Shown here: in pieces, positions 1 through 64,000 of the stretch
How positions within the stretch are numbered: the first letter of the stretch is position 1
How the letters are laid out: each line of letters starts with the position of its first letter
From: an uncultured beta proteobacterium
GTDB taxonomy: Bacteria; Pseudomonadota; Gammaproteobacteria; Burkholderiales; JACQAP01
NCBI GenBank assembly: GCA_963695915.1
Contig: CAVOIO010000030.1
Location: 5,814 to 69,813 of the forward strand
Length of the DNA stretch: 64,000 bases
Direction: 5' to 3'
The notes under the pieces: model-generated
Told to the model about the DNA's origin: nothing
What the model saw: the letters and a program-made list of their open reading frames with translations, nothing else
Databases searched by the model: none
Translations under genes and position numbers: made by a program

Positions 1-1
1 T

Positions 2-544
2 TCCCGAAAGCTCCTGCACAACCGAAAGGTCGAATGTTTCGGCTACCAGCGTGACGACGGTCTCTGGGACATCGAAGGGCACCTCGTCGATACGAAGACC
101 TACGATTTCGCGAACCGTGACCGCGGCGACATCAAGGCGGGCGAGCCGTTGCACGAGATGTGGCTGCGGCTGACACTCGATCTCGACCTCAAGGTGCACG
201 AGGTGGAGGCACGCACGGTGTGGGGGCCATACAGCATCTGCGGTGACATCACCGAGAACTTCAAGGCGCTGATCGGATTGTCCATCAAGCCGGGCTGGAC
301 CCAGAGGACACGCGAGTTGCTGGGCGGCACCAAGGGCTGCACACACCTGGTGGAATTGCTCGGCCCGATTGCAACCACAGCGTTCCAGACGGTGTATGCG
401 GCGCGCGCGGAACGGAGCAAGTATTCGGGCAAACGCGAGCGGCCGGCGCTGATCGATTCCTGCCACGCCTGGGCGAGCGACAGCCCTGTGGTTGCAAAGC
501 GCTTTCCGGAGTTCTATACCGGCCCGAAGAAAACGCCAGGCTGA
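2..544 (+). CDS. DUF2889-family protein, 5' end outside the window
   Basis: The frame is open from nt 2 to the TGA at 542-544. The tail ...GGTKGCTHLVELLGPIATTAFQ resembles DUF2889 from memory. The stop overlaps the next ATG. Confidence 0.55.
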   Translation, partial: SRKLLHNRKVECFGYQRDDGLWDIEGHLVDTKTYDFANRDRGDIKAGEPLHEMWLRLTLDLDLKVHEVEARTVWGPYSICGDITENFKALIGLSIKPGWTQRTRELLGGTKGCTHLVELLGPIATTAFQTVYAARAERSKYSGKRERPALIDSCHAWASDSPVVAKRFPEFYTGPKKTPG

Positions 545-1713
545 TGCGCCCCAAACCGCTCTCGGGGATTCGCGTCCTCGATCTCACCCGTCTTCTTCCC
601 GGCCCGGTGTGCACGCTGCATCTGGCCGATCTCGGCGCCGACGTCATCAAGATCGAAGACACCGGGGCCGGCGACTATGCCCGCACGATGGGCGCAGGGG
701 TCGGCCGCACGGCACCCTTGTTTCTCGCCATCAACCGCAACAAACGCGCGCTGCGCCTCGACCTGAAAAAACCGGAAGGCGTCGAGGTGTTCCTGCGCCT
801 GGCGCGCGACGCGGACATCGTGGTGGAGAGTTTCCGCCCGGGGGTCGTGGATCGCCTCGGCGTCGGTTATGCCGCCTGTCGCGAAGTCAATCCGCGCATC
901 GTCTATTGCGCCATTTCCGGGTACGGGCAGACCGGCCCTTACCGCGATCTGGCCGGGCACGACGTGAACTATTGCGGCTACGCCGGATTCATCGATCAGG
1001 TGGGCACGGCCGGCGGCGATCCGGCGATTCCGAATCTCCAGGTCGCGGACATCCTCGGCGGCGCGGTGGTGCCGGCCATGGGAATTCTTGCGGCCCTGGT
1101 AGACGCGCAGCGCCGCGGTCGGGGACGGTACGTCGACGTGGCCATGACCGAAGGCGTGCTTTCGCACAACCTGCAGGCGCTCGCCGCCGTGGCTTCCACC
1201 GGGTATGTTCATCCCCGCGGCGAGGATTTTCTCTCCGGACGCGAACCCTGCTACGCGGTTTATCGCACCTTCGACGGCAAGTACATGGCGGTCGGCGCGC
1301 TCGAGAGGAAATTCTGGGAACGAGTCTGCGATGTGCTGGCGCGGCCCGACCTCAAGGCCTGCCACTGGGAAGTCCGCGACAGGGATCCGCAGTGGGGAAA
1401 GAAAGAACTGGGCACAATCTTCGCCGCCCGGGCGCAGGCACACTGGATCGAGAAATTCCGCGGTGAAGATTGTTGCGTGACACCAGTGCTGGCGCTCGAG
1501 GAGAGCCTCGAAGATGCGCAGATCAGGGCGCGGGGCATGGTTGTTCGCAACGGCGATTTGCTACAGTTTTCCCCACCTCTGAAAATGAGCGAGTACGAGT
1601 TTGCGGTGGAGCGCCCTGCGCCCGCGCCCGGTGAACACAGCGACCAGATTCTCCGCGAAGCGGGCTACGCCGATGTGGCGATCGGGAAATTGCGTGCAGC
1701 CAGGGTAATCTGA
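544..1713 (+). CDS. CaiB/BaiF family (class III) CoA-transferase
   Basis: 389-aa ORF. The N-terminus GIRVLDLTRLLPGPVCTLHLADLGADVIKIE is typical of family III CoA-transferases. Confidence 0.85.
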   Translation: MRPKPLSGIRVLDLTRLLPGPVCTLHLADLGADVIKIEDTGAGDYARTMGAGVGRTAPLFLAINRNKRALRLDLKKPEGVEVFLRLARDADIVVESFRPGVVDRLGVGYAACREVNPRIVYCAISGYGQTGPYRDLAGHDVNYCGYAGFIDQVGTAGGDPAIPNLQVADILGGAVVPAMGILAALVDAQRRGRGRYVDVAMTEGVLSHNLQALAAVASTGYVHPRGEDFLSGREPCYAVYRTFDGKYMAVGALERKFWERVCDVLARPDLKACHWEVRDRDPQWGKKELGTIFAARAQAHWIEKFRGEDCCVTPVLALEESLEDAQIRARGMVVRNGDLLQFSPPLKMSEYEFAVERPAPAPGEHSDQILREAGYADVAIGKLRAARVI

Positions 1714-1733
1714 ACCGGCGCGGCCTGCGCAGT

Positions 1734-2354
1734 TCAGGTCATCGGCAGCATCACGATCTTCTTGTAAGCGGGGCGTGCAGTCAACGCATCGTACCAGCGC
1801 TCCAGATTCGGCATTTCCGGATGGTCGATGGGCAGGGTCATCCAGCGCTGGATTGCGCATCCCATCGGAATGTCGCCCATGGTGAGCGCGTCGCCGGCGA
1901 CGTATGCGCGGTTCTTCAGGTGCGCATCGAGATACTCAAGAATTTCGGCGGTCTTGAGGCGCGAGTCTTCCATCGCCTTGTCGTCGCGCTGATCGGCCGG
2001 GGTGCGCACAAGGTTCCAGAACAGCGGCCGGAAGGTCGGCCAGAACGTCGTGTTCTGCCAGTCCATCCACTTGTCGGCTTCGGCGCGGACCTTGAGGTCC
2101 TCGGGCCAGAATTTGCCGGCACCGTGCTTGGCGGCGAGATAGCGCACGATCGCGTTCGATTCCCAGAGCACGAAACCGTCGTCCTCGATGGTCGGCACCA
2201 GACCGTTCGGATTGAGGTTGCGGTATTGCGGCGTGTTCACCACGCCGAAGGTGCCGCCGGCGTCCACCCGCTCATACTGAACACCCATTTCCTCGCAGCA
2301 CCACAGCGGCTTCTGAACGTTGACCGAGTTGTTGCGACCCCAGATTCTCAACAT
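1734..2354 (-). CDS. glutathione S-transferase
   Basis: The ORF-track protein is taken from the internal MLRIWGRNNSVNVQKPLWCCEEMG...NPNGLVPTIEDDGFVLWESNAIVRYL (GST N-domain). A GGGAGGG ribosome-binding site lies 5 nt upstream of the ATG at 2354. Confidence 0.85.
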   Translation of the reverse strand: MLRIWGRNNSVNVQKPLWCCEEMGVQYERVDAGGTFGVVNTPQYRNLNPNGLVPTIEDDGFVLWESNAIVRYLAAKHGAGKFWPEDLKVRAEADKWMDWQNTTFWPTFRPLFWNLVRTPADQRDDKAMEDSRLKTAEILEYLDAHLKNRAYVAGDALTMGDIPMGCAIQRWMTLPIDHPEMPNLERWYDALTARPAYKKIVMLPMT

Positions 2355-2382
2355 GGCACCCTCCCGGGTTAGGATCTTGTTG

Positions 2383-3228
2383 TCAGTTTGAAGCGCCGAG
2401 CTCGGCGAGCGCCGCATCGATCAGTCGTCTGGAAATGCTGATCTTGCTCGGCAATGCCTGTGGCAGCCGGTCTGTGGTGAACCAGCCCGCGGCCTCGATT
2501 TCGGTGGTATCGGGAATGATCTCGCCGCCGGCGTAGTCGGCGTAGAACGCGATCATCAGCGAATGCGGGAACGGCCAAGGCTGGCTGGCGAAGTATCGCA
2601 GGTTGGCGACTTCGATGCCGACTTCCTCGCGCACTTCGCGCACCAGCGTCTGCTCCAGCGTTTCCCCCGGCTCGACGAAGCCGGCGAGGGCGCTGTACAT
2701 GCCGGGGGGGAAATGCGGCGAACGCGCCAGCAACAATTCGTTTCCCCTTCTGACCAGCGCCATCACCGCGGGGGCGATGCGCGGATAGTGCGACTGGCCG
2801 CAATTCGGACATACGCGCGCCCGCTCGTTGGCTTTCGGCTCGGTCGGCGTGCCGCAGTGGCCGCAGAACTGGTGGGATCGGTCCCAGTCGACAATCTGGA
2901 ATGCGCGCCCCGCAAGCGCGAACATCGAATCGTCGAGCGCGCCGAACAGCGCACGCAATCCCGACAGTTGCATGCCCTCCGGCGGCAAAACGTTCGCATC
3001 CAGCTCGCAGGCGAAGCAATGCTGTTCGCCGAGGATGCCGAGGTACTGGCTGCGTTTCGGCGCGAGTCCGAATTCGCGCGGATCGGAAGCCGAGGGAACG
3101 CTCGTGATTTGCGCGCCGCGCACGACCAGGATCTGCGAGCCCTGGAACGCGAACCACAGCGCCGGGCCTTTCCAATCGGCCGGCGGACTGATCAGCGCGG
3201 TGAACCGATCGGGAGCGGCCAGGATCAT
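2383..3228 (-). CDS. nudC: NAD+ diphosphatase (NADH pyrophosphatase), Nudix family
   Basis: Starts MILAAPDRF at 3228. It has the zinc ribbon CGHCG...CPNCG and the Nudix box GFVEPGETLEQTLVREVREEVG, followed by SQPWPFP. Confidence 0.85.
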   Translation of the reverse strand: MILAAPDRFTALISPPADWKGPALWFAFQGSQILVVRGAQITSVPSASDPREFGLAPKRSQYLGILGEQHCFACELDANVLPPEGMQLSGLRALFGALDDSMFALAGRAFQIVDWDRSHQFCGHCGTPTEPKANERARVCPNCGQSHYPRIAPAVMALVRRGNELLLARSPHFPPGMYSALAGFVEPGETLEQTLVREVREEVGIEVANLRYFASQPWPFPHSLMIAFYADYAGGEIIPDTTEIEAAGWFTTDRLPQALPSKISISRRLIDAALAELGASN

Positions 3229-3230
3229 GG

Positions 3231-4994
3231 CTAGTGTCTTTTTGGCATGTAGAGATCGGTGATGCTGCCTTCGGCGATCTCGGCGGCGAAGAAAACGGTT
3301 TCGGACAGTGTCGGGTGCGGGTGGATGGTGAGCCCGATGTCTTCCGCATCGGCACCCATTTCCAGCGCCAGCACCGTTTCCGCAATCAGCTCCCCGGCAT
3401 TCGGCCCGACCATGCCTGCGCCGAGCAGGCGTTTGGTGTTCTTGTCGAAAATCAGCTTGGTCATTCCCTCTTCGCGCGCGGTGGCGCGCGCCCGGCCGCT
3501 CGCCGCCCACGGAAATACCGCCTTTTCGATCTCGGTTCCCTGCGCCTTGGCTTGCGTTTCGGTGAGCCCCATCCAGGCCACTTCGGGATCGGTATAGGCG
3601 ACCGATGGAATGGTGCGGGCGTCAAATGCGCGTTTGTGTCCGGCGATGATTTCCGCAGCGAGTTTGCCTTCGTGACTGGCTTTGTGTGCCAGCATCGGCT
3701 CGCCGATGATGTCGCCGATCGCATAGATGTGCGGCGCGTTGGTGCGCATGGTCTTGTCCGCCGGGATGAAGCCGCGGTCGGTGACATTCACCCCGGCAGC
3801 CTGCGCGTCGATCTCCTTGCCGTTGGGCCGGCGCCCGACCGAAAGCAGCACGCGGTCATAGACTTGCGGCTTGGGCGCGTTTTCGCCCTCGAAGGTGGCC
3901 TTGAGGCCGTCTTTCTGCGCTTCCAGTTTGGTGACCTTGGTCTTCAGGTAAATGCCCTCGTAGCGTTTCTCGATACGCTTGTGCAATGGTCTGATGATGT
4001 CGCGGTCGGCGCCGGGAATCAGGCCGTCGAGCAATTCCACAACCGTGACCTTCGCACCGATGGCGTCGTAGACCGTGGCCATTTCCAGACCGATGATGCC
4101 GCCGCCGATCACCAGCAGCCGCTTCGGCACTTCCTCGAGCCGGAGCGCGCCGGTCGAATCCATCAACCGCGGATCGTCATATGGAAAACCGGGAATGCGC
4201 GCGACGCTCGAACCGGCCGCAATTATCGCGCAGTCGAATGACACTTTCTTCACGCCGTCCGCGGTCTTCACCTCGATCATGTGCGAGGCGGTGAACCTGC
4301 CCACACCCTGCAGGACTTGAACCTTGCGTTGCTTCGCAAGTCCGGCGAGGCCGCGAATCGACTTGTCCACTACACCATCCTTCCACTCGCGCAACTTTGC
4401 GATATCGATCCTGGGCTTGCCAAAAGCGATCCCGAAGTGGCTCATTTCCTCGGCTTCGGAGATGACGCGTGCTGCGTGCAGCAATGCTTTCGACGGAATG
4501 CATCCGACGTTCAGGCACACTCCGCCCAGCACCGGGTAACGTTCGACCAGCACCACCTGCTTGCCGAGATCGGCGGCGCGGAAAGCGGCGGTATAGCCGC
4601 CGGGGCCGGAACCCAGAACCATCACTTCGGCGTGAATGTCGCCTTTTGCGATCGGTGCGGATGATGTGACCGCCGGCGCGGCGGGCGCCTTCGGCGCGGT
4701 TGCGGCAGGTGTGGGCCTGGGTGCCTCGACTTTCGCCGCCGGCGCCTCTCCGGCCGCGCTTTCGAGGAGCAGCACCACGCTGCCTTCGGAAAGCTTGTCG
4801 CCCACCTTGACTTTGATTTCTCTGATCACGCCGGATTGCGGCGAAGGCACTTCCATCGTCGCTTTGTCGGATTCCAGGGTGATCAACGCGTCTTCCTTGT
4901 TGATCGTGTCCCCGGGGTGGACCAGCACTTCGATCACTGGAATGTTCTTGAAATCGCCGATGTCGGGCACTTTGATTTCGATCAGTTCGCTCAT
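3231..4994 (-). CDS. lpdA: dihydrolipoyl dehydrogenase (E3) with N-terminal lipoyl domain
   Basis: 587 aa. It has the lipoyl motif LESDKATMEVP, an Ala/Pro linker, the FAD motif GSGPGGY, and the redox centre CLNVGCIPSK. Confidence 0.92.
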   Translation of the reverse strand: MSELIEIKVPDIGDFKNIPVIEVLVHPGDTINKEDALITLESDKATMEVPSPQSGVIREIKVKVGDKLSEGSVVLLLESAAGEAPAAKVEAPRPTPAATAPKAPAAPAVTSSAPIAKGDIHAEVMVLGSGPGGYTAAFRAADLGKQVVLVERYPVLGGVCLNVGCIPSKALLHAARVISEAEEMSHFGIAFGKPRIDIAKLREWKDGVVDKSIRGLAGLAKQRKVQVLQGVGRFTASHMIEVKTADGVKKVSFDCAIIAAGSSVARIPGFPYDDPRLMDSTGALRLEEVPKRLLVIGGGIIGLEMATVYDAIGAKVTVVELLDGLIPGADRDIIRPLHKRIEKRYEGIYLKTKVTKLEAQKDGLKATFEGENAPKPQVYDRVLLSVGRRPNGKEIDAQAAGVNVTDRGFIPADKTMRTNAPHIYAIGDIIGEPMLAHKASHEGKLAAEIIAGHKRAFDARTIPSVAYTDPEVAWMGLTETQAKAQGTEIEKAVFPWAASGRARATAREEGMTKLIFDKNTKRLLGAGMVGPNAGELIAETVLALEMGADAEDIGLTIHPHPTLSETVFFAAEIAEGSITDLYMPKRH

Positions 4995-5041
4995 GAGGAT
5001 TATTGGTGATTAACCGTCAAAGCAGAAGCAAGGACGTGAAT

Positions 5042-5213
5042 TCTCACCACTAAGACACGAAGAAGAGAAAAAAAGTATACGTGTGCAAAGCTCCAATAGG
5101 TGGATGTTCCGACCAAACACGAAGTTGGCGGGAGAGGATCACGAACAGTCACCGCGCTTCTCTCCCAATTAGTGTAAGGATTCCTGTTTGTTCTTCGTGT
5201 CTTCGTGGTGAGA
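5042..5213. repeat. IR element copy 1 (TCTCACCAC termini, CACGAAG arms, ~120 bp unique core)
   Basis: The left arm is TCTCACCACTAAGACACGAAGAAGAG. The right arm TTCTTCGTGTCTTCGTGGTGAGA is its reverse complement. The element lies between proA and lpdA. Confidence 0.85.
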
Positions 5214-5253
5214 TTTGCTTTTCTATAGTTCGCAGCCTGACCGAGGCAAGGGA

Positions 5254-6512
5254 TCACTCGCGAATTTGGCCGTCACCGAGGACGATGAACTTGAGCGACG
5301 TCAGGCCTTCCAGGCCCACGGGGCCGCGGGCGTGCAGCTTGTCGGTGGAAATGCCGATCTCCGCACCCAGGCCGAACTCGAAACCATCGGCAAAGCGGGT
5401 GGACGCGTTGACGAGCACGGAGCTGGAATCCACTTCGCGCAGGAAGCGTCGCGCCCGGGTGATATCTTCGGTGACGATGGCGTCTGTATGCTGCGAACCG
5501 TAAACGGTGATGTGCTCGATCGCCTGGTCGAGGTCATCCACCACGCGCACGGAGAGGATGGGGGCAAGGTACTCGGTGTACCAGTCTTCTTCGGTGGCGG
5601 GTTTCATCTGCGGCACCAGTGCGCGCGCCTGCTGGTCGCCGCGCAGTTCCACGCCTTTGTCGAGATAGATCTTCGCCAGCGCCGGCAGCACGGCTGCGGC
5701 GATGTTCTTGTGCACCAGCAGCGTTTCCATGGTGTTGCAGGTGCCATAGCGCTGCGTCTTGGCGTTGTCGGCGATCCGGATCGCCTTGTCGATGTCGGCA
5801 CGATCGTCGATGTACACGTGACAGACACCGTCGAGATGCTTGAGCACCGGAATGCGCGACTCGTTCGAGATGCGCTCGATCAGGCCTTTGCCGCCGCGCG
5901 GAACGATGATGTCCACGTAGTCTTTCATGGTGATCAGTTCGCCGACCGCGGCACGGTCGGTGGTTTCGATCACCTGGACCGCGGTTTCCGGCAATCCGGA
6001 TTTGCGCAAGCCCTCGTGGACGCAGGCGCCGATGGCCTGGTTGGAATGAATCGCCTCGGAACCGCCACGCAGGATGGCGGCGTTGCCGGACTTCAGGCAC
6101 AGGCCGGCGGCGTCCGCGGTGACGTTGGGGCGCGCCTCGTAGATGATGCCGATGACACCGAGCGGCACGCGCATTCTCCCCACCTGGATTCCGCTGGGCC
6201 GGTAGTTCAGACCGGAGATTTCGCCGACCGGATCGGGCAACGCGGCGATCTGGCGCAATCCTTCGGCCATGGACGCGACGTTCTTCGGTGTCAGCGTCAG
6301 CCGATCCACCATCGCAGCCTCGAGTCCTTTGGCGCGCGCAGCCTCGACATCCCTCCTGTTCGCATCCAGCAGCCGAGCGATGTCGCGCTCGACGGCTTGC
6401 GCCATGGCGAGCAATGCGTCGTTCTTTGCCCTGGTGTCGGCCTTCGCCATCTGGCGCGAGACGAGGCCCGCGCGGCGCGTCCGACCGAGTGCATGTAGGA
6501 CTGAATGTCCAC
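5254..6512 (-). pseudogene. proA: gamma-glutamyl phosphate reductase, one frameshift near 6455
   Basis: The N-terminus [19 protein letters not shown] (GTG start at 6512) is in one frame. The rest, [15 protein letters not shown]...[16 protein letters not shown], is in the 5254..6792 frame. This looks like a single-base indel. Confidence 0.88.
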
Positions 6513-6553
6513 GATTCCTAACCTCGAATTGTGCCGGGGATTTTACCCTTATT

Positions 6554-7583
6554 TCACCGGCGGCATGCCGCTCCTGCGCCGGCGCCATCAGGCTCAATCC
6601 GAGCTGCAGCAGCGCATCCCATACGTCGCCGTCGGCAAGCCCCTTGATCATGCGGTCGACCTCCGCGGCGCGTCGCAACGCGGCGATGAGCTGGGTCGAG
6701 GCCAGTCGCCGCAGCGCGGGCGGCATCAGCTCCTGGCGCGGTCCCCACACGCGCGCTCTCGCGCAACGCCTGCGCCAACGGATGTCCCGCATTCATCGCC
6801 GCCTTCACCCTTGCCATTGCCCGCGTTTCATCGGCGATCGCCCACAGACACCAGTGGTGGCGCGGCGCCCTCGCCGCGCAGGCCGTCAAGCATGCGCACA
6901 AAGTGCGCGCGCTCGCCATTGAGCAGGGCGGCGCCGATCTCGAACACGTTGTAGCGCGCCACGTCCAGCACGGCGTTCTTCACTTCGTCGCAAGGCAGCA
7001 TGCCGGCGGGAAACAGCAGGGCAAGCTTCTTCACTTCCTGGTACGCCGCCATGAGATTGCCCTCTACGCGGCCAACCAGGAAGTCGATCGTTTCGGCGTC
7101 GGCCCGCTGATCCTGTTGTGCGAGCCGGCCGGATAACCATTGCGCCAGCTGCTCGCGCTTGACGGCAGCGGCATGCACAGCCACTCCGGCACGCTCCAGC
7201 GCGTCGAACCATTTGGAAGCCAGCTGCTGGCGATCCAGTCCGGGCAACGTGATCAGGACGATGGTGTCCGCAGGCAGTGAGGCGGCCAGCCGCTGCAAGG
7301 CTTCGGATCCGTCCTTGCCAGGCTTGCCGGAGGGGATGCGCAAGTCCAGCACGCGCCTGCGCGCGAACAGCGACAGGCTGTTGCCGACCATCGCAACTTC
7401 TCCCCAGTCGAATCCGGGTTCGACGAACAGCACACGGCGTTCGTCGTAGCCCTGATTGAGCGCGGCAGCGCGGATGCGATCGGCAGCTTCGAGCGCCAGC
7501 AATAACTCCTCGCCGAACAAGACATACAGGGATTTGAGTCCGCGCGACAGATGCTGGGACAGTTGCTCGGAATCGATCCGCAT
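6554..7583 (-). pseudogene. holA: DNA polymerase III delta subunit, at least 2-3 frameshifts, 3' end unresolved
   Basis: The protein is split across frames: MRIDSEQLSQHL...LDGLRGEGAAPPLV, then [28 protein letters not shown], then [18 protein letters not shown]...[21 protein letters not shown]. Breaks lie near 6845 and 6748. No in-frame stop occurs before proA unless there is another indel near 6570. Confidence 0.8.
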
Positions 7584-7594
7584 CGGCCGGGACG

Positions 7595-7984
7595 TTACGG
7601 ATTGGTCCGCGATTCGGCGAGTTGCGAACCTGCTTCGCGGATCTTGTGGCGGATAAAGTCGCGGACGGCAGCATCCATGCCGCCAGCGCGAACATCGAAC
7701 TCGGCCCCTATGTCCTCGGCGGCAAACCAGCCATCTGCGACCATGATCGGCGTCATGTTCTTGGCCGGCATCTCTTCGCCATCATCGACGCGGCGGTGGA
7801 GGAAACCGTGTTCCGCGTTCCAGGCAAGCACACGTTCGTTGCGCAAGCGGTCATAGCAGAGCTGGAACGCGAGCACCCTCCCGGCAGCGTCCGTCCAGAC
7901 GAACAAGTCGAAGTAATCGTCCTGGAACCAGTGGCGTTCACGGGAAGCGTCGTCTTGCCTCACTCCGCGGATCTTCTGCAGCAT
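7595..7984 (-). CDS. hypothetical cytoplasmic protein (129 aa)
   Basis: Intact ORF MLQKIRGVRQDDASRERHWFQDDYFDLFVWTD..., packed tightly between ptsI and holA. I recognise no family and see no signal peptide. Confidence 0.5.
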   Translation of the reverse strand: MLQKIRGVRQDDASRERHWFQDDYFDLFVWTDAAGRVLAFQLCYDRLRNERVLAWNAEHGFLHRRVDDGEEMPAKNMTPIMVADGWFAAEDIGAEFDVRAGGMDAAVRDFIRHKIREAGSQLAESRTNP

Positions 7985-8000
7985 CCTCGAACTCAGCGAT

Positions 8001-9721
8001 TCATGCGTGCAGGAGCTGCTCCAGCTTGTCGCGATCGTCGCTCTTCAGCATCTTCTGGGTGAGCACCATGACTTGCTGCAGGTCGGACTTCAATACCTGC
8101 TGCTTCACCGACAGCAGGTACGCCGGATGCATCGAGAATTGCCGAAGTCCGAAACCCAAGCAGCACCCTCGTCAGGCGCACGTCGCCGGCCATCTCGCCG
8201 CACACCGCTACCGGCACGTCGGCGCGATTGGCGCTGCGAATTACGTGCGCCACCAGGTTCAGCACGGCCGGATGCAGCGGGTCGTAGAGGTGCGCGACCG
8301 TGTCGTCGGCGCGGTCGATCGCAAGCGTGTACTGGATCAGGTCGTTGGTGCCGATGGAAAGGAAATCGAGCTTGCGGGTAAAGGTAGAGAGCGACAGTGC
8401 CGCGGCCGGAATTTCGATCATGCCCGCCGATCTTGATCTTCTTGTCGTAGGGGATGTCGTCGTCGTGAAGGCTCTTCTTGGCCTCGTCGATCAGGTGCAG
8501 AGTCTGGTTCAGCTCGTGCGCCGAGGACAGCATCGGAATCAGGATGCGCACCTTGCCGTAGTGGGAGGTGCGCAGGATGGCACGCAGCTGGTGATGGAAC
8601 ATCTGCGGCTCGGCCAGGCACAGGCGAATCGCGCGCAGACCCAGCGCCGGATTGGGCGCAACGCGTTCGGTGGTGTCGATGCTGCTTGTCCGCACCGAGG
8701 TCGAAGGTGCGGATGGTGACGGGCAGACCGTCCATGTCCTGCACCACCTTGCGGTAGGCTTCGAACTGTTCGTCCTCGGTCGGCAGGTCGCGGCGATTCA
8801 GGTACAGGAACTCGGTGCGGAACAGTCCGACGCCGTCGGCACCGTTCTCCATGGCGCCGGCAACGTCGTCCGGCAACTCGATGTTGGCGTGCAGTTCGAT
8901 CGCCGTGCCGTCCAGCGTCGTGGTCCTGGTTTTTCTCAGCCGCCTGAGTTTCAGGCGTTCGAGTTCCCACTGTTCCTGGCGCAGTTTGTACTCGCCCAGA
9001 ACCGGTCTTGTCGGGATTGATGATGACCACGCCGCTGGTGCCGTCCACGATCAGCACTTCGTTCTCGCGGATCAGCGTGCGCGCGTGGTGCAGGGCCACC
9101 ACGGAAGGGATGTTCAGGCTGCGGGCGATGATCGCGGTGTGTGACGTGACGCCACCGAGGTCGGTGACGAAACTCGCGAACCGATGGCTCTTGAACAGGA
9201 TGACATCCGCCGGGGAGAGATCGTGCGCGACCAGGACGCTGTTCTCCTCGGGCACGCTGTGCGCAAGGACCTCGCCGGGACGCCCCATCAAAACCTTCAG
9301 TACCCGTTCCACGACCTGAATGACATCGGTCTTGCGCTCGCGGATATAGCCGTCCTCGATACGCTCGAACTGCTCCATCAGTGCTTCCATCTGCAGCTTC
9401 AACGCCCATTCGGCGTTGCATTGTTGGGTTTCGATGAGCTGTTTCGGCACTTCCGACAGGGTCGGATCGTCAAGAATCATCAGGTGCAGATTGAGAAAGG
9501 CTTCGAACTCCGGCGGCGCGCCGACGGGGAATGTGCTGTCCGAGGCCGGCGAGTTCGGCGCGCGTCGTTACCAATGCCGCATCGAAGCGGACCTGTTCAT
9601 CAGCAACCCGTGACTTGGCGATGTTGTAATGCGCGACTTCGAGCTGGGCGTGCGAAACCAGTTGGGCATGGCCGATGGCGATGCCCCCCGATACCCCGAT
9701 GCCGTGGATGGTGAAGCTCAT
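8001..9721 (-). pseudogene. ptsI: phosphoenolpyruvate-protein phosphotransferase (PTS Enzyme I), about 5 frameshifts
   Basis: Fragments span three frames: MSFTIHGIGVSGGIAIGHA, LGGVTSHTAIIARSLNIPSV, GVGLFRTEFLY, ALGLRAIRL, MIEIPAAAL...FLSIGTNDLIQYTLA, and the C-terminus ...KLEQLLHA. Breaks lie near 9515, 9003, 8690, 8425 and 8150. The total length of ~574 codons means there is no GAF domain. Confidence 0.88.
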
Positions 9722-9729
9722 GTAAGAGC

Positions 9730-9824
9730 AGGGGCGAGGGGCGAGGAGTGAGGGGCGAGTAAGTGAAACGTGAATTTTGGCTGCGCGGTATTGACTCGTT
9801 CCTCGTTCCTCGTCCCTCGCCCCT
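9730..9824. repeat. IR element copy 2 (GGCGAGG-type arms, 32 bp spacer)
   Basis: The 31-nt arm AGGGGCGAGGGGCGAGGAGTGAGGGGCGAGT pairs with GACTCGTTCCTCGTTCCTCGTCCCTCGCCCCT. On the plus strand this gives 26 Watson-Crick and 5 G:T pairs with no other mismatch. The element lies between ptsH and ptsI. Confidence 0.8.
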
Positions 9825-9827
9825 GAT

Positions 9828-10097
9828 TCATTCCCCTTCCCCGAATCTGTCATTGATGAGCCCGACCAACGCCGCCATCGCTTCGGCTTCATCAGGGCCG
9901 TTGGTCTCGACCACGACGGTCGCACCCTTGGCGGCGGCGAGCATCATTACGCCCATGATGCTCTTGGCATTCACACGGCGGCCGTCGCGCGTGACCCATA
10001 CGTCGGCGGAGAATTTGCCGGCGAGCTGGGTGAGCTTGGCCGACGCACGCGCGTGCAGCCCCAGCTTGTTGCTGATTTCAATTTCCCGTTGCTGCAT
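9828..10097 (-). CDS. ptsH: phosphocarrier protein HPr
   Basis: 89 aa, beginning MQQREIEISNKLGLHARASAKL, with the conserved GLHAR active-site His. Confidence 0.9.
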   Translation of the reverse strand: MQQREIEISNKLGLHARASAKLTQLAGKFSADVWVTRDGRRVNAKSIMGVMMLAAAKGATVVVETNGPDEAEAMAALVGLINDRFGEGE

Positions 10098-10496
10098 TTC
10101 TCATCTGTGCCGATGGAATTTGCATGACGCCTTCGATTCCCCCGGAGATTGCTTTCGCGACCACGGTCCTCAGGGGCTCATTGCGATAAGTCAATGCGCG
10201 CACAATCATCGGCAGATTCACGCCCTGCGACACCTTCGATCTTGCCCGGGAATCAGCAACTTGCTGGCGATATTGCAGGGCGTGGCGCCATAAACGTCGG
10301 AAAGCACCAGCACGCCGCCGCCCTGGTCGAGGCCTCGCGCCAGCTTGATCGCCTGCGGCAACACCAACTGAGGATCGTCGAGCATGCTTACGCCGATCTG
10401 CATCAGGTACGGCGGCCGGCCGCCCATCACGTGACTGGCGCAGTGAATCAGGCTTTCGCCCAACGTGCCGTGGGAAACGATCAGTATTCCAACCAT
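10078..10496 (-). pseudogene. PTS EIIA component, mannose/fructose family, one frameshift near 10245
   Basis: MVGILIVSHGTLGESLIHCASHVMG...VLVLSDVYGATPCNIA is followed in another frame by GVNLPMIVRALTYRNEPL...AATGN. The stop overlaps the ptsH start. Confidence 0.8.
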
Positions 10497-10553
10497 GGAT
10501 GCCTGGGATTAGTCGGTAACAAAGGGAAATTCTACCTATGTGGACAAGGTGCG

Positions 10554-10623
10554 TAAGGAGAGAGCGGTGAGGAAAACCGTAACAGGGAGTTTACCCCTGT
10601 CTCCTTACCCTACCCCTCACTGC
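10554..10623. repeat. short interleaved inverted repeats, possibly a degenerate IR-element relative
   Basis: TAAGGAGA pairs with TCTCCTTA, and GCGGTGAGG with CCTCACTGC, around an inner CAGGG/CCCTG hairpin. The region overlaps the last codons of gshB. Confidence 0.3.
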
Positions 10624-11553
10624 CTTATCCAGCGCATCGATCATCAGCGCGGCGACATTGAAGCCGGTCTGGTCGGCGATTTCACGCATGCAGGTAGGGC
10701 TGGTGACGTTGACTTCGGTCAGGTAATCGCCGATCACGTCCAGGCCAACCAGCATCAGCCCCTGTGCCTTGAGTTCGGGGCCGACCGCCTCTGCGATCTC
10801 GCGGTCGCGAGTGGTCAACGGCTGCGCGACACCGGTGGCGCCGGCGGCGAGATTGCCGCGGGTTTCCCCCTGTTTCGGAATGCGCGCAAGCGAGTAGGGC
10901 ACCGGCTTGCCGTCGATGACCAGGACGCGTTTGTCGCCCTTGGCAATTTCGACGATGAAGCGCTGCGCCATCACCGTGCGCCGGCCGTAATGGGTAAGGG
11001 TTTCGATGACAACCCCGATGTTGGGATCCTGACTGTGCAGGCGGAATACAGAGGTGCCGCCCATGCCGTCCAGCGGTTTGAGGATGATATCCCCGTGTTC
11101 AGCGAGAAAGTCGCGGATCAACGGCTCGACACGCGTGACCAGCGTCGGTACCGTGAACTGCGCAAACTTGGCGATCGCCAGTTTTTCATTGTGGTCGCGC
11201 ACGGCGCGCGGACTGTTGACGACGAGCGCGCCCTGCTTTTCCGCCAGCTCCAGCAGGTAAGTGCTGTAGATGTATTCCATGTCGAACGGCGGGTCCTTGC
11301 GCATCAATACCGCATCGAAGGATTCCAGCGAAACCGGCTTTTTATCGCCGACGCGGTACCAGTGCTTGTCGTCGGAAGCAAGCGACAGGTCGCGCGCGTA
11401 GCCAAGTACGCGGCCGTCGCGCCAGATCAGGTCTTCCTGCTGCAGCACTGCGAGCGCATGGCCGCGGCCCGCCGCCTCGCGCATCATCGCGTAGGAAGAG
11501 TCCTTGTAGGTCTTTATGCTGTCGAGCGGATCGAGAACGAAGGCGATTTTCAT
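10591..11553 (-). CDS. gshB: glutathione synthetase
   Basis: 320 aa: MKIAFVLDPLDSIKTYKDSSYAMM...LMRKDPPFD...ILKPLDGMGG...LTEVNVTSPTC. Confidence 0.92.
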   Translation of the reverse strand: MKIAFVLDPLDSIKTYKDSSYAMMREAAGRGHALAVLQQEDLIWRDGRVLGYARDLSLASDDKHWYRVGDKKPVSLESFDAVLMRKDPPFDMEYIYSTYLLELAEKQGALVVNSPRAVRDHNEKLAIAKFAQFTVPTLVTRVEPLIRDFLAEHGDIILKPLDGMGGTSVFRLHSQDPNIGVVIETLTHYGRRTVMAQRFIVEIAKGDKRVLVIDGKPVPYSLARIPKQGETRGNLAAGATGVAQPLTTRDREIAEAVGPELKAQGLMLVGLDVIGDYLTEVNVTSPTCMREIADQTGFNVAALMIDALDKAVRGRVRRQG

Positions 11554-11611
11554 GTTGTTGTCGCGGGAGCGCGCCGACTGCGCCGCACGCGCAAGCGTGC
11601 TGGAACCACGT

Positions 11612-11836
11612 TCAGGTATTTACGGCCCGGGCTCGCGGAAACGGATGCACTTCGAGTGCGGCTTCCATGCGCTCCAGCTCCATCGCGGCCAGCAAAGCCA
11701 GCCGCGCCACGACACCGTAGGCGTAAAAGCGGTTGGGAGCAGCACAGTCGGGATTGCCGTCGGGAATCTGCTTCTCGAGCGAAAGCACGGGGCCGGTCTG
11801 GGCAGTAGCTCGGCAGGGAACGGGCATGTGCGTCAA
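11612..11836 (-). CDS. hypothetical small protein (74 aa), doubtful
   Basis: This is the only ORF in the 480 bp amtB-gshB spacer and I recognise no family. A TACAAT -10-like box lies about 25 nt upstream (near 11862-11867, minus strand). Confidence 0.3.
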   Translation of the reverse strand: MTHMPVPCRATAQTGPVLSLEKQIPDGNPDCAAPNRFYAYGVVARLALLAAMELERMEAALEVHPFPRARAVNT

Positions 11837-11973
11837 GAGGTTGGGTTCGGCCGGATTGTAGCAGACGCGCTCTGTCGGCGAACCGCCCGGTTTGTTGCCT
11901 GATGTATCTGTCTGCTACATGACGCCCAATCGACGGCGCGAGCCATACGGCCGCCATTGGGGGCCTTGAACGC

Positions 11974-12000
11974 AAAAAAACGGGCGCCCGAAGGCGCCCG
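11974..12000 (-). terminator. rho-independent terminator after amtB
   Basis: On the minus strand the stem GGGCGCC TTCG GGCGCCC is followed by GTTTTTTT, 30 nt after the amtB stop. Confidence 0.85.
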
Positions 12001-12031
12001 ATGAATTGGTAAGCGAACTTACCGGAGGAGT

Positions 12032-13498
12032 TTACATGTGATAAGCCGTTTCGCCGTGCTCGGTGATGTCCAGGCCTTCGCGCTCCTTGTCTTCCGGTAC
12101 GCGCAGTCCGACGATCACATCGGCGATCTTGTAGGCGATGAAGGCGACCACTGCAGACCAAAGGATCGTCACGCCAATCGCCTTGGCCTGGATAATCACC
12201 TGCGCGGCGATGGTCCCGAAGCCCGGCTTCATTTCGAACCAGTTGTTGGGGAAGCCGGGTCCGCCGAGCGAAGGGGAATTGAACACGCCGGTCAGGAGCG
12301 CACCAAGAGCCCCGCCTACCGCGTGCACGCCGAAAACGTCCAGCGAATCGTCCGCCTTGAGCAGTTTTTTCAGACCGTTCACGCCCCAGAGACAGACCAG
12401 GCCGGCGGCGATGCCGATCACGAAGGCGCCGGGAATTCCGACATTGCCCGCGGCCGGGGTAATCGCCACCAGGCCTGCCACGGCACCGGATGCAGCGCCG
12501 AGCATGGACGGCTTGCCCTTGAAGAGCCACTCGCCGAACATCCAGGACAGCACCGCACAAGAGGTCGCCAGATAAGTGTTCATGAATGCGAGCGCCGCGG
12601 AGTTGTTCGCTTCCAGTGCCGATCCGGCGTTGAATCCGAACCACCCGAACCACAGCAGGGACGCCCCGATCATGGTCATCGTGAGGTTATGCGGTGACAT
12701 GGCTTCCTTGCCGAACCCGATGCGCTTGCCCATCACGAACGCGCCGACCAAGCCGGCAATACCGGCGTTGATGTGGACTACCGTGCCGCCGGCGAAGTCC
12801 AGCGCACCCCATTGCCATAGCAGGCCTGCCTTCGCATTCTGCGCGTCCACGACGTCGGCCGCGGTGTATGCATCCGGACCGGGCCAGAACCAGACCATGT
12901 GCGCGATCGGAACATAGGAGAACGTGAACCATAGCACCATGAAGATCAGCACGGCCGAAAATTTCGCCCGCTCGGCGAATGCGCCCAGGATCAGGCAGCA
13001 GGTGATCGCCGCGAACGTCGCTTGGAATCCCACGTAGACCAGTTCAGGAATCGGCGTCGCCTTGCTGAAGGTCGCTGCCATCGAGAACTCGCCCTTGCCA
13101 GCGTCGAACGTGCCGTTCAGGAACAGCCGGTCGAGCCCGCCGAAGTAGGCGTTGCCCTCGGTGAAGGCCATGCTGTAGCCGTAAATGCACCAAAGCACGG
13201 TGACCAGCGAGAACACGACGAAAACCTGCATCAGCATCGAGAGCATGTTCTTCGAGCGCACCATTCCGCCATAGAACAGGGCAAGTGCAGGCACGCTCAT
13301 CAGCAACACGAACGCGGTCGAAGTCAGCATCCAAGCGACATCGCCTTTGTTGGGCGCAGGCGCCGGAGTTGCGGCCGGCGCGGCCGCGGCCGGAGTCGCT
13401 GCCGCGGTATCGGCGGATGTTGCTTCGTCGGCAAGAACCGGGGCCGACAGGCCGATGGCTCCGCACAGAGCGAAAAGCATCAGAATTTTTCTAATCAT
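12032..13498 (-). CDS. amtB: ammonium transporter
   Basis: Begins with the signal peptide MIRKILMLFALCG (GGGAGA ribosome-binding site). Amt family motifs include AWMLTSTAFVLLM and FAGGTVVHINAG. Confidence 0.92.
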   Translation of the reverse strand: MIRKILMLFALCGAIGLSAPVLADEATSADTAAATPAAAAPAATPAPAPNKGDVAWMLTSTAFVLLMSVPALALFYGGMVRSKNMLSMLMQVFVVFSLVTVLWCIYGYSMAFTEGNAYFGGLDRLFLNGTFDAGKGEFSMAATFSKATPIPELVYVGFQATFAAITCCLILGAFAERAKFSAVLIFMVLWFTFSYVPIAHMVWFWPGPDAYTAADVVDAQNAKAGLLWQWGALDFAGGTVVHINAGIAGLVGAFVMGKRIGFGKEAMSPHNLTMTMIGASLLWFGWFGFNAGSALEANNSAALAFMNTYLATSCAVLSWMFGEWLFKGKPSMLGAASGAVAGLVAITPAAGNVGIPGAFVIGIAAGLVCLWGVNGLKKLLKADDSLDVFGVHAVGGALGALLTGVFNSPSLGGPGFPNNWFEMKPGFGTIAAQVIIQAKAIGVTILWSAVVAFIAYKIADVIVGLRVPEDKEREGLDITEHGETAYHM

Positions 13499-13508
13499 GA
13501 CGTTCTCC

Positions 13509-13898
<390 letters not shown>

Positions 13899-13912
13899 TC
13901 ATGACGCGTTTG

Positions 13913-14692
13913 CTAAAATGTCTTGCCGACCGACAGGATCACGGCGGAATCACCTATGAAAACGGCCTCGGTCCCCTTGAAGACCGTGTAGTTCGCTTCC
14001 ACGGCATCGGTGTCCTTATAAGCCAGGCCGAAGTTGAAGCCGCTCCACAGATAGTTCACGCCGATCTTGTAGTCGGTATAGTCGAGGTCAACGCCGGGAG
14101 CGGTACCTTCGACGGTCTGTTGGCCGACATGCGCAGTGATCGAGAAGGCGTCGTTGATCGGATATGTGGCGTTGAGTTCGATGTACATTGAACCGTCGCT
14201 GCCGCCGCTGTAGATTGCCGGAAACGTGGTCTCGTTTCCGCCGAAGAAATCCGACACTGCGTAGGAAAGCTTCGCACTTATCCATTTCCAGGAACCGCCG
14301 ACGTAAATTTCGGTCGTGTCGAACTTTTCGCCGGGTGCAGGCTCGCCACCGGGGTAGTAATAGAGAAGCGCGCCGACGTTGACGCCGAAATCGCCAAAGG
14401 TCTTGGCCCAGCCGCCGTAGAAGTCCCACTCCATGTTTGCGGGGCCGTACAGACTCTGACTCACGTTGGAAGCCCAGGTGCCAAGGTACAGGCCGCTCGA
14501 ATGGGCATAGTCGAAGCCTCCTTGGATCGCCGGCTCTTCCAGCGTCTGGCTCAATCCGCGAAAGGAGTAGTCGGATACGAAATTGAGATTGCCCGTAATA
14601 GTGTGTGGAGACGCGGCCTCCGCGGCCAATACGGCGCCGGGGAGCGCGAAAGCGCTGGCAACGGCAACAGCTAGAAGGTTCTTCTTCAGCAT
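13913..14692 (-). CDS. TorF-family putative outer-membrane porin
   Basis: 259 aa with a signal peptide, an alternating beta-strand pattern and a terminal F (...SVGKTF). The N-terminus ...GNLNFVSDYSFRGLSQT is typical of the TIGR02001 family, which is often linked to glnK-amtB. Confidence 0.75.
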   Translation of the reverse strand: MLKKNLLAVAVASAFALPGAVLAAEAASPHTITGNLNFVSDYSFRGLSQTLEEPAIQGGFDYAHSSGLYLGTWASNVSQSLYGPANMEWDFYGGWAKTFGDFGVNVGALLYYYPGGEPAPGEKFDTTEIYVGGSWKWISAKLSYAVSDFFGGNETTFPAIYSGGSDGSMYIELNATYPINDAFSITAHVGQQTVEGTAPGVDLDYTDYKIGVNYLWSGFNFGLAYKDTDAVEANYTVFKGTEAVFIGDSAVILSVGKTF

Positions 14693-14757
14693 GGCGATCT
14701 TCCTTGTGATGAATTGAAACGAGAATTGACTCCCTGAAAACAGCGGCGAGAAGCGTC

Positions 14758-14773
14758 AGCATTTACCGTGCCA
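14758..14773 (-). promoter_or_regulatory. sigma-54 (-24/-12) promoter for the porin-glnK-amtB operon
   Basis: The minus strand reads TGGCACGGTAAATGCT, against the consensus TGGCAC-N5-TTGCW. It lies about 65 nt upstream of the porin ATG. Confidence 0.65.
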
Positions 14774-14834
14774 CACAAAAATATCATTTGAATTAACCTA
14801 TTAGTCATATTCCGGGCACAGGGGCGCCAAGCGA

Positions 14835-14851
14835 TGCACTAAAGAAATGCA
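14835..14851. promoter_or_regulatory. possible NtrC-type enhancer site
   Basis: TGCACTAAAGAAATGCA is 17 bp and partly matches TGCACC-N5-GGTGCA. It lies about 70 nt upstream of the sigma-54 promoter. Confidence 0.4.
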
Positions 14852-14929
14852 TCGTTGGCATGCCCTGCCCCTTTCCGGTGCGAAGAGAGGCCAGGGTCGC
14901 TTTGCTACACTTCGCGAAGGAGGTTGCCT

Positions 14930-15193
14930 GTGGATACCAAGTTATTGGATGAATTGAATCGCAGGGTGCGCGATTTGATCGCCGCCACCCCGGCGAAAGA
15001 CATCGAGAAGAATCTGCGCGCGCTCCTGTCGAGCGCTTTCTCGCGGCTCGACCTAGTGACGCGCGAAGAATTCGATGTGCAGCGGGAGGTGCTCCGCCAT
15101 GCCCGCGAGAAGCTGCAGCAGATGGAAGCGCGGGTTGCGGAGCTGGAAGCGAAACTGAGTCAAAAGGGACGAGGGGCGAGGGACGAGGGATGA
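14930..15193 (+). CDS. ubiK: ubiquinone biosynthesis accessory factor UbiK (YqiC/BMFP)
   Basis: GTG start after a GAAGGAGG ribosome-binding site. The sequence runs VDTKLLDELNRRVRDLIAATPAKDIEKNLRALL...REEFDVQREVL. The last ~9 codons (KGRGARDEG) are encoded by the arm of IR element copy 3. Confidence 0.8.
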   Translation: MDTKLLDELNRRVRDLIAATPAKDIEKNLRALLSSAFSRLDLVTREEFDVQREVLRHAREKLQQMEARVAELEAKLSQKGRGARDEG

Positions 15194-15323
15194 GTGGAAA
15201 GAGCATGAGCGTCATTGCGATGAAGGCCGGTCCTACCGCTTTGGAGCTGATCCAACTCCCGTTCCGGATTGTGGCCTTTCGTACAAAGTCCTTTCTCGAC
15301 CCTCGCCCCTCTTCCCTCGTCCC
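15166..15323. repeat. IR element copy 3 (GACGAGG/GGCGAGG arms)
   Basis: GGGACGAGGGGCGAGGGACGAGGGA pairs imperfectly with TCGACCCTCGCCCCTCTTCCCTCGTCCC around a ~100 bp core. The element lies between ubiK and comM. Confidence 0.8.
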
Positions 15324-15336
15324 TTAAGTCGCAAAC

Positions 15337-16833
15337 GTGTCTCTCGCTGTCCTTTACAGCAGGGCGCTGGCCGGCATGGAAGCGCCGCCGGTCACCGTGG
15401 AGGTTCATCTCGCCAACGGGCTGCCGAATTTCACCATCGTCGGATTGCCCGAGGTCGAAGTAAAAGAGAGCAAGGACCGGGTGCGTTCCGCCCTGCTCAA
15501 TTGTCGATTCGAATTTCCCGCCCGCCGCATTACCGTCAATCTCGCGCCCGCAGACCTGCCCAAGGAAAGCGGCCGCTTCGATCTGCCGATCGCGCTCGGC
15601 ATTCTCGCTGCCTCCGCGCAGATTCCCGCCGACAGGCTCGGCGAGTATGAATTCGCCGGGGAGCTTGCATTGACCGGTGAGTTGCGTCCAATCCGGGGCG
15701 CCCTGGCCATGACCTACAACGCGCATCGTTCCGGCCGCGCCTTCGTGCTGCCGGTGGAAAGCGCAACGGAAGCATCGCTGGTTCGCGATGCGCTGGTGTA
15801 TCCCGCTGCCACGCTGTTGCAGGTTTGTGCACACCTTGCCGGGCGCGAGATCCTGCGGCGTGCCGCCGATCCGCCGCCGTCGCCGGATGTGGCCTTTGCC
15901 GACCTGGCGGAGGTCAAGGGTCAGGCGCCGGCCAAACGGGCGCTCGAAGTTGCCGCCGCCGGCGGCCACAGCGTGCTCATGGTTGGCCCGCCGGGAACCG
16001 GCAAGACCATGCTCGCCGAGCGTTTTGGCGGCATCCTGCCGCCGATGACTGAGGAGGAGGCGCTTGCCTCCGCCGCGCTACAATCGCTCGGCAGCCAGGG
16101 CTTCGACGTGCGCAACTGGAAGCGCCGTCCCTATCGCGCGCCGCACCACACCGCCTCGGCGGTGGCGCTGGTTGGCGGCGGCAGCCATCCGCGACCGGGA
16201 GAGATCTCGATGGCGATGCACGGCGTGCTGTTCCTGGACGAGCTGCCGGAGTTCGGCCGCGATGTGCTGGAAGTACTGCGCGAACCGCTCGAGTCCGGAA
16301 AGATCAGTGTGTCGCGCGCCGCGCGCCAGGCCGAATTTCCGGCGCGGTTTCAATTGATCGCGGCGATGAATCCCTGCCCCTGTGGATTTCTCGGGCACTA
16401 CAGTGGCAAATGCCACTGCACCCCGGACCAGGTCACGCGCTATCGCCGCCGCATCTCCGGGCCGCTGATGGATCGAATTGACCTGCATATCGAAGTGCCG
16501 GCGGTTCCGGAACAGGAGATCGCCTCGCGCCAGTCCGGCGAGCCGAGCGCTGCGGTGCGCAAGCGGGTCAGCGCTGCGCGCGGAATTCAGCTGCTGCGCC
16601 AGGGCAAACCGAACGCGTTGCTGTCGGTGAAGGAGATCGAGAGCTACTGTATCGCGGAACCACAGGGCCAGCAGCTGGCACGCCAGGCCATCACCCGGCT
16701 GGGATTGTCGGCGCGCGCCTACCACCGGATCCTGAAAGTGGCGCGCACCATCGCCGACCTTGCCGGTGCGGCGACGGTCTCCGCGGCGCACGTGGCGGAA
16801 GCGGTGCAGTATCGTCGCTTCGAACGAATCTGA
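15337..16833 (+). CDS. comM: YifB/ComM family Mg-chelatase-like ATPase
   Basis: 498 aa: MSLAVLYSRALAGMEAPPVTVEVHLANGLPNFTIVGLP..., with Walker A GPPGTGKT. Confidence 0.9.
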   Translation: MSLAVLYSRALAGMEAPPVTVEVHLANGLPNFTIVGLPEVEVKESKDRVRSALLNCRFEFPARRITVNLAPADLPKESGRFDLPIALGILAASAQIPADRLGEYEFAGELALTGELRPIRGALAMTYNAHRSGRAFVLPVESATEASLVRDALVYPAATLLQVCAHLAGREILRRAADPPPSPDVAFADLAEVKGQAPAKRALEVAAAGGHSVLMVGPPGTGKTMLAERFGGILPPMTEEEALASAALQSLGSQGFDVRNWKRRPYRAPHHTASAVALVGGGSHPRPGEISMAMHGVLFLDELPEFGRDVLEVLREPLESGKISVSRAARQAEFPARFQLIAAMNPCPCGFLGHYSGKCHCTPDQVTRYRRRISGPLMDRIDLHIEVPAVPEQEIASRQSGEPSAAVRKRVSAARGIQLLRQGKPNALLSVKEIESYCIAEPQGQQLARQAITRLGLSARAYHRILKVARTIADLAGAATVSAAHVAEAVQYRRFERI

Positions 16834-16840
16834 AGAACTT

Positions 16841-17045
16841 TCACGGCAAAGGCGCAAAGGAAACGCAAAGAAAGACAAATACAAATGTTATAAAAAGCGC
16901 GTTCGTACTGGACGCCTCCTTAAACTTGAGCACATATGCTGAGAGCAAAGATTCCGTGAACGAGAACACATTTTGTATTTCCTCGAGTTGCCTTTGCGTA
17001 CCCCTCGAGGGGGTATTGAAAAGATTGTTTGCGCCTTTGCGGTGA
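16841..17045. repeat. IR element copy 4 (CGCAAAG arms; right arm carries the CCCCTCGAGGGGG module)
   Basis: The left arm TCACGGCAAAGGCGCAAAGGAAACGCAAAGAAAGACAAATACAAA is mirrored by the right arm ...TTTTGTATTT...CCTTTGCGTACCCCTCGAGGGGGTATTGAAAAGATTGTTTGCGCCTTTGCGGTGA. Confidence 0.85.
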
Positions 17046-17054
17046 GGAAAATCC

Positions 17055-18090
17055 GTGGATGATCTGAAAAGCTGGCAGGAAGAGAAGGGCTCCGCGCACC
17101 TGTACCGCGTGGTTGCCGAGCAGGAATCCGGCACGGCGCGCCAGGGACTGTTTCTTGAACTGGCGCGCGAAGCAGAGAAGCAGGCGAAAATCTGGGAGCG
17201 GAAGATCCGGGAAGCCGGCGGCGCGGTTCCGGAGCACTTCGGGCCGGACCTGCGTACCCGCATCGTCGCCACGCTGGTCAAAACAATGGGGCCGCGGCCA
17301 CTGCGCTCGATGCTTGCCGCGATGAAGGTGCGCGGCATGTCGCTGTATGCGGGCGCCGATCCGCGTCACTTTATTCCGGATTCCACCGCAGGAATGGAGC
17401 GCCGCCACCGAGGGCTGGCGAGCGGCGGGAATCTGCGTGCTGCGGTTTTCGGGGTAAATGACGGGCTGGTCTCGAACGCGAGCCTGATTTTCGGCGTCGC
17501 GGGTGCAACTTCGGACAGCAGGATGATTCTTCTATGCCGGAATTGCCGGCCTGCTTGCCGGGGCCTTCTCGATGGCGGCGGGCGAGTACGTGTCGGTGCG
17601 CTCGCAGCGCGAAATGTACGAATATCAGATCGGCCTTGAGCGCGACGAGCTGGAACAGTATCCGGAGGAGGAAGCCTCGGAGCTGGCGATGATCTACGTG
17701 GCCCGTGGCATTCCCGAAGGCGAAGCGCAGAAAATGGCCAATGTGATCCTGGTGGACCCGACCCGGGCGCTCGATACCCTGGCGCGCGAGGAGCTTGGCC
17801 TCAATCCTTCGGAACTGGGTTCGCCCTGGGGTGCGGCGAGTTTCTCCTTTGTGGCCTTCGCCCTTGGCGCGGTATTGCCGCTGCTGCCCTTCCTGTTCGG
17901 CGCCGGAACGGCCAGCCTGTACATTTCCGTGGGCCTGACTGCCGGCGCCCTGTTTGGCGTCGGTGCCCTGCTGTCCTTGTTCACCGGACGCCAGGCGCTG
18001 CGCGGCGGCCTGCGCATGCTGGTGATCGGTGGCATGGCCGGACTGCTGACGTTTCTTATAGGGAAACTTCTCGGTGTGAGTCTGGGCTAG
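17055..18090 (+). pseudogene. VIT1/CCC1 family iron/manganese transporter with N-terminal helical (ferritin-like) domain, one frameshift near 17535
   Basis: The N-terminal part is MDDLKSWQEEKGSAHLYRVVAE...GVNDGLVSNASLIFGVAG. The C-terminal part, ...AGAFSMAAGEYVSVRSQRE...LLTFLIGKLLG, is in the next frame. Confidence 0.8.
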
Positions 18091-18125
18091 GCGTAGCCGG
18101 CCATTGGCCGGCATGAAGGGCGTTT

Positions 18126-18235
18126 ACGCAGAGGACGCAAAGGAAAGACAAGAAAGGGCGCAGAGAAAATCCATTCCAATTGTTCCTTTGCCTCAAGCAT
18201 GATCTTTCCTTTGGTCCTCCATCGTTACTCCGCAG
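18126..18235. repeat. IR element copy 5 (short, degenerate termini)
   Basis: CAGAGGACGCAAAGGAAAGA pairs with TCTTTCCTTTGGTCCTCC around a ~55 bp spacer. The element lies downstream of the VIT gene. Confidence 0.6.
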
Positions 18236-18273
18236 CATTGACACCAGCCCATCAACCCGCTAACGTTGTCTTC

Positions 18274-18323
18274 GCGCCGATTTGATTCTCAGCTTGCGGG
18301 CGCTTAAAAAATACCGCTAAAGC
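18274..18323 (+). promoter_or_regulatory. candidate H-type pseudoknot resembling a SAM-II riboswitch (unverified)
   Basis: P1 pairs GCGCC (18274-78) with GGCGC (18299-303). The loop GAUUUGAUUCUCAGCUUGCG is U-rich, and its GCUU..GC can pair with the 3' tail GC..AAGC (18316-23). The linker UUAAAAAAUA is A-rich. Confidence 0.3.
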
Positions 18324-18333
18324 GTGGAACGAA

Positions 18334-18368
18334 AACCCGTCCCACTCAAGCGGACGGGTTTTTTGTTT
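18334..18368 (+). terminator. intrinsic terminator 12 nt upstream of the metH ATG
   Basis: AACCCGTCC cactcaagc GGACGGGTT is followed by TTTTGTTT. Confidence 0.8.
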
Positions 18369-18379
18369 CTGGAATCGGA

Positions 18380-22102
<3,723 letters not shown>

Positions 22103-22205
22103 CCTGCAGCGGCGAACTTCGCGCCGGCGCGCGCGTCCAATCCCGGTGTAACATTCTGCAGGATCGGAAATGCGCAAATGACGACAGACGTTCAACACGC
22201 TCCAT

Positions 22206-23669
22206 TTGCAGATCCTTCGCCGGGTGGTGGCGACATGCCTGGTCGTCATCGCGTTTTCGGCAACCGGGGCTGCGGCGGAGCGTCTGCACAGGTACACCGT
22301 CGCAATTGATCCGGAACTCACGACCCTGAACGTGCGGGCGTGCTTCGATGGCGCGCCGCCGCCTTACTCTGGTGGCCGAATCGCTGGACGCATCCTTGGC
22401 GTTGATGGAGGCGCGAGTGGAAAGCACCCGCCGCCAGATCGAGCCGAGCGGCTCGATCAGCCTCAAGACCGTCCCCGACGGCGGCTGCATCCTCTATTCG
22501 GCCAACGTCTCGCGGCCGATCAAACAGCACGACCGCACCGGCGGGAAAATCCAGCGCGTCGGCACGGATCTGCTGACTTCCGTAGGCATGTGGCTTTGGC
22601 GGCCCGACACTCTCGGTCCCGACGATGACATCGAAATCTCCTTCCTGCTTCCCGAGGGCATTTCGGTCTCGGCACCGTGGAGACCGGTCGCCAACTCGCC
22701 CGGAGCATGCCGTGTTCCGCATCGGGCGGGGACCCTGGGACTGGCCGGCGTCGGTGGCGTTCGGCCGCTTCAAGGAGCGCGAAGTGAGTGTCGGAGGCGC
22801 GCGCTTGCGGCTGTCGGTGCTGGACGGATCGCCGGCGGTCGATGTCGAGCAGGTGCAGGCATGGATCGCCGACGCGGCGCAGACGGTGGCCGACCTTTAC
22901 GGGAAATTCCCGGTTCCGCAGGCGCAGATCGTGATCGTGCCCGGCGCGCGCAGCCCCGAGCCGACGCCGTGGGCTTACGTCGTGCGCGGCGGCAGTCCGG
23001 CGGCGCATTTCTTCATCAACCAGCGGCGGCCGATCCGGGAGTTCTATGACGACTGGACTGCGGTGCATGAATTATCGCACCTGCTCCTGCCGTATGTCGG
23101 TTCCGAAGATGCGTGGATCTCGGAGGGCGTGGCCACTTATTACCAAAACGTACTGCGTGCGCGCGGCGGCAGGATGACCGCGCTCGAAGCCTGGGAGCGC
23201 CTGCACGCGGGCTTCCTGCGCGGCATGGACAGCGCGCCCGGAATGACGCTGGCCCAGGCGACCGAGAACATGTACCGCGGCGGCACGCACATGCGCGTCT
23301 ATTGGGAAGGCGCGGCGATGATACTGATCGCCGATGTGCAGCTGCGCCAGATTACCGCCGGCAAGCAATCCATGGACACGGCGCTCGCCAGCGCTCAATG
23401 AATGCTGCAGTTCCACGGAGCGCGCCTGGAGCGGGCGCGAGTTGTTCGACAAGCTCGACGAGATCACCGGAACGTCGGTGTTTCGCGAACTCTACGATCA
23501 GCACGTGGCCTCGAAGAACTTCCCCGACCTGACGCAGGCCTATCGGTCGCTCGGCATCACGATCGAAGGCACCAACATCGAACTCGCTCCGGAGGGCAGG
23601 GAAAAGCAGCTGCGCGACGCAATCATGGAAACCGGTGTGCTGGTGATCAGCGAAGTGCCCGAGCTGTGA
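22206..23669 (+). pseudogene. secreted HExxH zinc metallopeptidase, M61/gluzincin-like (paralog 1), about 3 frameshifts
   Basis: It has a signal peptide (VVATCLVVIAFSATGAAA) and the motif HELSHLLLPYVGSEDAWISEGVATYY (HExxH plus a downstream E). Breaks lie near 22365, 22690 and 23395. Confidence 0.65.
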
Positions 23670-23672
23670 GGG

Positions 23673-24143
23673 ATGGCCGTGACTGAGGTTCTGGTGGTTT
23701 ATCTGCATATCGCGGCGATGATTCTGATCGCGGTGTTTCTTGCGATCGAGTACTTGATGTGCGTTCCGGGGCTGGCGCGGGAAAAGGTGAAACTGCTTGC
23801 GCGCATCGATCTGCTCTACCTGATCGCAGCGGCATTCTGCCCTGGCTACCGGAACAGCGCGGATCGTCTGGTTCGGCAAGGGCGCCGGTTTTTACCTCCA
23901 CAACCCGGTCTTCTACCTCAAGCTGGCGCTGTTCGTCGCCGTTGGATTGATTTCCATTCCCCCGACGATGCAGTATCTGCGCTGGATGCGCATGCTCAAG
24001 ACAGGCGCCGGTGCGGTGCGGCGGACTTCGAAGTGCTGCGCGCGCGCCGTTACGTGCTCGCTGAACTTGTCCTGTTCGCCTTTATTCCGTTGCTGGCGGT
24101 GCTGATGGCGCGCGGTATCGGTATCCAGGTCCCGGCCAGTTGA
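23673..24143 (+). pseudogene. DUF2214-like small membrane protein, about 2 frameshifts
   Basis: MAVTEVLVVYLHIAAMILIAVFL... is followed in another frame by WFGKGAGFYLHNPVFYLKLALFVAVGLISIPPTMQYLRW, and the sequence ends in ...FIPLLAVLMARG. Confidence 0.55.
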
Positions 24144-25625
24144 GTCGTCTTCCGGTGTTGCGAACTTTGCGGTCGTTGCGCCCGCCCGCAACTGGCCAAG
24201 CGAATCTCCTGGCTGCCTTGATGCTTCTGTCCGCGGGCGCAGCATCGGGCGCGCCCCTGCATCGTTACCTCGTGGAGGTCGGCGAATCGCTCGATCTTCT
24301 TGCGGTCAAGGCCTGCTTCGACGGCAAGTTACCTGACGCGCTGGTGGCCGAAACCAGCGGTGCGCGGACCTTTCTCGAAGAAGTGCGCTTGTCCGGCAGG
24401 CTGCTGCAACCGCAGGGCGGCGAACTCATCGCGCTCGACGGGGCCGCGGACAACGCCTGCGTCGACTACCGCGTCAAACTGCGTCCGGCGACCAGCGCCG
24501 CCCAGACCGGCGGCCCCGAGACACGCCGCATCGGCCGCGATCTGCTGACATCGGCGGGCGACTGGTTGTGGCGCCCGCGGGAGCGCGAGGAAGGCACGGA
24601 CGTGGAATTGTCGTTCGTTCTTCCGGCCGGCGTTGCCGTATCGGTGCCATGGGAACGCGCGGCGCGCCGAAGCGGCCAAACCGACTTTCCGGCTCGGTCC
24701 GACGCCCTACAACTGGCCGGCCATTGCTGCCTTCGGACGATTTGCCGAAAGGGAGATCGCCGTGCCGGGCGCACTGCTGCGTCTGGTGTTTCCGGGCGGT
24801 TTGACTCCGACGCAACAGGCTCGCGCCGAACAGTGGATAAGGCGTGCCGCGCACAGCGTGACCACGCTGTACGGGCGCTTTCCGGTCGAATCGGTGCAGG
24901 TGATCGTGGCGACGACGTCACGCGGACGTGGGCCGGTACCGTGGGCTTACGTTTCACGTGGTGGCGGCGCGGGCGTGCATTTGTTCATCGATCCCGATCG
25001 ATCGCCGCAGGAGTTCGATCGCGACTGGAGCGTCACTCACGAAATGTCGCATCTGTTTCTCCCGTATGTCGTCGCACGCGACGCCTGGCTGTTCGAAGGA
25101 TTACCGACTTATCTGCAGAACGTGCTGATGGTGCGAGGCGGCGCGATCGATCCACGAGGAAGGCTGGAGCCGCCTGATCACCGGATTCCAGCGCGGTGCC
25201 CGCGCGGCACGGGCCTGAGCCTGGCGCAGGCCGGCGAGCGCATCGCGATCCGCGGCAATTATCTGCGGGTGTACTGGGCGGGCGCGGCCATGATGTTCGA
25301 TGCCGACCTGCGACTGCGCGAGATCACCCAGGGCGGACAGTCGCTCGATACCGCATTTGCGGGTCTTGCCGATTGCTGTCTTGCGCCGGAGCGGCGCTGG
25401 AGCGCGGACGAACTGGTCGCCACGCTGGACCGGATCAGCGGCACCACGGTATTCGGCGACGTGATGCGCGAGCAGTTCGAAAGCAGTGATTTTCCGGATT
25501 TCAAACGGGTTTTGGTCCGCGCCGGAGTCACTGTCAAGGATGGCGAGGTCGTTCTCGACCCCGCTCCTCCCGGCGCGCCTTTCCGCGAAGCCATTATGCG
25601 CCCGCCCGCCGCTTCGCCTCGCTAA
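24140..25625 (+). pseudogene. secreted HExxH zinc metallopeptidase, M61/gluzincin-like (paralog 2), about 3 frameshifts
   Basis: Collinear with paralog 1: LHRYLVEV.., RIGRDLLTSAGDWLWRP, HEMSHLFLPYVVARDAWLFEGLPTYL. Breaks lie near 24665, and there is a compensating pair near 25150 and 25205. Confidence 0.65.
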
Positions 25626-25655
25626 CCGGAGCCCACACTTTGAAAGAACCATACT

Positions 25656-25843
25656 TCTCACCACGAAGGCACGAAGAACACGAAGAGATCAAGATCTGGT
25701 TGGGATTTACTTGGTGAACTCTCAAATTGTGGTAACTGTGCGAATTTGCCGGTACCTCATGTTGGACCTGCTCTCGTTCATGTGAAGTCCATCCGGCCTT
25801 GCTCTTCGTGTGTCTTCGTGTTCTTCGTGCCTTCGTGGTGAGA
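25656..25843. repeat. IR element copy 6 (canonical CACGAAG arms, 114 bp core)
   Basis: TCTCACCACGAAGGCACGAAGAACACGAAGAG pairs with CTCTTCGTGTGTCTTCGTGTTCTTCGTGCCTTCGTGGTGAGA. The right arm has one extra 8-10 nt unit. Confidence 0.9.
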
Positions 25844-25947
25844 TGTCAGGCCGCTGGTTTTCCCCTCAGGCGGTCTCCTCAATGCAACCGGCGGGATTCC
25901 GTTACCATGAGCGCTTTTTTGCGCAGCCGCCCGGCATCGAAACCGCC

Positions 25948-27371
25948 ATGAAAGCCGACGAGATCTGTTTTCTGCCAGCCCACGAACTGGTTCGGCGCAT
26001 TCGTGCGCGTGAACTGTCCGCGCTGGAAGTCATGGACGCGCACCTGGAGCAGACCGAGAGAGTGAATCCGGCGGTCAATGCGATCGTCACTTATCTTGCC
26101 CGAACTGGCACGCAGCGGCGCAAAAGCGGTGGATGCAGCGCTTGCCCGTGGCGATGATCCCGGCCCGCTCGCGGGACTGCCGGTCGCGCACAAGGACCTC
26201 GCCGTGACCAAGGGCATTCGCACCACGTTTGGCTCGCCGATTTATCGCGACTTCGTGCCCGAGATGGACGCAATCATCGTCGAGCGGCTGAAGCGGGCCG
26301 GCGCGGTCACGATTGGCAAGACCAACACGCCGGAGTTCGGTGCCGGCTCGCAGACATTCAATCCGGTGTTCGGCGCCACACGGAATCCTTACGACCTTTC
26401 CAGGACCTGCGGCGGTAGCAGCGGCGGTGCGGCCGTGGCCTTGGCCTGCGGCATGACGCCGATCGCGGATGGCTCGGACCTGGGCGGATCGCTGCGCAAC
26501 CCCGCGAGCTTCTGCAACGTCGTCGGCATGCGCCCCTCGACCGGGCGCGTACCGAACTGGCCGGGCTTCTCGGCGTGGTTCCCGCTTTCGGTGGTCGGGC
26601 CGATGGCGCGCACGGTGCAGGACGCGGCGCTGATGCTTTCAGCCATCGCCGGTCCCGATCCGCGCTCGCCGATCTCGCTGCAGGAAACGGGGATGATGTT
26701 TGCGCGGCCGCTGGCGCGCGGATTCAAGGGCACCCGTATCGCCTGGAGCGCGGACCTCGGCGGTCTTGCCGGTGGAGCCGGAAGTAGCAGAGACGTTGAA
26801 TGCGCAGCGCGGCGTCCTTGCCGATCTCGGCTGCGTGGTCGAAGACGCCACGCCCGATCTGCGCGATGCCGACGAGATTTTCCGGGTGATGCGTGCCTGG
26901 AATTTCGAGCTTTCCTACGGCCAACTGCTGAAATCCAAACGCAGTCAAATGAAGGACACGGTGATCTGGAACATCGAAGAAGGCGCGCGGCTTACCGGAC
27001 CGCAGGTGGGTGCCGCGGAGTACAAGCGCACCCAACTGTTCCACCGCATGCGCGAGTTCATGGACGATTACGATTTTCTGGTTGCGCCGGTCGCACAGGT
27101 GCTGCCGTTCGACGTCAACGTGCCGTACGTGACTGAAATCAACGGCATCAGGATGGAAAGCTACATCGACTGGATGCGTTCGTGCTATTACATCACCGTG
27201 ACCGGCTCGCCGGCGATATCGGTACCGTGCGGGTTCAGCCGCACCGGCCTGCCGGTCGGCCTGCAGATCGTCGGCCGCCATCGGGACGATTTTGGCGTGT
27301 TGCAGATCGCCCACGCGTTCGAGCAGGCGACCGGCTTCTGGAAACGCAGGCCGACGGTTGCGCAATCCTGA
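25948..27371 (+). pseudogene. amidase (amidase-signature/GatA-like family), 2 frameshifts
   Basis: MKADEICFLPAHELVRRIRARELSALEV..., the AS motif GGSSGGAAVALACGM...GSDLGGSLRNPA, and the C-terminus ...GLPVGLQIVGRHRDD. Breaks lie near 26095 and 26770. Confidence 0.85.
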
Positions 27372-27397
27372 ATGATTTTCTTCCCAATGAGCGAGCG

Positions 27398-28203
27398 ATG
27401 ATTTCTGGTTTGAAGGCAATTCGGATTCCTGTGCGCCGTGCCGGCGTTCCTGGCTGCAATCCTGTGGTGCCTCCGCGCTGGCGCAGAACCCGTCCCCGCC
27501 TTCCAGGGATCGCGTCTATCTGCGTGACATCGAGGGCATCTGGATCAATGAGCAGTATCTGAAAGCGTTGACCGCGCTTCGGAACCCGCATGCAGCGGCG
27601 AAGAAAGACGCCGCCGGTGGTGATCGCCATCAAGCGCGAGGGCCGCGCCTTTCCGATCGTGGTGACCGATTTCAACAAGGCCTCGGTGCAGACGGTGCTC
27701 GACGTCGAGCCGGATGCGAAGCCCGGGTCCTATCGGCTGGTGGTGGGGGCGGGCGACCGGCCGATGACCAGCAACGAAGTGAAGTACGTTTACTTCCAGG
27801 GAAACAGGAATGCGCAGGGCAAGTTCGACCGGCTGCGCTTTGCGGAGATCTTCCTGATGAAGGGCAAGTGGGCGGACTACATCCTGCTTTCCGGCGAAAT
27901 CAGCCCTTACTCAACCGGCTGGTCCTCGCCGGGCGCTACAAGGACGAGCAGGGCCGGGGCTGGGAGTTCAGCGAATCCGGTGAGGCGCGCTGGCCGGATC
28001 AAAAGTTTGTCTACGAACTGTCGCTGAATGATCCGGGAGCGGGCTGCGAGTATCTGCAGACCGAAGACATCAAGGAGGGCGGCGACAACAAGCGCTTCGG
28101 TTATGGTTGGAAAAACGGCAAGCTCTCGATTTACCCGGCACGCATGGTGAACAAGAAGGTACGCTGCGATGCAAGGCCGCTCGCGGTGCTCACGCCGCAG
28201 TAG
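27398..28203 (+). pseudogene. hypothetical secreted protein, about 4 frameshifts
   Basis: Signal-like FGFLCAVPAFLAAILWC is followed by DRVYLRDIEGIWINEQYLKAL, PPVVIAIKREGRAFPIVVTDFNKASVQ and LNRLVLAGRYKDEQGRGWEFSE...ARPLAVLTPQ, spread over three frames. I recognise no family. Confidence 0.45.
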
Positions 28204-28216
28204 AGGGAGGAAGGAG

Positions 28217-28247
28217 CACCGGAAGGCACAACAGAAGGACCGCAAGG
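28217..28247. repeat. solo arm of the IR-element type
   Basis: CACCGGAAGGCACAACAGAAGGACCGCAAGGA has the purine-rich ~8-mer periodicity. No complementary partner is present within 150 bp. Confidence 0.4.
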
Positions 28248-28389
28248 ATTGTCATTCTGAGCATCGCATCCGGAGCTGCACCGTAATAGGGGATTCTGCG
28301 TCCAGGCGCGAGCAATCTGAAACCGATGTTTGCGAACGCGTTTAACACCGGAATCCAATCACAAGGTAACCAACGAAAAGGGGAAAGTC

Positions 28390-28854
28390 ATGAAACGGTT
28401 ATGGGCTCTGCTTTTTGGTTGTGCAATTCTGGGTGTTGGCGCCGCCGGGATGGCGCGTGCCGAAGAGTGCGGCGGTCCGGTAACGGCGGAAGAAGCCCAG
28501 GCGGCGGAGGATGACCGCTACAAGGCGCAGACCACCAACGACTTCGCCGCCATGGAAAGGCTGTTCGGCGACGACCTGGTGTATATCCACTCTTCCGCCG
28601 TGGTGGACAACAAGGCGACGTACATCGATTCGATGCGTTCCGGTACGGTCAAGTACCGGGTCATGCGCCGCAGCGGTGTGACGGTTCGCACTTACGGCTG
28701 CATCGCCATCCTCTCCGGCCAGGCCAACTTCGACGTCACGGTGAAAGGCAAGGACCTGTCGGTGGATCTGCGCTTCCATACGGTCTGGGCCAAGCGCGGC
28801 GGCGGATTGCAGTTTGTGTCCTGGCAGGCCACCCGCGTGCCTGCCCCGCAATAG
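28390..28854 (+). CDS. secreted NTF2-like/SnoaL (DUF4440-like) protein
   Basis: It has the signal peptide MKRLWALLFGCAILGVGAAGMARA, then ...FAAMERLFGDDLVYIHSSAVVDNKATYIDSM. Confidence 0.6.
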   Translation: MKRLWALLFGCAILGVGAAGMARAEECGGPVTAEEAQAAEDDRYKAQTTNDFAAMERLFGDDLVYIHSSAVVDNKATYIDSMRSGTVKYRVMRRSGVTVRTYGCIAILSGQANFDVTVKGKDLSVDLRFHTVWAKRGGGLQFVSWQATRVPAPQ

Positions 28855-29020
28855 ACCAGCTTCAATTGCTTCATTGCGCGCGGCGCAATGCCGCGCGCGC
28901 TTTGCCCCCAGGCGCCCCGCCAGCCCGCGGGACGAAGGAATATGCAGCGTTGGACTCCTGCAATCCTTTGTTCCTACAATTCCGGACTTTTGAGCCGCCG
29001 TCCCGCCTGAGCCGACAATA

Positions 29021-30502
29021 ATGCCGCAAGCCGCGGAAAGGAAACGCACGCCAAGCGTGCAGGATGCCCTCGATCAGGTGCGGGCGCTCCTGCAGAAACA
29101 CCGGATCGTCGAGAGCATGGTCCGCAAGCAGGACATGCCTCGCCACGAACTGGTGGAGTCGCTCGTCCACAAGCAGAACCTCGTTGAGCTGCAGAAGAAG
29201 CTCGACAGGCTCCACCCTGCCGACGTTGCCTACATCCTCGAAGCCCTGCCGCTCGAAGAGCGCCTGGTGCTATGGGACCTGGTCAAGGCCGAGCGCGATG
29301 GCGAAATCCTGCTCGAGGTTTCCGACGCGGTGCGGGAAACCCTCATCGCCAACATGGACTCGCAGGAACTGGTGGCTGCCGCGGAGCAACTCGACACCGA
29401 CGAGATCGCCGACCTGGTCCAGGACCTGCCGCAGGACGTGGTTGCGGGCGTTTTCCAGTCGCTGCCGGTCGAGGAGCGCGAGCAGTTGCGTTCTGCGATG
29501 TCCTACCCGGAGGACTCGGTGGGCGCGCTGATGGACTTCGATATGGTGTCGGTGCGCGACGATGTCACGCTGGAGGTGGTATTGCGCTACCTGCGGCGCA
29601 TGGATGAACTTCCGGACCATACCGACCAGTTGTTCGTGGTGGATCGCGATGAAGCGATCAAGGGCGTGCTGCCGATCAACCGTCTGATCGTCACCGATCC
29701 GGAGGTGCTGGTGGCGTCGGTCATGAACTCCGAGTTCATCTCCTTCTCGCCGGACGACAAGGCGCAGAAGGCCGCACAGGCCTTCGAGCGCTACGATCTG
29801 GTGTCGGCGCCGGTGGTGGACCAGACGAACCGGCTCGCAGGGCGCGTAACCGTGGACGCGGTGGTGGACTTCATCCGCGAGGAGTCCGAGGCGGAGCTTC
29901 TCGGCAAGGCGGGTCTGCGCGAAGAGGAAGATATTTTCGCGTCGGTGTGGAAGAGCGCCAAGAACCGCTGGCTGTGGCTGGCGGTGAATCTGTGCACGGC
30001 CTTCTTCGCCTCGCGCGTGATCGGCGTGTTCGAAGACACCATCGAGAAGCTGGTCGCACTTGCGACGCTCATGCCGATTGTCGCGGGCATAGCCGGCAAT
30101 TCCGGCAATCAGACCACTACGCTCATCATCCGCGCGCTCGCGTTGGGGCAGGTGACCCCGGAGAACGCGCGCCGGATGATTCTCAAGGAACTGGCGATCA
30201 GCCTGCTCAACGGCCTGGTGTGGGGCGGTGTGGCGGGGTTGTTCGCGTGGTGGCTCTACGACAATGTCGCCCTGGGCGTGGTGATGATGAGCGCGATGCT
30301 ACTGAACCTTCTGGTCAGCGCGCTGGTCGGCATAGTCGTTCCGATGGCGATGCAAAGGATGGGCCGGGACCCGGCGATCGGCTCCAGCGTGCTGCTCACG
30401 TTCACTACCGACAGCATGGGATTCTTCATCTTTCTCGGTCTGGCGACCGATCTTCCTGCTGAGTTTAGCGCGATCACGGCGATACGAACATCCAGGCGCT
30501 AG
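29021..30502 (+). CDS. mgtE: magnesium transporter MgtE
   Basis: 493 aa with an N-domain, tandem CBS domains, and a C-terminal membrane domain (...PIVAGIAGNSGNQT...). Confidence 0.9.
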   Translation: MPQAAERKRTPSVQDALDQVRALLQKHRIVESMVRKQDMPRHELVESLVHKQNLVELQKKLDRLHPADVAYILEALPLEERLVLWDLVKAERDGEILLEVSDAVRETLIANMDSQELVAAAEQLDTDEIADLVQDLPQDVVAGVFQSLPVEEREQLRSAMSYPEDSVGALMDFDMVSVRDDVTLEVVLRYLRRMDELPDHTDQLFVVDRDEAIKGVLPINRLIVTDPEVLVASVMNSEFISFSPDDKAQKAAQAFERYDLVSAPVVDQTNRLAGRVTVDAVVDFIREESEAELLGKAGLREEEDIFASVWKSAKNRWLWLAVNLCTAFFASRVIGVFEDTIEKLVALATLMPIVAGIAGNSGNQTTTLIIRALALGQVTPENARRMILKELAISLLNGLVWGGVAGLFAWWLYDNVALGVVMMSAMLLNLLVSALVGIVVPMAMQRMGRDPAIGSSVLLTFTTDSMGFFIFLGLATDLPAEFSAITAIRTSRR

Positions 30503-30651
30503 CTTCGCTCGTATCAAGGCCGGCGATTCATCTTTCGCGGGCGGAACTCCGCAAGCGGCGACGGACCTGAACCGGGTTTCGCGCATATTCCCGGGACGTG
30601 TAAGCTAAACCTGTCCGCGCGACAAAATGGACATCACCAAGGAGTACGCCC

Positions 30652-31608
30652 ATGCTGATTCGACGTCCATCCGACATCAAATCTTCGGAGATTACCGGCC
30701 AATCGCTGTATCGGGACCGGCGCGAATTCATCCGCGCGGCGGCCGCTCTCGGTGCGGCGGGAGGGTTGGCCGCGGCGGGGCTGCTGAGCGCCGGGCAGGC
30801 ACGTTCGGCAGAGAAATTCGCCGGTCTCAAGAAAGGCCCTTTCGCCACCAATGAAACTCTCACGGCGTTCGAATCGATCACCACCTACAACAACTTACTA
30901 CGAGTTCGGCACCGACAAGGAAGACCCGGCGGCGAATGCCGGAAAACTGAAGACCCGCCCGTGGACGGTGAAGGTCGAAGGCGAGGTGAAGAAGCCGAAG
31001 ACTATTCGACATCGAGGAACTGCTCAAGCTCGCCCCACTGGAAGAGCGCATCTACCGCATGCGCTGCGTGGAAGGCTGGTCGATGGTGATCCCGTGGGTC
31101 GGCTATCCGCTCTCGGAACTGATCAAGCGCGTCGAGCCCACCGGCAACGCCAAGTTCGTGGAGTTCTACACGCTGCTCGACCCCGATCAGATGCCGGGGC
31201 AGAAGATGCCGATCCTCGACTGGCCCTACGTCGAGGGCCTGCGCATGGACGAAGCGATGCACCCGCTGACGCTGCTGACGGTGGGACTTTACGGCCAGGC
31301 ACTGCCCAACCAGAACGGTGCGCCGGTGCGCACGGTGGTGCCGTGGAAGTACGGGTTCAAGAGCGCAAAGTCGATCGTGCGTATCCGCTTCACCGAGCAG
31401 CAGCCGAAGACTGCCTGGGAACTGGCGGCCCCGACGCGAATACGGGTTCTATTCCAACGTCAACCCGAAGGTCGACCATCCACGCTGGAGCCAGGCCAGA
31501 GAGCGCCGCATCGGCGAATTCCGCAAGCGCGAGACGCTGATGTTCAACGGCTATGGCGACCAGGTGGCGGGTCTTTATGCCGGCATGGATTTGAAGAAAT
31601 TCTTCTGA
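30652..31608 (+). pseudogene. msrP: protein-methionine-sulfoxide reductase catalytic subunit MsrP (YedY), about 3 frameshifts
   Basis: It has the Tat signal RREFIRAAAALGAAG, then [31 protein letters not shown] and ...[14 protein letters not shown]. Breaks lie near 30895, 31005 and 31440. Confidence 0.88.
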
Positions 31609-31616
31609 GAAAATCG

Positions 31617-31802
31617 CCACCACGGAGACACAAAGGACACAAAGGAATCCAGGAAAAGAACTTCAGGTGAACTCGTGGCGAACAAGCCACGACGTTGCCG
31701 CCAGATACGAACCACGCACGATTCGTCCTGCTAGGCAAGCATTCTAGTGTGTGTTCCGTCGTTTGATAATCTTCCTTCCGTGCCTCTGCGTCTCTGCGGT
31801 GA
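31617..31802. repeat. IR element copy 7 (CACAAAGG versus CCTCTGCG arms)
   Basis: CCACCACGGAGACACAAAGGACACAAAGGAA pairs with TTCCTTCCGTGCCTCTGCGTCTCTGCGGTGA. Five of the mismatches are A:C on the plus strand, which would be U:G on the minus strand. The element lies between msrP and msrQ. Confidence 0.8.
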
Positions 31803-31864
31803 AAGATCCTCATGTATCCAATCGCAACCTGAAGCCGGAATAGATAAAGTGGATCAAGGCGGCG

Positions 31865-32461
31865 GTGTTCGCCGCCTGCCTGATTCCGCTCGCACGCCTG
31901 GCCTGGCTGGGATTCCACAACCGGCTCGGAGCCAACCCGATCGAGTACATCACCCATTCCACCGGCTGGTGGACGCTCACGTTCCTGCTGATCACGCTTT
32001 CGGTGACGCCGTTGCGCCGGCTGCTCAGCCTGCCGTGGCTGTTGCGGCTGCGGCGGATGCTCGGATTGTTCGCATTCTTCTACGTCAGCCTGCACTTCAC
32101 CACTTACATCTGGCTCGACCAGTTCTTCGACTGGATCGAGATCGTCAAGGATGTCGGCAAGCGGCCATTCATCACGGTCGGTTTCAGCGCATTCGTCCTG
32201 CTGATCCCGCTTGCGGCCACGTCCACCAATGCGATGGTGAAGCGCCTCGGTGCCCGGCGCTGGCAGTTCCTGCATCGGCTTGTGTATGCGATCGCCACAC
32301 TGGGCGTGTTGCATTTCTGGTGGCTGGTGAAAAAAGACATCACCGAACCGCTCATCTTTGCCTCGCTGCTCGCCCTGCTGCTGATCATCCGGTTGTTGTA
32401 CCTGCTGAAGCAGCAGCGATCGGCGTCACCACCTTCCGCGGCACGCTCCCAGGTGGCCTGA
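31865..32461 (+). CDS. msrQ: protein-methionine-sulfoxide reductase heme-binding subunit MsrQ (YedZ); true start probably upstream
   Basis: ...[36 protein letters not shown]...[18 protein letters not shown]. The homologous IKWIKAAV sequence lies just upstream, behind a TAG. This suggests an indel, or disruption of the start by the adjacent IR element. Confidence 0.82.
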
Positions 32462-32523
32462 TTGCAGGCGAGCCTCCCGGCGTTTACAGTTGCCGGCCAG
32501 AACTTTCGCAAAAAGGGTGTCGC

Positions 32524-33624
32524 ATGCTGGTCGGCGTGCCGAGGGAAATCAAGGATCACGAGTACCGGGTTGGCCTCACGCCGGCGGGTGTCCATGCGCC
32601 TCGTGGACGCGGCCACCAGGTCTGCGTCGAGACCGGTGCCGGCGCACGCATCGGATTTGCCGATGCCGACTACCTATCGGCTGGCGCGCGCATCGTTGCT
32701 TCTGCGAAGGAGGTCTTTGCTGCGGACATGGTGGTGAAAGTCAAGGAGTTGCAGCCGGCGGAGTTCGGCCTCCCGCGCCGCGGGCAGATCCTGTTTGCCT
32801 ACCAGCACCTGGCACCGGAGCCCGGAGTTGCTCGACGCATTGCTGGCTAGCGGCTGTCAGCGGAATTGCTTATGAGACGGTGACTGACGCGCAGGGCCGG
32901 TTGCCGCTGCTGGCGCCGATGTCGCGGATCGCCGGCAGACTCTCGGTACAGGTTGGTGCCTGGGCGTTGCAGATGGCCAATGGCGGCAGCGGCGTGCTGC
33001 TCGGCGGAGTGCCCGGCGTTGCTGCCGGGAAGGGTGGTGGTTATCGGTGCCGGCGCCGCCGGCGCGAACGCAGTGCAGATCGCGGCCGGCATGGGCGCCG
33101 ACGTCACGGTGCTCGATGTCGACCTCGAGCGCCTCGCGCATCTCGACGAGGTTTATCGCGGCCGGGTGAAAACCTGTTTCTCGGAAGCGCTGGCGATTGC
33201 AGAGCAGGTGGCGCAGGCCGACCTGGCGATCGGAGCGCTTCTCGTGCCCGGCAAGCTCGCCCCCAGGCTGATCTCGCGCAAGCTCCTGCAACGCATGCGG
33301 CCGGGTTCGGTGCTGGTGGACATTGCGATCGACCAGGGCGGCATCGCCGAGACCTCGCGCCCGACTTCGCACTCGCAGCCGCTGTTCGTGGAAGAAGGCG
33401 TGGTGCACTACTGCGTGCCCAACATGCCCTCGGCCTGCGCGCGCACGGCGACGCTGGCGCTGACGCAGGCGACTTTTCCCTATGTGCTAAAGCTTGCCGA
33501 CCGCGGACTCGACGCTCTATCCGACGATGCGGGACTGGCGAACGGCTTGCAGGTCCACGCCGGGCAGGTTACCCACCGCGGCCTGGCTGAAGATGTGAAG
33601 CGGCCGTATCCGCGGTTATGCTGA
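32524..33624 (+). pseudogene. ald: alanine dehydrogenase, about 3 frameshifts
   Basis: [20 protein letters not shown]..., [53 protein letters not shown], and ...VHYCVPNMP. Breaks lie near 32828, 32858 and 33038. Confidence 0.9.
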
Positions 33625-33674
33625 AGTCGCCGCCGGTATGCGTCGGGCCTGAAGCAAACGGCCAAACCGAGAGT

Positions 33675-33702
33675 TCTCACCACGAAGACACGAAGAAAAA
33701 CC
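33675..33702. repeat. solo left-type arm of the IR element at the left edge of the AT-richer island
   Basis: TCTCACCACGAAGACACGAAGAAAAACC has no complementary arm nearby. The nearest complementary arm is at 38277-38309. Confidence 0.7.
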
Positions 33703-33777
33703 AAACAAGAGTATGCGAACCTCGATCGTCGGGCCGGTCAGTTTCACAGGACACGTCTTGAAAAGGCTGTTTAACGT

Positions 33778-35206
33778 ATGACTCACACCACCACACTTAT
33801 TATGGTCGACGGGGTGCGGATCGTCGTTCCTGACTCACTGGATCTGATCACGTCCTATGTGCTGCTGGAGCAGCAGGATTGGTTTGAGGATGAAATAAAA
33901 TTCGTGCGCCGCTTGCTAAAGCCGGGGCAGAAAGTCATTGATATCGGTGCTAACTACGGTGTCTATGCTCTATCCATGGCACGGACAGTGGGTCCAACAG
34001 GATGCGTGTGGGCCTTCGAGCCAGCATCAAGCACTGCGACACTGCTAGCCGAGGGAATCGCCGTCAATGGTTTTGCGCAGGTAGTGCTTGAACAAAGCGC
34101 CCTATCAAGCACCTGTGGTACGGCCCAGTTGTCTTTGAATGAAAATTCAGAATTAAATGCGCTGGTTCCTGGCAAGCCGTCATCGAGCGCTAGTGAGACT
34201 GTGCCTCTGGTAACCCTTGACGAGTGCATGGAACGCTATGGCTGGCGGGATATCGATTTCATGAAAATCGATGCGGAAGGGGAGGAAGCGAACATACTGA
34301 AAGGGGGGAAACGATTTTTCGCAGAACTGTCACCACTGGTTCAGTATGAGATAAAAGCAGGTGCAGACCTGCATATGGAACTGGTGCAAGATTTCGCCGC
34401 ACTTGGATATGACTCCTACCGACTAGTGCCCGGCCTCGACCTGCTGGTTTCCTTCGATGCCGAATCAACACCCGATGGATACTTGCTCAATTTATTCTGC
34501 TGTAAGCAGGATTGCGTCGAACGGCTTGCCACCCATGGTTTCTTGCTGGCTTCGTGTGGCCGACCTGCCGACCACGGGGACGGAGCGATTCATGGACATC
34601 TCGGGAAAAGTCAAGAACCGCAATGCATACGACTGGCGTCACACCATTGCCAAACTGCCATACGGGGCTCAACTCGCCAATCATTGGGAACAGACGGTTG
34701 CTGCAGGAAACAGCGCCGAGGTCGAAGTGGCACTATCCTTCTACGCTGTCAGCCGAGATTCGTCTTTATCTTCGACTGAGCGCTTCGGTGCACTTGAAGC
34801 CAGTTTCAGCTTGCTCAAGATCCTGTGCGAGCGCCAGCCTTCATGTCTTCGCTTAGCAAGCATGGCGCGAGTAGCGCGAGATTACGGCGCACGGTCGCTC
34901 GCCGTAAACGCGCTTCAACAACTCACCATCGCCATCCAAAAGCATAATCGGGTGGATCCGAGTGAGCCGTTTCTCGTGCCGGGCGAACGATTCGATTCTA
35001 TCCCCACTGCCGGTGCAGCCGTTAGTAACTGGGTTCTAGCAGCCGTCCTGGAGGAAATTGAACGGCTTGGATCCTTTTCGTCCTTTTATACTGGAGCCTC
35101 GGCCCGGCAGCGCCTGGAAATTATCCGCAAGCTAGGGTTTGGAAGCGCGGAAATGGAACGCCGCTTGCGCTTGTTGCAGAAGCGTTTTGGCCTGCCCACG
35201 TCATAG
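33778..35206 (+). pseudogene. FkbM-family methyltransferase fused to a ~210-aa C-terminal domain of unknown function, one frameshift near 34555
   Basis: The methyltransferase part includes VIDIGANYGVYALSMA, AFEP and IDFMKIDAEGEE. It continues in the +1 frame as ...DWRHTIAKLPYGAQLANHWE...LQKRFGLPTS. Confidence 0.75.
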
Positions 35207-35401
35207 CTGCATTGCAAAGCTGGAGCATGTGTGCCACCGAAAATCACCGCCGGCTAAGCCGCCGTGCTACGGCCGTGTAATGCAGACCTTTAAAGTGCTC
35301 AAATGAATAACCAATCACTTGGCCGCCTCAACGCGCAAATCCGCTAAGTTCGCTTAGGTCTGGTACTTGGCGGAAATTGGGAATATCGCGCGCAGTCCGG
35401 A

Positions 35402-37549
35402 CTATGAAACTGTGCGGCCCGGTCCGCTGCGCTGGTACATTTCGATGTAGGCGGCCTCAAGTCCACGGCAATACCGGACGGGATCAAACATCGCGGGAGC
35501 CGCGACGTTCGCACGCACCTTATCCTTCAACGTACGCAACCGCCCCTCGTCGAGCGCCAGTTCAACCGCCATGCGCTCGTAGTCGTCGAGCGTCTCGACC
35601 ACTAACTCGGAACACCCGACTGCATGCAACAGACTGCCAGCCACACGACTCGCAAATGTCCGACCTGAACGGGTAATCAAGGGCACCCCGGCCAACAACG
35701 CATCACTCGCGGTGGCATGAGCGTTGTACGGATGGGAATCAAGAAAGAGATCGGCGAGGGTCAGGCGCGCCATATGGTCGGCGTGATCCGCGAGACGCGG
35801 GGCAAAGATGATCCGGCCAGGATCGACGCCGCGGCGAACCGCTTCCATCGATAGGTTCGCCCGCGAGACTGCGCTGCCCTGCTGCAACCAAAGTACGCTG
35901 TTTGGTACACGAAGCAGGATGCGCATCCAAACGTCGAACACCGACGGTCCGATCTTGAATTGATTGTTGAAGGCGCAGAACACCACGCCGGCCGGTGGCA
36001 GCCCGGCTTGCTCACGGGTAGGTTTGCTCTGGGCGATAGAACGACGGGAAATGGCCAGATAGCAGCCTGGCAAGTAAGCAACGTGCTCGGTGAAGAACGC
36101 TTTCGCCGAGTCAGGCACCAAGTACCGATCCGCCAAGATATAGTCGTGGCAACCACTTCCGACCGTCCCGGCGAATCCAAGGTAGTTCACCTGAATAGGT
36201 GCAACGCGTTGCGCGAAGATACCTATTCGGTGGCCCGTAGTAAATCCCATCAGATCTACCGCGATGTCCACCCGACGGTCTCGAAGCGCGGCGACGATTC
36301 GTTCATTCCGCGAGTTGTGCATATCCAGGAACTCATCGAATTCGGCAGTCAGCCTGCGACGGAGAGGTCCTCCGTCATCGGGTCCGAGAGAGACTCCGAT
36401 TGTCTCGAAGCGTCCCCGGTCGTGAGCTTCGAGCACATCGGCTAGCAGCATGGCAACCGGGTGTTCCCGAAAGTCGGCGGAGATATAGGCAATCCGCAGC
36501 CGTCCGCGACTCAACGGGAAGTCCCACGTCGGCGCCGTCCGTTGCCTCATCTCGTAACGCGCAAGGATCTTTGCGCCCAGCAATTGCTGCGATGGGTCGT
36601 CTGAAATCGCGAGCAGCGTAAACGGTCGAATGACAGGTTTGCCTTGATGCAGGTCCTTTTCGATCCGGGTCAGTTGCTCATCGAACCCGGACCAGTCGCA
36701 GCAGTGCAGCCGCGCGTCGAGAAGCGCACCACGGGCGAAAGGGTGCTCGGGCGACACTTCCAGAAGCGCCCTTAATGCACCCACCGCTTCTTCGTACCGA
36801 CCCAGTTCCTGCAAAAGGGTGCGTCGGCTGTCCAACGTCGCAATGTGATCAGAGCGCAGAGCGAGTGCCTGGTCGAAAGCTGCAAGCGCCTCCGCGGCGC
36901 GACCTTGCGCGCGTAGCGCAATACCGCGATTGTGAAGGGCATCGACATAGTCGGGCGCCCTCTCAATGGCGCGATCGAAATCCTGCAGTGCCTCATCGAT
37001 CCGGCCAAGATCGAGAAGAACATTTCCGCGATTGAAGTGTGGCTGCGGAGCGCCGGGAGTCAAGGCGATTGCACGAGTGAGCGCGTCGAGCGCTTCATCG
37101 AAGCGGTGCAACGCAGCGAGGGCGGCTCCGCGATTGGTCATCAGACGTTCGTTTGCGGGCGATAGCGCCAAGGCGTGGTCGTAGTCTTCAATAGCCTTGG
37201 CCGGCCGGCCGAGTTCCATCAGAGCGTTGCCGCGATTGATCAGCACCTCCACCGACTCCGGTTCCATGCGCAAAGCGCGCCCGAAAAGTTTGCAGGCCTC
37301 CTCGCCCCGTCCTCGCTGGATTTCGAGATGGCCCAAAAGTCGAAGGACATGGAACTGATCGCCGTCGGAACGAAGCAGCTTGCGGTACAGACGCTCGGCC
37401 TCATCCAGCGCGCCTGCCCTGTGTAACTGGGACGCCCGGTCGAACAGTGCCCTCAAGCCGTCGTTACTTCGATTTCCCACTCGATCCCAATCGGTTGTCG
37501 CAGACCGCAAAGGCCCGTCCCATGGCTTGACCCAACCGCCAAAAGGCAT
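35402..37549 (-). CDS. TPR-repeat protein with C-terminal GT41 (SPINDLY/O-GlcNAc-transferase-like) glycosyltransferase domain
   Basis: 715 aa and intact. It has about 8 TPR units (e.g. ALRMEPESVEVLINRGNAL). The GT41 core includes RIAYISADFREHPVAML, VNYLGFAGTVG, FCAFNNQFKI, and DLFLDSHPYNAHATASDALLAGVP. Confidence 0.85.
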   Translation of the reverse strand: MPFGGWVKPWDGPLRSATTDWDRVGNRSNDGLRALFDRASQLHRAGALDEAERLYRKLLRSDGDQFHVLRLLGHLEIQRGRGEEACKLFGRALRMEPESVEVLINRGNALMELGRPAKAIEDYDHALALSPANERLMTNRGAALAALHRFDEALDALTRAIALTPGAPQPHFNRGNVLLDLGRIDEALQDFDRAIERAPDYVDALHNRGIALRAQGRAAEALAAFDQALALRSDHIATLDSRRTLLQELGRYEEAVGALRALLEVSPEHPFARGALLDARLHCCDWSGFDEQLTRIEKDLHQGKPVIRPFTLLAISDDPSQQLLGAKILARYEMRQRTAPTWDFPLSRGRLRIAYISADFREHPVAMLLADVLEAHDRGRFETIGVSLGPDDGGPLRRRLTAEFDEFLDMHNSRNERIVAALRDRRVDIAVDLMGFTTGHRIGIFAQRVAPIQVNYLGFAGTVGSGCHDYILADRYLVPDSAKAFFTEHVAYLPGCYLAISRRSIAQSKPTREQAGLPPAGVVFCAFNNQFKIGPSVFDVWMRILLRVPNSVLWLQQGSAVSRANLSMEAVRRGVDPGRIIFAPRLADHADHMARLTLADLFLDSHPYNAHATASDALLAGVPLITRSGRTFASRVAGSLLHAVGCSELVVETLDDYERMAVELALDEGRLRTLKDKVRANVAAPAMFDPVRYCRGLEAAYIEMYQRSGPGRTVS

Positions 37550-37813
37550 GTGACATTGGGTTCCCGCATTCCCGCACTACAGCGCGGCGGGTCAGTTTAG
37601 CCGTCAGGCCACATCTTCGCTACCAAAGATATTGTTCTTCATAGACCAGGGCCTTCTCATCATCGTTGCGTTGCTTGACCTTTCCCGCATTCATTTGGAT
37701 TCCTTCCGGCTGATAGGTGCGAGCAATATATCCCCTTTAGATGTAGAGACGGGCCCGACCACTGCAACTCATTCATTCTGACCTGCAAGAGCGTCGCGAC
37801 TACTCAGGCCGGC

Positions 37814-38047
37814 TTGTTTTCCTTCGGCTGCTTCGATGCTGCAAGGGTCACCGTACCTATCCTTGTGATACGCGGCGATTCCGACACCGATGCGACACGT
37901 GAAGATAATCAGCTGCTGATGAACGCATCGGGCAGCGGGGTGAAGGAATGTGTAGTGGTCTCGAATGGCGGCCATGTTCTGCAGTTCGAGAAAGCGAACG
38001 TACAGCTTTACCAGGCGGCCCAGAGTTTTCTGGAGGCAAGGAAGTAG
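37814..38047 (+). pseudogene. 3' remnant of an alpha/beta-hydrolase gene
   Basis: Only the C-terminal ~75 aa are present (VPILVIRGDSDTDAT...VVVSNGGHVLQFEK). No N-terminal nucleophile region lies upstream. Confidence 0.45.
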
Positions 38048-38276
38048 GCTGACGAGAACAATGAAACCCACTGTCCGGTAAAAACGGGGCTACCAATCGG
38101 TCACTACCAAACAGAACGTAACTGCGCCCGCTAAAGCGCGGGCGTTCGAAGAGGATTGAACGGCTGCCTTGGATATGAAATTGCAGTTCGGACAATGCCT
38201 GTGTGGTCGAATGCCGCCAACCACCCGTTGGCCCGCGCAACCTTACTCCGGTATCTCTATTTTTCTCTTTCGCCCT

Positions 38277-38309
38277 GCTTCGTATTTCTTCGTGCCTTTG
38301 TGCGGAGAA
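38277..38309. repeat. solo right-type arm of the IR element at the right edge of the AT-richer island
   Basis: The reverse complement of CTGCTTCGTATTTCTTCGTGCCTTTGTGCGGAGA is TCTCCGCACAAAGGCACGAAGAAATACGAAGCAG. It shares the flank AGTTCTC and the run CACGAAGAAA with the arm at 33675. Confidence 0.65.
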
Positions 38310-38332
38310 CTTGATTTCTTGCGGCGAAGCTT

Positions 38333-39238
38333 TCAGTTCTGGGTCTCCCGGGATTTCTCCCCGCGCGCGGCGACGAAGATGCCGGCGAGCAACAGCACGA
38401 AACCGGCCAACCGCAGCGCGGTGAATCCTTCTTCGAAGAAGAACCACGCGAGAATCGCGGCGCCGACCGGCTCGCCCAGTATTGCGATCGCAACGAAGGT
38501 GGCGGTGAGCCGTCTCACCGCCCAGTTGAAAGCGGTGTGTCCGGCAAGCTGCGGACCAATCGCAAGCAACACCATGAATCCCCATGCCGGCACCGGCATC
38601 GCGATCAGTGACGTGCCGCTTGCCCACAGCGCGGCGCCCAGCAGCAACGCCGCTGCCGTATAGGTCAGCCAGACATACGCGGTGAGCGATAAGCGCGCGC
38701 GCAGCGCGCGCCCCACCAGGAGATAGCCCGACGCGGCGATCGCCCCGGCCAGGGCAAGCGCATTGCCCAGTGGTGGATTTGTGGCCGTTGATTCGCTCCA
38801 GACGGAATCGGCGGCAAAGATCAGAACGCTACCGGCGACGGTGAGCCCGATGCCCGCGAGTGCGGCAGGCACGGGACGCTCGCGCAACAGCACCGCAGAA
38901 GCCAACCCGACCCAGAGCGGATTGGTGGTGACCAGCGCCGCACTGCTTGCGACCGACGTGTACTCCAGCGAGGAGATCCACGTCCAGAAGTGAATGGCAA
39001 GAAACAGGCCGGACAGCAGGCACATGCCGAGCTCGCGTCGGCCCAGCCGCATGATTTCCCGTCCCGCTTTCAGCCAGGCGAAAGGCGCCAGAATCGCAGC
39101 GGCCAGTCCCAGCCGCACCGCGGCGATCGTGAGGGACGAAGCACCTTCGAATTGCGCCAACCGGATCAGGATCGAGGCAGTCGAAACCACGGCGACCGCG
39201 CCGGCGAGGACGATGAAAGAAAGCCAACGTGGAGACAT
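38333..39238 (-). CDS. EamA/DMT-family transporter
   Basis: 301 aa with ten predicted hydrophobic segments and duplicated EamA halves. Confidence 0.8.
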   Translation of the reverse strand: MSPRWLSFIVLAGAVAVVSTASILIRLAQFEGASSLTIAAVRLGLAAAILAPFAWLKAGREIMRLGRRELGMCLLSGLFLAIHFWTWISSLEYTSVASSAALVTTNPLWVGLASAVLLRERPVPAALAGIGLTVAGSVLIFAADSVWSESTATNPPLGNALALAGAIAASGYLLVGRALRARLSLTAYVWLTYTAAALLLGAALWASGTSLIAMPVPAWGFMVLLAIGPQLAGHTAFNWAVRRLTATFVAIAILGEPVGAAILAWFFFEEGFTALRLAGFVLLLAGIFVAARGEKSRETQN

Positions 39239-39278
39239 GGCGCGTTATATCACGCCCGCCTGTGCGATCTACCAGACC

Positions 39279-39713
39279 TCAGTGGAGTTTCTCTGGCGGA
39301 ACCGAAATGCCGGAAACAGCGAGAACGTCGATTCCCTCTTCCTTCAGTTCGGTCACTTCCTTCATCGACGCAGTGCCGCGAATTGCGCGTTCGCCAACTT
39401 CCTTGTAGAAAATTCGCCGTGCTTCATCCGGAAATCGCTTGCCGACATCCTCGGTGTTCTGGAGCACGTATTCGATGAACTTCTTGTGCAACAACTGGGC
39501 GGCGTTGGCGACCATGACCGACTGCGGTTCTCGCGACGATTCGCTGCCGCGTGTGCTGACGTAGGGCGCCGATGGCTGCTTGGCAATGTCCAGCGAGCCG
39601 CACAGCGGACAAGCAATGCTTCCGCCGTTCACCTGTACGGCGAAGTCATCGGACGAGGCGAACCACCCTTCAAACCGGTGGCCTTTTTCGCAGGAAAGAT
39701 TGAAAACGATCAT
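39279..39713 (-). CDS. DUF1178 family protein
   Basis: MIVFNLSCEKGHRFEGWFASSDDF...CPLCGS. This zinc-ribbon-like N-terminus is typical of DUF1178. Confidence 0.7.
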   Translation of the reverse strand: MIVFNLSCEKGHRFEGWFASSDDFAVQVNGGSIACPLCGSLDIAKQPSAPYVSTRGSESSREPQSVMVANAAQLLHKKFIEYVLQNTEDVGKRFPDEARRIFYKEVGERAIRGTASMKEVTELKEEGIDVLAVSGISVPPEKLH

Positions 39714-39837
39714 GTTCTTGTTGGGCGCCAGGATTGCGAGGCCGCGCAAAGTTTATCATCTGCGGCCGGTGGATTTGCCGGCATGCAATAGATAGAACCC
39801 GCTGCGCAGCGTTAGTTCCGCGCGCTGTGCCAACGCA

Positions 39838-41082
39838 TCAGGGCAGCAGACGTTCTCCGGCGAACAGGTCCTTGACTTGCTCGCGTTCGCGTATCAGGTG
39901 AATACGCCCGCCGTCCACCATCACTTCGGCGGCGCGCGGGCGGGCGTTGTAGTTCGAACTCAGGCTCATGCCGTAGGCGCCTGCAGACATGATCGCCAGC
40001 AGGTTGCCCTCGTCGATCGCGAGCTTGCGGTCCCTGGCGAGGAAGTCGCCGCTTTCGCATACCGGCCCCACCACATCGTAGACTGCGGCAGCTGTAGCGG
40101 AGCGGCTGACTTCACGCACTTCATGCCAGCCGCCGTACAGCGCCGGTCGAAGCAGATCGTTCATCGCGGCGTCCACCACGGCGAAATTCTTCGCCTCGCC
40201 ATGCTTCAGGTACTCGATCCGGCTCAGCAACAGGCCCGCATTGCCCACCAGCGAACGGCCCGGCTCGACAAACACCGATTGCGGCCGGTTCCCGACCGCA
40301 TCCAACAACGCCTTGATCCAAACGTCTTGCGTGGGCGGGACCTCATCTGCGTAGCGGATGCCGAGGCCTCCGCCCAGGTCGAGATGTTCCATCTCGATGC
40401 CTTCGGAGGCCAAACGATCCGCGAGATTCAGCACCTTGCGCACGGCATCGGCGACCGGTTCCACCTCGAGGAGTTGTGAACCGATATGGCAACCGATGCC
40501 GACAACCCTGAGGTGCCTGGACGAATGCGCCAGGCGATAAAGGCGCAACGCGTCCTGGAACGCGACCCCGAACTTGCTTTGCTTCGAGCCGGTGGAGATG
40601 TAGGGGTGTGTCCTGGCGTCGACGTCCGGATTCACGCGCAGGCTGACCGGCGCGCGCCGGCTCATTTCGCCCGCGATTTTTTCGAGGCGCAGGAGCTCGG
40701 ATTCTGACTCCAAGTTGAAGCAAAGTATGCCGGCAGCCAGCCCGTCACGCATCTCCCGCCCGGTCTTGCCCACGCCGGAGAACACCGTCCTGGCAGGGTC
40801 CCCGCCGGCAGCGACGACTCGCGCCAGTTCGCCGCCGGAGACGATGTCGAAGCCGCTTCCCAGGCGGGCGAAAAGATTGAGGATCGCCAGATTGGAATTG
40901 GCCTTGACCGCATAGCAGATCAGGTGCGGACGCGCACCGAAGGCGCGATCGTAATGCTGGAAGGCGTCCGTCAATGCCGCACGCGAGTAGACGTAGCATG
41001 GCGTGCCGAATTCCTCGGCAATGCGCGAAAGCGGCACGTCTTCAGCGTGTAGCGCGCCGTTGCGCTGCGAAAAAAAACTCAC
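39838..41082 (-). CDS. lysA: diaminopimelate decarboxylase
   Basis: GTG start at 41082 (VSFFSQRNGALHAEDVPL...). It has the PLP motif YAVKANSN, plus GGGLGI and ...ESGDFLA. Confidence 0.92.
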   Translation of the reverse strand: MSFFSQRNGALHAEDVPLSRIAEEFGTPCYVYSRAALTDAFQHYDRAFGARPHLICYAVKANSNLAILNLFARLGSGFDIVSGGELARVVAAGGDPARTVFSGVGKTGREMRDGLAAGILCFNLESESELLRLEKIAGEMSRRAPVSLRVNPDVDARTHPYISTGSKQSKFGVAFQDALRLYRLAHSSRHLRVVGIGCHIGSQLLEVEPVADAVRKVLNLADRLASEGIEMEHLDLGGGLGIRYADEVPPTQDVWIKALLDAVGNRPQSVFVEPGRSLVGNAGLLLSRIEYLKHGEAKNFAVVDAAMNDLLRPALYGGWHEVREVSRSATAAAVYDVVGPVCESGDFLARDRKLAIDEGNLLAIMSAGAYGMSLSSNYNARPRAAEVMVDGGRIHLIREREQVKDLFAGERLLP

Positions 41083-41207
41083 TTCTCGATGGTTCCTTCT
41101 TCGGTTTTTCTGGGCTTCTGCTCTTCTTTCGGCAGATAGAACGGGCCCTTCTGACCGCAGGCGGAGATCAGGAACGCGAGCAGGATTAGGACGCAAAGGC
41201 GGCGCAT
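41079..41207 (-). CDS. lptM: small lipoprotein LptM (YifL-like)
   Basis: 42 aa: MRRLCVLILLAFLISACGQKGPFYLPKEEQKPRKTEEGTIEK. It has a lipobox ISAC, and its stop overlaps the lysA GTG. The gene is too short to appear in the ORF track. Confidence 0.7.
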   Translation of the reverse strand: MRRLCVLILLAFLISACGQKGPFYLPKEEQKPRKTEEGTIEK

Positions 41208-41285
41208 GGAAGACTTTCTAAAGTGCGGTCGAGTTTAGCACAGCGTCTTGCTGTAACCAGCCACCCGCTAGACGAAAAGTCAAAG

Positions 41286-41543
41286 TCTCACCACGAAGGC
41301 TGACAACAACAAACCTGAACGCTCACCACGAAGGCACGAAGACACGAAGAAAGGCAAGACAATGTTGTTTGATTGCCGGATTGCATGGATTTGGCAGTTC
41401 TCTCGATACCGATTGCACGGTTCTCATCGATTAAGGCTGTCGTAGTCGTCGGACACGTGAGGACAGCGTGTTCTGTACAGCGAGTTCATTTGCAGAAATT
41501 GTTCTTTAGGTTTTCTTCGTGTCTTCGTGCCTTCGTGTTGAGA
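41286..41543. repeat. IR element copy 8 (duplicated left terminus, 153 bp core)
   Basis: The left side reads TCTCACCACGAAGGC, a 20 nt gap, then GCTCACCACGAAGGCACGAAGACACGAAGAAAGG. The right arm is TTTTCTTCGTGTCTTCGTGCCTTCGTGTTGAGA. Confidence 0.88.
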
Positions 41544-41560
41544 TTCTTGATTTTTCGAAA

Positions 41561-42293
41561 CTAAAGATCCATGTAGAAGCGGCCCATATGGTCGAGCTCG
41601 GCGCGCGCGTCCTTGTGATGCGGGCACACGGCCGTGACCAGGTTCCAGAAGCGGCGCGAGTGATTCATCTCGACAATATGGGCAAGTTCGTGGGCGACTA
41701 CGTAATCGATCGTTTTCTGTGGCGCCTGGATCAGCCGCCAGTTGAGCCTGACTTCGCGTTTGACGTTGCAGCTTCCCCAGCGCGTCTGTGCGCCGGAAAG
41801 AAACAGGCGCGGGGCCGCCAGGCCGTAGAGGCGGGCGTATATGCCGATGCGCTCGGTGAAATTCGAAGTTGCGTGGCGGCGATACCATTTCAACAACCGC
41901 GGCTTTTACCGCAGCGGGATCGCCGGGTTCGGGAAGCACGACCTGCAGGCAGTTCGCTTCGGCCAGGGTCGCCAGCACTGCGGCGCGGTCTCCTTGAGAC
42001 TGCAGCCGCAGATCGCGGCCGAGATACTTGATGGTGTCGCCGTCGGCCCACGACTGGTTGCGTGAAGGATAGGTGCTCCAGGCGACAAGTTTACTGCAGC
42101 ACCCAGTCCTCGGCGTCGCGAATGATGGCGGTGACGCGGCGCTCCGTGCTGCGCCAGGGGGCGCTCACGATCAGCCCGCGCTCGTCCACGGTCAGCACGA
42201 TGTTGCGCCGTTGCTGGCTGCGCTTGAGAAGATAGGGAATGTCGCGGTCGCCCAGCCGGATGGTTTTCGGCTCGGAAACCGCGGCGACCGGGA
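41561..42293 (-). pseudogene. YgjP-like M48/DUF45 metal-dependent hydrolase, 2 frameshifts, start unresolved
   Basis: IPYLLKRSQQRRNIVLTVDERGLIVSAPW, IKYLGRDLRL, KWYRRHA...RWGSC, and the HExxH motif VAHELAHIVEMNHS. Breaks lie near 42090 and 41895. Confidence 0.75.
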
Positions 42294-42299
42294 ACAGAT

Positions 42300-43026
42300 C
42301 TAGCGAGCGTTCCCGAGGCGAGCGACTTCGGTTTCTATCCAGTCTTGGACCTTCCGGTTGAGCGTGTCGGCGCGCATCCCCTGCGGATGAATGGCCGGAC
42401 CTATGCTGACGGTGATGGTACCCGGGTGCTTGACGAAGGCCTTCTTGCGCCACAAGGTACCGGCATTATGCGCGATCGGCACCACCGGCGCGCCGGTGTG
42501 GCACGCCAGCCAGGCGCCGCCGAGATGATACCGTCCACGGTGGCCCGGTGCGATGCGGGTGCCTTCCGGGAATATTACGATCCACCAGCCTTTGGCGAGG
42601 CGGTCCTTGCCCTGCTCGAGAGTCTGCTTCAGGGAACGCGTTGCCGAGCCGCGGTCGATTGCGATCGGGCTCATCATCGCCAGTCCCCAGCCGAAGAATG
42701 GCACACTAGTAACTCTCTCTTGAGGACCCAGACCTGCGGCGGAAGAATGTTCTGGTAAGCCAGCGTTTCCCAGGCCGATTGATGTTTCGACAGCACGATG
42801 CTCGGCACCGTGGGCAGGTTCTCACGGCCGATCACGCGATATTCAACGCCGCAGACGAGTCCGTGCCAGTGCGATCACCAGTCGCGACCAGGTGGTGATG
42901 ATGCGATAGCGGGTCAGCGGTTCGAGCGCAAAGGTGAGACAGCGAAATGACAGCGAAGACGACCGTGAGCGCGAACCGGACTATCTCGAAGACGGCCGAA
43001 CGCAGGAAAGCCGCAACGATGCTCAT
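42300..43026 (-). pseudogene. plsC: 1-acyl-sn-glycerol-3-phosphate acyltransferase, about 3 frameshifts
   Basis: MSIVAAFLRSAVFEIV.., GVEYRVIGRENLPTVPSIVLSKHQSAWETL (HX4D-type block), and PFFGWGLAMM...VIFPEGTR. Breaks lie near 42928, 42862 and 42712. Confidence 0.85.
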
Positions 43027-43556
43027 GAAACGATATGCCGCACCGCTTCGGCAAGGTTGGCGAACAACATCGTGTTGTCCGGCAGACTACCCGCGCTCTT
43101 GGTCCTGGCCCCTTTGCCGGTGAGTACCAGCATCGGCTGGGCGCCGGCCGCGACCGCGGCCTGCAGATCACGCAGAGAATCTCCCACGCACGGCACACCG
43201 GCCAGGTCCACGTTGAACCGCTGCGCGATATCGAGAAACATCCCCGGCTTCGGCTTGCGGCAGTCGCAGTCGGCTTCCGCAGCGTGCGGGCAGTAGAACA
43301 ATGCGTCGATGCGTCCGCCGACCTGGGCCAGCGCACGGTACATCTTGTCGTTGATCGCGTTGAGCGCCCCCATGTCGAACAGGCCGCGACCGATGCCGGA
43401 CTGGTTGGAGGCCACGACCACGCGGTAGCCGGTGTGGTTCAGCCGCGCAATCGCCTCCAGGCTCCCCGGAATCGGCTTCCACTCCTCGGGGTTCTTGATG
43501 AACTGATCGCTATCCTGGTTGATCACGCCGTCGCGATCGAGGATGACGAGCTTCAT
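43023..43556 (-). CDS. gmhB: D-glycero-beta-D-manno-heptose 1,7-bisphosphate 7-phosphatase
   Basis: 177 aa: MKLVILDRDGVIN...VVASNQSGIGRG...CRKPKPGM...VGDSLRDL. Confidence 0.9.
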   Translation of the reverse strand: MKLVILDRDGVINQDSDQFIKNPEEWKPIPGSLEAIARLNHTGYRVVVASNQSGIGRGLFDMGALNAINDKMYRALAQVGGRIDALFYCPHAAEADCDCRKPKPGMFLDIAQRFNVDLAGVPCVGDSLRDLQAAVAAGAQPMLVLTGKGARTKSAGSLPDNTMLFANLAEAVRHIVS

Positions 43557-43563
43557 GTGCGTA

Positions 43564-43593
43564 AGGCGTGAGGCGTGAGGCGTGAGGCGAAGG
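43564..43593. repeat. tandem 8-mer (GGCGTGAG x3 plus GCGAAGGG), a solo arm-like tract
   Basis: Direct reading of the gmhB-glyS spacer. It shows the same purine-rich 8-nt periodicity as the IR-element arms but has no partner. Confidence 0.6.
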
Positions 43594-43614
43594 GTATTCG
43601 GGTGCGTACCATGG

Positions 43615-45751
43615 TCACGCGGCGAGCTTGGAGATGTCGGCGATGCGATTCATTTCGTCGCGGAGATCCCGCAGCAACGCGAGCCGGTTCTGGCGTAACT
43701 CTTTCTCGTCAACCATGACCATTACCGATTCAAAAAAAGCGTCCACCGGCGACTTCAGCACGGCGAAGGCTTTCAGGTAACCGGTGTAGTCGCCGTTTTG
43801 CAGCAGAGGGATCGCGTTTCTGGTTGCGATCGCAAGCGCGTCGAACAACTCGCGCTCGGCCGTCTCGGTCAATGCATCGGCCTGGGCGCCTCTAAAGGAC
43901 TCTCCTTTGGCCTCCGCTTGTTTGAGGATATTGACGACGCGCTTGTTCGCCGCAGCAAGGCTCTCCGCTTCCGGAAGGCTGGCGAATGCGCGCACCGCCG
44001 CTAACCAGAGCGGGGTTTGATCGATTCGAGCCGGATACTTGCTGAGGACTGCATCGACTTCGTTCGCGGAATACCCCGATTCGCGCAGATAACTACGCAA
44101 TCGCTCCCAGATGAATAACTGCAAATCCGACTGCGTGCCGGCGAGCATTCCATTCGGAAATACCGAGTAAGCCGCATCTACAAGGTCATGAAGCGATACT
44201 GGTAGCCCGCGTTCAACGAGAATTCGGATTATTCCCAAGGCGTGTCGCCGCAACGCAAACGGATCTTTGTCCCCGGTCGGCTGTTGGCCGATGCCGAACA
44301 TGCCAGCAAGCATCTCCAGCTTGTCGGCCAGCGCGAGTGCCGTTGCAATCTCGCCACCCGGCAATGCGCCGCCTGCAAATCGCGGCTGATAATGCTGCTC
44401 GATTGCGTCAGCCACGCGCACATCCTCGCCATCGGCGAGCGCGTAATACCGGCCCATGATGCCTTGAAGCTCGGGGAATTCGCCGACCATGCTGGTGACC
44501 AGATCGGCCTTGGCGAGCAGCGCGGCGCGGTCGGCAAGCAGCGGATCGGCGCCGACCATCGCTGCAATCGCCCTGGCCAACGCACGAACGCGCTCGACGC
44601 GATCGAGCTGGCTGCCGAGCTTGTTGTGGTAGACGATGGAGGCGAGTTGGGGCACGCGGTCGGCGAGCTTGGTCTTCTTGTCGGTCTCGAAGAAGAAGCG
44701 CGCGTCGGCCAATCGCGGGCGTATTACGCGCTGATTGCCCGCCACGATGTTCTTCGGGTCGGCAAGGCGCATGTTCGAAACGATCAGGAACTTGTTGGTG
44801 AGCTTGCCGGCCGCGTCGAACAGCGGGAAATATTTCTGGTTCTGGCGCATGGTCAGGATCAGACATTCCTGCGGCACGCCCAGATAGTCCGGACTCGAAT
44901 TCCCCGACGTACACCGTGGGCAACTCGACCAGTCCCGCGACTTCGTCGAGCAACGGCGCGACGTTCTCGTCGGGACCCAGCGAAGCCTTGAGCGCAGCGG
45001 CGTTCACCGCGAGCTGGCGGCCGATCTCGGCCCTGCGCTTGTCGAAATCGGCGATGACGCGGCCTTCCTGCGCGAGCCGGGATTCATACTCGTCGGCGCG
45101 GACCAGGGCGATGTTCTTCGCCCCCTGGAAGCGATGGCCATGAGTGATGCGGCCGGCCGCCAGGCCGAGCGCGGAAACGTTGAGCACCTTGTCGCCATGC
45201 AGCGCGACCAACGCGTGGACGGGGCGAACGAATCTGACGGTCGTAGCGCCGTCGGCGAGCTGGTAGCTCATCACTCTTGGAATGGGCAGCTTGCCGATGG
45301 CCCGCTCGATCGCATCGGATAGCATTCGTTCGAGTGTTTGACCCGGCGCGATGCTTCGCAGGAATACGGCTTCGGCCTTGCCATCCGGTTTGATTAGCAG
45401 AAACTCGCCACCAACTTTGGAATTGGCCGGAACATCGGCCAGCCGTTCACGGCCCATGCTTGCCAGCTTCCTGCGCAATGCGTCGCTCCAGCCGCCGTCC
45501 GGTTTGCGCGCCACGGCCAACGGCATGAGTTTTTGCTCGACCGGACGGTCTCTGGCCTTGGCCAGCACCGCCCCGATGTAAACCGCCAAACGCCGTGGCG
45601 TGGCGAATGGCTTGAAGCTGGACGTCGCATCCAGAACCCCGCCGCCTTTGAGTCCATCGAATACCGCACCGGCAAAGGCATCGCCCAGCCGCCTGAGAGC
45701 TTTCGGCGGCAATTCCTCGGTGACGAGTTCGACCAGCAGGTTCGAACTCAT
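43615..45751 (-). pseudogene. glyS: glycine-tRNA ligase beta subunit, one frameshift near 44895
   Basis: [19 protein letters not shown]... is followed in another frame by ...[21 protein letters not shown]...ISKLAA. The ATG overlaps the glyQ stop. Confidence 0.9.
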
Positions 45752-46689
45752 GCGGTTTCTCTTTGCAGCAGAGCAGCCTTCATGGCCTGGAGGTCCAACC
45801 CGAGTTGCTGCAAATGGCCCGGTTTGCACATCGGGAAATCCTTGCGCAGCCGGGAATCGAAGTAAGCCTGCGACACGCTGCGCGCAAGGTTGCGGATACG
45901 GCCGATGTAGGCCGCGCGCTCGGTGACCGAGATCGCGCCACGCGCATCCAGGAGGTTGAAGGTATGCGCGGTCTTCAACACCATTTCGTAGGCGGGCAGG
46001 GCGAGCTGTGCGCTCATCAGCCGCTTCGCTTCGGATTCGTAATCGGCGAAATGAGCGAACAGCATTTCCGGGTTGGATTGTTCGAAGTTGTAACGGGACT
46101 GTTCGATTTCGTTCTGGTGATAGACGTCGCCGTAGGTGAGGCCGGGAGTCCACACCAGGTCGAAGACGTTTTCCACGCCTTGCAGGTACATGGCGAGTCG
46201 CTCGATGCCGTAGGTGATCTCGCCTGTAATCGGCTTGCAGTCGAGCCCGCCGACCTGCTGGAAGTACGTGAACTGGGTGACTTCCATTCCGTTCAGCCAG
46301 ACTTCCCAACCCAGGCCCCAGGCTCCGAGCGTGGCGTTTTCCCAGTCGTCTTCGACCAGGCGTATGTCGTGCGCCTTCGGATCGATGCCGAGCGTTTCCA
46401 GCGAACCGAGATAGAGATCGATGATGTCGGCCGGCGACGGCTTCAGCACTAACTGAAACTGGTAATAGTGCTGCAACCGGTTCGGATTCTCGCCGTAGCG
46501 GCCGTCCTTGGGCCGGCGCGAGGGCTGTACGTAGGCTGCACGCCACGGCTCGGGACCGATTGCGCGCAGAAACGTCGCCGTGTGCGAAGTGCCCGCACCG
46601 ACTTCCATGTCATAGGGTTGCAGGATCGCGCAGCCGCGATCGGCCCAATAGCGGGTCAGCGTCAGAATTACTTCCTGGAACGTCAACAT
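45748..46689 (-). CDS. glyQ: glycine-tRNA ligase alpha subunit
   Basis: [42 protein letters not shown]... Confidence 0.93.
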
Positions 46690-46860
46690 CGATAAATTCT
46701 TCAGAAAATCAGAGGTTAAGCGGTCGCGCGAAATGCACAAATTGTACTCAATTACGGGTGCATACAGGGGCAATACGCGAAAAGTGACTGAAGCGCGGAC
46801 AGGGACACCAGCACGGCAGGTCATTCAGAAAAGCCGGAATGCGCCGCCAATCCCCCTGTT

Positions 46861-46951
46861 TCAAAGGTCCTTTGGTCTTTTCCCGGCGATCCCTTCGCGC
46901 ACCCCTCAAGGGGGTGTTGAAAGGAAGTATTGGAACGAATCTTTGCGGTGA
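46861..46951. repeat. half IR element (right terminus with the CCCCTCAAGGGGG module)
   Basis: ...CCTTCGCGCACCCCTCAAGGGGGTGTTGAAAGGAAGTATTGGAACGAATCTTTGCGGTGA. No left partner was found. Confidence 0.65.
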
Positions 46952-46957
46952 AAGAGG

Positions 46958-47986
46958 CTATTTCTTTTCTTTTGCGGCTTTGAGTTCCTCGATCTGTCCC
47001 TCGAGGAGGTCGATGCGCTGTTGCATCTGCATGAGCGTGCCGTTGACGCGGCCGACATTGAAATAGGCAACGTTCTCCGCCGGCGCGTCGAAGGTGTTAC
47101 CGTAGCCCAGCCACGAAGAGTCATACACCTTGACGTTGCGGAATCCCAGGCTTTGCAGCACGGTCGCCGTTTCCGCCGCGCGCACGCCGCTCTGGCAATA
47201 AACGATGGTCTCCTTTTCCGGGTCGAGCCGGGCGTAAAGCGCACGCAGGTCTATCGCATGTTTCAGGCTCATCCCATCCTTGCCCGCAACCTGCCGGCGC
47301 TGCAGCTTGCGTGGCGTGTCCGGGTCCACCCAGTTGGTCTCGTAGGGTATGTTAACCGCACCCGGAATGCGGCCGCCGCGCAGCGCCCGGATGTCCTCGC
47401 CGTTGAATTCCTTTTCGGTGCGTGCATCGACGATCTGTACTCCGGGAGCCCCCAGCTTGGCGACGACCTCCCGGGTCGACACGATAACCCCGGGATTCAC
47501 TTGCGCCCTGAAGCTGACCGGCGGCAGTTTCACCGGATCGGTAGCGATCGGCTTGCCCGCGGACTTCCAGTCGTCGATTCCGCCGTGGTACACACGGGCA
47601 CCGCCGCCGCCGAGATAACGCACCGTGACGTAACCGAAGTAGGGCGATGTGTGCGCCTTGGCGCCGTAGAGCACAATTTCACGAGTCGGATCGATTCCGG
47701 CTTCGCCGAGGATCTGTTCGATCTTTGCCACCGGGATGTAGTCCTCGGTGTTGGCCTCGCGCAGCACCAGCGCAATTTCGTCGATGTTGGCGGCGCCAGG
47801 GATGTGCCCGCGCCGGTATTCCTCCTGACTGCGCACGTCCCAGATCAGTGCACCGCGCGTCGCAGCCTGCTCCACGAAACCGGTGTCGACGATGACCGGC
47901 TCGTCGGCCGCGTATACACCCAGCGAAGCAGCGACCAGGGCCGCCGCCGCGATCAGGCGTGCCACAAAGGAATAATGCGTGTGCAT
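46958..47986 (-). CDS. periplasmic tandem-rhodanese sulfurtransferase with C-terminal coiled coil
   Basis: It has a signal peptide, two rhodanese domains, and the active-site loop CQSGVRA. The tail is LMQMQQRIDLLEGQIEELKAAKEKK. Confidence 0.8.
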   Translation of the reverse strand: MHTHYSFVARLIAAAALVAASLGVYAADEPVIVDTGFVEQAATRGALIWDVRSQEEYRRGHIPGAANIDEIALVLREANTEDYIPVAKIEQILGEAGIDPTREIVLYGAKAHTSPYFGYVTVRYLGGGGARVYHGGIDDWKSAGKPIATDPVKLPPVSFRAQVNPGVIVSTREVVAKLGAPGVQIVDARTEKEFNGEDIRALRGGRIPGAVNIPYETNWVDPDTPRKLQRRQVAGKDGMSLKHAIDLRALYARLDPEKETIVYCQSGVRAAETATVLQSLGFRNVKVYDSSWLGYGNTFDAPAENVAYFNVGRVNGTLMQMQQRIDLLEGQIEELKAAKEKK

Positions 47987-48055
47987 GATTGGCTCCGGAT
48001 TCCAAGGTGATTGTTGATATTAGACCCCGCGATGCCGCGCCGCGAATGACATGGA

Positions 48056-49637
48056 TCAATCTCCGTGCTGCGAGAAACGCCGTGCCGCCAGTGGCAACGC
48101 GATCATCAGGGCGGCAAGTGCCAGGAACGCCCAATTGCCCAGGCGCACGTACGGCGTTGCGCCCTGATAGCCTTGAATCTCGCCGGTCAACGTCATGGTC
48201 GTGAATTCCGGAGCGGACGCCGCGATGCGGCCTTTCGGATTTATTATTGCGGTGACCCCGGTATTGGTGGCGCGCAACATGGGCCGGCCGGTTTCGATGG
48301 CGCGCATTTGGGAGATTTGCAGATGCTGCTCCGCGGCGACCGATTTTCCCCACCAAGCGTCGTTGGTGAAATTGGCCAGTACGGTTGCCTCCGGCAATTG
48401 GCGGATGATCTCCTCGCCAAACACATCTTCGTAGCAAATGTTGACCGCGATCTTCTGTCCGGCGGCTTGAATGGGCCGCTGCACCGGCTCGCCCCGGGAA
48501 AAATCCGACATCGGAATGTGAAGCAGATTCATGATCCAGCCTAGCACGCTCTGAAGCGGAAAATAGTCGCCGAAGGGCACGAGGTGATGCTTGCGATAAA
48601 CCTGCGTCGGTGCCGATCCGAAACTCATCACGCTGTTGTAATAGCGTCCCGAGACGTCGAGCTCGGGGACGCCCACCAGCAGATCGCCGCCGTTGCGCCG
48701 GCCCTGGTCCGCGAGCATCTCCAGATACTCCCCGGGAACGTTCACGTTGAACATCGGCAGCGCCGTCTCGGGCAGCAGGATCAATTTCGCACCGGCCGAC
48801 TGTGCCATCCTCACGTAATTCTCAAGCGTGGCGCGCGCGCGCTGCGGCCGCCACTTCATCTCTTGCGGGATATTCCCTTGCAGAAGGGCAATACTGGTCG
48901 GCTCTCCGGGCAATGGATGTGTCCATTCCCTGCCGCTCGATGCGGTACCGGCGATCAGCAGGGCGAACCATGGTCCATGAGCCAGGTTCGCGAAGCAGCA
49001 GCACGATGCGCCGTTGCGGGGCTTGCGAGCGCCATTCGGCAAAGCGCGCGATGACCGATGCCAGCGCCGCCGCGACGACAGCCGCACCCAGTGAAACGCC
49101 GAACACCCCGAGCAGGGGCGCAAAGCCGGCGAAGGGGCTGCCAGGTGCCTGCGAGTAGCCGAGCGCCAGCCACGGGAAGCCGGTGAACACCCAGCCGCGC
49201 ACCCACTCCGACAACGCCCACAACGCCGGAAAAAAGAGCAGCAGGCGTACCGTTCGGGAAGCCGGCAGACGCTTTAGAATCACCCCGATCAACGCTGGAT
49301 AACAGGCCAGATAGGCGCAGAAAAAAAAGGTGAATATTGCGGCGGTGAGCATTCCCATTCCGCCGAAATCGTGCAGGCTGACGTAAACCCAGCTCACGCC
49401 GGCGAGAAACATGCCGAGGCCGAAGCATAGTCCGATGGCCGCCGTAGACCAAGCATTGCGGCTGCGTTCCCAGAGTAGCAACAGTCCGGTCAGCGCCAGG
49501 ATCGGCAGCGGGTAAAGATAAAACGGCGCGAATCCCGCTACGGAAGCCGCCCCCAGGAGGAAGGGAAACAGAAAGAATCGAACCAATGCAACGGCAGCGG
49601 TGCCTGACACGTGGCCGGCGAACAACTCAGGCCGCAC
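48056..49637 (-). pseudogene. lnt: apolipoprotein N-acyltransferase, one frameshift near 49000
   Basis: The membrane N-domain (...GFPWLALGYSQ...) is in one frame. The CN-hydrolase domain (LILLPETALP...NICYEDVFGEE...TNDAWWG) is in another. Confidence 0.88.
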
Positions 49638-50463
49638 TCTCCGTCCTGACCTTTTCTACCAGAATCGAATGCAGCCTCCGGCTGTCGGCGCGCACCACCT
49701 TGAAGTTCAGGTCGCCGATGCGGAACTGCTCGCCGCGCTTTGGCAGCCGGCCCAGGTGAGCCAGCACCAAGCCGCCAACGGTGTCGAAATCCTCGTCGTT
49801 GAACTCGGTGCCGAATGTCCTGTTGAAATCGTCGATTTCGGTCTGCGCCTTTACGCGGAACTGACCGTTGCGGTCCAGGACGATGTTGGCTTCAGTCTCG
49901 TCGAAATCGAACTCGTCCTCGATTTCACCGACGATCTGTTCCAGCACGTCTTCAATAGTGACCAGACCGGCTACGCCGCCGTACTCGTCCACCACGATCG
50001 CAATGTGGTTGCGATTGCTGCGAAAATCCTTGAGCAGAACGTTCAGTCGCTTCGACTCGGGGATGAATACGGCAGGTCGCAGCATCTCGCGCACGTTGAA
50101 TTCCTCGCCCGCGTAGTAGCGCAGCAGATCCTTGGCCAGGAGGATGCCGATTACGTCGTCTTTGTTGTCGCCGATCACCGGGAAACGCGAGTGACTGGTC
50201 TCGATCACCCAGGGGATGAATTTCTCGGGCGCGTCGCCTATGTCGATCACGTCCATCTGCGAACGCGGGATCATGATGTCGCGCGCCTGCATTTCGGAAA
50301 CTTGAAGAACGCCTTCGATCATGGCAAGTGCGTCGGCATCCAGGAGGTTTCGCTCGTAGGAACGCTGCAGCAACTCGATCAGTTGCTCGCGGTCTTCCGG
50401 CTCGCGCATCAGCAGCGCGCCCAGCCGTTCCAGCAATGAGGGTTTGTCCTTGTCGTCGTCCAT
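49627..50463 (-). CDS. corC: CBS-domain magnesium/cobalt efflux protein CorC
   Basis: 278 aa with a CBS pair and a CorC_HlyC C-terminal domain. Confidence 0.9.
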   Translation of the reverse strand: MDDDKDKPSLLERLGALLMREPEDREQLIELLQRSYERNLLDADALAMIEGVLQVSEMQARDIMIPRSQMDVIDIGDAPEKFIPWVIETSHSRFPVIGDNKDDVIGILLAKDLLRYYAGEEFNVREMLRPAVFIPESKRLNVLLKDFRSNRNHIAIVVDEYGGVAGLVTIEDVLEQIVGEIEDEFDFDETEANIVLDRNGQFRVKAQTEIDDFNRTFGTEFNDEDFDTVGGLVLAHLGRLPKRGEQFRIGDLNFKVVRADSRRLHSILVEKVRTESAA

Positions 50464-50532
50464 GACTTGGTGAATAGAGAACGGTCACCGGGAAACGGGC
50501 AATACCGCCCCAGCGACCGGCGTAACTATTCC

Positions 50533-51021
50533 CTAGTTTCCATTTTGCTTTTTCCTGTAAGGATCAGCATACCCCAGGGCGGTGACAATTTGCGTTTCCA
50601 GTATTTCCATAACCCGCGCGTCCTCGGCCTTCTCGTGATCGTAACCCTGAAGGTGCAGCATGCCGTGCACCACCAGGTGCGCATAGTGTGCTTCCGCACG
50701 CTTGTGCTGTTCGCGGGCTTCGCGCTCGACCAGCGGAACGCACAGTGCAATGTCTCCCGACAGCGGATCGGTATCAGTATAGGCAAAGGTGAGTACGTTG
50801 GTGGCGTGATCCCTGCCGCGATACTGCCGGTTGAGCGTACGGCCTTCTTCGGCATCCACCAGGCGCAACGTGACTTCGGCATCGCGCCGCAACGCGGCCT
50901 TCACCCAGGCGCGCAACTTCCTGCGTGCCGGCAATTGATCGTTCTCCGCTGCGTATTGAACCGTCAACTCGAGTCTGTGACGTGGTTTGGAGGGGGCAAC
51001 CGGACCGCCGGCGCGAGACAT
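50533..51021 (-). CDS. ybeY: rRNA maturation endoribonuclease YbeY
   Basis: ...TNVLTFAY... and the HLVVHGMLHLQGYDH zinc motif. Confidence 0.9.
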   Translation of the reverse strand: MSRAGGPVAPSKPRHRLELTVQYAAENDQLPARRKLRAWVKAALRRDAEVTLRLVDAEEGRTLNRQYRGRDHATNVLTFAYTDTDPLSGDIALCVPLVEREAREQHKRAEAHYAHLVVHGMLHLQGYDHEKAEDARVMEILETQIVTALGYADPYRKKQNGN

Positions 51022-51028
51022 CGCGGGG

Positions 51029-51982
51029 TCAGCCTTCCCTGCGTGAGCCGTGCTGTTCATAGGCGTGGACAATGCGCTGCACCAGCGGGTGGCGTACCAC
51101 GTCATCACTGAGGAACTGGGTGAAGGCGATGCCGCGCACTTCTGCGAGTATCAGTTGCGCCTCGACCAGTCCGCTTTTGTGTCCCTTGGGCAAGTCAATC
51201 TGGGTGACGTCGCCGGTGACCACCGCCCTGCTGCCAAAGCCCATGCGGGTAAGGAACATCTTCATCTGCTCGGGTGTGGTGTTCTGCGCCTCGTCGAGAA
51301 TGATGAAAGAGTGATTCAGCGTACGACCGCGCATGTAGGCCAGCGGCGCGATCTCGATCGAGCCGCGTTCGAACAGTTTGCCGACTTTCTCGAAGCCCAT
51401 CAGGTCGTAGAGCGCGTCGTAGAGAGGCCGCAGATAAGGATCGACTTTCTGCGCCATGTCTCCGGGCAGGAAACCGAGACGCTCGCCGGCTTCGACCGCG
51501 GGGCGCACCAGCACGATCCGTTTCACCAGATCGCGCTCGAATGCGTCCACCGCGCAGGCGACCGCAAGATAGGTCTTGCCTGTGCCGGCCGGGCCGATGC
51601 CGACGGTGATGTCGTACTCCTTGATCTGCCGGATGTACTGCACCTGGCGCGGCGTGCGTCCGTGCAAATCCCGACGCCGTGTGTGCAGCACCAGGGCCTC
51701 GTCTGCCGCCGAGGGATTGGGCACGCCCGCGACTTCGATGAGGCCGAGCTGGATTTCTTCGACGCTCAGATTACGGTTTGCCTGCTCATAAAAATGCTGA
51801 AGGGCCCCGGCGGCCAGCCGCGTCTGCTCGGGGCCGCCGGAGACGCTGAATTTCTCTCCGCGGCGCGCAATGGACACCTCGAGCGCGGTTTCGATCTGCT
51901 TGAGGTTCTCGTCGAGTGCACCGCACAGGTTGGCGAGGCGCTCGTTGTCGACAGGGGAAAAAGAAAGTTCGAAGGGCTTCAA
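51029..51982 (-). CDS. phoH: PhoH-like ATPase (YbeZ)
   Basis: TTG start overlapping the miaB stop (TTGA). It has Walker [14 protein letters not shown] and ...[10 protein letters not shown]... Confidence 0.88.
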
Positions 51983-53314
51983 ACAGCTTCTTTTGCCAAC
52001 ATTTCGCCGCGCAGCGAATGCGACATCGCCGTCGTGATGCGTACGTCGGTCATCCGCCCGATGAGGCGCTGCGGGCCGCGAAAATTGACCATGAGATTGC
52101 TGCTGGTGCGCCCCGCCAGTTCTTCCGGGTTCCTCTTCGCAGGTCCCTCGACCAGGATGCACTGGATCGTACCGACCATACGGCTGCTGATCGCCAGCGC
52201 CTGCGCGTCGAGTCGTGCCTGCAGGCGTGCGAGGCGTGCCTGCTTGATAGCCTGCGGCACCTGGTCGGGCAGACTCGCCGCCGGTGTGCCAGGGCGCGGG
52301 CTGTACACGAAGCTGAAGCTCGAATCGAAACCGATATCCTCGACCAGCTGCAGGGTCTGCTCGAAGTCTTCGTCGGTCTCGCCCGGAAAGCCGACGATGA
52401 AATCGGATGAAATGGCTGCGTCCGGCCGTGCCACTCGCAGTCGGCGGATAATGGATATGTATTCCTGCGCGGTGTATCCGCGCTTCATCGCGGAAAGCAC
52501 CCGGTCCGATCCGGACTGCACCGGCAGGTGCACGTGGCTTACCAGTTGCGGGATCCTGGCGTGCGCCGCGATCAGGCGCTCGCTGAAGTCCTTCGGATGC
52601 GAGGTGGTATAACGCAGGCGCTCGATGCCCGGCACTTCGGCGAGATACTCCAGCAACAGGGCAAGGTCGGCAACTTCGGCGTCGCTCATGCTGCCGCGAT
52701 AGGCATTGACGTTCTGCCCGAGCAGCGTGATCTCCTTCACGCCCTGCTCCGCCAGCCCGGCAACTTCGGTAAGCACATCGTCGAACGGACGCGAGACTTC
52801 TTCGCCGCGCGTGTAGGGCACCACGCAGAAACTGCAATACTTGCTGCAGCCCTCCATGATCGAGACGAAGGCAGTGCAGCCCTCGACCGCGGCCGGCGGC
52901 AGGTTGTCGAATTTTTCGATCTCGGGAAAGGAGATGTCCACCTGCGGCTTGCCGCTGCTGCGCCGCGCCCGAAGCATCTGCGGCAACCGGTGCAGGGTCT
53001 GCGGGCCGAAGACCAGATCGACGTAGGGTGCGCGTGCAATGATCGCCGCGCCCTCCTGGCTGGCGACGCAACCGCCGACACCGATGATGAGTCTCGGGAC
53101 GGGCCTGCTTCAGAGGCCGGATGCGCCCGAGGTCGTGGAACACTTTTTCCTGGGCCTTCTCGCGCACCGAGCAGGTGTTGAACAGGATGACGTCGGCCTG
53201 TTCGGGATCATCGGTGGTTTCGAAACCCTCCGCGGCGGCGAGAACGTCGGTCATCCTGTCCGAGTCGTACTCGTTCATCTGGCAGCCAAAGGTTCGGATA
53301 TAGAGTTTCTTCAT
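51979..53314 (-). pseudogene. miaB: tRNA (i6A37) methylthiotransferase, one frameshift near 53092
   Basis: [18 protein letters not shown]... is followed in another frame by [14 protein letters not shown]...[20 protein letters not shown] (radical SAM)... and a TRAM domain. Confidence 0.9.
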
Positions 53315-53321
53315 TGCTGGT

Positions 53322-53742
53322 TTAGCTGCTGCTTTTCGCTGCTTTCTTCTTCTTCTCTTCTTCCTCTTCCCGTTTCTTCCTTTGCTCCTCCTCCAGTTTC
53401 TGTTTTTCCGCCGCGTCCAGCTTCGACAATTTGTATTTCTTAGCTTCCTCCCCTGTCAGCAACCACATCGCCGACAACTGGCCGTTGATGTCGACCACAT
53501 ACATGATCTGCCGCGGTCTGCTGCTGCAGCGACACTGGCATGATGATCAGATTCTGCTGGTTGAAAATGCGGCCGGCTGCCGACATCCGGTAGGACCTGC
53601 TGCCGATCTTGTAGTTCGGGTACTGGTGTGCCTTGAGTTCGCCCCGATAGGCATGTGGCGGGAAGAAGCGATCGAGCGCCGCAGCTGGCGTCGCGATCAG
53701 GGACGACAGGACCATCACACAGACGGCGAAGACGTTGCGCAT
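53322..53742 (-). pseudogene. hypothetical secreted protein with a Lys/Glu-rich tail, one frameshift near 53505
   Basis: MRNVFAVCVMVLSSLIATPAAA (signal)...IIMPVSLQQQ is followed by [25 protein letters not shown]...[15 protein letters not shown]. Confidence 0.45.
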
Positions 53743-54030
53743 GCTTGATCGCGGCGAAGGGCGTACGGCAAACGCACCGGGACACGAATCATGAACCCTG
53801 GCCCAGGCGTTCGCGATGCTCCGCCCGAAGTCGAACCCGAGTCCTCGATTGCGTTTAACCATAAGGAAATCAGGAAGTTAAAATTTTACCGCGTTTGCGG
53901 GACTTGTGGGAATGCTGGACGTCCCACGCAGCGGCTGGGTACCCGGGCGAACGCGCAGTCCCGGCGCCAAAGGACCAAAGGGCCACGGGCTTACATTGCT
54001 GCAGGCCCTCCGTCCCGTGTTGCATTGTCC

Positions 54031-54107
54031 TGGTGGTGATAGGTGGACTTGAACCACCGACCCCAGCATTATGAGTGCTGTGCTCTAACCAACTGAGCTA
54101 TATCACC
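54031..54107 (-). tRNA. tRNA-Met (anticodon CAU), elongator type; tRNA-Ile2 (lysidine) cannot be excluded
   Basis: A hand-folded cloverleaf fits GGTGATA/TATCACC, GCTC/GAGC, CAGCA-CTCATAA-TGCTG, and GGTGG-TTCAAGT-CCACC, with an encoded CCA end. Confidence 0.9.
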
Positions 54108-54232
54108 GGAAAATTTTCCTTCAATTTGCCGCGACCGCGCAAAGGGAGCGAAAGGTTACTGACGGCCCCCTGCATTGTCAAGGCAGGAACTGCTCTGGCC
54201 GCGCACGGGTGTCGCCGTAGTAGACTGGCAGA

Positions 54233-55412
54233 ATGAAGGTCGACATCGCCATTGTAGGCGGAGGTCTGGTCGGAGGCAGCATCGCGAGCGCGCTCGCCGC
54301 AAAGCGGGCTGAGCCTCGCATTGGTCGAACCCAGATCGGCTCGTCCCTTGCCCGTCGCGGGTTTCGACTTGCGCGTCTATGCGCTCAATCCGCGCAGCGT
54401 GCGCTGTCTGGATGACTGGGGCGTATGGTCGCGGCTCGCGCAGGACCGAGTTGCGCCGGTGCAGGAAATGCTCGTATTCGGCGATTACGGCAATTCGAAG
54501 CTCGAATTCAGCGCCTATCGCAACGGTGTCTTCGAGCTTGCGGCGATCGTGGAAGAATCCAATCTTCAGCAAGCGCTGACCGGATCTCTCGAATGGGCAG
54601 GCGAATCTTGCGCTTCTGCGCGGCGTCGAATGCCTGCGTGCGCACTGGACGGAGTCCGCGGCCGTGCTTGCGCTTTCCAATGGCGAGGAGCTGGAGGCGC
54701 GGCTGGTGATCGCGACCGACGGTGCCGATTCGGGATTGCGTTCGCAGGCCAGGAATCGAAGTCGAGGTTCACGAGTACGGCCAGAAGGGCGTGGTCGCCA
54801 ATTTTCATGTCGAGAAGACCGCATCGCAACGCGGCGTACCAGTGGTTCCGCAAGGATGGTGTGCTCGCGCTGCTACCCCTGCCGCAGGGCCAGGTGTCCA
54901 TGGTGTGGTCCACCGCGGACGCGCACGCGCACGATCTGCTGGCAATGAGCGGCGGCGAGCTTGCGCGCGCGGTCGAGCACGCGGCGTCACACAAGCTTGG
55001 CGAAATGCGGATCAACGGGGGCCGCCGCCGCATTTGCGTTGCGGCGCCTGCGCGCCAGACGCGTCTGATCTCGCCGCGCCTTGCCCTACTGGGGGATGCC
55101 GCCCACAATGTGCACCCGCTTGCCGGGCAGGGATTGAACCTCGGAATCGCCGACGTAGAATCGCTTGCCAGCATTATCGGCGGCCGCGGCCTGGAGAACG
55201 ACTGCGGGGCAAAAGCGCTGTTGCGGCGTTACGAACGCAGCCGCAAGGAAGACATTGTGGCGATGGAGTGCGTCACCGATGGACTGCACACGCTTTTTGG
55301 CAGTTCCTTGCCGGGCCTGCCGTGGCTGCGTAACGCAGGACTGAGTCTTACCAATCAATTTCCGCCGCTCAAGAACTTGTTGGTGAAACGAGCACTCGGA
55401 AAAGCGGTCTAA
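54233..55412 (+). pseudogene. UbiH/UbiF/VisC/COQ6-family FAD-dependent ubiquinone hydroxylase, about 6 frameshifts
   Basis: MKVDIAIVGGGLVGGSIA, FDLRVYALNPRSV, LVIATDGADSGLR, and ALLGDAAHNVHPLAGQGLNLG. Breaks lie near 54300, 54605, 54748, 54812, 55020 and 55065. Confidence 0.85.
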
Positions 55413-55419
55413 TTTCAGC

Positions 55420-56199
55420 ATGAACGACCATTCCCGACTCTTTCCAATCGACCTGACCATGATCATTCGCGCCCTGATTGTTCTTTCATCCATTTTCCTG
55501 CTGTTCTCCGGCGTCGCCTGCGCGGATGAGGCCGCCATTCGCTCCGAGGTCGCCAAGAAGTTTCCCAAGGCCAACGTCGAAAGCGTGACCAAGACACCCC
55601 ATCTTGGCTTGTATGAATTGGTTGTCGACGGCCAGGTCATCTACGCCGATGAAGACTTCAATTACCTGATCGATGGCAGCATCATCGACACCAAAAGCAT
55701 GACCAACGTAACGGCGGCCAGGCAGAGGGATCTGGAGGAGTTGAAGATCAGGAAACTGGCTTTCCCTTTCCAGCAACTCCCCTTCGAAATGGCGATAAAG
55801 AAGGTCAAGGGTAACGGCAGCCGCAAGATCGCCGTCTTTTCCGATCCCGATTGCCCGTTCTGCAAGAGGCTGGAGCAGAGTTTTACCAAGGTCGACAACG
55901 TTACGATTTATATCTTCCTGTACCCGCTAAAAGAACTGCATCCGAAAGCCACTGACGTTGCGCGCGCAATCTGGTGTTCGCCGGATCGCGTAAAGGCCTG
56001 GGATGACTACATGCTCAAGGGAGTGGCACCCAAGGCCGCGGGCACCTGCGACAACCCGGTGGACAGGATCGTGGAATTCGGCCAGTCCAAACAGATTTCC
56101 GGCACGCCCACGATATTCTTTGCCGATGGCAAGCGTGTTCCCGGGGCGATTCCGGTCGACCAGATCGAGGATATCCTCGCGAAGGCGCAAACCAGGTAA
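55420..56199 (+). CDS. dsbC: thiol:disulfide interchange protein DsbC/DsbG family
   Basis: It has a signal peptide, a dimerisation domain, and a thioredoxin fold with the motif CPFC. Confidence 0.85.
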   Translation: MNDHSRLFPIDLTMIIRALIVLSSIFLLFSGVACADEAAIRSEVAKKFPKANVESVTKTPHLGLYELVVDGQVIYADEDFNYLIDGSIIDTKSMTNVTAARQRDLEELKIRKLAFPFQQLPFEMAIKKVKGNGSRKIAVFSDPDCPFCKRLEQSFTKVDNVTIYIFLYPLKELHPKATDVARAIWCSPDRVKAWDDYMLKGVAPKAAGTCDNPVDRIVEFGQSKQISGTPTIFFADGKRVPGAIPVDQIEDILAKAQTR

Positions 56200-56253
56200 G
56201 TTTTCCCCGGCATCGCGGCTGACGTTCTAGAATCGGGGGCGTCGTCATTTCCA

Positions 56254-56943
56254 GTGCGGGATCGGGCAGTGCGCAGGATCAGGCAGGTTCCCCAAGGCGT
56301 GTCACAGGCGGCGTTCGCGCGCCTGTTTGTTGCCGTGGTGTTGTCCGCGACGCTCCATATGTATCTGATCTACGGGCTGGCACTGCAACCGACCCGCAAC
56401 CCCGCGGATCATCTGAGCATCATCAACGCCCGGCTCTTGCCCGAACCCGAAGTGATGAATCGGCCAGCGTTAGCCGCGCCTGCAACGCAGCGCAGGCGCA
56501 TCGCTCCTGCCCGGCCGCACGTCGCATCATTGCCTGAACCGGTCGAAACGCCGATACCGGCCGAACAAGCTCCTTCGACCGGGGATCTCAGCCCGAAGCC
56601 GGAGATTTCAACCGCCAACTTTCCCGATCCGGTTCATTACGCCGCAAGGGATCTCGACGTCTATCCGCAACCGCTGAATCGTATCGAGCCCGACTATCCG
56701 CAAACAGCACTCGCCGGTGAAATCGGCGGATCAGTGACGTTGCTGTTGTTGATCGATGAATTCGGGCGGGTCACAGGCGTATCGGTCGTGGATGCGTCTC
56801 CCCAGGACGTATTCGAAGAGTCGGCGCTACGGGCCCTGGCGGCGACCGCATACTCTCCCGCGCAGAGAAGCGGCCGCGCGGTGCGCAGCCGCATCCTCGT
56901 CAAGATCAACTATGACCCGATTGCGGCCGCAGCAACCCGGTGA
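56254..56943 (+). CDS. TonB-family energy-transducer C-terminal domain protein
   Basis: It has an N-terminal TM segment, a Pro-rich linker, and a C-terminal domain ...PDYPQTALAGEIGGSVTLLLLIDEFGRV. Confidence 0.75.
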   Translation: MRDRAVRRIRQVPQGVSQAAFARLFVAVVLSATLHMYLIYGLALQPTRNPADHLSIINARLLPEPEVMNRPALAAPATQRRRIAPARPHVASLPEPVETPIPAEQAPSTGDLSPKPEISTANFPDPVHYAARDLDVYPQPLNRIEPDYPQTALAGEIGGSVTLLLLIDEFGRVTGVSVVDASPQDVFEESALRALAATAYSPAQRSGRAVRSRILVKINYDPIAAAATR

Positions 56944-56952
56944 CGGCTGGGT

Positions 56953-58200
56953 TCAGAACGGACGCGGCTCGTAGCCGCGCGGATAGAGCACCCACATCCG
57001 GCCGCTCTGGCGCATGCGCCCGGCAATCTGCCCGGCCTCGTCGCCGAATCCCCAGAAGAAATCGGCCCGCACCGCGCCCTTTATCGCGCTGCCGGTATCC
57101 TGTGCGAGTACGATGCGATTCAGTGGCCGCGCGGAAAGCGGCCAGCTGCTGGAAAGAAAAACCGGTGCTCCGAGCGGCACGACAGATGCATCGACCGCAA
57201 TGCTCCGGCCCGGCGTCAAGGCGACGCCCAGCGCACCAACAGGCCCGGGCGACGAAGATGGCATCTCGCGGAAAAACACGAACGCCGGATTTTGCTGCAG
57301 TAACAGCGACAGCAATTCCGGGTTCTGCTTACCCCATTGCTTGATTCCCTGCATTGACGCCTTGTCTTGCGGCAATTCCCCCCGCTCGACCAGCACGCGC
57401 CCGATTGACTTGTAGGGCTGCCCATTGTGCTCGGCGAACCCGATGCGCACGATTTCACCGTTCGGCAATTTGATGCGGCCCGACCCCTGTACTTGCAGGA
57501 AGAAGAGTTCGACCGCGTCGTCAACCCAGAGAATTTCGCGGCCGCGCACCGCGGCTTCGCCGCGCTCGATTTCCGCTCGCGTGTAGTAGGGCACCACCTT
57601 GTTTCCCTGCAGCCGTCCGCGTAGTCGCATGCCCTTGAGATTGGGCTGCGTTTCAGCGAGGTCGACGACCAGCAGGTCGTTCGGAACGCCGTACAGCGGA
57701 AAACGATACATCCTGGTCGGCGTGCGGCTGCCGCGCAGCAGCGGCTCATAGTATCCGGTGACCAGGCCTTCCGTGCTTCCGTCGGCATTGTGGACGGCGT
57801 AGGGAACGAAGCTGGATTCGAAGAATTGCCGGACTGCGCCAGGATCTTCGCCAGGGATTTGCGCCGCGACGGCACAAGCTGATTGCCATTCGGGTTGGGA
57901 TTTCAGGCTGCCGCACGAGGCCAACAGTGCCGGCAATGACTCGGCAAGATTGTCGGCTTCCCAGTCGGGCAACGCGCTCCAATCGGCGGCCTGGAACGTC
58001 TGCGGGCGTCGTGTAGGTTGCGCGATCGGCGCGGGAGCCGGCGCGGGTTCGGGCGCGGCGACGATTGGTTCCGGCGTTTCGGGAAGCGGCCCAACCGGGG
58101 CCGGTGGCGCTGGGGGTGGGGTCTTGGTTAGACTCGCACAACCGCTGGCAAGCAACCCAAGCATGCACAGGGTGAGCGCCGGCCAATTTCTTCTCTGCAT
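56953..58200 (-). CDS. mltA: membrane-bound lytic murein transglycosylase A
   Basis: It has the lipoprotein signal MQRRNWPALTLCMLGLLASGC, plus VTGYYEP, FFLQVQGSG and ...AQDTGSAIKG. Confidence 0.9.
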   Translation of the reverse strand: MQRRNWPALTLCMLGLLASGCASLTKTPPPAPPAPVGPLPETPEPIVAAPEPAPAPAPIAQPTRRPQTFQAADWSALPDWEADNLAESLPALLASCGSLKSQPEWQSACAVAAQIPGEDPGAVRQFFESSFVPYAVHNADGSTEGLVTGYYEPLLRGSRTPTRMYRFPLYGVPNDLLVVDLAETQPNLKGMRLRGRLQGNKVVPYYTRAEIERGEAAVRGREILWVDDAVELFFLQVQGSGRIKLPNGEIVRIGFAEHNGQPYKSIGRVLVERGELPQDKASMQGIKQWGKQNPELLSLLLQQNPAFVFFREMPSSSPGPVGALGVALTPGRSIAVDASVVPLGAPVFLSSSWPLSARPLNRIVLAQDTGSAIKGAVRADFFWGFGDEAGQIAGRMRQSGRMWVLYPRGYEPRPF

Positions 58201-58277
58201 TAGGTGATCATCTGCGTGAACTGTTGCCAACGCGAGTATAACAAAGCGACGCCGCGCGCCCTTCGGCACGACTGGAC

Positions 58278-58379
58278 ATGACCTGGCTGATTCTCGAAGG
58301 CGTTCTGGCGCTGGCGTTGTTCGCGTTCATCATCTGGTGGACGCTGCCGCGCAAGCGGGAGCGCGACAAAAAAGATTAA
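58278..58379 (+). CDS. possible 33-aa single-pass membrane peptide
   Basis: MTWLILEGVLALALFAFIIWWTLPRKRERDKKD has a clean TM segment with a basic tail. It is below the ORF-track cut-off and I recognise no family. Confidence 0.35.
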   Translation: MTWLILEGVLALALFAFIIWWTLPRKRERDKKD

Positions 58380-58978
58380 TTCTCACGCTTCTCGAGCTCG
58401 ATCAATCGGAACCAGCCACCGAGCAGCGCTGGCTCATCCTTCACGACGCGCAGTTGCGGCACTTTTTCGACGACTTGTTCGAACACGACGTCGGTGCGGG
58501 TGGCGATGTGCCGTGTCAGCAGGTTGAGCAGCCGGCGTGCGGGTGCGCGTTCGCCGCGGTGCAGAAACTTGTCCAGCAGGAGAATCCTTCCCGCCGGTTT
58601 CAGCACCCTGGCCGTCTCGTGAAGCACTGCGGCGCCATCAGGCACGACCGCGACGATCAGGTGCAGAATCGCGTGATCGAAACATTCATTCCTGAACGGC
58701 AGCCTTTGGCTGTCTCCCTGCACCAGCAATGTGTCCAATGAACCGATCCGCGCCCGTGCCCTGCGCAGCATCGCTGCGGTGAGGTCGATTCCCAGGTACT
58801 CGTGCAACGCGGGAAGGTACGGCAGGTCCAGGCCGGTGCCGATGCCGTCCAACAGAATCCGGCACGGTTTACCGGCCGGCAGCGCAGCAAGACTGCGGCG
58901 ACGGACTAGGGCAAGCGGCCGGCGCATGATCGCGTCGTAAACCGGGGCGATCAGCGTGTAACTGTGCTTGAGCGACAT
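58376..58978 (-). CDS. class I SAM-dependent methyltransferase
   Basis: 200 aa with motif I (ILLDGIGTG) and Methyltransf_11-like spacing. Confidence 0.75.
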   Translation of the reverse strand: MSLKHSYTLIAPVYDAIMRRPLALVRRRSLAALPAGKPCRILLDGIGTGLDLPYLPALHEYLGIDLTAAMLRRARARIGSLDTLLVQGDSQRLPFRNECFDHAILHLIVAVVPDGAAVLHETARVLKPAGRILLLDKFLHRGERAPARRLLNLLTRHIATRTDVVFEQVVEKVPQLRVVKDEPALLGGWFRLIELEKREN

Positions 58979-59015
58979 GGCGGCGATGACAACTAAGTAC
59001 AGCGAAAAGCGAAAA

Positions 59016-59264
59016 TCTCACCACGGAGGATTCTTTTCTATACCCCCTTGAGGGGTGCACAGAGGACACGGATACCCTCGCGATAGCGTGGAGTACCCAA
59101 TTAGGAATACCGAAAACGAGGTAAAACATGTGGCACTTTAAGATCGTGCCTGCTGCAAAAGTGACTACCGTTACCTGGTTTTACTCACGAATTCCTTTTT
59201 TTGCTCGTGCCCTTCCTCCGTGCACCCCTCAAGGGCGTATAGAAAAGAATCCTCCGTGGTGAGA
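59016..59264. repeat. IR element copy 9 (58-nt arms, both carrying the CCCTTGAGGGG module)
   Basis: The left arm is TCTCACCACGGAGGATTCTTTTCTATACCCCCTTGAGGGGTGCACAGAGGACACGG. The right arm is ...GTGCACCCCTCAAGGGCGTATAGAAAAGAATCCTCCGTGGTGAGA. Confidence 0.9.
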
Positions 59265-59284
59265 CTTACGGTTTTTTGGCAGGA

Positions 59285-59677
59285 TCAGTGCAGCACCCGA
59301 GGCACGCTCAGGGTGAATTCGGGGATCGGTGCTTCGAAGGAAACGCCGTCCTCCGCGGCCATCTGGTAACTGCCGCGCATCGTGCCTACCGGCGTGGCGA
59401 TTGCCGTGCCACTGGTGTATTCGTGTTTTTCCTGCGGCCGCAGCAGCGGCTGCTGCCCGACCACACCGAGGCCACGTACTTCCTGCACTTTCCCATTGGC
59501 GTCAGTGATGATCCAGTGACGGCTGACAAGCTGGGCAGCGACGGTGCCGGTATTCGCGATTGTGATGGTGTAGGCAAAGACGTAGCGGCCGCCGGCCTCA
59601 TCGGATTGGTCAGGGACATAGGAGGTCTTCGCGGTCACGGTAATTTCGTACTTTTTGTGCTCGGCCATGCCCGGCAT
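59285..59677 (-). CDS. apaG: ApaG (DUF525) protein
   Basis: ...YEITVTAKTSYVPDQSDEAGGRYVFAYTITIANTG...QLVSRHWIITDANG. The start could be at 59677 or 59668. Confidence 0.88.
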   Translation of the reverse strand: MPGMAEHKKYEITVTAKTSYVPDQSDEAGGRYVFAYTITIANTGTVAAQLVSRHWIITDANGKVQEVRGLGVVGQQPLLRPQEKHEYTSGTAIATPVGTMRGSYQMAAEDGVSFEAPIPEFTLSVPRVLH

Positions 59678-59705
59678 TGGACATTAAACGTGGCGAAGCG
59701 GCAAG

Positions 59706-59995
59706 GCCGGCTAGGGAAGCTCTGCATAGGTCCGACGACGCGCGTTGCGCCAGGTACGGATGACTGCTAGGCGTCGCTTTGCAGTTGCGGCTGAAGCCCC
59801 AACAAGGAGCGTAACAACGCAGGCGCCGCACCTGGCACAACCCAATAATATTTCGACTCTTTCGAGGGACCGGGCGATTCGAGCCGATGTCTGCGTCGGC
59901 TCCTCCTTATGTAGGCCGGCTACACGGCGTCCTCGCCGTCTTGCCCTCGACCCGAATCGCCTCGGTCGCGCATGCGGGACTTACGCAGAGCTTCC
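59706..59995. repeat. ~290 bp nested-hairpin region bounded by a ~34 bp imperfect inverted repeat (different from the main family)
   Basis: CTAGGGAAGCTCTGCATAGGTCC (59711-) pairs with GGGACTTACGCAGAGCTTCCCTAG (-59989). The inner pairs are GCGCCAGGTACGG/CCGCACCTGGCAC and GACCGGGCGATTCG/CGAATCGCCTCGGTC. Confidence 0.55.
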
Positions 59996-60089
59996 CTAGG
60001 GGGCGCGATCCAACGAGGGATGGCCGGCCACCGTTTGCTACAATGCCGCGTTCTTTCGCCTGCGGGCAGCGCCGCTGATCGAATCGCCC

Positions 60090-60749
60090 ATGTATCGAAT
60101 TGCCCCAAGCATTCTTTCCGCCAACTTCGCCAAGCTCGGCGAAGAAGTCCAGTCGGTGATTGCCGCCGGAGCCGACATCGTGCACTTCGACGTGATGGAT
60201 AACCATTACGTACCCAATCTGACCGTTGGCCCCGTGGTTTGCGAAGCGATCCGACCGCTTACCAAGGGAATCATCGACGTGCATCTGATGGTCACGCCGG
60301 TGGACCGAATCGTTCCCGATTTCGCCAACGCGGGCGCCAACATCATAAGCTTTCATCCGGAAGCCTCGGAGCACGTCGACCGTACCATCGGACTGATCAG
60401 GGAATGCGGCTGCAAGGCCGGGCTGGTGCTCAATCCGGCGACCCCGTTGTCCTGGCTCGATTACACCCTCGACAAGCTGGACCTGGTGCTGGTCATGTCG
60501 GTCAATCCTGGATTCGGCGGTCAGAAATTCATTCCCGCGGCGCTCTCCAAGCTGCGCGCCGTTCGCGAACGCATAGTGAAATCCGGGCGTGACGTCTGGC
60601 TCGAAGTGGACGGCGGGGTCAAGGTGGACAACATTGCCGAGATTGCCCGTGCCGGAGCGGACACATTTGTCGCCGGATCTGCAATTTTCGGCACGAAGGA
60701 CTACAAGGCCACCATCACCGCCATGCGCGCCGAGCTGACGAAAGTCTGA
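60090..60749 (+). CDS. rpe: ribulose-phosphate 3-epimerase
   Basis: [20 protein letters not shown]...[14 protein letters not shown]... Confidence 0.93.
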
Positions 60750-60759
60750 GACACGTACG

Positions 60760-60963
60760 TCTCACCACGAAGGCCCGAAGGACGCGAAGAAACACCAAGA
60801 AGGACGGGATGCGGAAATCTACCCATCCATTTTGTGTAGGCTGTAGTTCCCGCCAACCGCTTCCGCAAGGTATTCCCCTTCGAAATGAAGATCCGTTTTT
60901 GCTAGCCATTTTTTTTGGGGCTTTCTTCGTGAACCTTCGTGTTCTTCGTGCCTTCGTGGTGAG
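60760..60963. repeat. IR element copy 10 (CACGAAG/CCGAAGG arms)
   Basis: TCTCACCACGAAGGCCCGAAGGACGCGAAGAAACACC pairs with TTTCTTCGTGAACCTTCGTGTTCTTCGTGCCTTCGTGGTGAG. The element lies between rpe and gph. Confidence 0.88.
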
Positions 60964-60996
60964 CATTCTGGTTTTCTGCGTTTGCGGCGGTATCTG

Positions 60997-61686
60997 ATGC
61001 CCAAATTCCCGATCCCGGTGGCGGCGGTGGCGTTCGATCTGGACGGCACGCTGGTCGATACGCTGCCGGACTTGCATGAAGCGGCTAACCGGATGCTCGG
61101 AGACCTCGGTCGACCTGCGATGGCCGAGTCCGCGGTGCGGGCGTATGTGGGAGACGGGGTCGACCGCCTGGTCAAACGCCTGTTGACGGACGATCCTGAG
61201 GGCGAGCCGGATACGGCACTGTTCGATCGGGCTGGAAACGTTTTCCGCAGTCACTACGCAAGTGTGCTGTCGCGTGCATCACGGCCCTTTCCCGGCGTGG
61301 TGGAGGGGTTGCAGGAAATGCGCCGCTACGGGCTCAGGCTCGCCTGCATTACCAACAAGGCGGCGGGTTTCACCGAACCGCTGCTGCGTGATATCGGGCT
61401 CGCGCCGTATCTGGATCTGGTATTGAGCGGGGACAGTCTGCCGCGCAAGAAGCCTGATCCATTGCCACTGCTGCATTGCGCACAGGTCTTTGGCGTGCCG
61501 GCGTCGCGCCTGCTGCTGATCGGCGATTCTCCCAACGACACCCGGGCGGCGCGGGCAGCCGGTTGCCCGGTGTTCTGCGTGCCCTACGGCTACCGGGGCA
61601 CGCTCGGTGTGCACGAACTGGACTGCGATGCTATAGTACCGGCGCTTCTCGACTCCATGAAACTGATCGACATTCCGCGGTCATGA
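60997..61686 (+). CDS. gph: phosphoglycolate phosphatase
   Basis: MPKFPIPVAAVAFDLDGTLVDT (HAD motif I)...ITNK...GDSPNDTRAARAAG. Confidence 0.88.
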   Translation: MPKFPIPVAAVAFDLDGTLVDTLPDLHEAANRMLGDLGRPAMAESAVRAYVGDGVDRLVKRLLTDDPEGEPDTALFDRAGNVFRSHYASVLSRASRPFPGVVEGLQEMRRYGLRLACITNKAAGFTEPLLRDIGLAPYLDLVLSGDSLPRKKPDPLPLLHCAQVFGVPASRLLLIGDSPNDTRAARAAGCPVFCVPYGYRGTLGVHELDCDAIVPALLDSMKLIDIPRS

Positions 61687-61772
61687 ACTTTCTGAAACTC
61701 GAAAACCTGAGGCTGGAAATCGGGGCCGACCGGCGCTGGTGGCGCCCGTCCGTGTTCTGGCGCTGCATCTGA
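61683..61772 (+). CDS. trpL: Trp-rich leader peptide (29 aa) of trpE
   Basis: [29 protein letters not shown] has tandem TGG TGG at 61737-61742 and a third TGG at 61758. Its ATG overlaps the gph stop (ATGA). Confidence 0.6.
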
Positions 61773-61795
61773 GCGTCGCCGGTTTCCGTTTCATC
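61729..61795 (+). promoter_or_regulatory. putative trp attenuator (alternative hairpins plus U-rich tract)
   Basis: The terminator-like hairpin GGCGCTGC/GCGTCGCC (61759-61780) is followed by GGTTTCCGTTTCATCGTT. Competing pairings are GCGCC (61742-46) with GGCGC (61759-63), and ACCGGCGC (61729-36) with GCGTCGCCGGT (61773-83). Confidence 0.5.
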
Positions 61796-61821
61796 GTTCT
61801 TCGCAGTTTCAGGAGTTCGCC

Positions 61822-63297
61822 ATGACTGAGCAGGAATTCAAGCAACTTGCCGCGCAGGGTTTCAACCGCATCCCGGTTGTACTCGAAACCTTTGCCGACC
61901 TCGACACTCCGCTCTCGGTTTATCTCAAGCTCGCTAACAAGCCCTATTCCTATTTGCTGGAATCGGTGCAGGGAGGCGAGCGGTTCGGCCGCTACTCCTT
62001 CATCGGCCTGCCTGCGGACACCCGCTTCGAAGTGCGCGGCCATACCTGTGCCGAGTTCCGGCGCGGCACGTTGGTGAGCCAGACCGAACACGACAACCCC
62101 CTTGATTTCGTCTCGGCCTGCCATGCGCGCATCAGGGCGGCCTCCCGGTCGGAGTTGCCGCGTTTTCTTGGTGGCCTGGTCGGCTGTTTTGGCTACGATA
62201 CCGTACGTTATGTGGAAAGGAAGCTTGCTGCCACGCAAAAGTCCGACACCCTCCATACCCCGGACATCCTGCTTCTGCTCTCCGAGCAACTGGTCGTACT
62301 GGATAATCTTTCCGGCAAGCTGTTTCTGGTGGTCTATGCCGATCCACGCGAAGCCGGCGCGTATTCGCGTGCCCAGCAGCGTTTGCAGGAACTGCTGTGG
62401 ATGCTGCGCCAGCCGGTCGTGGTGCCGCCGGAAGCCCCCACGACGCCCGCACAACCGCAGTCCGAGTTCAGCGAAGACGCTTTCATGGAGGCGGTGGAGT
62501 GCGCCAAGCGCTACATTTTTGACGGCGACATCATGCAGGTGGTGCTGTCGCAGCGCGTGAGCCTGCCTTACCATGCCTCGCCCCTGTCGTTGTACCGTGC
62601 CTTGCGTGCGCTCAACCCCTCGCCTTACATGTTTTATTTCGACATGGGCGGATTTCACGTGGTCGGCGCTTCGCCCGAGATCCTGGTGCGGCTGGAAAGC
62701 GGGGTGGTGACACTGCGGCCGATAGCCGGCACCCGGCCGCGCGGTGCCAGCCGCGAAGAGGACGTCGCGCTGGAGCGCGAACTGCTCGCCGACCCCAAGG
62801 AGCGCGCCGAACATGTGATGCTGATGGACCTGGGGCGCAACGACGTCGGCCGGGTGGCGCAGGTCGGCAGCGTGCGCGTGACGGAGAACATGACCATCGA
62901 GCGTTATTCGCACGTGATGCACATCGTTTCCAACGTCGACGGCAAGCTCAAGCCCGGCCTGGATGCCATGGCGGTGCTGAAGGCAACCTTTCCCGCCGGT
63001 ACCGTGAGTGGAGCGCCGAAAGTGCGGGCGATGGAAATTATCGACGAACTGGAACCATCCAAGCGCGGCATCTATGCCGGGGCTGTGGGCTACCTCGGAT
63101 TCAACGGCGACATGGATCTTGCGATCGCGATCCGCACCGCTGTGGTGAAGGATGGCACGCTGTATGTGCAGGCCGGCGCCGGCATCGTCGCCGATTCGGT
63201 GCCGAAGAACGAATGGGTCGAGACCCAGAACAAGGCGCGCGCACTGCTGCGCGCCGCCGAAATGGCGCAGGCGGGCCTCAACAGCAAGATTGATTGA
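61822..63297 (+). CDS. trpE: anthranilate synthase component I
   Basis: 491 aa: ...[17 protein letters not shown]...[17 protein letters not shown]... Confidence 0.93.
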
Positions 63298-63302
63298 ACA
63301 AC

Positions 63303-63458
63303 TAACCACGGAGGAAATCGCCTCGCCCCCCGCCCTCTCCAGCAAGCTGGAGAGGGTGCCGAAAAACCACACGATCGCGGATCGGGGCGTTTGTATCACC
63401 CTCTCCACCCGGTTTTGGGGGGAGAGGGATGGGGCGAGGGGGGTGTTCTCCGTGGTGA
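63303..63458. repeat. IR element copy 11 (arms each contain a CCCTCTCC/GGAGAGGG side hairpin)
   Basis: TAACCACGGAGGAAATCGCCTCGCCCCCCGCCCTCTCC... pairs with ...GGAGAGGGATGGGGCGAGGGGGGTGTTCTCCGTGGTGA. The element lies between trpE and trpG. Confidence 0.8.
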
Positions 63459-63468
63459 AAGGTCTTTT

Positions 63469-64000
63469 ATGCTTTTGATGATCGACAATTACGATTCCTT
63501 CACCTACAACCTGGTGCAGTATCTGGGCGAACTGGGCGAGGAGGTCAGCGTATTCCGCAATGACGAGATCACGCTGGAACAGATCGAGGCTTTGCATCCC
63601 TCGAGAATCGTCATTTCCCCGGGGCCGTGCACGCCCAACGAGGCCGGCATTTCGGTGCCGCTGATTCAGCGCTTTGCCGGCAAGTTGCCAATCCTCGGTG
63701 TCTGCCTGGGCCACCAGAGCATCGGCCAGGCCTTCGGCGGAAAGATCGTTCACGCCGGACAACTGATGCACGGCAAGACTTCCGACATTCGCCACAAGGA
63801 TGCCGGCGTTTTCCATGGGCTGCCCAATCCGCTGACCGCCACGCGCTATCATTCGCTTGTCATTGAAAAGAAAAGCCTGCCCGCCTGTCTCGAAGTGACC
63901 GCGTGGACCGACGATGGCGAGATCATGGGCGTTCGGCACAGGGACCTGCCGGTGGAGGGGGTGCAGTTCCATCCCGAGTCGATCCTGACCGAAAAGGGCC
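63469..64000 (+). CDS. trpG: anthranilate synthase component II (glutamine amidotransferase), 3' end outside the window
   Basis: My own translation is [23 protein letters not shown]...[18 protein letters not shown]...[14 protein letters not shown]. The frame stays open to the window end. Confidence 0.9.

Follow-up and report, generated by a model that had tools for sequence, protein, structure and literature searches.

The repeat unit that concerns us here has been encountered before. It was listed in 2009 among the 'class 2' sites of G. metallireducens without a mechanism, and binding by a global regulator, IHF, or HU was proposed for the class 1-3 sites of that species (PMC2700814). A second relevant group is the PIT/BoxC motifs of E. 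coli, which are reported to exhibit neither promoter nor terminator activity (PMC4666352). Heptamer repeats are over-represented in many bacteria (PMC4692102). In the accessible literature, we found no description of a miniature mobile element of the GxxExxY kind. We consider it somewhat probable that the repeats described below are non-autonomous relatives of a palindromic element associated with GxxExxY, whose stem is tolerated within operons.

Palindromic repeats of the window

The stretch of DNA analyzed here (the window) comprises 64,000 nucleotides from an uncultured beta proteobacterium. An earlier note on this DNA described 11 complete copies of an inverted-repeat element, and every one of these was found again, both in position and in architecture (Table 1). 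The sequence TCTCACCACGAAGG, with up to two mismatches, occurs 12 times in the window compared with 0.40 expected, and none of 100 shuffles reached 12 occurrences. The elements are non-coding palindromic repeats whose arms, made of tandem 7-9-mers, form inverted repeats of 26-62 nt that are 72-97% complementary and are separated by 33-159 nt. The purine arm cannot fold by itself, and neither can the pyrimidine arm, but jointly they zip into a stem of 25-60 bp that is far stabler than shuffled sequence. The paired arms loop out the core, or a nuclease gene where one is present. Where elements were tested in the window and in its relatives (loci denoted here by L numbers), fold z-scores range from -3 to -10, with the single exception of a degenerate orthologue in L130 (z = +1).

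Table 1. Repeat elements and partial arms in the window, with genomic context and matches to profile R1.
Feature	Coordinates	Strand	Architecture	Context	Profile or fold result
E1	5042..5213		complete, TCTCAC-(CACGAAG)n family; arms 26 nt, 92% complementary	between aldehyde dehydrogenase and lpdA, both - strand	profile E 1.4e-7 and 1.8e-4
E2	9730..9824		hairpin, GGGGCGA/GGAGTGA unit arms (BoxC-like)	between ptsH and ptsI: stop, 3 nt, stem, 8 nt, ATG	fold z = -10.1; no profile match
E3	15166..15323		GGGACGAG/GGGCGAG arms	between BMFP gene and comM; 5' arm contains BMFP stop codon, comM GTG 13 nt past 3' arm	no profile match
E4	16841..17045		TCACxGC-(GCAAAGG)n arms; nested CCCCTCGAGGGGG module at 17001-17011, one arm only	between comM and VIT1 gene; right terminus GGTGAGG, 7 nt ahead of VIT1 GTG	profile E 0.02 and 0.05
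E5	18126..18235		short, ACGCAGAGG/ACGCAAAGG arms	after VIT1 gene, directly upstream of metH promoter/leader	fold z = -4.4; no profile match
E6	25656..25843		best-preserved TCTCAC-(CACGAAG)n copy; arms 34 nt, 97% complementary	upstream of amidase gene	profile E 3.4e-9, both arms
E7	31617..31802		CCACCACGGAG/CACAAAG arms	between msrP and msrQ	profile E 1.5e-5, 3.3e-3
E8	41286..41543		element 41321-41543 plus extra solo left terminus 41286-41299; arms 31 nt, 97% complementary	flanked by ygjP-like gene and PLP-dependent (Orn/DAP/Arg-type) decarboxylase gene	profile match
E9	59005..59275		62-nt composite arms: TCTCACCACGGAGG, CCCCTTGAGGGG module, CACAGAGG/CACGGA units; 92% complementary	between apaG and methyltransferase gene	profile match
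E10	60760..60963		TCTCAC-(CACGAAG)n	between rpe and gph	profile match
E11	63303..63458		one unit per arm, TAACCACGGAGG ... CTCCGTGGTGA; core of two BoxC/triplex-motif-like modules, 63321-63358 and 63397-63443	between trpE and trpG	profile match
Solo left arm	33675..33702	+	TCTCACCACGAAGACACGAAGA		profile E 1e-6
Solo 3' (pyrimidine) arm	38277..38308	+	ends GTGCGGAGA		profile E 2.6e-3
Solo array	43564..43593	+	(GGCGTGA)x3-4	between glyS and gmhB-like gene	
Degenerate element	46861..46954		CCCCTCAAGGGGG module at 46902; right terminus TCTTTGCGGTGAAAG at 46940-46954	upstream of glyQ	
Purine-rich array, weak	28217..28248	+	CACCGGAAGG...; doubtful member		no profile match

The 11 copies sum to 1,981 bp and, with the partial arms, to roughly 2.3 kb, where about 2.5 kb of 64 kb had been estimated. 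Occupancy of a third of the intergenic spacers had also been proposed, and this is about right at about 16 occupied, an exact count being precluded because many genes in the window are frameshifted. Among the partial arms reported previously, those at 33675, 38277, and 43564 are real, that at 46861 is a degenerate element, and that at 28217 is weak. The cores had been described as AT-richer and mutually unrelated. The first description holds for most copies (GC 0.42-0.53, versus 0.615 for the window) but fails for E11 (0.67), and the second is upheld by blastn comparisons of the 11 cores, which gave no match at E<=0.01. Assembly artifact is excluded as the source of the elements, since the same or orthologous elements recur in independent assemblies (L121, L124, L128, L129, L230, and L236).

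A Pfam scan of about 45 ORFs in the window returned only housekeeping proteins, with no transposase, RAYT, or recombinase, as the note had stated. The note also proposed that the elements might be invertible switches (invertons), in which the arms recombine and flip the core. The architecture alone, inverted repeats around a variable core, would suit such switches, but no recombinase is encoded among the ORFs nearby, the core of full-length members is a complete gene, and orthologous cores are oriented alike in all relatives seen (E6 versus L129, E4 versus L121, E3 versus L125). In L129, for example, the E6 orthologue shares the core of E6 and its orientation, while the number of units differs. 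We therefore regard inversion as extremely improbable.

A widespread family and an associated GxxExxY nuclease

The single architecture proposed earlier is indeed common to all 11 copies, but these do not constitute one sequence family. Profile R1, which was built from 80 arms of other genomes only, identifies 14 arms in the window at E<0.01 and 19 at E<0.1, all of them outward-facing. It matches E1, E4, and E6-E11, as well as the solo arms at 33673 and 38284, and misses E5 along with E2 and E3, whose GGGNGAG units resemble the E. coli BoxC motif. Most copies, namely 8 of the 11 complete ones and two solo arms, belong to a widespread family and lack a gene. Each arm of this family is built from 1-5 purine-rich units (7-9 nt; consensus C-R-C-R-R-A-G plus 0-2 nt), and the two arrays are inverted relative to each other. 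TTCAC/TCTCAC closes the arms at one side and GTGAA/GTGAGA at the other, with A-rich and T-rich flanks.

When applied to the first 100 loci retrieved from a genome collection, the profile matched 71 arms in roughly 40 loci, which are those with tandem units after a 14-mer; the remaining loci are chance matches. At least a dozen bacterial phyla, as well as phage contigs, contain the family. Its hosts include Verrucomicrobia, Planctomycetes, Acidobacteria, Chloroflexi, alpha-, beta-, gamma-, and delta-proteobacteria, Methylomirabilota, Binatia, and Lentisphaerae, and it also resides in Nostocales plasmids and in 96 stretches of IMG/VR viral contigs. One viral contig is a phage tail-gene cluster in which most gene junctions hold an element. 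The family was not found in 5,426 E. coli genomes or in Rfam, and to that extent the termini are uncatalogued as had been suggested, but the unit itself was already on the 2009 list (PMC2700814).

The earlier note raised the possibility of arm-flanked copies that carry a gene such as one for a PD-(D/E)XK enzyme, and these do exist. In close relatives, the E11 site between trpE and trpG contains family arms around a gene for a 130-aa GxxExxY (PF13366) PD-(D/E)XK nuclease. In L233, whose TrpE is 96% identical to that of the window, the site reads ATG-AACCAC(AGAGNCAC)n, the 130-aa ORF (PF13366 at 6.8e-44, TIGR04256 at 9.5e-46), a pyrimidine arm ending GTGGTGAG, 5 nt, and the trpG ATG. The arrangement is the same in L277 and L279-L286, and the protein P0236 was read on 24 contigs, for which the 8 places shown, representing all 24, have the order trpE-GxxExxY-trpG-trpD. 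Independent GxxExxY genes with flanking family arms are found in L032 (Sedimentisphaerales), L287 (a viral contig), and L295, and with trpE/trpG these are the only four independent cases seen. A strict pattern recovers arm-encoded N-termini (NHRGTE..., NHEGAKETKGTKD...) in at least 9 of 150 diverse cluster representatives, and inspection by eye adds more. The 120 nearest GxxExxY homologues are for the most part orthologues from one locus, so the N-terminus they share is equivalent to one event. PF13366 genes that are more distant occur on AT-rich phage contigs, where the tandem arrays flanking them consist of quite different units.

Like the cores, the GxxExxY gene is low in GC (0.48, compared with 0.62 for the locus). 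Its catalytic residues D74, E84, and K86 do not vary, and the best PDB matches of an AlphaFold model (pLDDT 92) are PD-(D/E)XK nucleases. Full-length family members carry a small, catalytically intact GxxExxY gene (PF13366/TIGR04256) between their arms, which makes the window copies look like their MITE-like counterparts, related to GxxExxY elements roughly as MITEs are to insertion sequences or as REPINs are to RAYT genes. The 'non-autonomous mobile element' reading of the note is favored by the arms around GxxExxY genes at the E11 site and around three unrelated GxxExxY genes; on the other side, no target-site duplication is visible and no transposition was observed. Only the position of E11 points to derivation from gene-bearing copies, because the cores are unrelated and none of the 11 contains a detectable GxxExxY remnant. 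E2, E3, and E5 stand outside the link to this protein. We infer that the elements are mobile and that the nuclease participates: at the DNA level, the arms might form a hairpin or cruciform that is a substrate for the GxxExxY nuclease acting in trans, and its action would spread or maintain the elements.

A possible alternative, although one we doubt, is that the hairpins are host-selected operon punctuation comparable to REP/BIME elements or phage T7 RNase III sites, with the arms belonging to the host hairpin and GxxExxY being a separate selfish gene that homes into loops. In L032, the gene indeed sits between two complete hairpins rather than within one arm pair. Arms and cores contain other small modules (CCCCTYRAGGGG, BoxC-like) nested within them, hairpins persist at a junction across relatives despite sequence change, several phyla have hairpins whose arms repeat arbitrary units in tandem, and the phage tail-gene cluster mentioned above would also fit. 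However, in the other three of the four independent cases (trpE/trpG, L287, L295), the 5' end of the gene overlaps the purine arm or is immediately adjacent to it, and between the stop codon and the pyrimidine arm there is either no gap or one of up to about 40 nt. At trpE/trpG, the purine arm is joined through its outer terminus to the start codon, an arrangement suggestive of a single unit of gene and arms. Furthermore, ancestral junctions are tight and work without any hairpin.

Operon junctions in the window and its relatives

Every copy is located between co-directional genes, and most of these genes are operon partners (ptsH/ptsI, msrP/msrQ, rpe/gph, trpE/trpG). In relatives, the same junctions are either tight (0-20 nt) or hold an element with a different unit and core. 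Tight examples are BMFP/comM in L132 and L133 (15-18 nt), rpe/gph in L237 (about 20 nt), and trpE/trpG in L238/239, L241, L260, L268-270, and L273 (5-15 nt), and all three junctions are filled in other relatives. Those filled at BMFP/comM have GGATGAA, GGACGAA, or GGGCGAG arms, and those at rpe/gph have the same element as the window (L230, L236) or other unit types (L233, L234, L235, L259). Hairpins orthologous to E2 in L128 and L130 are built from other units. At the E4 junction, L124 and L129 have CACAGAG arms and L128 has a 30-nt remnant, TCACAtttgcgGTGAGG, and at the E1 junction L130 has only a 66-nt spacer. The 'empty' sites of the closest relatives, L128 and L237, might be deletion scars rather than never-occupied sites, because both retain a piece of the right terminus.

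At the junctions examined closely, the base of the stem is located a few nucleotides past the upstream stop codon and a few nucleotides ahead of the next start codon. The terminus GGTGAG(R) is often 5-7 nt from the start and is Shine-Dalgarno-like. Insertion of a non-autonomous GxxExxY relative could be tolerable because the stem would bring the stop and start codons together; in the mRNA, it would re-join the two cistrons and preserve translational coupling. Perhaps the stem also serves as an exonuclease barrier or processing site, as with REP/BIME elements. G-U pairs exhibit no strand bias that would support an RNA role specific to the sense transcript.

The elements might instead be bidirectional intrinsic terminators or transcriptional insulators, which we judge unlikely. 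Sequences outside the stem are rich in T at the 3' side and in A at the 5' side, with T at 45-54% at positions +9 to +13 among 442 arms of viral contigs, and stems in L165 are followed by GCGTTTTCTTTTT. Yet these A/T flanks are symmetrical and lack sense-strand specificity, the window copies reside inside operons (trpE/trpG, ptsH/ptsI, msrP/msrQ), and none of the three convergent junctions holds an element. A true operon end, at 11981-12000, uses a canonical short GC-rich hairpin plus T7. Finally, loops of 30-370 nt do not resemble those of known terminators.

Concerted evolution of the arms

Across relatives, units form transition series (GGATGAA, GGACGAA, GGACGAG, GGGCGAG; or CACAGAG versus CGCAAAG) that are mirrored in both arms. 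The first unit is of the same type in both arms of 92 of 160 elements, compared with 50 expected by chance. Comparison of relatives shows that, once in place, the arms evolve in concert through unit gain and loss and arm-to-arm correction. The 'structured RNA or DNA element' reading of the earlier note is consistent with the very stable stems and with complementarity that is kept while units change.

The same behavior is relevant to the proposal that a nucleoid protein (IHF or HU, for instance) or a global regulator binds the tandem units as arrays on double-stranded DNA. Paired, inverted arrays of tandem units are a layout well known from protein-binding sites, but units change at orthologous sites while complementarity stays, many unrelated units have the same architecture, and a spacing of 7-9 bp would place successive sites on different faces of the helix. 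Such a binding role seems to us very unlikely.

It is also improbable that the elements are a neutral by-product, without function or mobility, of junction palindromes growing in place by replication slippage and template switching (quasi-palindrome correction). Differences in unit number between orthologues, concerted transitions in both arms, the remnant mini-palindrome in L128, and the general over-representation of heptamer repeats in bacteria are all compatible with such growth. What it leaves unexplained is the recurrence of one terminus plus unit (about 20-30 nt) among phage contigs and at least a dozen phyla, the repeated pairing with one protein family, and the presence of 100-370 nt cores that bear no relation to the ancestral spacer of 5-20 nt.

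Architecture and sequence families of the elements

The sequence at all 11 complete copies (E1 to E11, 5042-63458) has the architecture that the earlier note described. A repeat finder recovered each copy as a pair of inverted arms, which measure 26-62 nt, are 72-97% complementary, and lie 33-159 nt apart, and Tandem Repeats Finder resolves the arms into arrays of 7-9 nt units. With at most two mismatches, TCTCACCACGAAGG occurs 12 times versus 0.4 expected, a count that none of 100 dinucleotide shuffles reached. The elements tested from the window and from relatives fold as single strands with z scores of -3 to -10 versus shuffled sequence, the exception being one degenerate orthologue (L130). 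The cores, which are the stretches between the two arms, had been called AT-richer and mutually dissimilar. Their G+C content is 42-53% compared with 61.5% for the window, except for the E11 core, and a core-versus-core comparison gave no matches. The summed length of the eleven copies is 1,981 bp.

Identical or orthologous elements were recovered in independent metagenome assemblies, and therefore they are not artefacts of the window assembly. Many genes in the window are frameshifted, which makes ORF-based gene calling and spacer counts unreliable there. Genes that are split in the window and are single ORFs in relatives include ptsI (8001-9721), VIT1 (17055-18090), metH (18380-21425), and glyS (43615-46546), which suggests long-read assembly indel errors or pseudogenes. 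A comparison of about 45 window ORFs with Pfam returned housekeeping functions only, so the proposal that the window lacks a transposase, RAYT, or recombinase gene stands.

To delimit the main family, we used a profile (R1) built from 80 arms taken exclusively from other genomes, whose consensus is nnTTCAC followed by CACGAAGG(n)CACGAAGG(n)CACGAAG. R1 matches 14 window arms at E<0.01 and 19 at E<0.1, with left arms always on the + strand and right arms always on the - strand. The matched copies are E1, E4, E6, E7, E8, E9, E10, and E11, along with solo arms at 33673 and 38284. Their units (CACGAAG, CACGGAG, CACAGAG, CACAAAG, CGCAAAG, and CGCAGAG) differ by transitions alone and give the consensus C-R-C-R-R-A-G. 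E2 and E3 are unmatched by R1, and their unit is GGGNGAG, as in the BoxC/PIT/triplex motif of Escherichia coli. Thus the term modular used in the earlier note is apt, and the single family it proposed is a mixture of at least two sequence families. Smaller modules are present within some elements (see the table), and the one that occupies only one arm of E4 resembles a second, tiny repeat that was inserted into the arm.

Gene junctions and modules of the elements
Feature	Position	Location	Sequence or order
E1		aldehyde dehydrogenase/lpdA junction	
E2		ptsH/ptsI junction	
E3		BMFP/comM junction	
E4		comM/VIT1 junction	
E7		msrP/msrQ junction	
E10		rpe/gph junction	
E11		trpE/trpG junction	
Solo array	43564	glyS/gmhB-like junction	
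BoxC/triplex-like modules	63321-63358, 63397-63443	E11 core, inverted orientation	CCCTCTCC ... GGAGAGGG ... GGGGCGAGGGG
Third small module	46902 (third site)	E4 (one arm), E9 (both arms), 46902	CCCCTYRAGGGG
Third small module, palindromic sequence	17001-17011, 46902-46912, 59044-59054, 59225-59235	inside arms	(A)CCCCTYRAGGGGG(T)ATWGAAAAGA
Gene-bearing element of relative L233, 5' part		trpE/trpG junction	trpE stop; ATG-AACCAC-AGAGACACAGAGGCACAGAGAGA purine arm, read MNHRDTEAQRD; ORF of 130 aa in total
Gene-bearing element of relative L233, 3' part		trpE/trpG junction	ORF stop; pyrimidine arm TTTTCTCCGTGTCTCTGTGTCTCTGTGGTGAG; 5 nt; trpG ATG

Operon junctions in the window and in relatives

Each window element sits between co-directional genes, and most of these pairs are classical operon partners. 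In the junctions that we examined closely, the element nearly fills the spacer. At E2 the order is stop codon, 3 nt, stem, 8 nt, and ATG, while at E3 the 5' arm contains the stop codon of the upstream gene and comM starts 13 nt past the 3' arm without a Shine-Dalgarno sequence. In E4 and its orthologues, 7 nt always separate the right terminus GGTGAG(G/A) from the VIT1 start that follows it. Mimicry of the 16S anti-Shine-Dalgarno pairing (UCACC/GGUGA) was considered as a cause of conservation across phyla and rejected, as it fits VIT1, gph, and trpG and does not fit E1, E6, and E10; it survives only within the coupling idea outlined below. Likenesses to sigma-54 promoters, DnaA boxes, Chi sites, and parS were poor and were dropped.

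Outside the stem, the flank reads GTGA(R)A and then turns T-rich, and the other side mirrors this with an A-rich tract. Despite the T-rich flank, it is improbable that the elements are intrinsic terminators, given that their loops span 30-370 nt, versus 3-8 nt in such terminators, and that they are located inside operons. True operon ends carry canonical terminators, such as CGGGCGCC-TTCG-GGCGCCCG-T7 after amtB, and so the elements are not the ordinary terminators of this genome. A sense-specific U-tract was rejected because the flanks are symmetrical, with gene orientation for this test being taken from the longest ORF, which is noisy in GC-rich DNA. G-U pair asymmetry and fold energies likewise gave no consistent sense bias, with 4 sense and 7 antisense elements in the window and a mixed outcome in a viral contig (L165). 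The only Rfam 15 model over threshold in the window in gathering mode was tRNA; the matches to the elements were microRNA-precursor hairpins, all below threshold, and the E-value mode also returned noise.

Syntenic loci were fetched from relatives at 82-95% ComM identity and 84-94% Gph identity. The BMFP/comM junction is 15-18 nt long in L132 and L133, the rpe/gph junction is about 20 nt in L237, and the trpE/trpG junction is 5-15 nt in L238/239, L241, L260, L268-270, and L273; other relatives that are equally close have elements of 90-440 nt in those same junctions. Tight spacing is the ancestral state at these junctions. Two 'empty' sites in the very close relatives L128 and L237 retain a fragment of the right terminus and may be deletion scars, which makes comparisons of filled and empty sites ambiguous. 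Target-site duplications were found neither in the flanks of the window copies nor in those of about 45 copies from other genomes. Homologous copies at three loci of one Burkholderiales MAG (L017, L068, and L113) were set aside as evidence for transposition: they also have upstream sequence in common, which may be the end of a paralogous gene, and so do not provide a clean case.

Where one junction is followed across relatives, unit type, unit number, and core all vary, and the two arms always match each other. The units at BMFP/comM are GGATGAA, GGACGAA, GGACGAG, or GGGCGAG, and those at comM/VIT1 are CACAGAG or CGCAAAG; in both junctions the changes form a transition series that is mirrored across both arms. 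The two arms agree in the type of their first unit in 92 of 160 elements, versus 50 expected, and the arms thus evolve in concert. The earlier note had also raised the possibility of inverton-like modules, for which arms bracketing a core would be a suitable layout. This reading is now unlikely. The conserved cores have the same orientation in E6 and L129, in E3 and L125, and in E4 and L121, so that no inversion is seen; core orientation is identical in all orthologues, and a recombinase is absent from the roughly 45 window ORFs. One of these loci, L121 (ENA ERZ25039492 contig_14933), is about 95% identical to window 13.4-23.9 kb and forms a perfect self-palindrome of two inverted copies joined at P-II, almost certainly an artefact of chimeric long-read assembly.

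Several other features of the window spacers deserve mention. Upstream of metH (18239-18368) are, in this order, a TTGACA promoter-like hexamer, a SAM-II-type riboswitch candidate (18264-18337; RF00521 SAM_alpha, 32.3 bits, just below the gathering score of 36), and a clean hairpin-plus-T6 terminator, and this leader is conserved in L125, L126, and L128-L130. The 135-nt gph/trpE spacer (61687-61821) is near-invariant in more than 12 relatives with 84-94% Gph identity, while adjoining spacers turn over. It holds GGCGCTGGTGGCGCC and T-rich runs and hence may act as leader or attenuator for trp. The divergent apaG/rpe region has an inverted repeat of a different kind, outside the family (59706-60004; 28-nt arms, 86% complementary, 243 nt apart). 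Also outside the repeat family, a long pyrimidine-rich low-complexity tract beside miaB (53326-53412; TTCTTCTTC...) is probably coding on the - strand, where it would specify a Lys/Glu-rich tail.

GxxExxY genes and the distribution of the arms

Arm-flanked copies that carry a gene, for which the earlier note had named PD-(D/E)XK proteins among the candidates, do exist. The genes belong to the GxxExxY family of small PD-(D/E)XK nucleases (PF13366/TIGR04256) and lie between arms of the same family as those in the window. In L233, whose TrpE is 96% identical to that of the window, a gene-bearing element occupies the E11 site, and its ORF matches PF13366 PDDEXK_3 at 6.8e-44 and TIGR04256 at 9.5e-46. 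The same arrangement is present in L277 and L279-L286. The L279-L286 protein is 73% identical and was found on 24 contigs, and all eight places shown, which represent all 24, read trpE-GxxExxY-trpG-trpD. Given that sister lineages carry a gene-bearing element at trpE/trpG, E11 is the gene-less occupant of that site.

Three further loci are independent cases of a gene with arms. In a Sedimentisphaerales locus (L032), a complete CACGAAG hairpin is present on either side of the GxxExxY gene. In a viral contig (L287; protein 56% identical), ATTCACCAC...CACGAAGG precedes the gene and ...CTTTGTGGTGAAT follows it, and in L295 the ORF begins with GTGAACCACGAAGGCGCGAAGG... and is followed directly past its stop by CCCTTCGTGCCCTTCG...CCCTTCGTG. 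N-termini encoded by an arm (MIHHRGTEGTEDTEV, VNHEGAKETKGTKDE) occur in at least 9 of 150 diverse cluster representatives by a strict pattern, and in more by eye. The GxxExxY gene has 48% G+C in a 62% locus and in this respect resembles the cores, and GxxExxY remnants were not detectable in the short cores of the window. The likeliest reading is that the gene-less copies are non-autonomous relatives of the GxxExxY elements. Tandem arrays also flank distant PF13366 genes on two AT-rich phage contigs from IMG/VR; their AT-rich units are unrelated to CACGAAG, and the arrays are direct in L290 (GAAATGGTATTTAGAATTGGTATTTAAAAT) and inverted in L291 (AATTATAAATAAA repeated).

The protein family is large, with 23,780 clusters (50% identity) that match at E<=0.001, and its D...ExK catalytic residues are invariant. 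A fold search with an AlphaFold model (pLDDT 92) matched PD-(D/E)XK nucleases only, and weakly; these matches include lambda-exonuclease-like proteins, Cas4, Hjc resolvase, and a homing-endonuclease domain. A PDB sequence search found no solved structure for a PF13366 member. The family has been listed as 'unknown; multiple transfers between divisions' (PMC3424549), and our literature search found neither a function beyond this listing nor a paper linking PF13366 to repeats. Many of the best-scoring GxxExxY representatives (P0241-P0252 and others) are 260-295 aa long with two matched stretches, and these are either tandem double-domain proteins or adjacent genes fused by the gene caller.

A scan of a genome collection with a 14-mer gave 120 loci, about 60% of which are chance matches to a pattern that is too short. 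In roughly 40-45 of the 120, tandem CACGAAG units come after the 14-mer, and an inverted partner is usually present at a distance of 20-300 nt. When applied to the first 100 loci, with the chance loci serving as a negative control, R1 found 71 arms in about 40 loci, which are those with tandem units after the 14-mer. The tandem-unit loci are from Verrucomicrobia, Planctomycetes, Acidobacteria, Chloroflexi, Methylomirabilota, Binatia, Lentisphaerae, several candidate phyla, and the alpha-, beta-, gamma-, and delta-proteobacteria, including Geobacteraceae. The family is absent from E. coli (0 of 5,426 genomes). The same genomes also hold hairpins whose tandem-repeat arms are built from quite different units, indicating that the architecture is more general than the CRCRRAG family.

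Nostocales plasmids carry solo arrays. One example (L127; Anabaena cylindrica plasmid pANACY.02, NC_020157.1, 169.4-169.7 kb) has TCACGCAAAGACGCAAAG and ACCACGAAGGGACGAAGGACACGAAG between two RND efflux genes, adjoining a classical TGTCACC heptamer array, and thus the same units exist in cultured cyanobacteria. IMG/VR viral contigs contain 96 stretches of the family. Among these, L165 (IMGVR_UViG_3300050821_011454) is a genuine cluster of phage tail genes (DUF2460, baseplate hub, Phage-tail_3) with an element in most gene junctions. Several of its elements (e.g., 7176-7224, 9770-9825, and 11299-11345) are followed by GCGTTTTCTTTTT and then by a conserved CTCACTGCCTCAC...CATTGTGAA motif. This motif lies 10-20 nt ahead of the next start codon and may be a phage promoter or translation signal that is repeated ahead of successive genes.

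Relation to known repeats and possible mechanism

Like REP/BIME and REPIN sequences, the elements are short, extragenic, high-copy palindromic repeats, often between co-directional operon genes, and they form mosaics with other small modules. However, their arms are direct arrays of 7-9-nt units, so that the palindrome requires both arms and no individually palindromic 20-40-mers are present. One end of REP/BIME sequences bears a conserved tag, GTAG or CGTC (PMC3733652); the elements lack this tag and have the terminus nnTTCAC/CACGAAGG. Their cores are also long and mutually unrelated, and the family crosses phyla. As with REPIN/RAYT systems, non-autonomous repeats are tied to one protein family that is itself repeat-flanked, but the candidate partner is a PD-(D/E)XK nuclease rather than an HUH Y1 transposase, and the roughly 45 window ORFs include no RAYT gene.

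The elements resemble MITEs in being small, non-coding, and intergenic, with terminal inverted repeats in common with a gene-bearing relative. In contrast to MITEs, they lack target-site duplications, their cores within a genome are unrelated to each other and to the GxxExxY gene, the partner gene is outside known transposase families, and they persist and evolve at orthologous sites. The relation between element and GxxExxY gene resembles REPIN/RAYT and MITE/IS pairs but lacks defining features of both. Foldback elements of eukaryotes have inverted ends made of short tandem subrepeats around a heterogeneous centre, and the likeness to these is one of architecture.

Similar catalogued repeats include classes 1-3 of Geobacter metallireducens, putative binding sites of global regulators, which are intergenic sets of 3-5 tandem 7-8-mers in opposite-strand pairs at variable distance (Aklujkar et al. 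2009, PMC2700814). Read as its reverse complement, the class 2 consensus, TCTCCGTS[Y], gives the CACGGAGA unit of E9 and E11, which also forms the arms of a Geobacteraceae locus (L023). Inverted pairs of CACGGAG(A/G) are present in E9, E11, and L023, as compared by published consensus only. The view that the termini are uncatalogued holds for Rfam 15 and for E. coli genomes, whereas the unit has been in the literature as class 2 since 2009 (PMC2700814). Class 2 sites were read as IHF/HU sites and were catalogued with no tie to hairpin function, GxxExxY, or other phyla (PMC2700814). A protein-binding array would suit the tandem units, and we consider this reading of the elements unlikely; at orthologous sites the unit changes with the complementarity of the arms preserved, and many unrelated units have this architecture. 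The supplement of the G. bemidjiensis genome paper does not include CACGAAG repeats, and literature searches by sequence strings gave nothing relevant.

In Xanthomonas, each genome has 70-75 convergent pairs of inverted GGGAATC arrays, most of them between co-directional ORFs and near the upstream ORF. Their sites are conserved between species with variable length and sequence, and they were read as G-quadruplex-forming (Rehm et al. 2015, PMC4692102). The elements share the intergenic tandem heptamers, the paired inverted layout, and the co-directional bias with these arrays, but have another unit, and no gene partner was reported there (PMC4692102). The BoxC/PIT/triplex motif, CCCTCNCCC N3-6 GGGNGAGGG N3 GGGNGAGGG, is an intergenic purine/pyrimidine palindrome of unknown function that is conserved across over 260 genomes (Holder et al. 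2015, PMC4666352). The E11 core modules fit this motif approximately, and E2 and E3 share its unit alone, being long looped hairpins whose arms have 4 units each, where BoxC is compact (34-37 nt; PMC4666352). The main CRCRRAG family is unrelated to BoxC in sequence. TAACTGA heptamers of Beggiatoaceae, Cyanobacteria, and Bacteroidetes (MacGregor 2015, PMC4679880), and cyanobacterial STRR heptamers, are likewise short intergenic tandem units of distant phyla that often lie just 5' of start codons, but these are almost always direct arrays lacking an inverted partner. None of the class 2, Xanthomonas, and BoxC papers ties its repeats to a gene (PMC2700814, PMC4692102, PMC4666352).

We tentatively suggest, as a possibility that is more doubtful than probable, that these are selfish 'operon-junction' elements that cross phyla, in which a GxxExxY gene between inverted arrays spreads together with far commoner gene-less copies. 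The nuclease might act on the hairpin or cruciform formed by the arms and thereby spread or maintain the elements. The purine and pyrimidine arms, each unable to fold on itself, would zip together in the mRNA and loop out the cargo, setting the upstream stop beside the downstream start, supplying an SD-like GGUGA, and so cancelling the polarity of the insertion. Such a zipped stem could keep the two cistrons translationally coupled, with the terminus GGUGAG(R) perhaps serving as a ribosome-binding site. Within this proposed mechanism, the looped-out cargo and the kept coupling would allow insertions to persist within operons and among phage late genes. The main alternative explains the same facts with ownership reversed, such that the hairpins would belong to the host as 'punctuation', with GxxExxY as a selfish gene homing into them.

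If the selfish-element reading is true, it would assign a function to the more than 20,000 clusters of this protein family and would explain the excess of heptamer and octamer arrays in bacterial intergenic DNA. Should the GxxExxY link hold, it would provide a first functional context for PF13366 proteins, which are annotated in very many genomes. The link would also unite the Geobacter 'global regulator sites', the Xanthomonas inverted heptamer arrays, and the general heptamer excess under one architecture, and an RNA stem bridging two cistrons would offer a route for tolerated insertion within operons. The arms are mistranslated as spurious N-termini (MNHRDTEAQRD), and annotation pipelines would therefore gain from an arm model. 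The repeats also break short-read assemblies, and contigs that carry GxxExxY are typically 0.6-3 kb long.

Follow-up and report, generated by a model that had tools for sequence, protein, structure and literature searches.

Small genomic islets are known at recombination hotspots between conserved core genes in bacterial pangenomes, and eukaryotic foldback (FB) elements combine arms of short tandem repeats with variable central segments that sometimes contain genes. Among bacterial repeats, REP elements are preferred targets of some insertion sequences (IS; Tobes and Pareja 2006, PMC1525189), and pairs of MITEs can bracket cargo, as in MITE-bracketed mobilisable units (PMC10969869, PMC6382973). 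The locus described here lies in a 64,000-nucleotide stretch of DNA (the window) belonging to an uncultured Burkholderiales bacterium of soil or sediment, in which a gene islet stands between two facing arms of a repeated hairpin element. The reading we favour, with a probability of about 80%, is that a resident element was split by foreign DNA, its arms being bystanders in a permissive spacer between convergent genes, and that the resulting alleles spread by recombination.

Arms and cargo of the ald-eamA locus

The features of the locus are listed below, with related contigs designated by L numbers.

32490..33624, plus strand: ald (alanine dehydrogenase), 3' part; Pfam AlaDh_PNT_C, E = 2.9e-71; conserved left flank
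33672..33712, plus strand: left arm, on the ald side, of the split hairpin element; AGTTCTCACC followed by a pair of NCACGAAG octamers and AAAAACCAAAC
33713..33726, no strand: putative remnant of an older island junction, from alignment; reverse complement GTTCGCATACTCTTG; also in L001 and L004
33727..35263, plus strand: FkbM-family methyltransferase module; Pfam Methyltransf_21, TIGR01444; edges from homology to L134-L139
35402..37549, minus strand: TPR-repeat GT41 glycosyltransferase (OGT-like), 715 aa; Pfam Glyco_transf_41, E = 7.7e-79, plus TPR families
37665..38337, no strand: polymorphic 673-bp segment holding the remnant of the hydrolase gene, the interior and right arm of the element, and the final eamA codons
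37814..38047, plus strand: alpha/beta-hydrolase gene, probably reduced to a 3' remnant of 77 aa; GDSD and GGH motifs; Pfam Hydrolase_4 below cut-off
38182..38275, minus strand: interior ('block A') of the presumed ancestral small element, still joined to the right arm; homology to L007 reaches 38145
38276..38311, minus strand: right (eamA-side) arm; reverse complement AGTTCTCCGCACAAAGGCACGAAGAAATACGAAGCA; 3 changes against the family core
38333..39238, minus strand: eamA (DMT-family transporter); Pfam EamA, E = 1.2e-29; conserved right flank, convergent with ald

The convergent core genes ald and eamA enclose a 3'-to-3' spacer; ald is frame-broken in this assembly, with single bases missing at 32820-33023 in related contigs. 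The motif AGTTCTCNNCACNAAGNCACGAAGAAA has seven matches in the window against zero expected, with 0 mismatches only at 33672-33698 (plus strand) and 38285-38311 (minus strand). The segments 33672-33707 and 38276-38311 form an inverted repeat of 36 nt, 81% complementary and 4568 nt apart. Two arms facing each other across about 4.6 kb had been recognised in an earlier, sequence-only reading, and this arrangement is borne out, with its left coordinate displaced by 3 nt. The inter-arm distance in the four other full copies of the window is 121-159 nt. Neither ald-eamA arm has a closer partner: no partner arm occurs within 500 bp of either (alignment scores 12-14, compared with 25-49 for the degenerate partners of other apparent solo arms). 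Direct repeats or a target duplication were not found at the island ends.

Compositionally, the island (33699-38284) differs from its surroundings. Its GC content is 0.569 against 0.618 in the rest of the window, a value reached by none of 504 equal-length segments outside it (minimum 0.599), and its tetranucleotide L1 distance is 0.232 against 0.143 ± 0.014 (maximum 0.179), a departure of more than 6 SD. GC3 ranges from 0.55 to 0.66 in the island, compared with 0.70-0.84 in the flanking genes. The lower GC first suspected from the letters alone is thus confirmed, the island being an outlier in both profiles. By composition and by patchy presence among relatives, it is a horizontally acquired genomic islet.

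The cargo comprises an FkbM-type methyltransferase gene convergent with a TPR-GT41 glycosyltransferase gene, both proposed previously and now upheld by profile matches, plus the hydrolase remnant. The FkbM coding sequence (33778-35206, ~474 aa) contains a +1 frameshift near 34554, where one base is missing in related contigs, which corrects the earlier impression that the island has almost no frame breaks. Its read-through has 92% identity over 100% of the length to 475-aa proteins (homologues 474-475 aa), and the module has a GC content of 0.54 and a GC3 of 0.55-0.58. The GT41 gene is 94% identical to that of L004, in protein and DNA alike, and 93% identical in DNA to that of L134. The 77-aa reading frame, read before as a truncated hydrolase, matches the last 53 positions of Hydrolase_4 (186-238 of 239), although the score of 21 bits falls below the cut-off of 27. 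It has no NCBIfam match, no similarity to the L002 hydrolase was found, and the same remnant is present in L140. A GC-rich hairpin follows it at 38124-38144. The Pfam profile scan revealed no transposase, integrase, recombinase or other mobility gene in the island.

The ald-eamA spacer in related contigs

We compared the spacer across 20 related Burkholderiales contigs, collected with eamA as the anchor; the ald side is syntenic in L003, L004, L006, L008, L143, L144, L146 and L147. Metagenome data were aligned to the region as assembled contigs, so that rare excised forms would escape detection. An unsplit small element is present in three contigs, L144 and L145 (184-bp spacer) and L147 (304 bp), and three others (L008, L146, L143) have an empty spacer. 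Either an intact small element or an empty site had been anticipated, and both forms occur. The arms and interior of the unsplit element are homologous to the two arms of the window and the 90-140 nt adjoining the right arm; 70-85 nt of the interior match 38182/38194-38285. The homology extends from 38365 to 38194/38182 on one side and from 33712 to 33618 on the other. It fills about 165 of the 184 bp between ald and eamA, so that almost any insertion falls between the arms. The left arm of the window has orthologues in the ald-side arm of the unsplit L144/L147 elements and in the arms of L001, L003 and L004, and those of the right arm are the arms 3' of the eamA stop in L001, L002, L003, L007, L140, L141, L144 and L147. 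Block A can be aligned with the interior of the unsplit element in L144 and in L147, and also with L140, L002 and L007.

In the remaining contigs, the same arms enclose different cargo, 0.8 to 9.9 kb long. In L003 the cargo measures 0.8 kb, with a GC content of 0.52 against ~0.61-0.64 in the flanks; in L001, L141 and L142 it spans 9.9 kb and encodes a Peptidase_C14/AAA protein and an IS91-family transposase with a tyrosine recombinase; in L002 it consists of a toxin-antitoxin pair plus a hydrolase. The GT41 gene is common to the window, L004 and L134. By homology, these orthologues show the site to be polymorphic among relatives (empty, unsplit, or the same arms with different cargo) and the two arms of the window to be halves of one hairpin element; from the unsplit orthologue, the empty sites and the varied cargo, the element in the window appears to have been split by insertion. 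The pairing of the arms, previously left unproven, is supported by an unsplit orthologue with exactly these two arms.

Solo arms without a detectable partner do exist in the family (about 25 of the 60 examined), which lends some substance to the idea that these two are unrelated solo arms facing by chance, remnants of separate elements downstream of ald and of eamA. However, the unsplit orthologue joins precisely this pair within the same flanking sequence, and in L001 and L003 both arms recur at identical positions. We regard chance facing as refuted by the orthologous unsplit element and give it next to no credence.

A different proposal would make the arms the terminal inverted repeats of a non-autonomous cargo transposon, MITE-bracketed or foldback-like, with arms and island arriving together. 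The sites lacking arms and island alike (L008, L143, L146) are compatible with it, as is the dispersal of the family. Yet the island's inner flank is also found in the unsplit elements at this site, which implies that the arms pre-date the cargo, and the arms stay put while the cargo varies among genomes. Moreover, the FkbM module occurs without an arm nearby in L135-L139, as does FkbM-GT41 in L134, and neither a target duplication nor a transposase accompanies the island. The search for other gene-sized segments between facing arms, advised by the sequence-only reading, left no kb-scale pair among ~96 pairs: the one in L074 proved to be an assembly palindrome, and that in L019 two separate small elements. 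Two full copies bracketing cargo, or the unit recurring elsewhere with a target duplication, were likewise not found in the material scanned for further cargo-bearing copies (one genome window and ~0.9 Mb of related contigs). Of the two origins previously offered, a family that carries cargo therefore gains no support, given the varied cargo within fixed arms, the armless FkbM/GT41 genes and the unsplit orthologues; L144 and L147 largely refute it, and we consider it very improbable. The other, one element split by foreign DNA, finds direct support in the unsplit orthologues (L144/L145/L147), the atypical composition and the lack of closer partners.

The alignments further show that the island is mosaic and has undergone remodelling: the FkbM module was exchanged, and one allele arose by a 673-bp deletion. 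A block encoding a sulfotransferase, an MltF-like and a YcxB-like protein replaces the FkbM module in L004. L004, L134 and some of the metagenome contigs lack the 673-bp segment (blastn breakpoints 37664|38338); the joint that skips it occurs in runs X2, X3 and X4, and other X3 and X4 contigs have the undeleted form. Through this deletion L004 and L134 are without the eamA-side arm, the ald-side arm being kept in L004. The same island without its arms, which would have spoken against the split element, is thus encountered only in this derived form. In a neighbour-joining tree of lysA-DUF1178-eamA, built without bootstrap support, island, small-element and empty alleles are interleaved, a pattern that fits allele exchange by recombination.

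The window, L001 and L004 have in common a ~15-nt ald-side junction (33713-33726), a sign of shared history, which the unsplit L144 and L147 lack. Inside the ~100-nt interior, at least two sets of junctions can be distinguished, that of L003 and that of the window/L001/L004 group. Such a plurality could mean active targeting of the interior rather than mere tolerance.

The octamer-armed hairpin family

The elements form a family of small, non-coding, intergenic, hairpin-forming repeats with many copies in the host genome. Each arm consists of CTCACC followed by 2-4 tandem NCACGAAG octamers, and the interior differs from one genomic site to the next, at about 10-185 nt. The arm 20-mer is contained in at least 120 metagenome contigs, and 96 facing arm pairs lie no more than 600 bp apart. 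Arms pair only with their partner arm, and the predicted long hairpins reach z = -4.2 for the L144 element and z = -8.9 for the window copy at 25645-25855. Arm dialects (CGCAGAG, CACCAAG, CACGGAG, CGCAAGG) are matched by corresponding changes in the partner arm, and genome-specific variants occupy orthologous intergenic sites. In one subfamily, arms and interior are 77-97% identical in six unrelated contexts, which shows that whole small elements move.

Neither the empty L146/L008 compared with the filled L144/L147 nor the surroundings of the window copies revealed a target-site duplication (no flank duplication above ~2 bp in the former). Clustering of 2659 ORFs, from the contigs only, yielded no transposase-like family recurring beside the arms; the top recurrent families, one representative of each inspected by eye, looked like ordinary transport and metabolic paralogues. 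A RAYT-type transposase was not found near the arms in ~0.9 Mb of loci from incomplete genomes.

These properties bear on whether the element interior is a targeted docking or recombination site, served by a hairpin-recognising IS or recombinase, or by hairpin/cruciform breakage and repair. The ald-eamA island would then be a large-scale version of a general cassette-like turnover. Upstream of lysA, L004 has the interior in the opposite orientation to that of the window and L001, with flank orientation unchanged, which indicates that arms or whole elements recombine or re-insert. Different element types also occupy the same orthologous spacer, L006 against L144 at ald-eamA and three types at msrP-msrQ. 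Several distinct junctions fall inside one ~165-bp element, and the L003 cargo belongs to a different clade with different junctions. In L001, the IS91-family transposase and tyrosine recombinase lie ~0.5 kb inside the ald-side arm, and a preference of insertion sequences for REP elements has precedent (PMC1525189). Against this, kb-scale cargo is confined to this one locus among the ~96 arm pairs. The window island has neither a recombinase nor defined ends, and untargeted insertion would look alike because the element fills nearly the whole spacer. The ald-side junction common to the window, L001 and L004 further implies that a single event, later remodelled, lies behind several of the 'different cargos'. 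Targeted docking at ald-eamA is therefore unlikely in our judgement. It is doubtful that octamer-armed elements at large are recombination-active docking sites whose interiors are inverted, replaced and occasionally loaded with kb-scale DNA; the agent may be a putative dedicated enzyme or hairpin breakage. If this were true, the islet would be only the most conspicuous part of a cassette-exchange system operating in uncultured Burkholderiales.

Origin of the islet and comparison with known systems

For the split of a resident element, we postulate the following course. One copy resided in the spacer between ald and eamA, and ~4.4-4.5 kb of horizontally acquired, lower-GC DNA would have entered it between the interior and the ald-side arm; with foreign DNA inside one copy, the arms come to face each other across the island. 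Later changes would include the deletion allele that lost the right arm and the exchange of the FkbM module. The arms were probably bystanders, not agents of the insertion, and the tolerance for insertions of a spacer between convergent genes may be why DNA lands and survives here. In keeping with a permissive site, copies between co-oriented genes (msrP-msrQ, lysA-upstream) never contain cargo in the orthologues examined. Island alleles could then have spread among lineages by homologous recombination through the conserved flanks. The mechanism most likely amounts to ordinary insertion into a permissive spacer.

The locus is a clean instance, found in nature, of a small polymorphic gene islet whose edges are marked by a repeated extragenic hairpin element, with all stages preserved in relatives: the empty site, the unsplit element, various cargos and the loss of an arm by deletion. 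It explains the two 'orphan' arms of the window and singles out FkbM-GT41 as glycosylation genes that are accessory and move horizontally. Insertions can be located by using arms of this family as landmarks, and the family may deserve its own description, with its tandem-octamer arms, compensatory dialects and an inverted interior at one orthologous site.

Like REP, BIME and REPIN sequences (PMC3116915, PMC3333891, PMC2817692), the elements are abundant, intergenic and non-coding, form inverted doublets around a short variable linker that fold into long hairpins, and leave no obvious target duplication; genome-specific dialects at orthologous sites are shared as well, the inter-arm spacing here being 11-185 nt and each site having an interior of its own. 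They differ in that their arms are tandem octamer runs that are not palindromic alone, whereas a REP unit is an imperfect palindrome of 20-40 nt. Read directly, the arm ends lack a GTAG or CGTC tag; within ~0.9 Mb the vicinity of the arms yielded no RAYT-type transposase, and interiors reach 185 nt. As with insertion sequences in REP elements, foreign DNA lies inside a repeated extragenic hairpin split into two facing halves, but the insert is a several-kb gene islet without an IS of its own, and any targeting would be hypothetical.

Bacterial MITEs (Correia/NEMIS, ERIC, MITEAba12) likewise have terminal inverted repeats, small size (<~500 bp) and many dispersed non-coding copies, and one octamer-arm subfamily moves as a whole unit; unlike with them, neither a target-site duplication nor, in the ~0.9 Mb of contigs, a cognate autonomous IS was found for the present family. 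In contrast to MITE-bracketed units, the halves of one copy, not two full copies, bracket the island, and the unit was not found elsewhere. The resemblance to FB elements is an analogy only, with neither homology nor a sign of a common mechanism; here the cargo does not move with the arms.

The locus resembles known genomic islets: its composition is atypical, its content is mosaic and patchily distributed among close relatives, its alleles depart from the core-gene tree, and it lies between convergent genes. It differs from them in that tRNA, integrase and direct repeats are missing here. A classical integrative genomic island was rejected, as the island has neither flanking direct repeats nor an integrase and the window's only tRNA lies at 54031-54107. 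The island by itself reveals no new mechanism. Although thoroughly documented, it is a rather ordinary gene islet and no cargo-carrying transposon; the splitting of a recognisable repeat element makes its boundaries unusually easy to read.

Facing arms and the island between them

The arm motif of the small hairpin element, CTCACC followed by two to four tandem NCACGAAG octamers, has seven matches in the window against none expected, and only two of them are perfect (33672-33698 (+) and 38285-38311 (-)). Here the arms face each other as an inverted repeat (33672-33707 / 38276-38311; 36 nt, 81% complementary, 4568 nt apart), and neither has a partner within 500 bp. The DNA between them (33699-38284) has a GC content of 0.569, compared to 0.618 in the remaining window; the lowest value among 504 windows of this size elsewhere is 0.599. 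In tetranucleotide usage, this DNA lies 0.232 away from the remaining window, against 0.143 ± 0.014 (maximum 0.179) for the other windows. Thus, two facing unpaired arms around an AT-richer island, as first seen in a sequence-only reading, are borne out, and the island is atypical in both profiles. GC3 amounts to 0.55-0.58 in FkbM, 0.66 in GT41, and 0.70-0.84 in the flanking genes.

Features of the ald-eamA spacer and element copies in the window
ald, (+), and eamA, (-): convergent flanking genes, ald frame-broken in this assembly
33672-33712, (+): left, ald-side arm
33778-35206, (+): FkbM-family methyltransferase, split into two frames by a +1 frameshift near 34554
35402-37549, (-): TPR-GT41 glycosyltransferase, 715 aa
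37814-38047, (+): possible hydrolase remnant, 77 aa, resembling an alpha/beta-hydrolase C-terminus
38182-38275: block A, joined to the right arm
38276-38311, (-): right, eamA-side arm
5039-5216, 25653-25846, 41322-41542, 60757-60967: four complete small copies, inter-arm distance 121-159 nt
31613-31803: degenerate copy between msrP and msrQ

The gene content proposed earlier stands for the methyltransferase and the glycosyltransferase, while the truncated hydrolase is weakly supported, with a Pfam score below the cut-off. A relationship of this remnant to the hydrolase of L002, a contig of a relative, was rejected, as the two are not related. The impression that the island has almost no frame breaks does not hold, given the frameshift in FkbM. 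Read through, FkbM matches a large family of proteins of 474-475 aa over the full length (best identity 92%), and related contigs have one base fewer at position 34554. Compared to contigs of related populations, the window carries extra single bases at 32820-33023, 33373-33377, 33608, 34554, and 35289, which disrupt ald and FkbM. This suggests assembly indel errors, with real pseudogenes as the alternative.

Upstream of FkbM, a motif of ~40 nt (GGTCAGTTYCACAGAACACGTCTTGAA..., 33738-33777) is conserved in the FkbM-bearing contigs L134-L139, in unrelated contexts, and may represent a promoter or regulatory sequence that moves together with the gene. A 20-nt inverted repeat around the FkbM module (33730-33749 / 35402-35421) is not conserved around FkbM in L134, L135, and L137, and is probably due to chance.

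One resident element in the ald-eamA spacer

The locus was gathered from GTDB genomes and metagenome contigs with eamA as the anchor. All relatives are uncultured Burkholderiales/Betaproteobacteria, with an EamA identity of 83-97%. The comparison of this spacer, suggested by the sequence-only reading, yielded both unsplit elements and empty sites.

States of the ald-eamA spacer in contigs of relatives
L008, L146, L143: empty, without arms (~55 bp, 36 bp, and a 4-bp ald/eamA overlap, respectively)
L144, L145: unsplit small element, spacer 184 bp
L147: unsplit small element, spacer 304 bp
L006: unsplit variant with CACGGAG-type arms
L003: both arms around 0.8 kb of other DNA with one small ORF
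L001, L141, L142: both arms around 9.9 kb of other DNA
L002, L007: arm, block A, then further genes as far as the contig end
L140 (EamA identity 97%): window-like; arm, block A, hydrolase remnant
L004, L134: window-like; 37665-38337 deleted, eamA-side arm lost

Starting in eamA, the alignment of the window with the unsplit elements of L144 and L147 crosses the right arm and reaches 38194 or 38182; starting in ald, it crosses the left arm and reaches ~33712. These alignments show the two arms of the window to be those of one resident element that has been split, in line with the earlier proposal of a single element divided by foreign DNA. Block A (90-140 nt beside the right arm) is the interior of this element, and the foreign DNA (~33713 to 38181) separates this interior from the ald-side arm. 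Among the loci compared, block A was found at the orthologous locus alone. No target duplications were detectable.

Positions 33713-33726 are common to the window, L001, and L004 and are not found in unsplit elements, which shows that these three islands go back to a single insertion, remodelled afterwards. The junctions of L003 differ on both sides, and in a quick neighbour-joining tree this contig belongs to a different clade; its insertion is therefore probably an independent event. Alleles with an island, with a small element, and with an empty site are intermingled in this unbootstrapped tree, which suggests their exchange by recombination via the flanks.

The 9.9-kb cargo encodes a Peptidase_C14/AAA protein of 1410-1449 aa and an IS91-family transposase accompanied by a tyrosine recombinase, as well as a BrnT-like toxin called by eye from the translated sequence. 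The large protein is caspase-like, with a NACHT/AAA domain, and is possibly a defence gene. The cargo (L001 4100-13500 / L141 3287-8765) also features a 290-aa protein of unknown function and a group II intron fragment, the latter called by eye in L001/L141. L134 carries a membrane protein, FkbM, and GT41. L004 retains the ald-side arm and carries GT41, after which come sulfotransferase, MltF-like, and YcxB-like genes. The sulfotransferase gene of L004 (13001-14000, in place of FkbM) has a GC content of 0.478 compared to 0.605 for the locus, and looks like a separate recent acquisition.

The joint of the 673-bp deletion (37665-38337) occurs in contigs of three public metagenomes, and two of these (runs X3 and X4) contain the undeleted form as well. 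In the deleted allele, the eamA stop codon comes from sequence upstream of GT41. A joint removing the whole island was not found in contigs from four metagenomes.

Cargo, mobility, and a probably permissive spacer

The sequence-only reading had also proposed that cargo can be carried by elements of this family. When metagenome contigs were scanned for exact matches to a 20-mer arm core, at least 120 contigs contained it. Of ~96 facing arm pairs, nearly all are 11-185 nt apart. Only four pairs are of kilobase scale: the window and L001 (the same locus), L074, and L019. The 4.0-kb pair of L074 is an artefact: this contig is an inverted duplication and carries identical genes at its two ends. For the 5.4-kb pair of L019, a separate degenerate partner lies no more than 250 bp from each of the arms (scores 49 and 36) and the segment between the arms has normal GC, which marks two separate small elements. 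The FkbM module (33727-35263) recurs without arms in L135-L139, in unrelated contexts and with 83-86% DNA identity, while in L134 another gene adjoins FkbM-GT41 where the arm would be. As the ~96 pairs include no genuine kilobase-scale pair at another locus and these genes occur elsewhere without arms, the cargo reading is not supported.

We further observed a subfamily of small elements on six contigs (window 5039-5216, L028 3122-3310, L055 309-500, L061 2460-2646, L062 17-199, L081 1306-1498). Their arms and interiors are 77-97% identical and their flanks are dissimilar even at the protein level, which indicates that whole small elements are dispersed and mobile. When gene families that recur beside the arms were sought as RAYT/IS candidates, the recurrent ones looked like ordinary paralogues.

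The inserted DNA is foreign in composition, and what lies between the arms is a variable mosaic. The island holds no mobility gene, and no transposase, integrase, or tRNA was found in it or adjoining it; one allele with a deletion exists at the locus. We postulate that the arms are passive and that the spacer between convergent genes is permissive for insertion. The element occupies ~165 of the 184 bp of this spacer, so that nearly every insertion would land between the arms. In the orthologues examined, cargo is never present in copies that lie between co-oriented genes (msrP-msrQ, upstream of lysA); this fits selection against polar insertions.

According to a minority reading, the hairpin interior is itself actively targeted or fragile. 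The multiple junctions inside the element interior, an inverted interior in the lysA-upstream copy of L004, and different element types in the same spacer of different genomes speak for it. The lysA-upstream element (window 41322-41542, L004 7446-7666, L001 824-1037) has a common interior with 71-87% identity. In L004, this interior is reversed relative to the conserved flanks, either flipped by inter-arm recombination or through re-insertion of the whole element in the opposite orientation.

The repeat family and known systems

Complete copies fold into long hairpins (z-score -8.9 for 25645-25855, -4.2 for the L144 element). In Rfam, the whole window at gathering thresholds and 33400-38500 at E ≤ 1 yielded no match apart from one tRNA. 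Genome-specific arm dialects (CACGAAG, CACGGAG(GA), CGCAAGG, CGCAGAG, CACCAAG) occur at orthologous spacers (window 31613-31803, L143 8925-9165, L144 9620-9820, L146 12800-12985, L147 12970-13175, L004 18300-18560; upstream of lysA in L002/L007). The partner arm holds matching changes, so that pairing is kept despite sequence change. The msrP-msrQ spacer accommodates three element types that differ from one another in both arms and interior.

A second arm type with a nested small palindrome (TACCCCCTTGAGGGGTGC) is represented in the window by a single complete copy plus two solo arms (59005-59275, 16991-17047, 46892-46950). The same nested hairpin lies within the eamA-side arm of L002, L003, and L007 and the ald-side arm of L147. 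A separate inverted-repeat family consists of GGGGCGAGG-type tandem units (9729-9825 and 15164-15325).

No transposase associated with the small element was found beside the arms at the loci compared. In its behaviour, the element resembles REP/BIME/REPIN or MITE sequences. Unlike REP/BIME/REPIN, its arms are not self-palindromic and are without a GTAG or CGTC tag; unlike MITEs, it shows no target duplication. Insertion sequences targeting REP elements provide a precedent for a repeated extragenic hairpin split by inserted DNA (PMC1525189). The feature is a known kind of case, a small islet that was acquired horizontally and lies within a repeat element, at an intergenic hotspot that is polymorphic among relatives. 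The repeat family is a more unusual object than the island.
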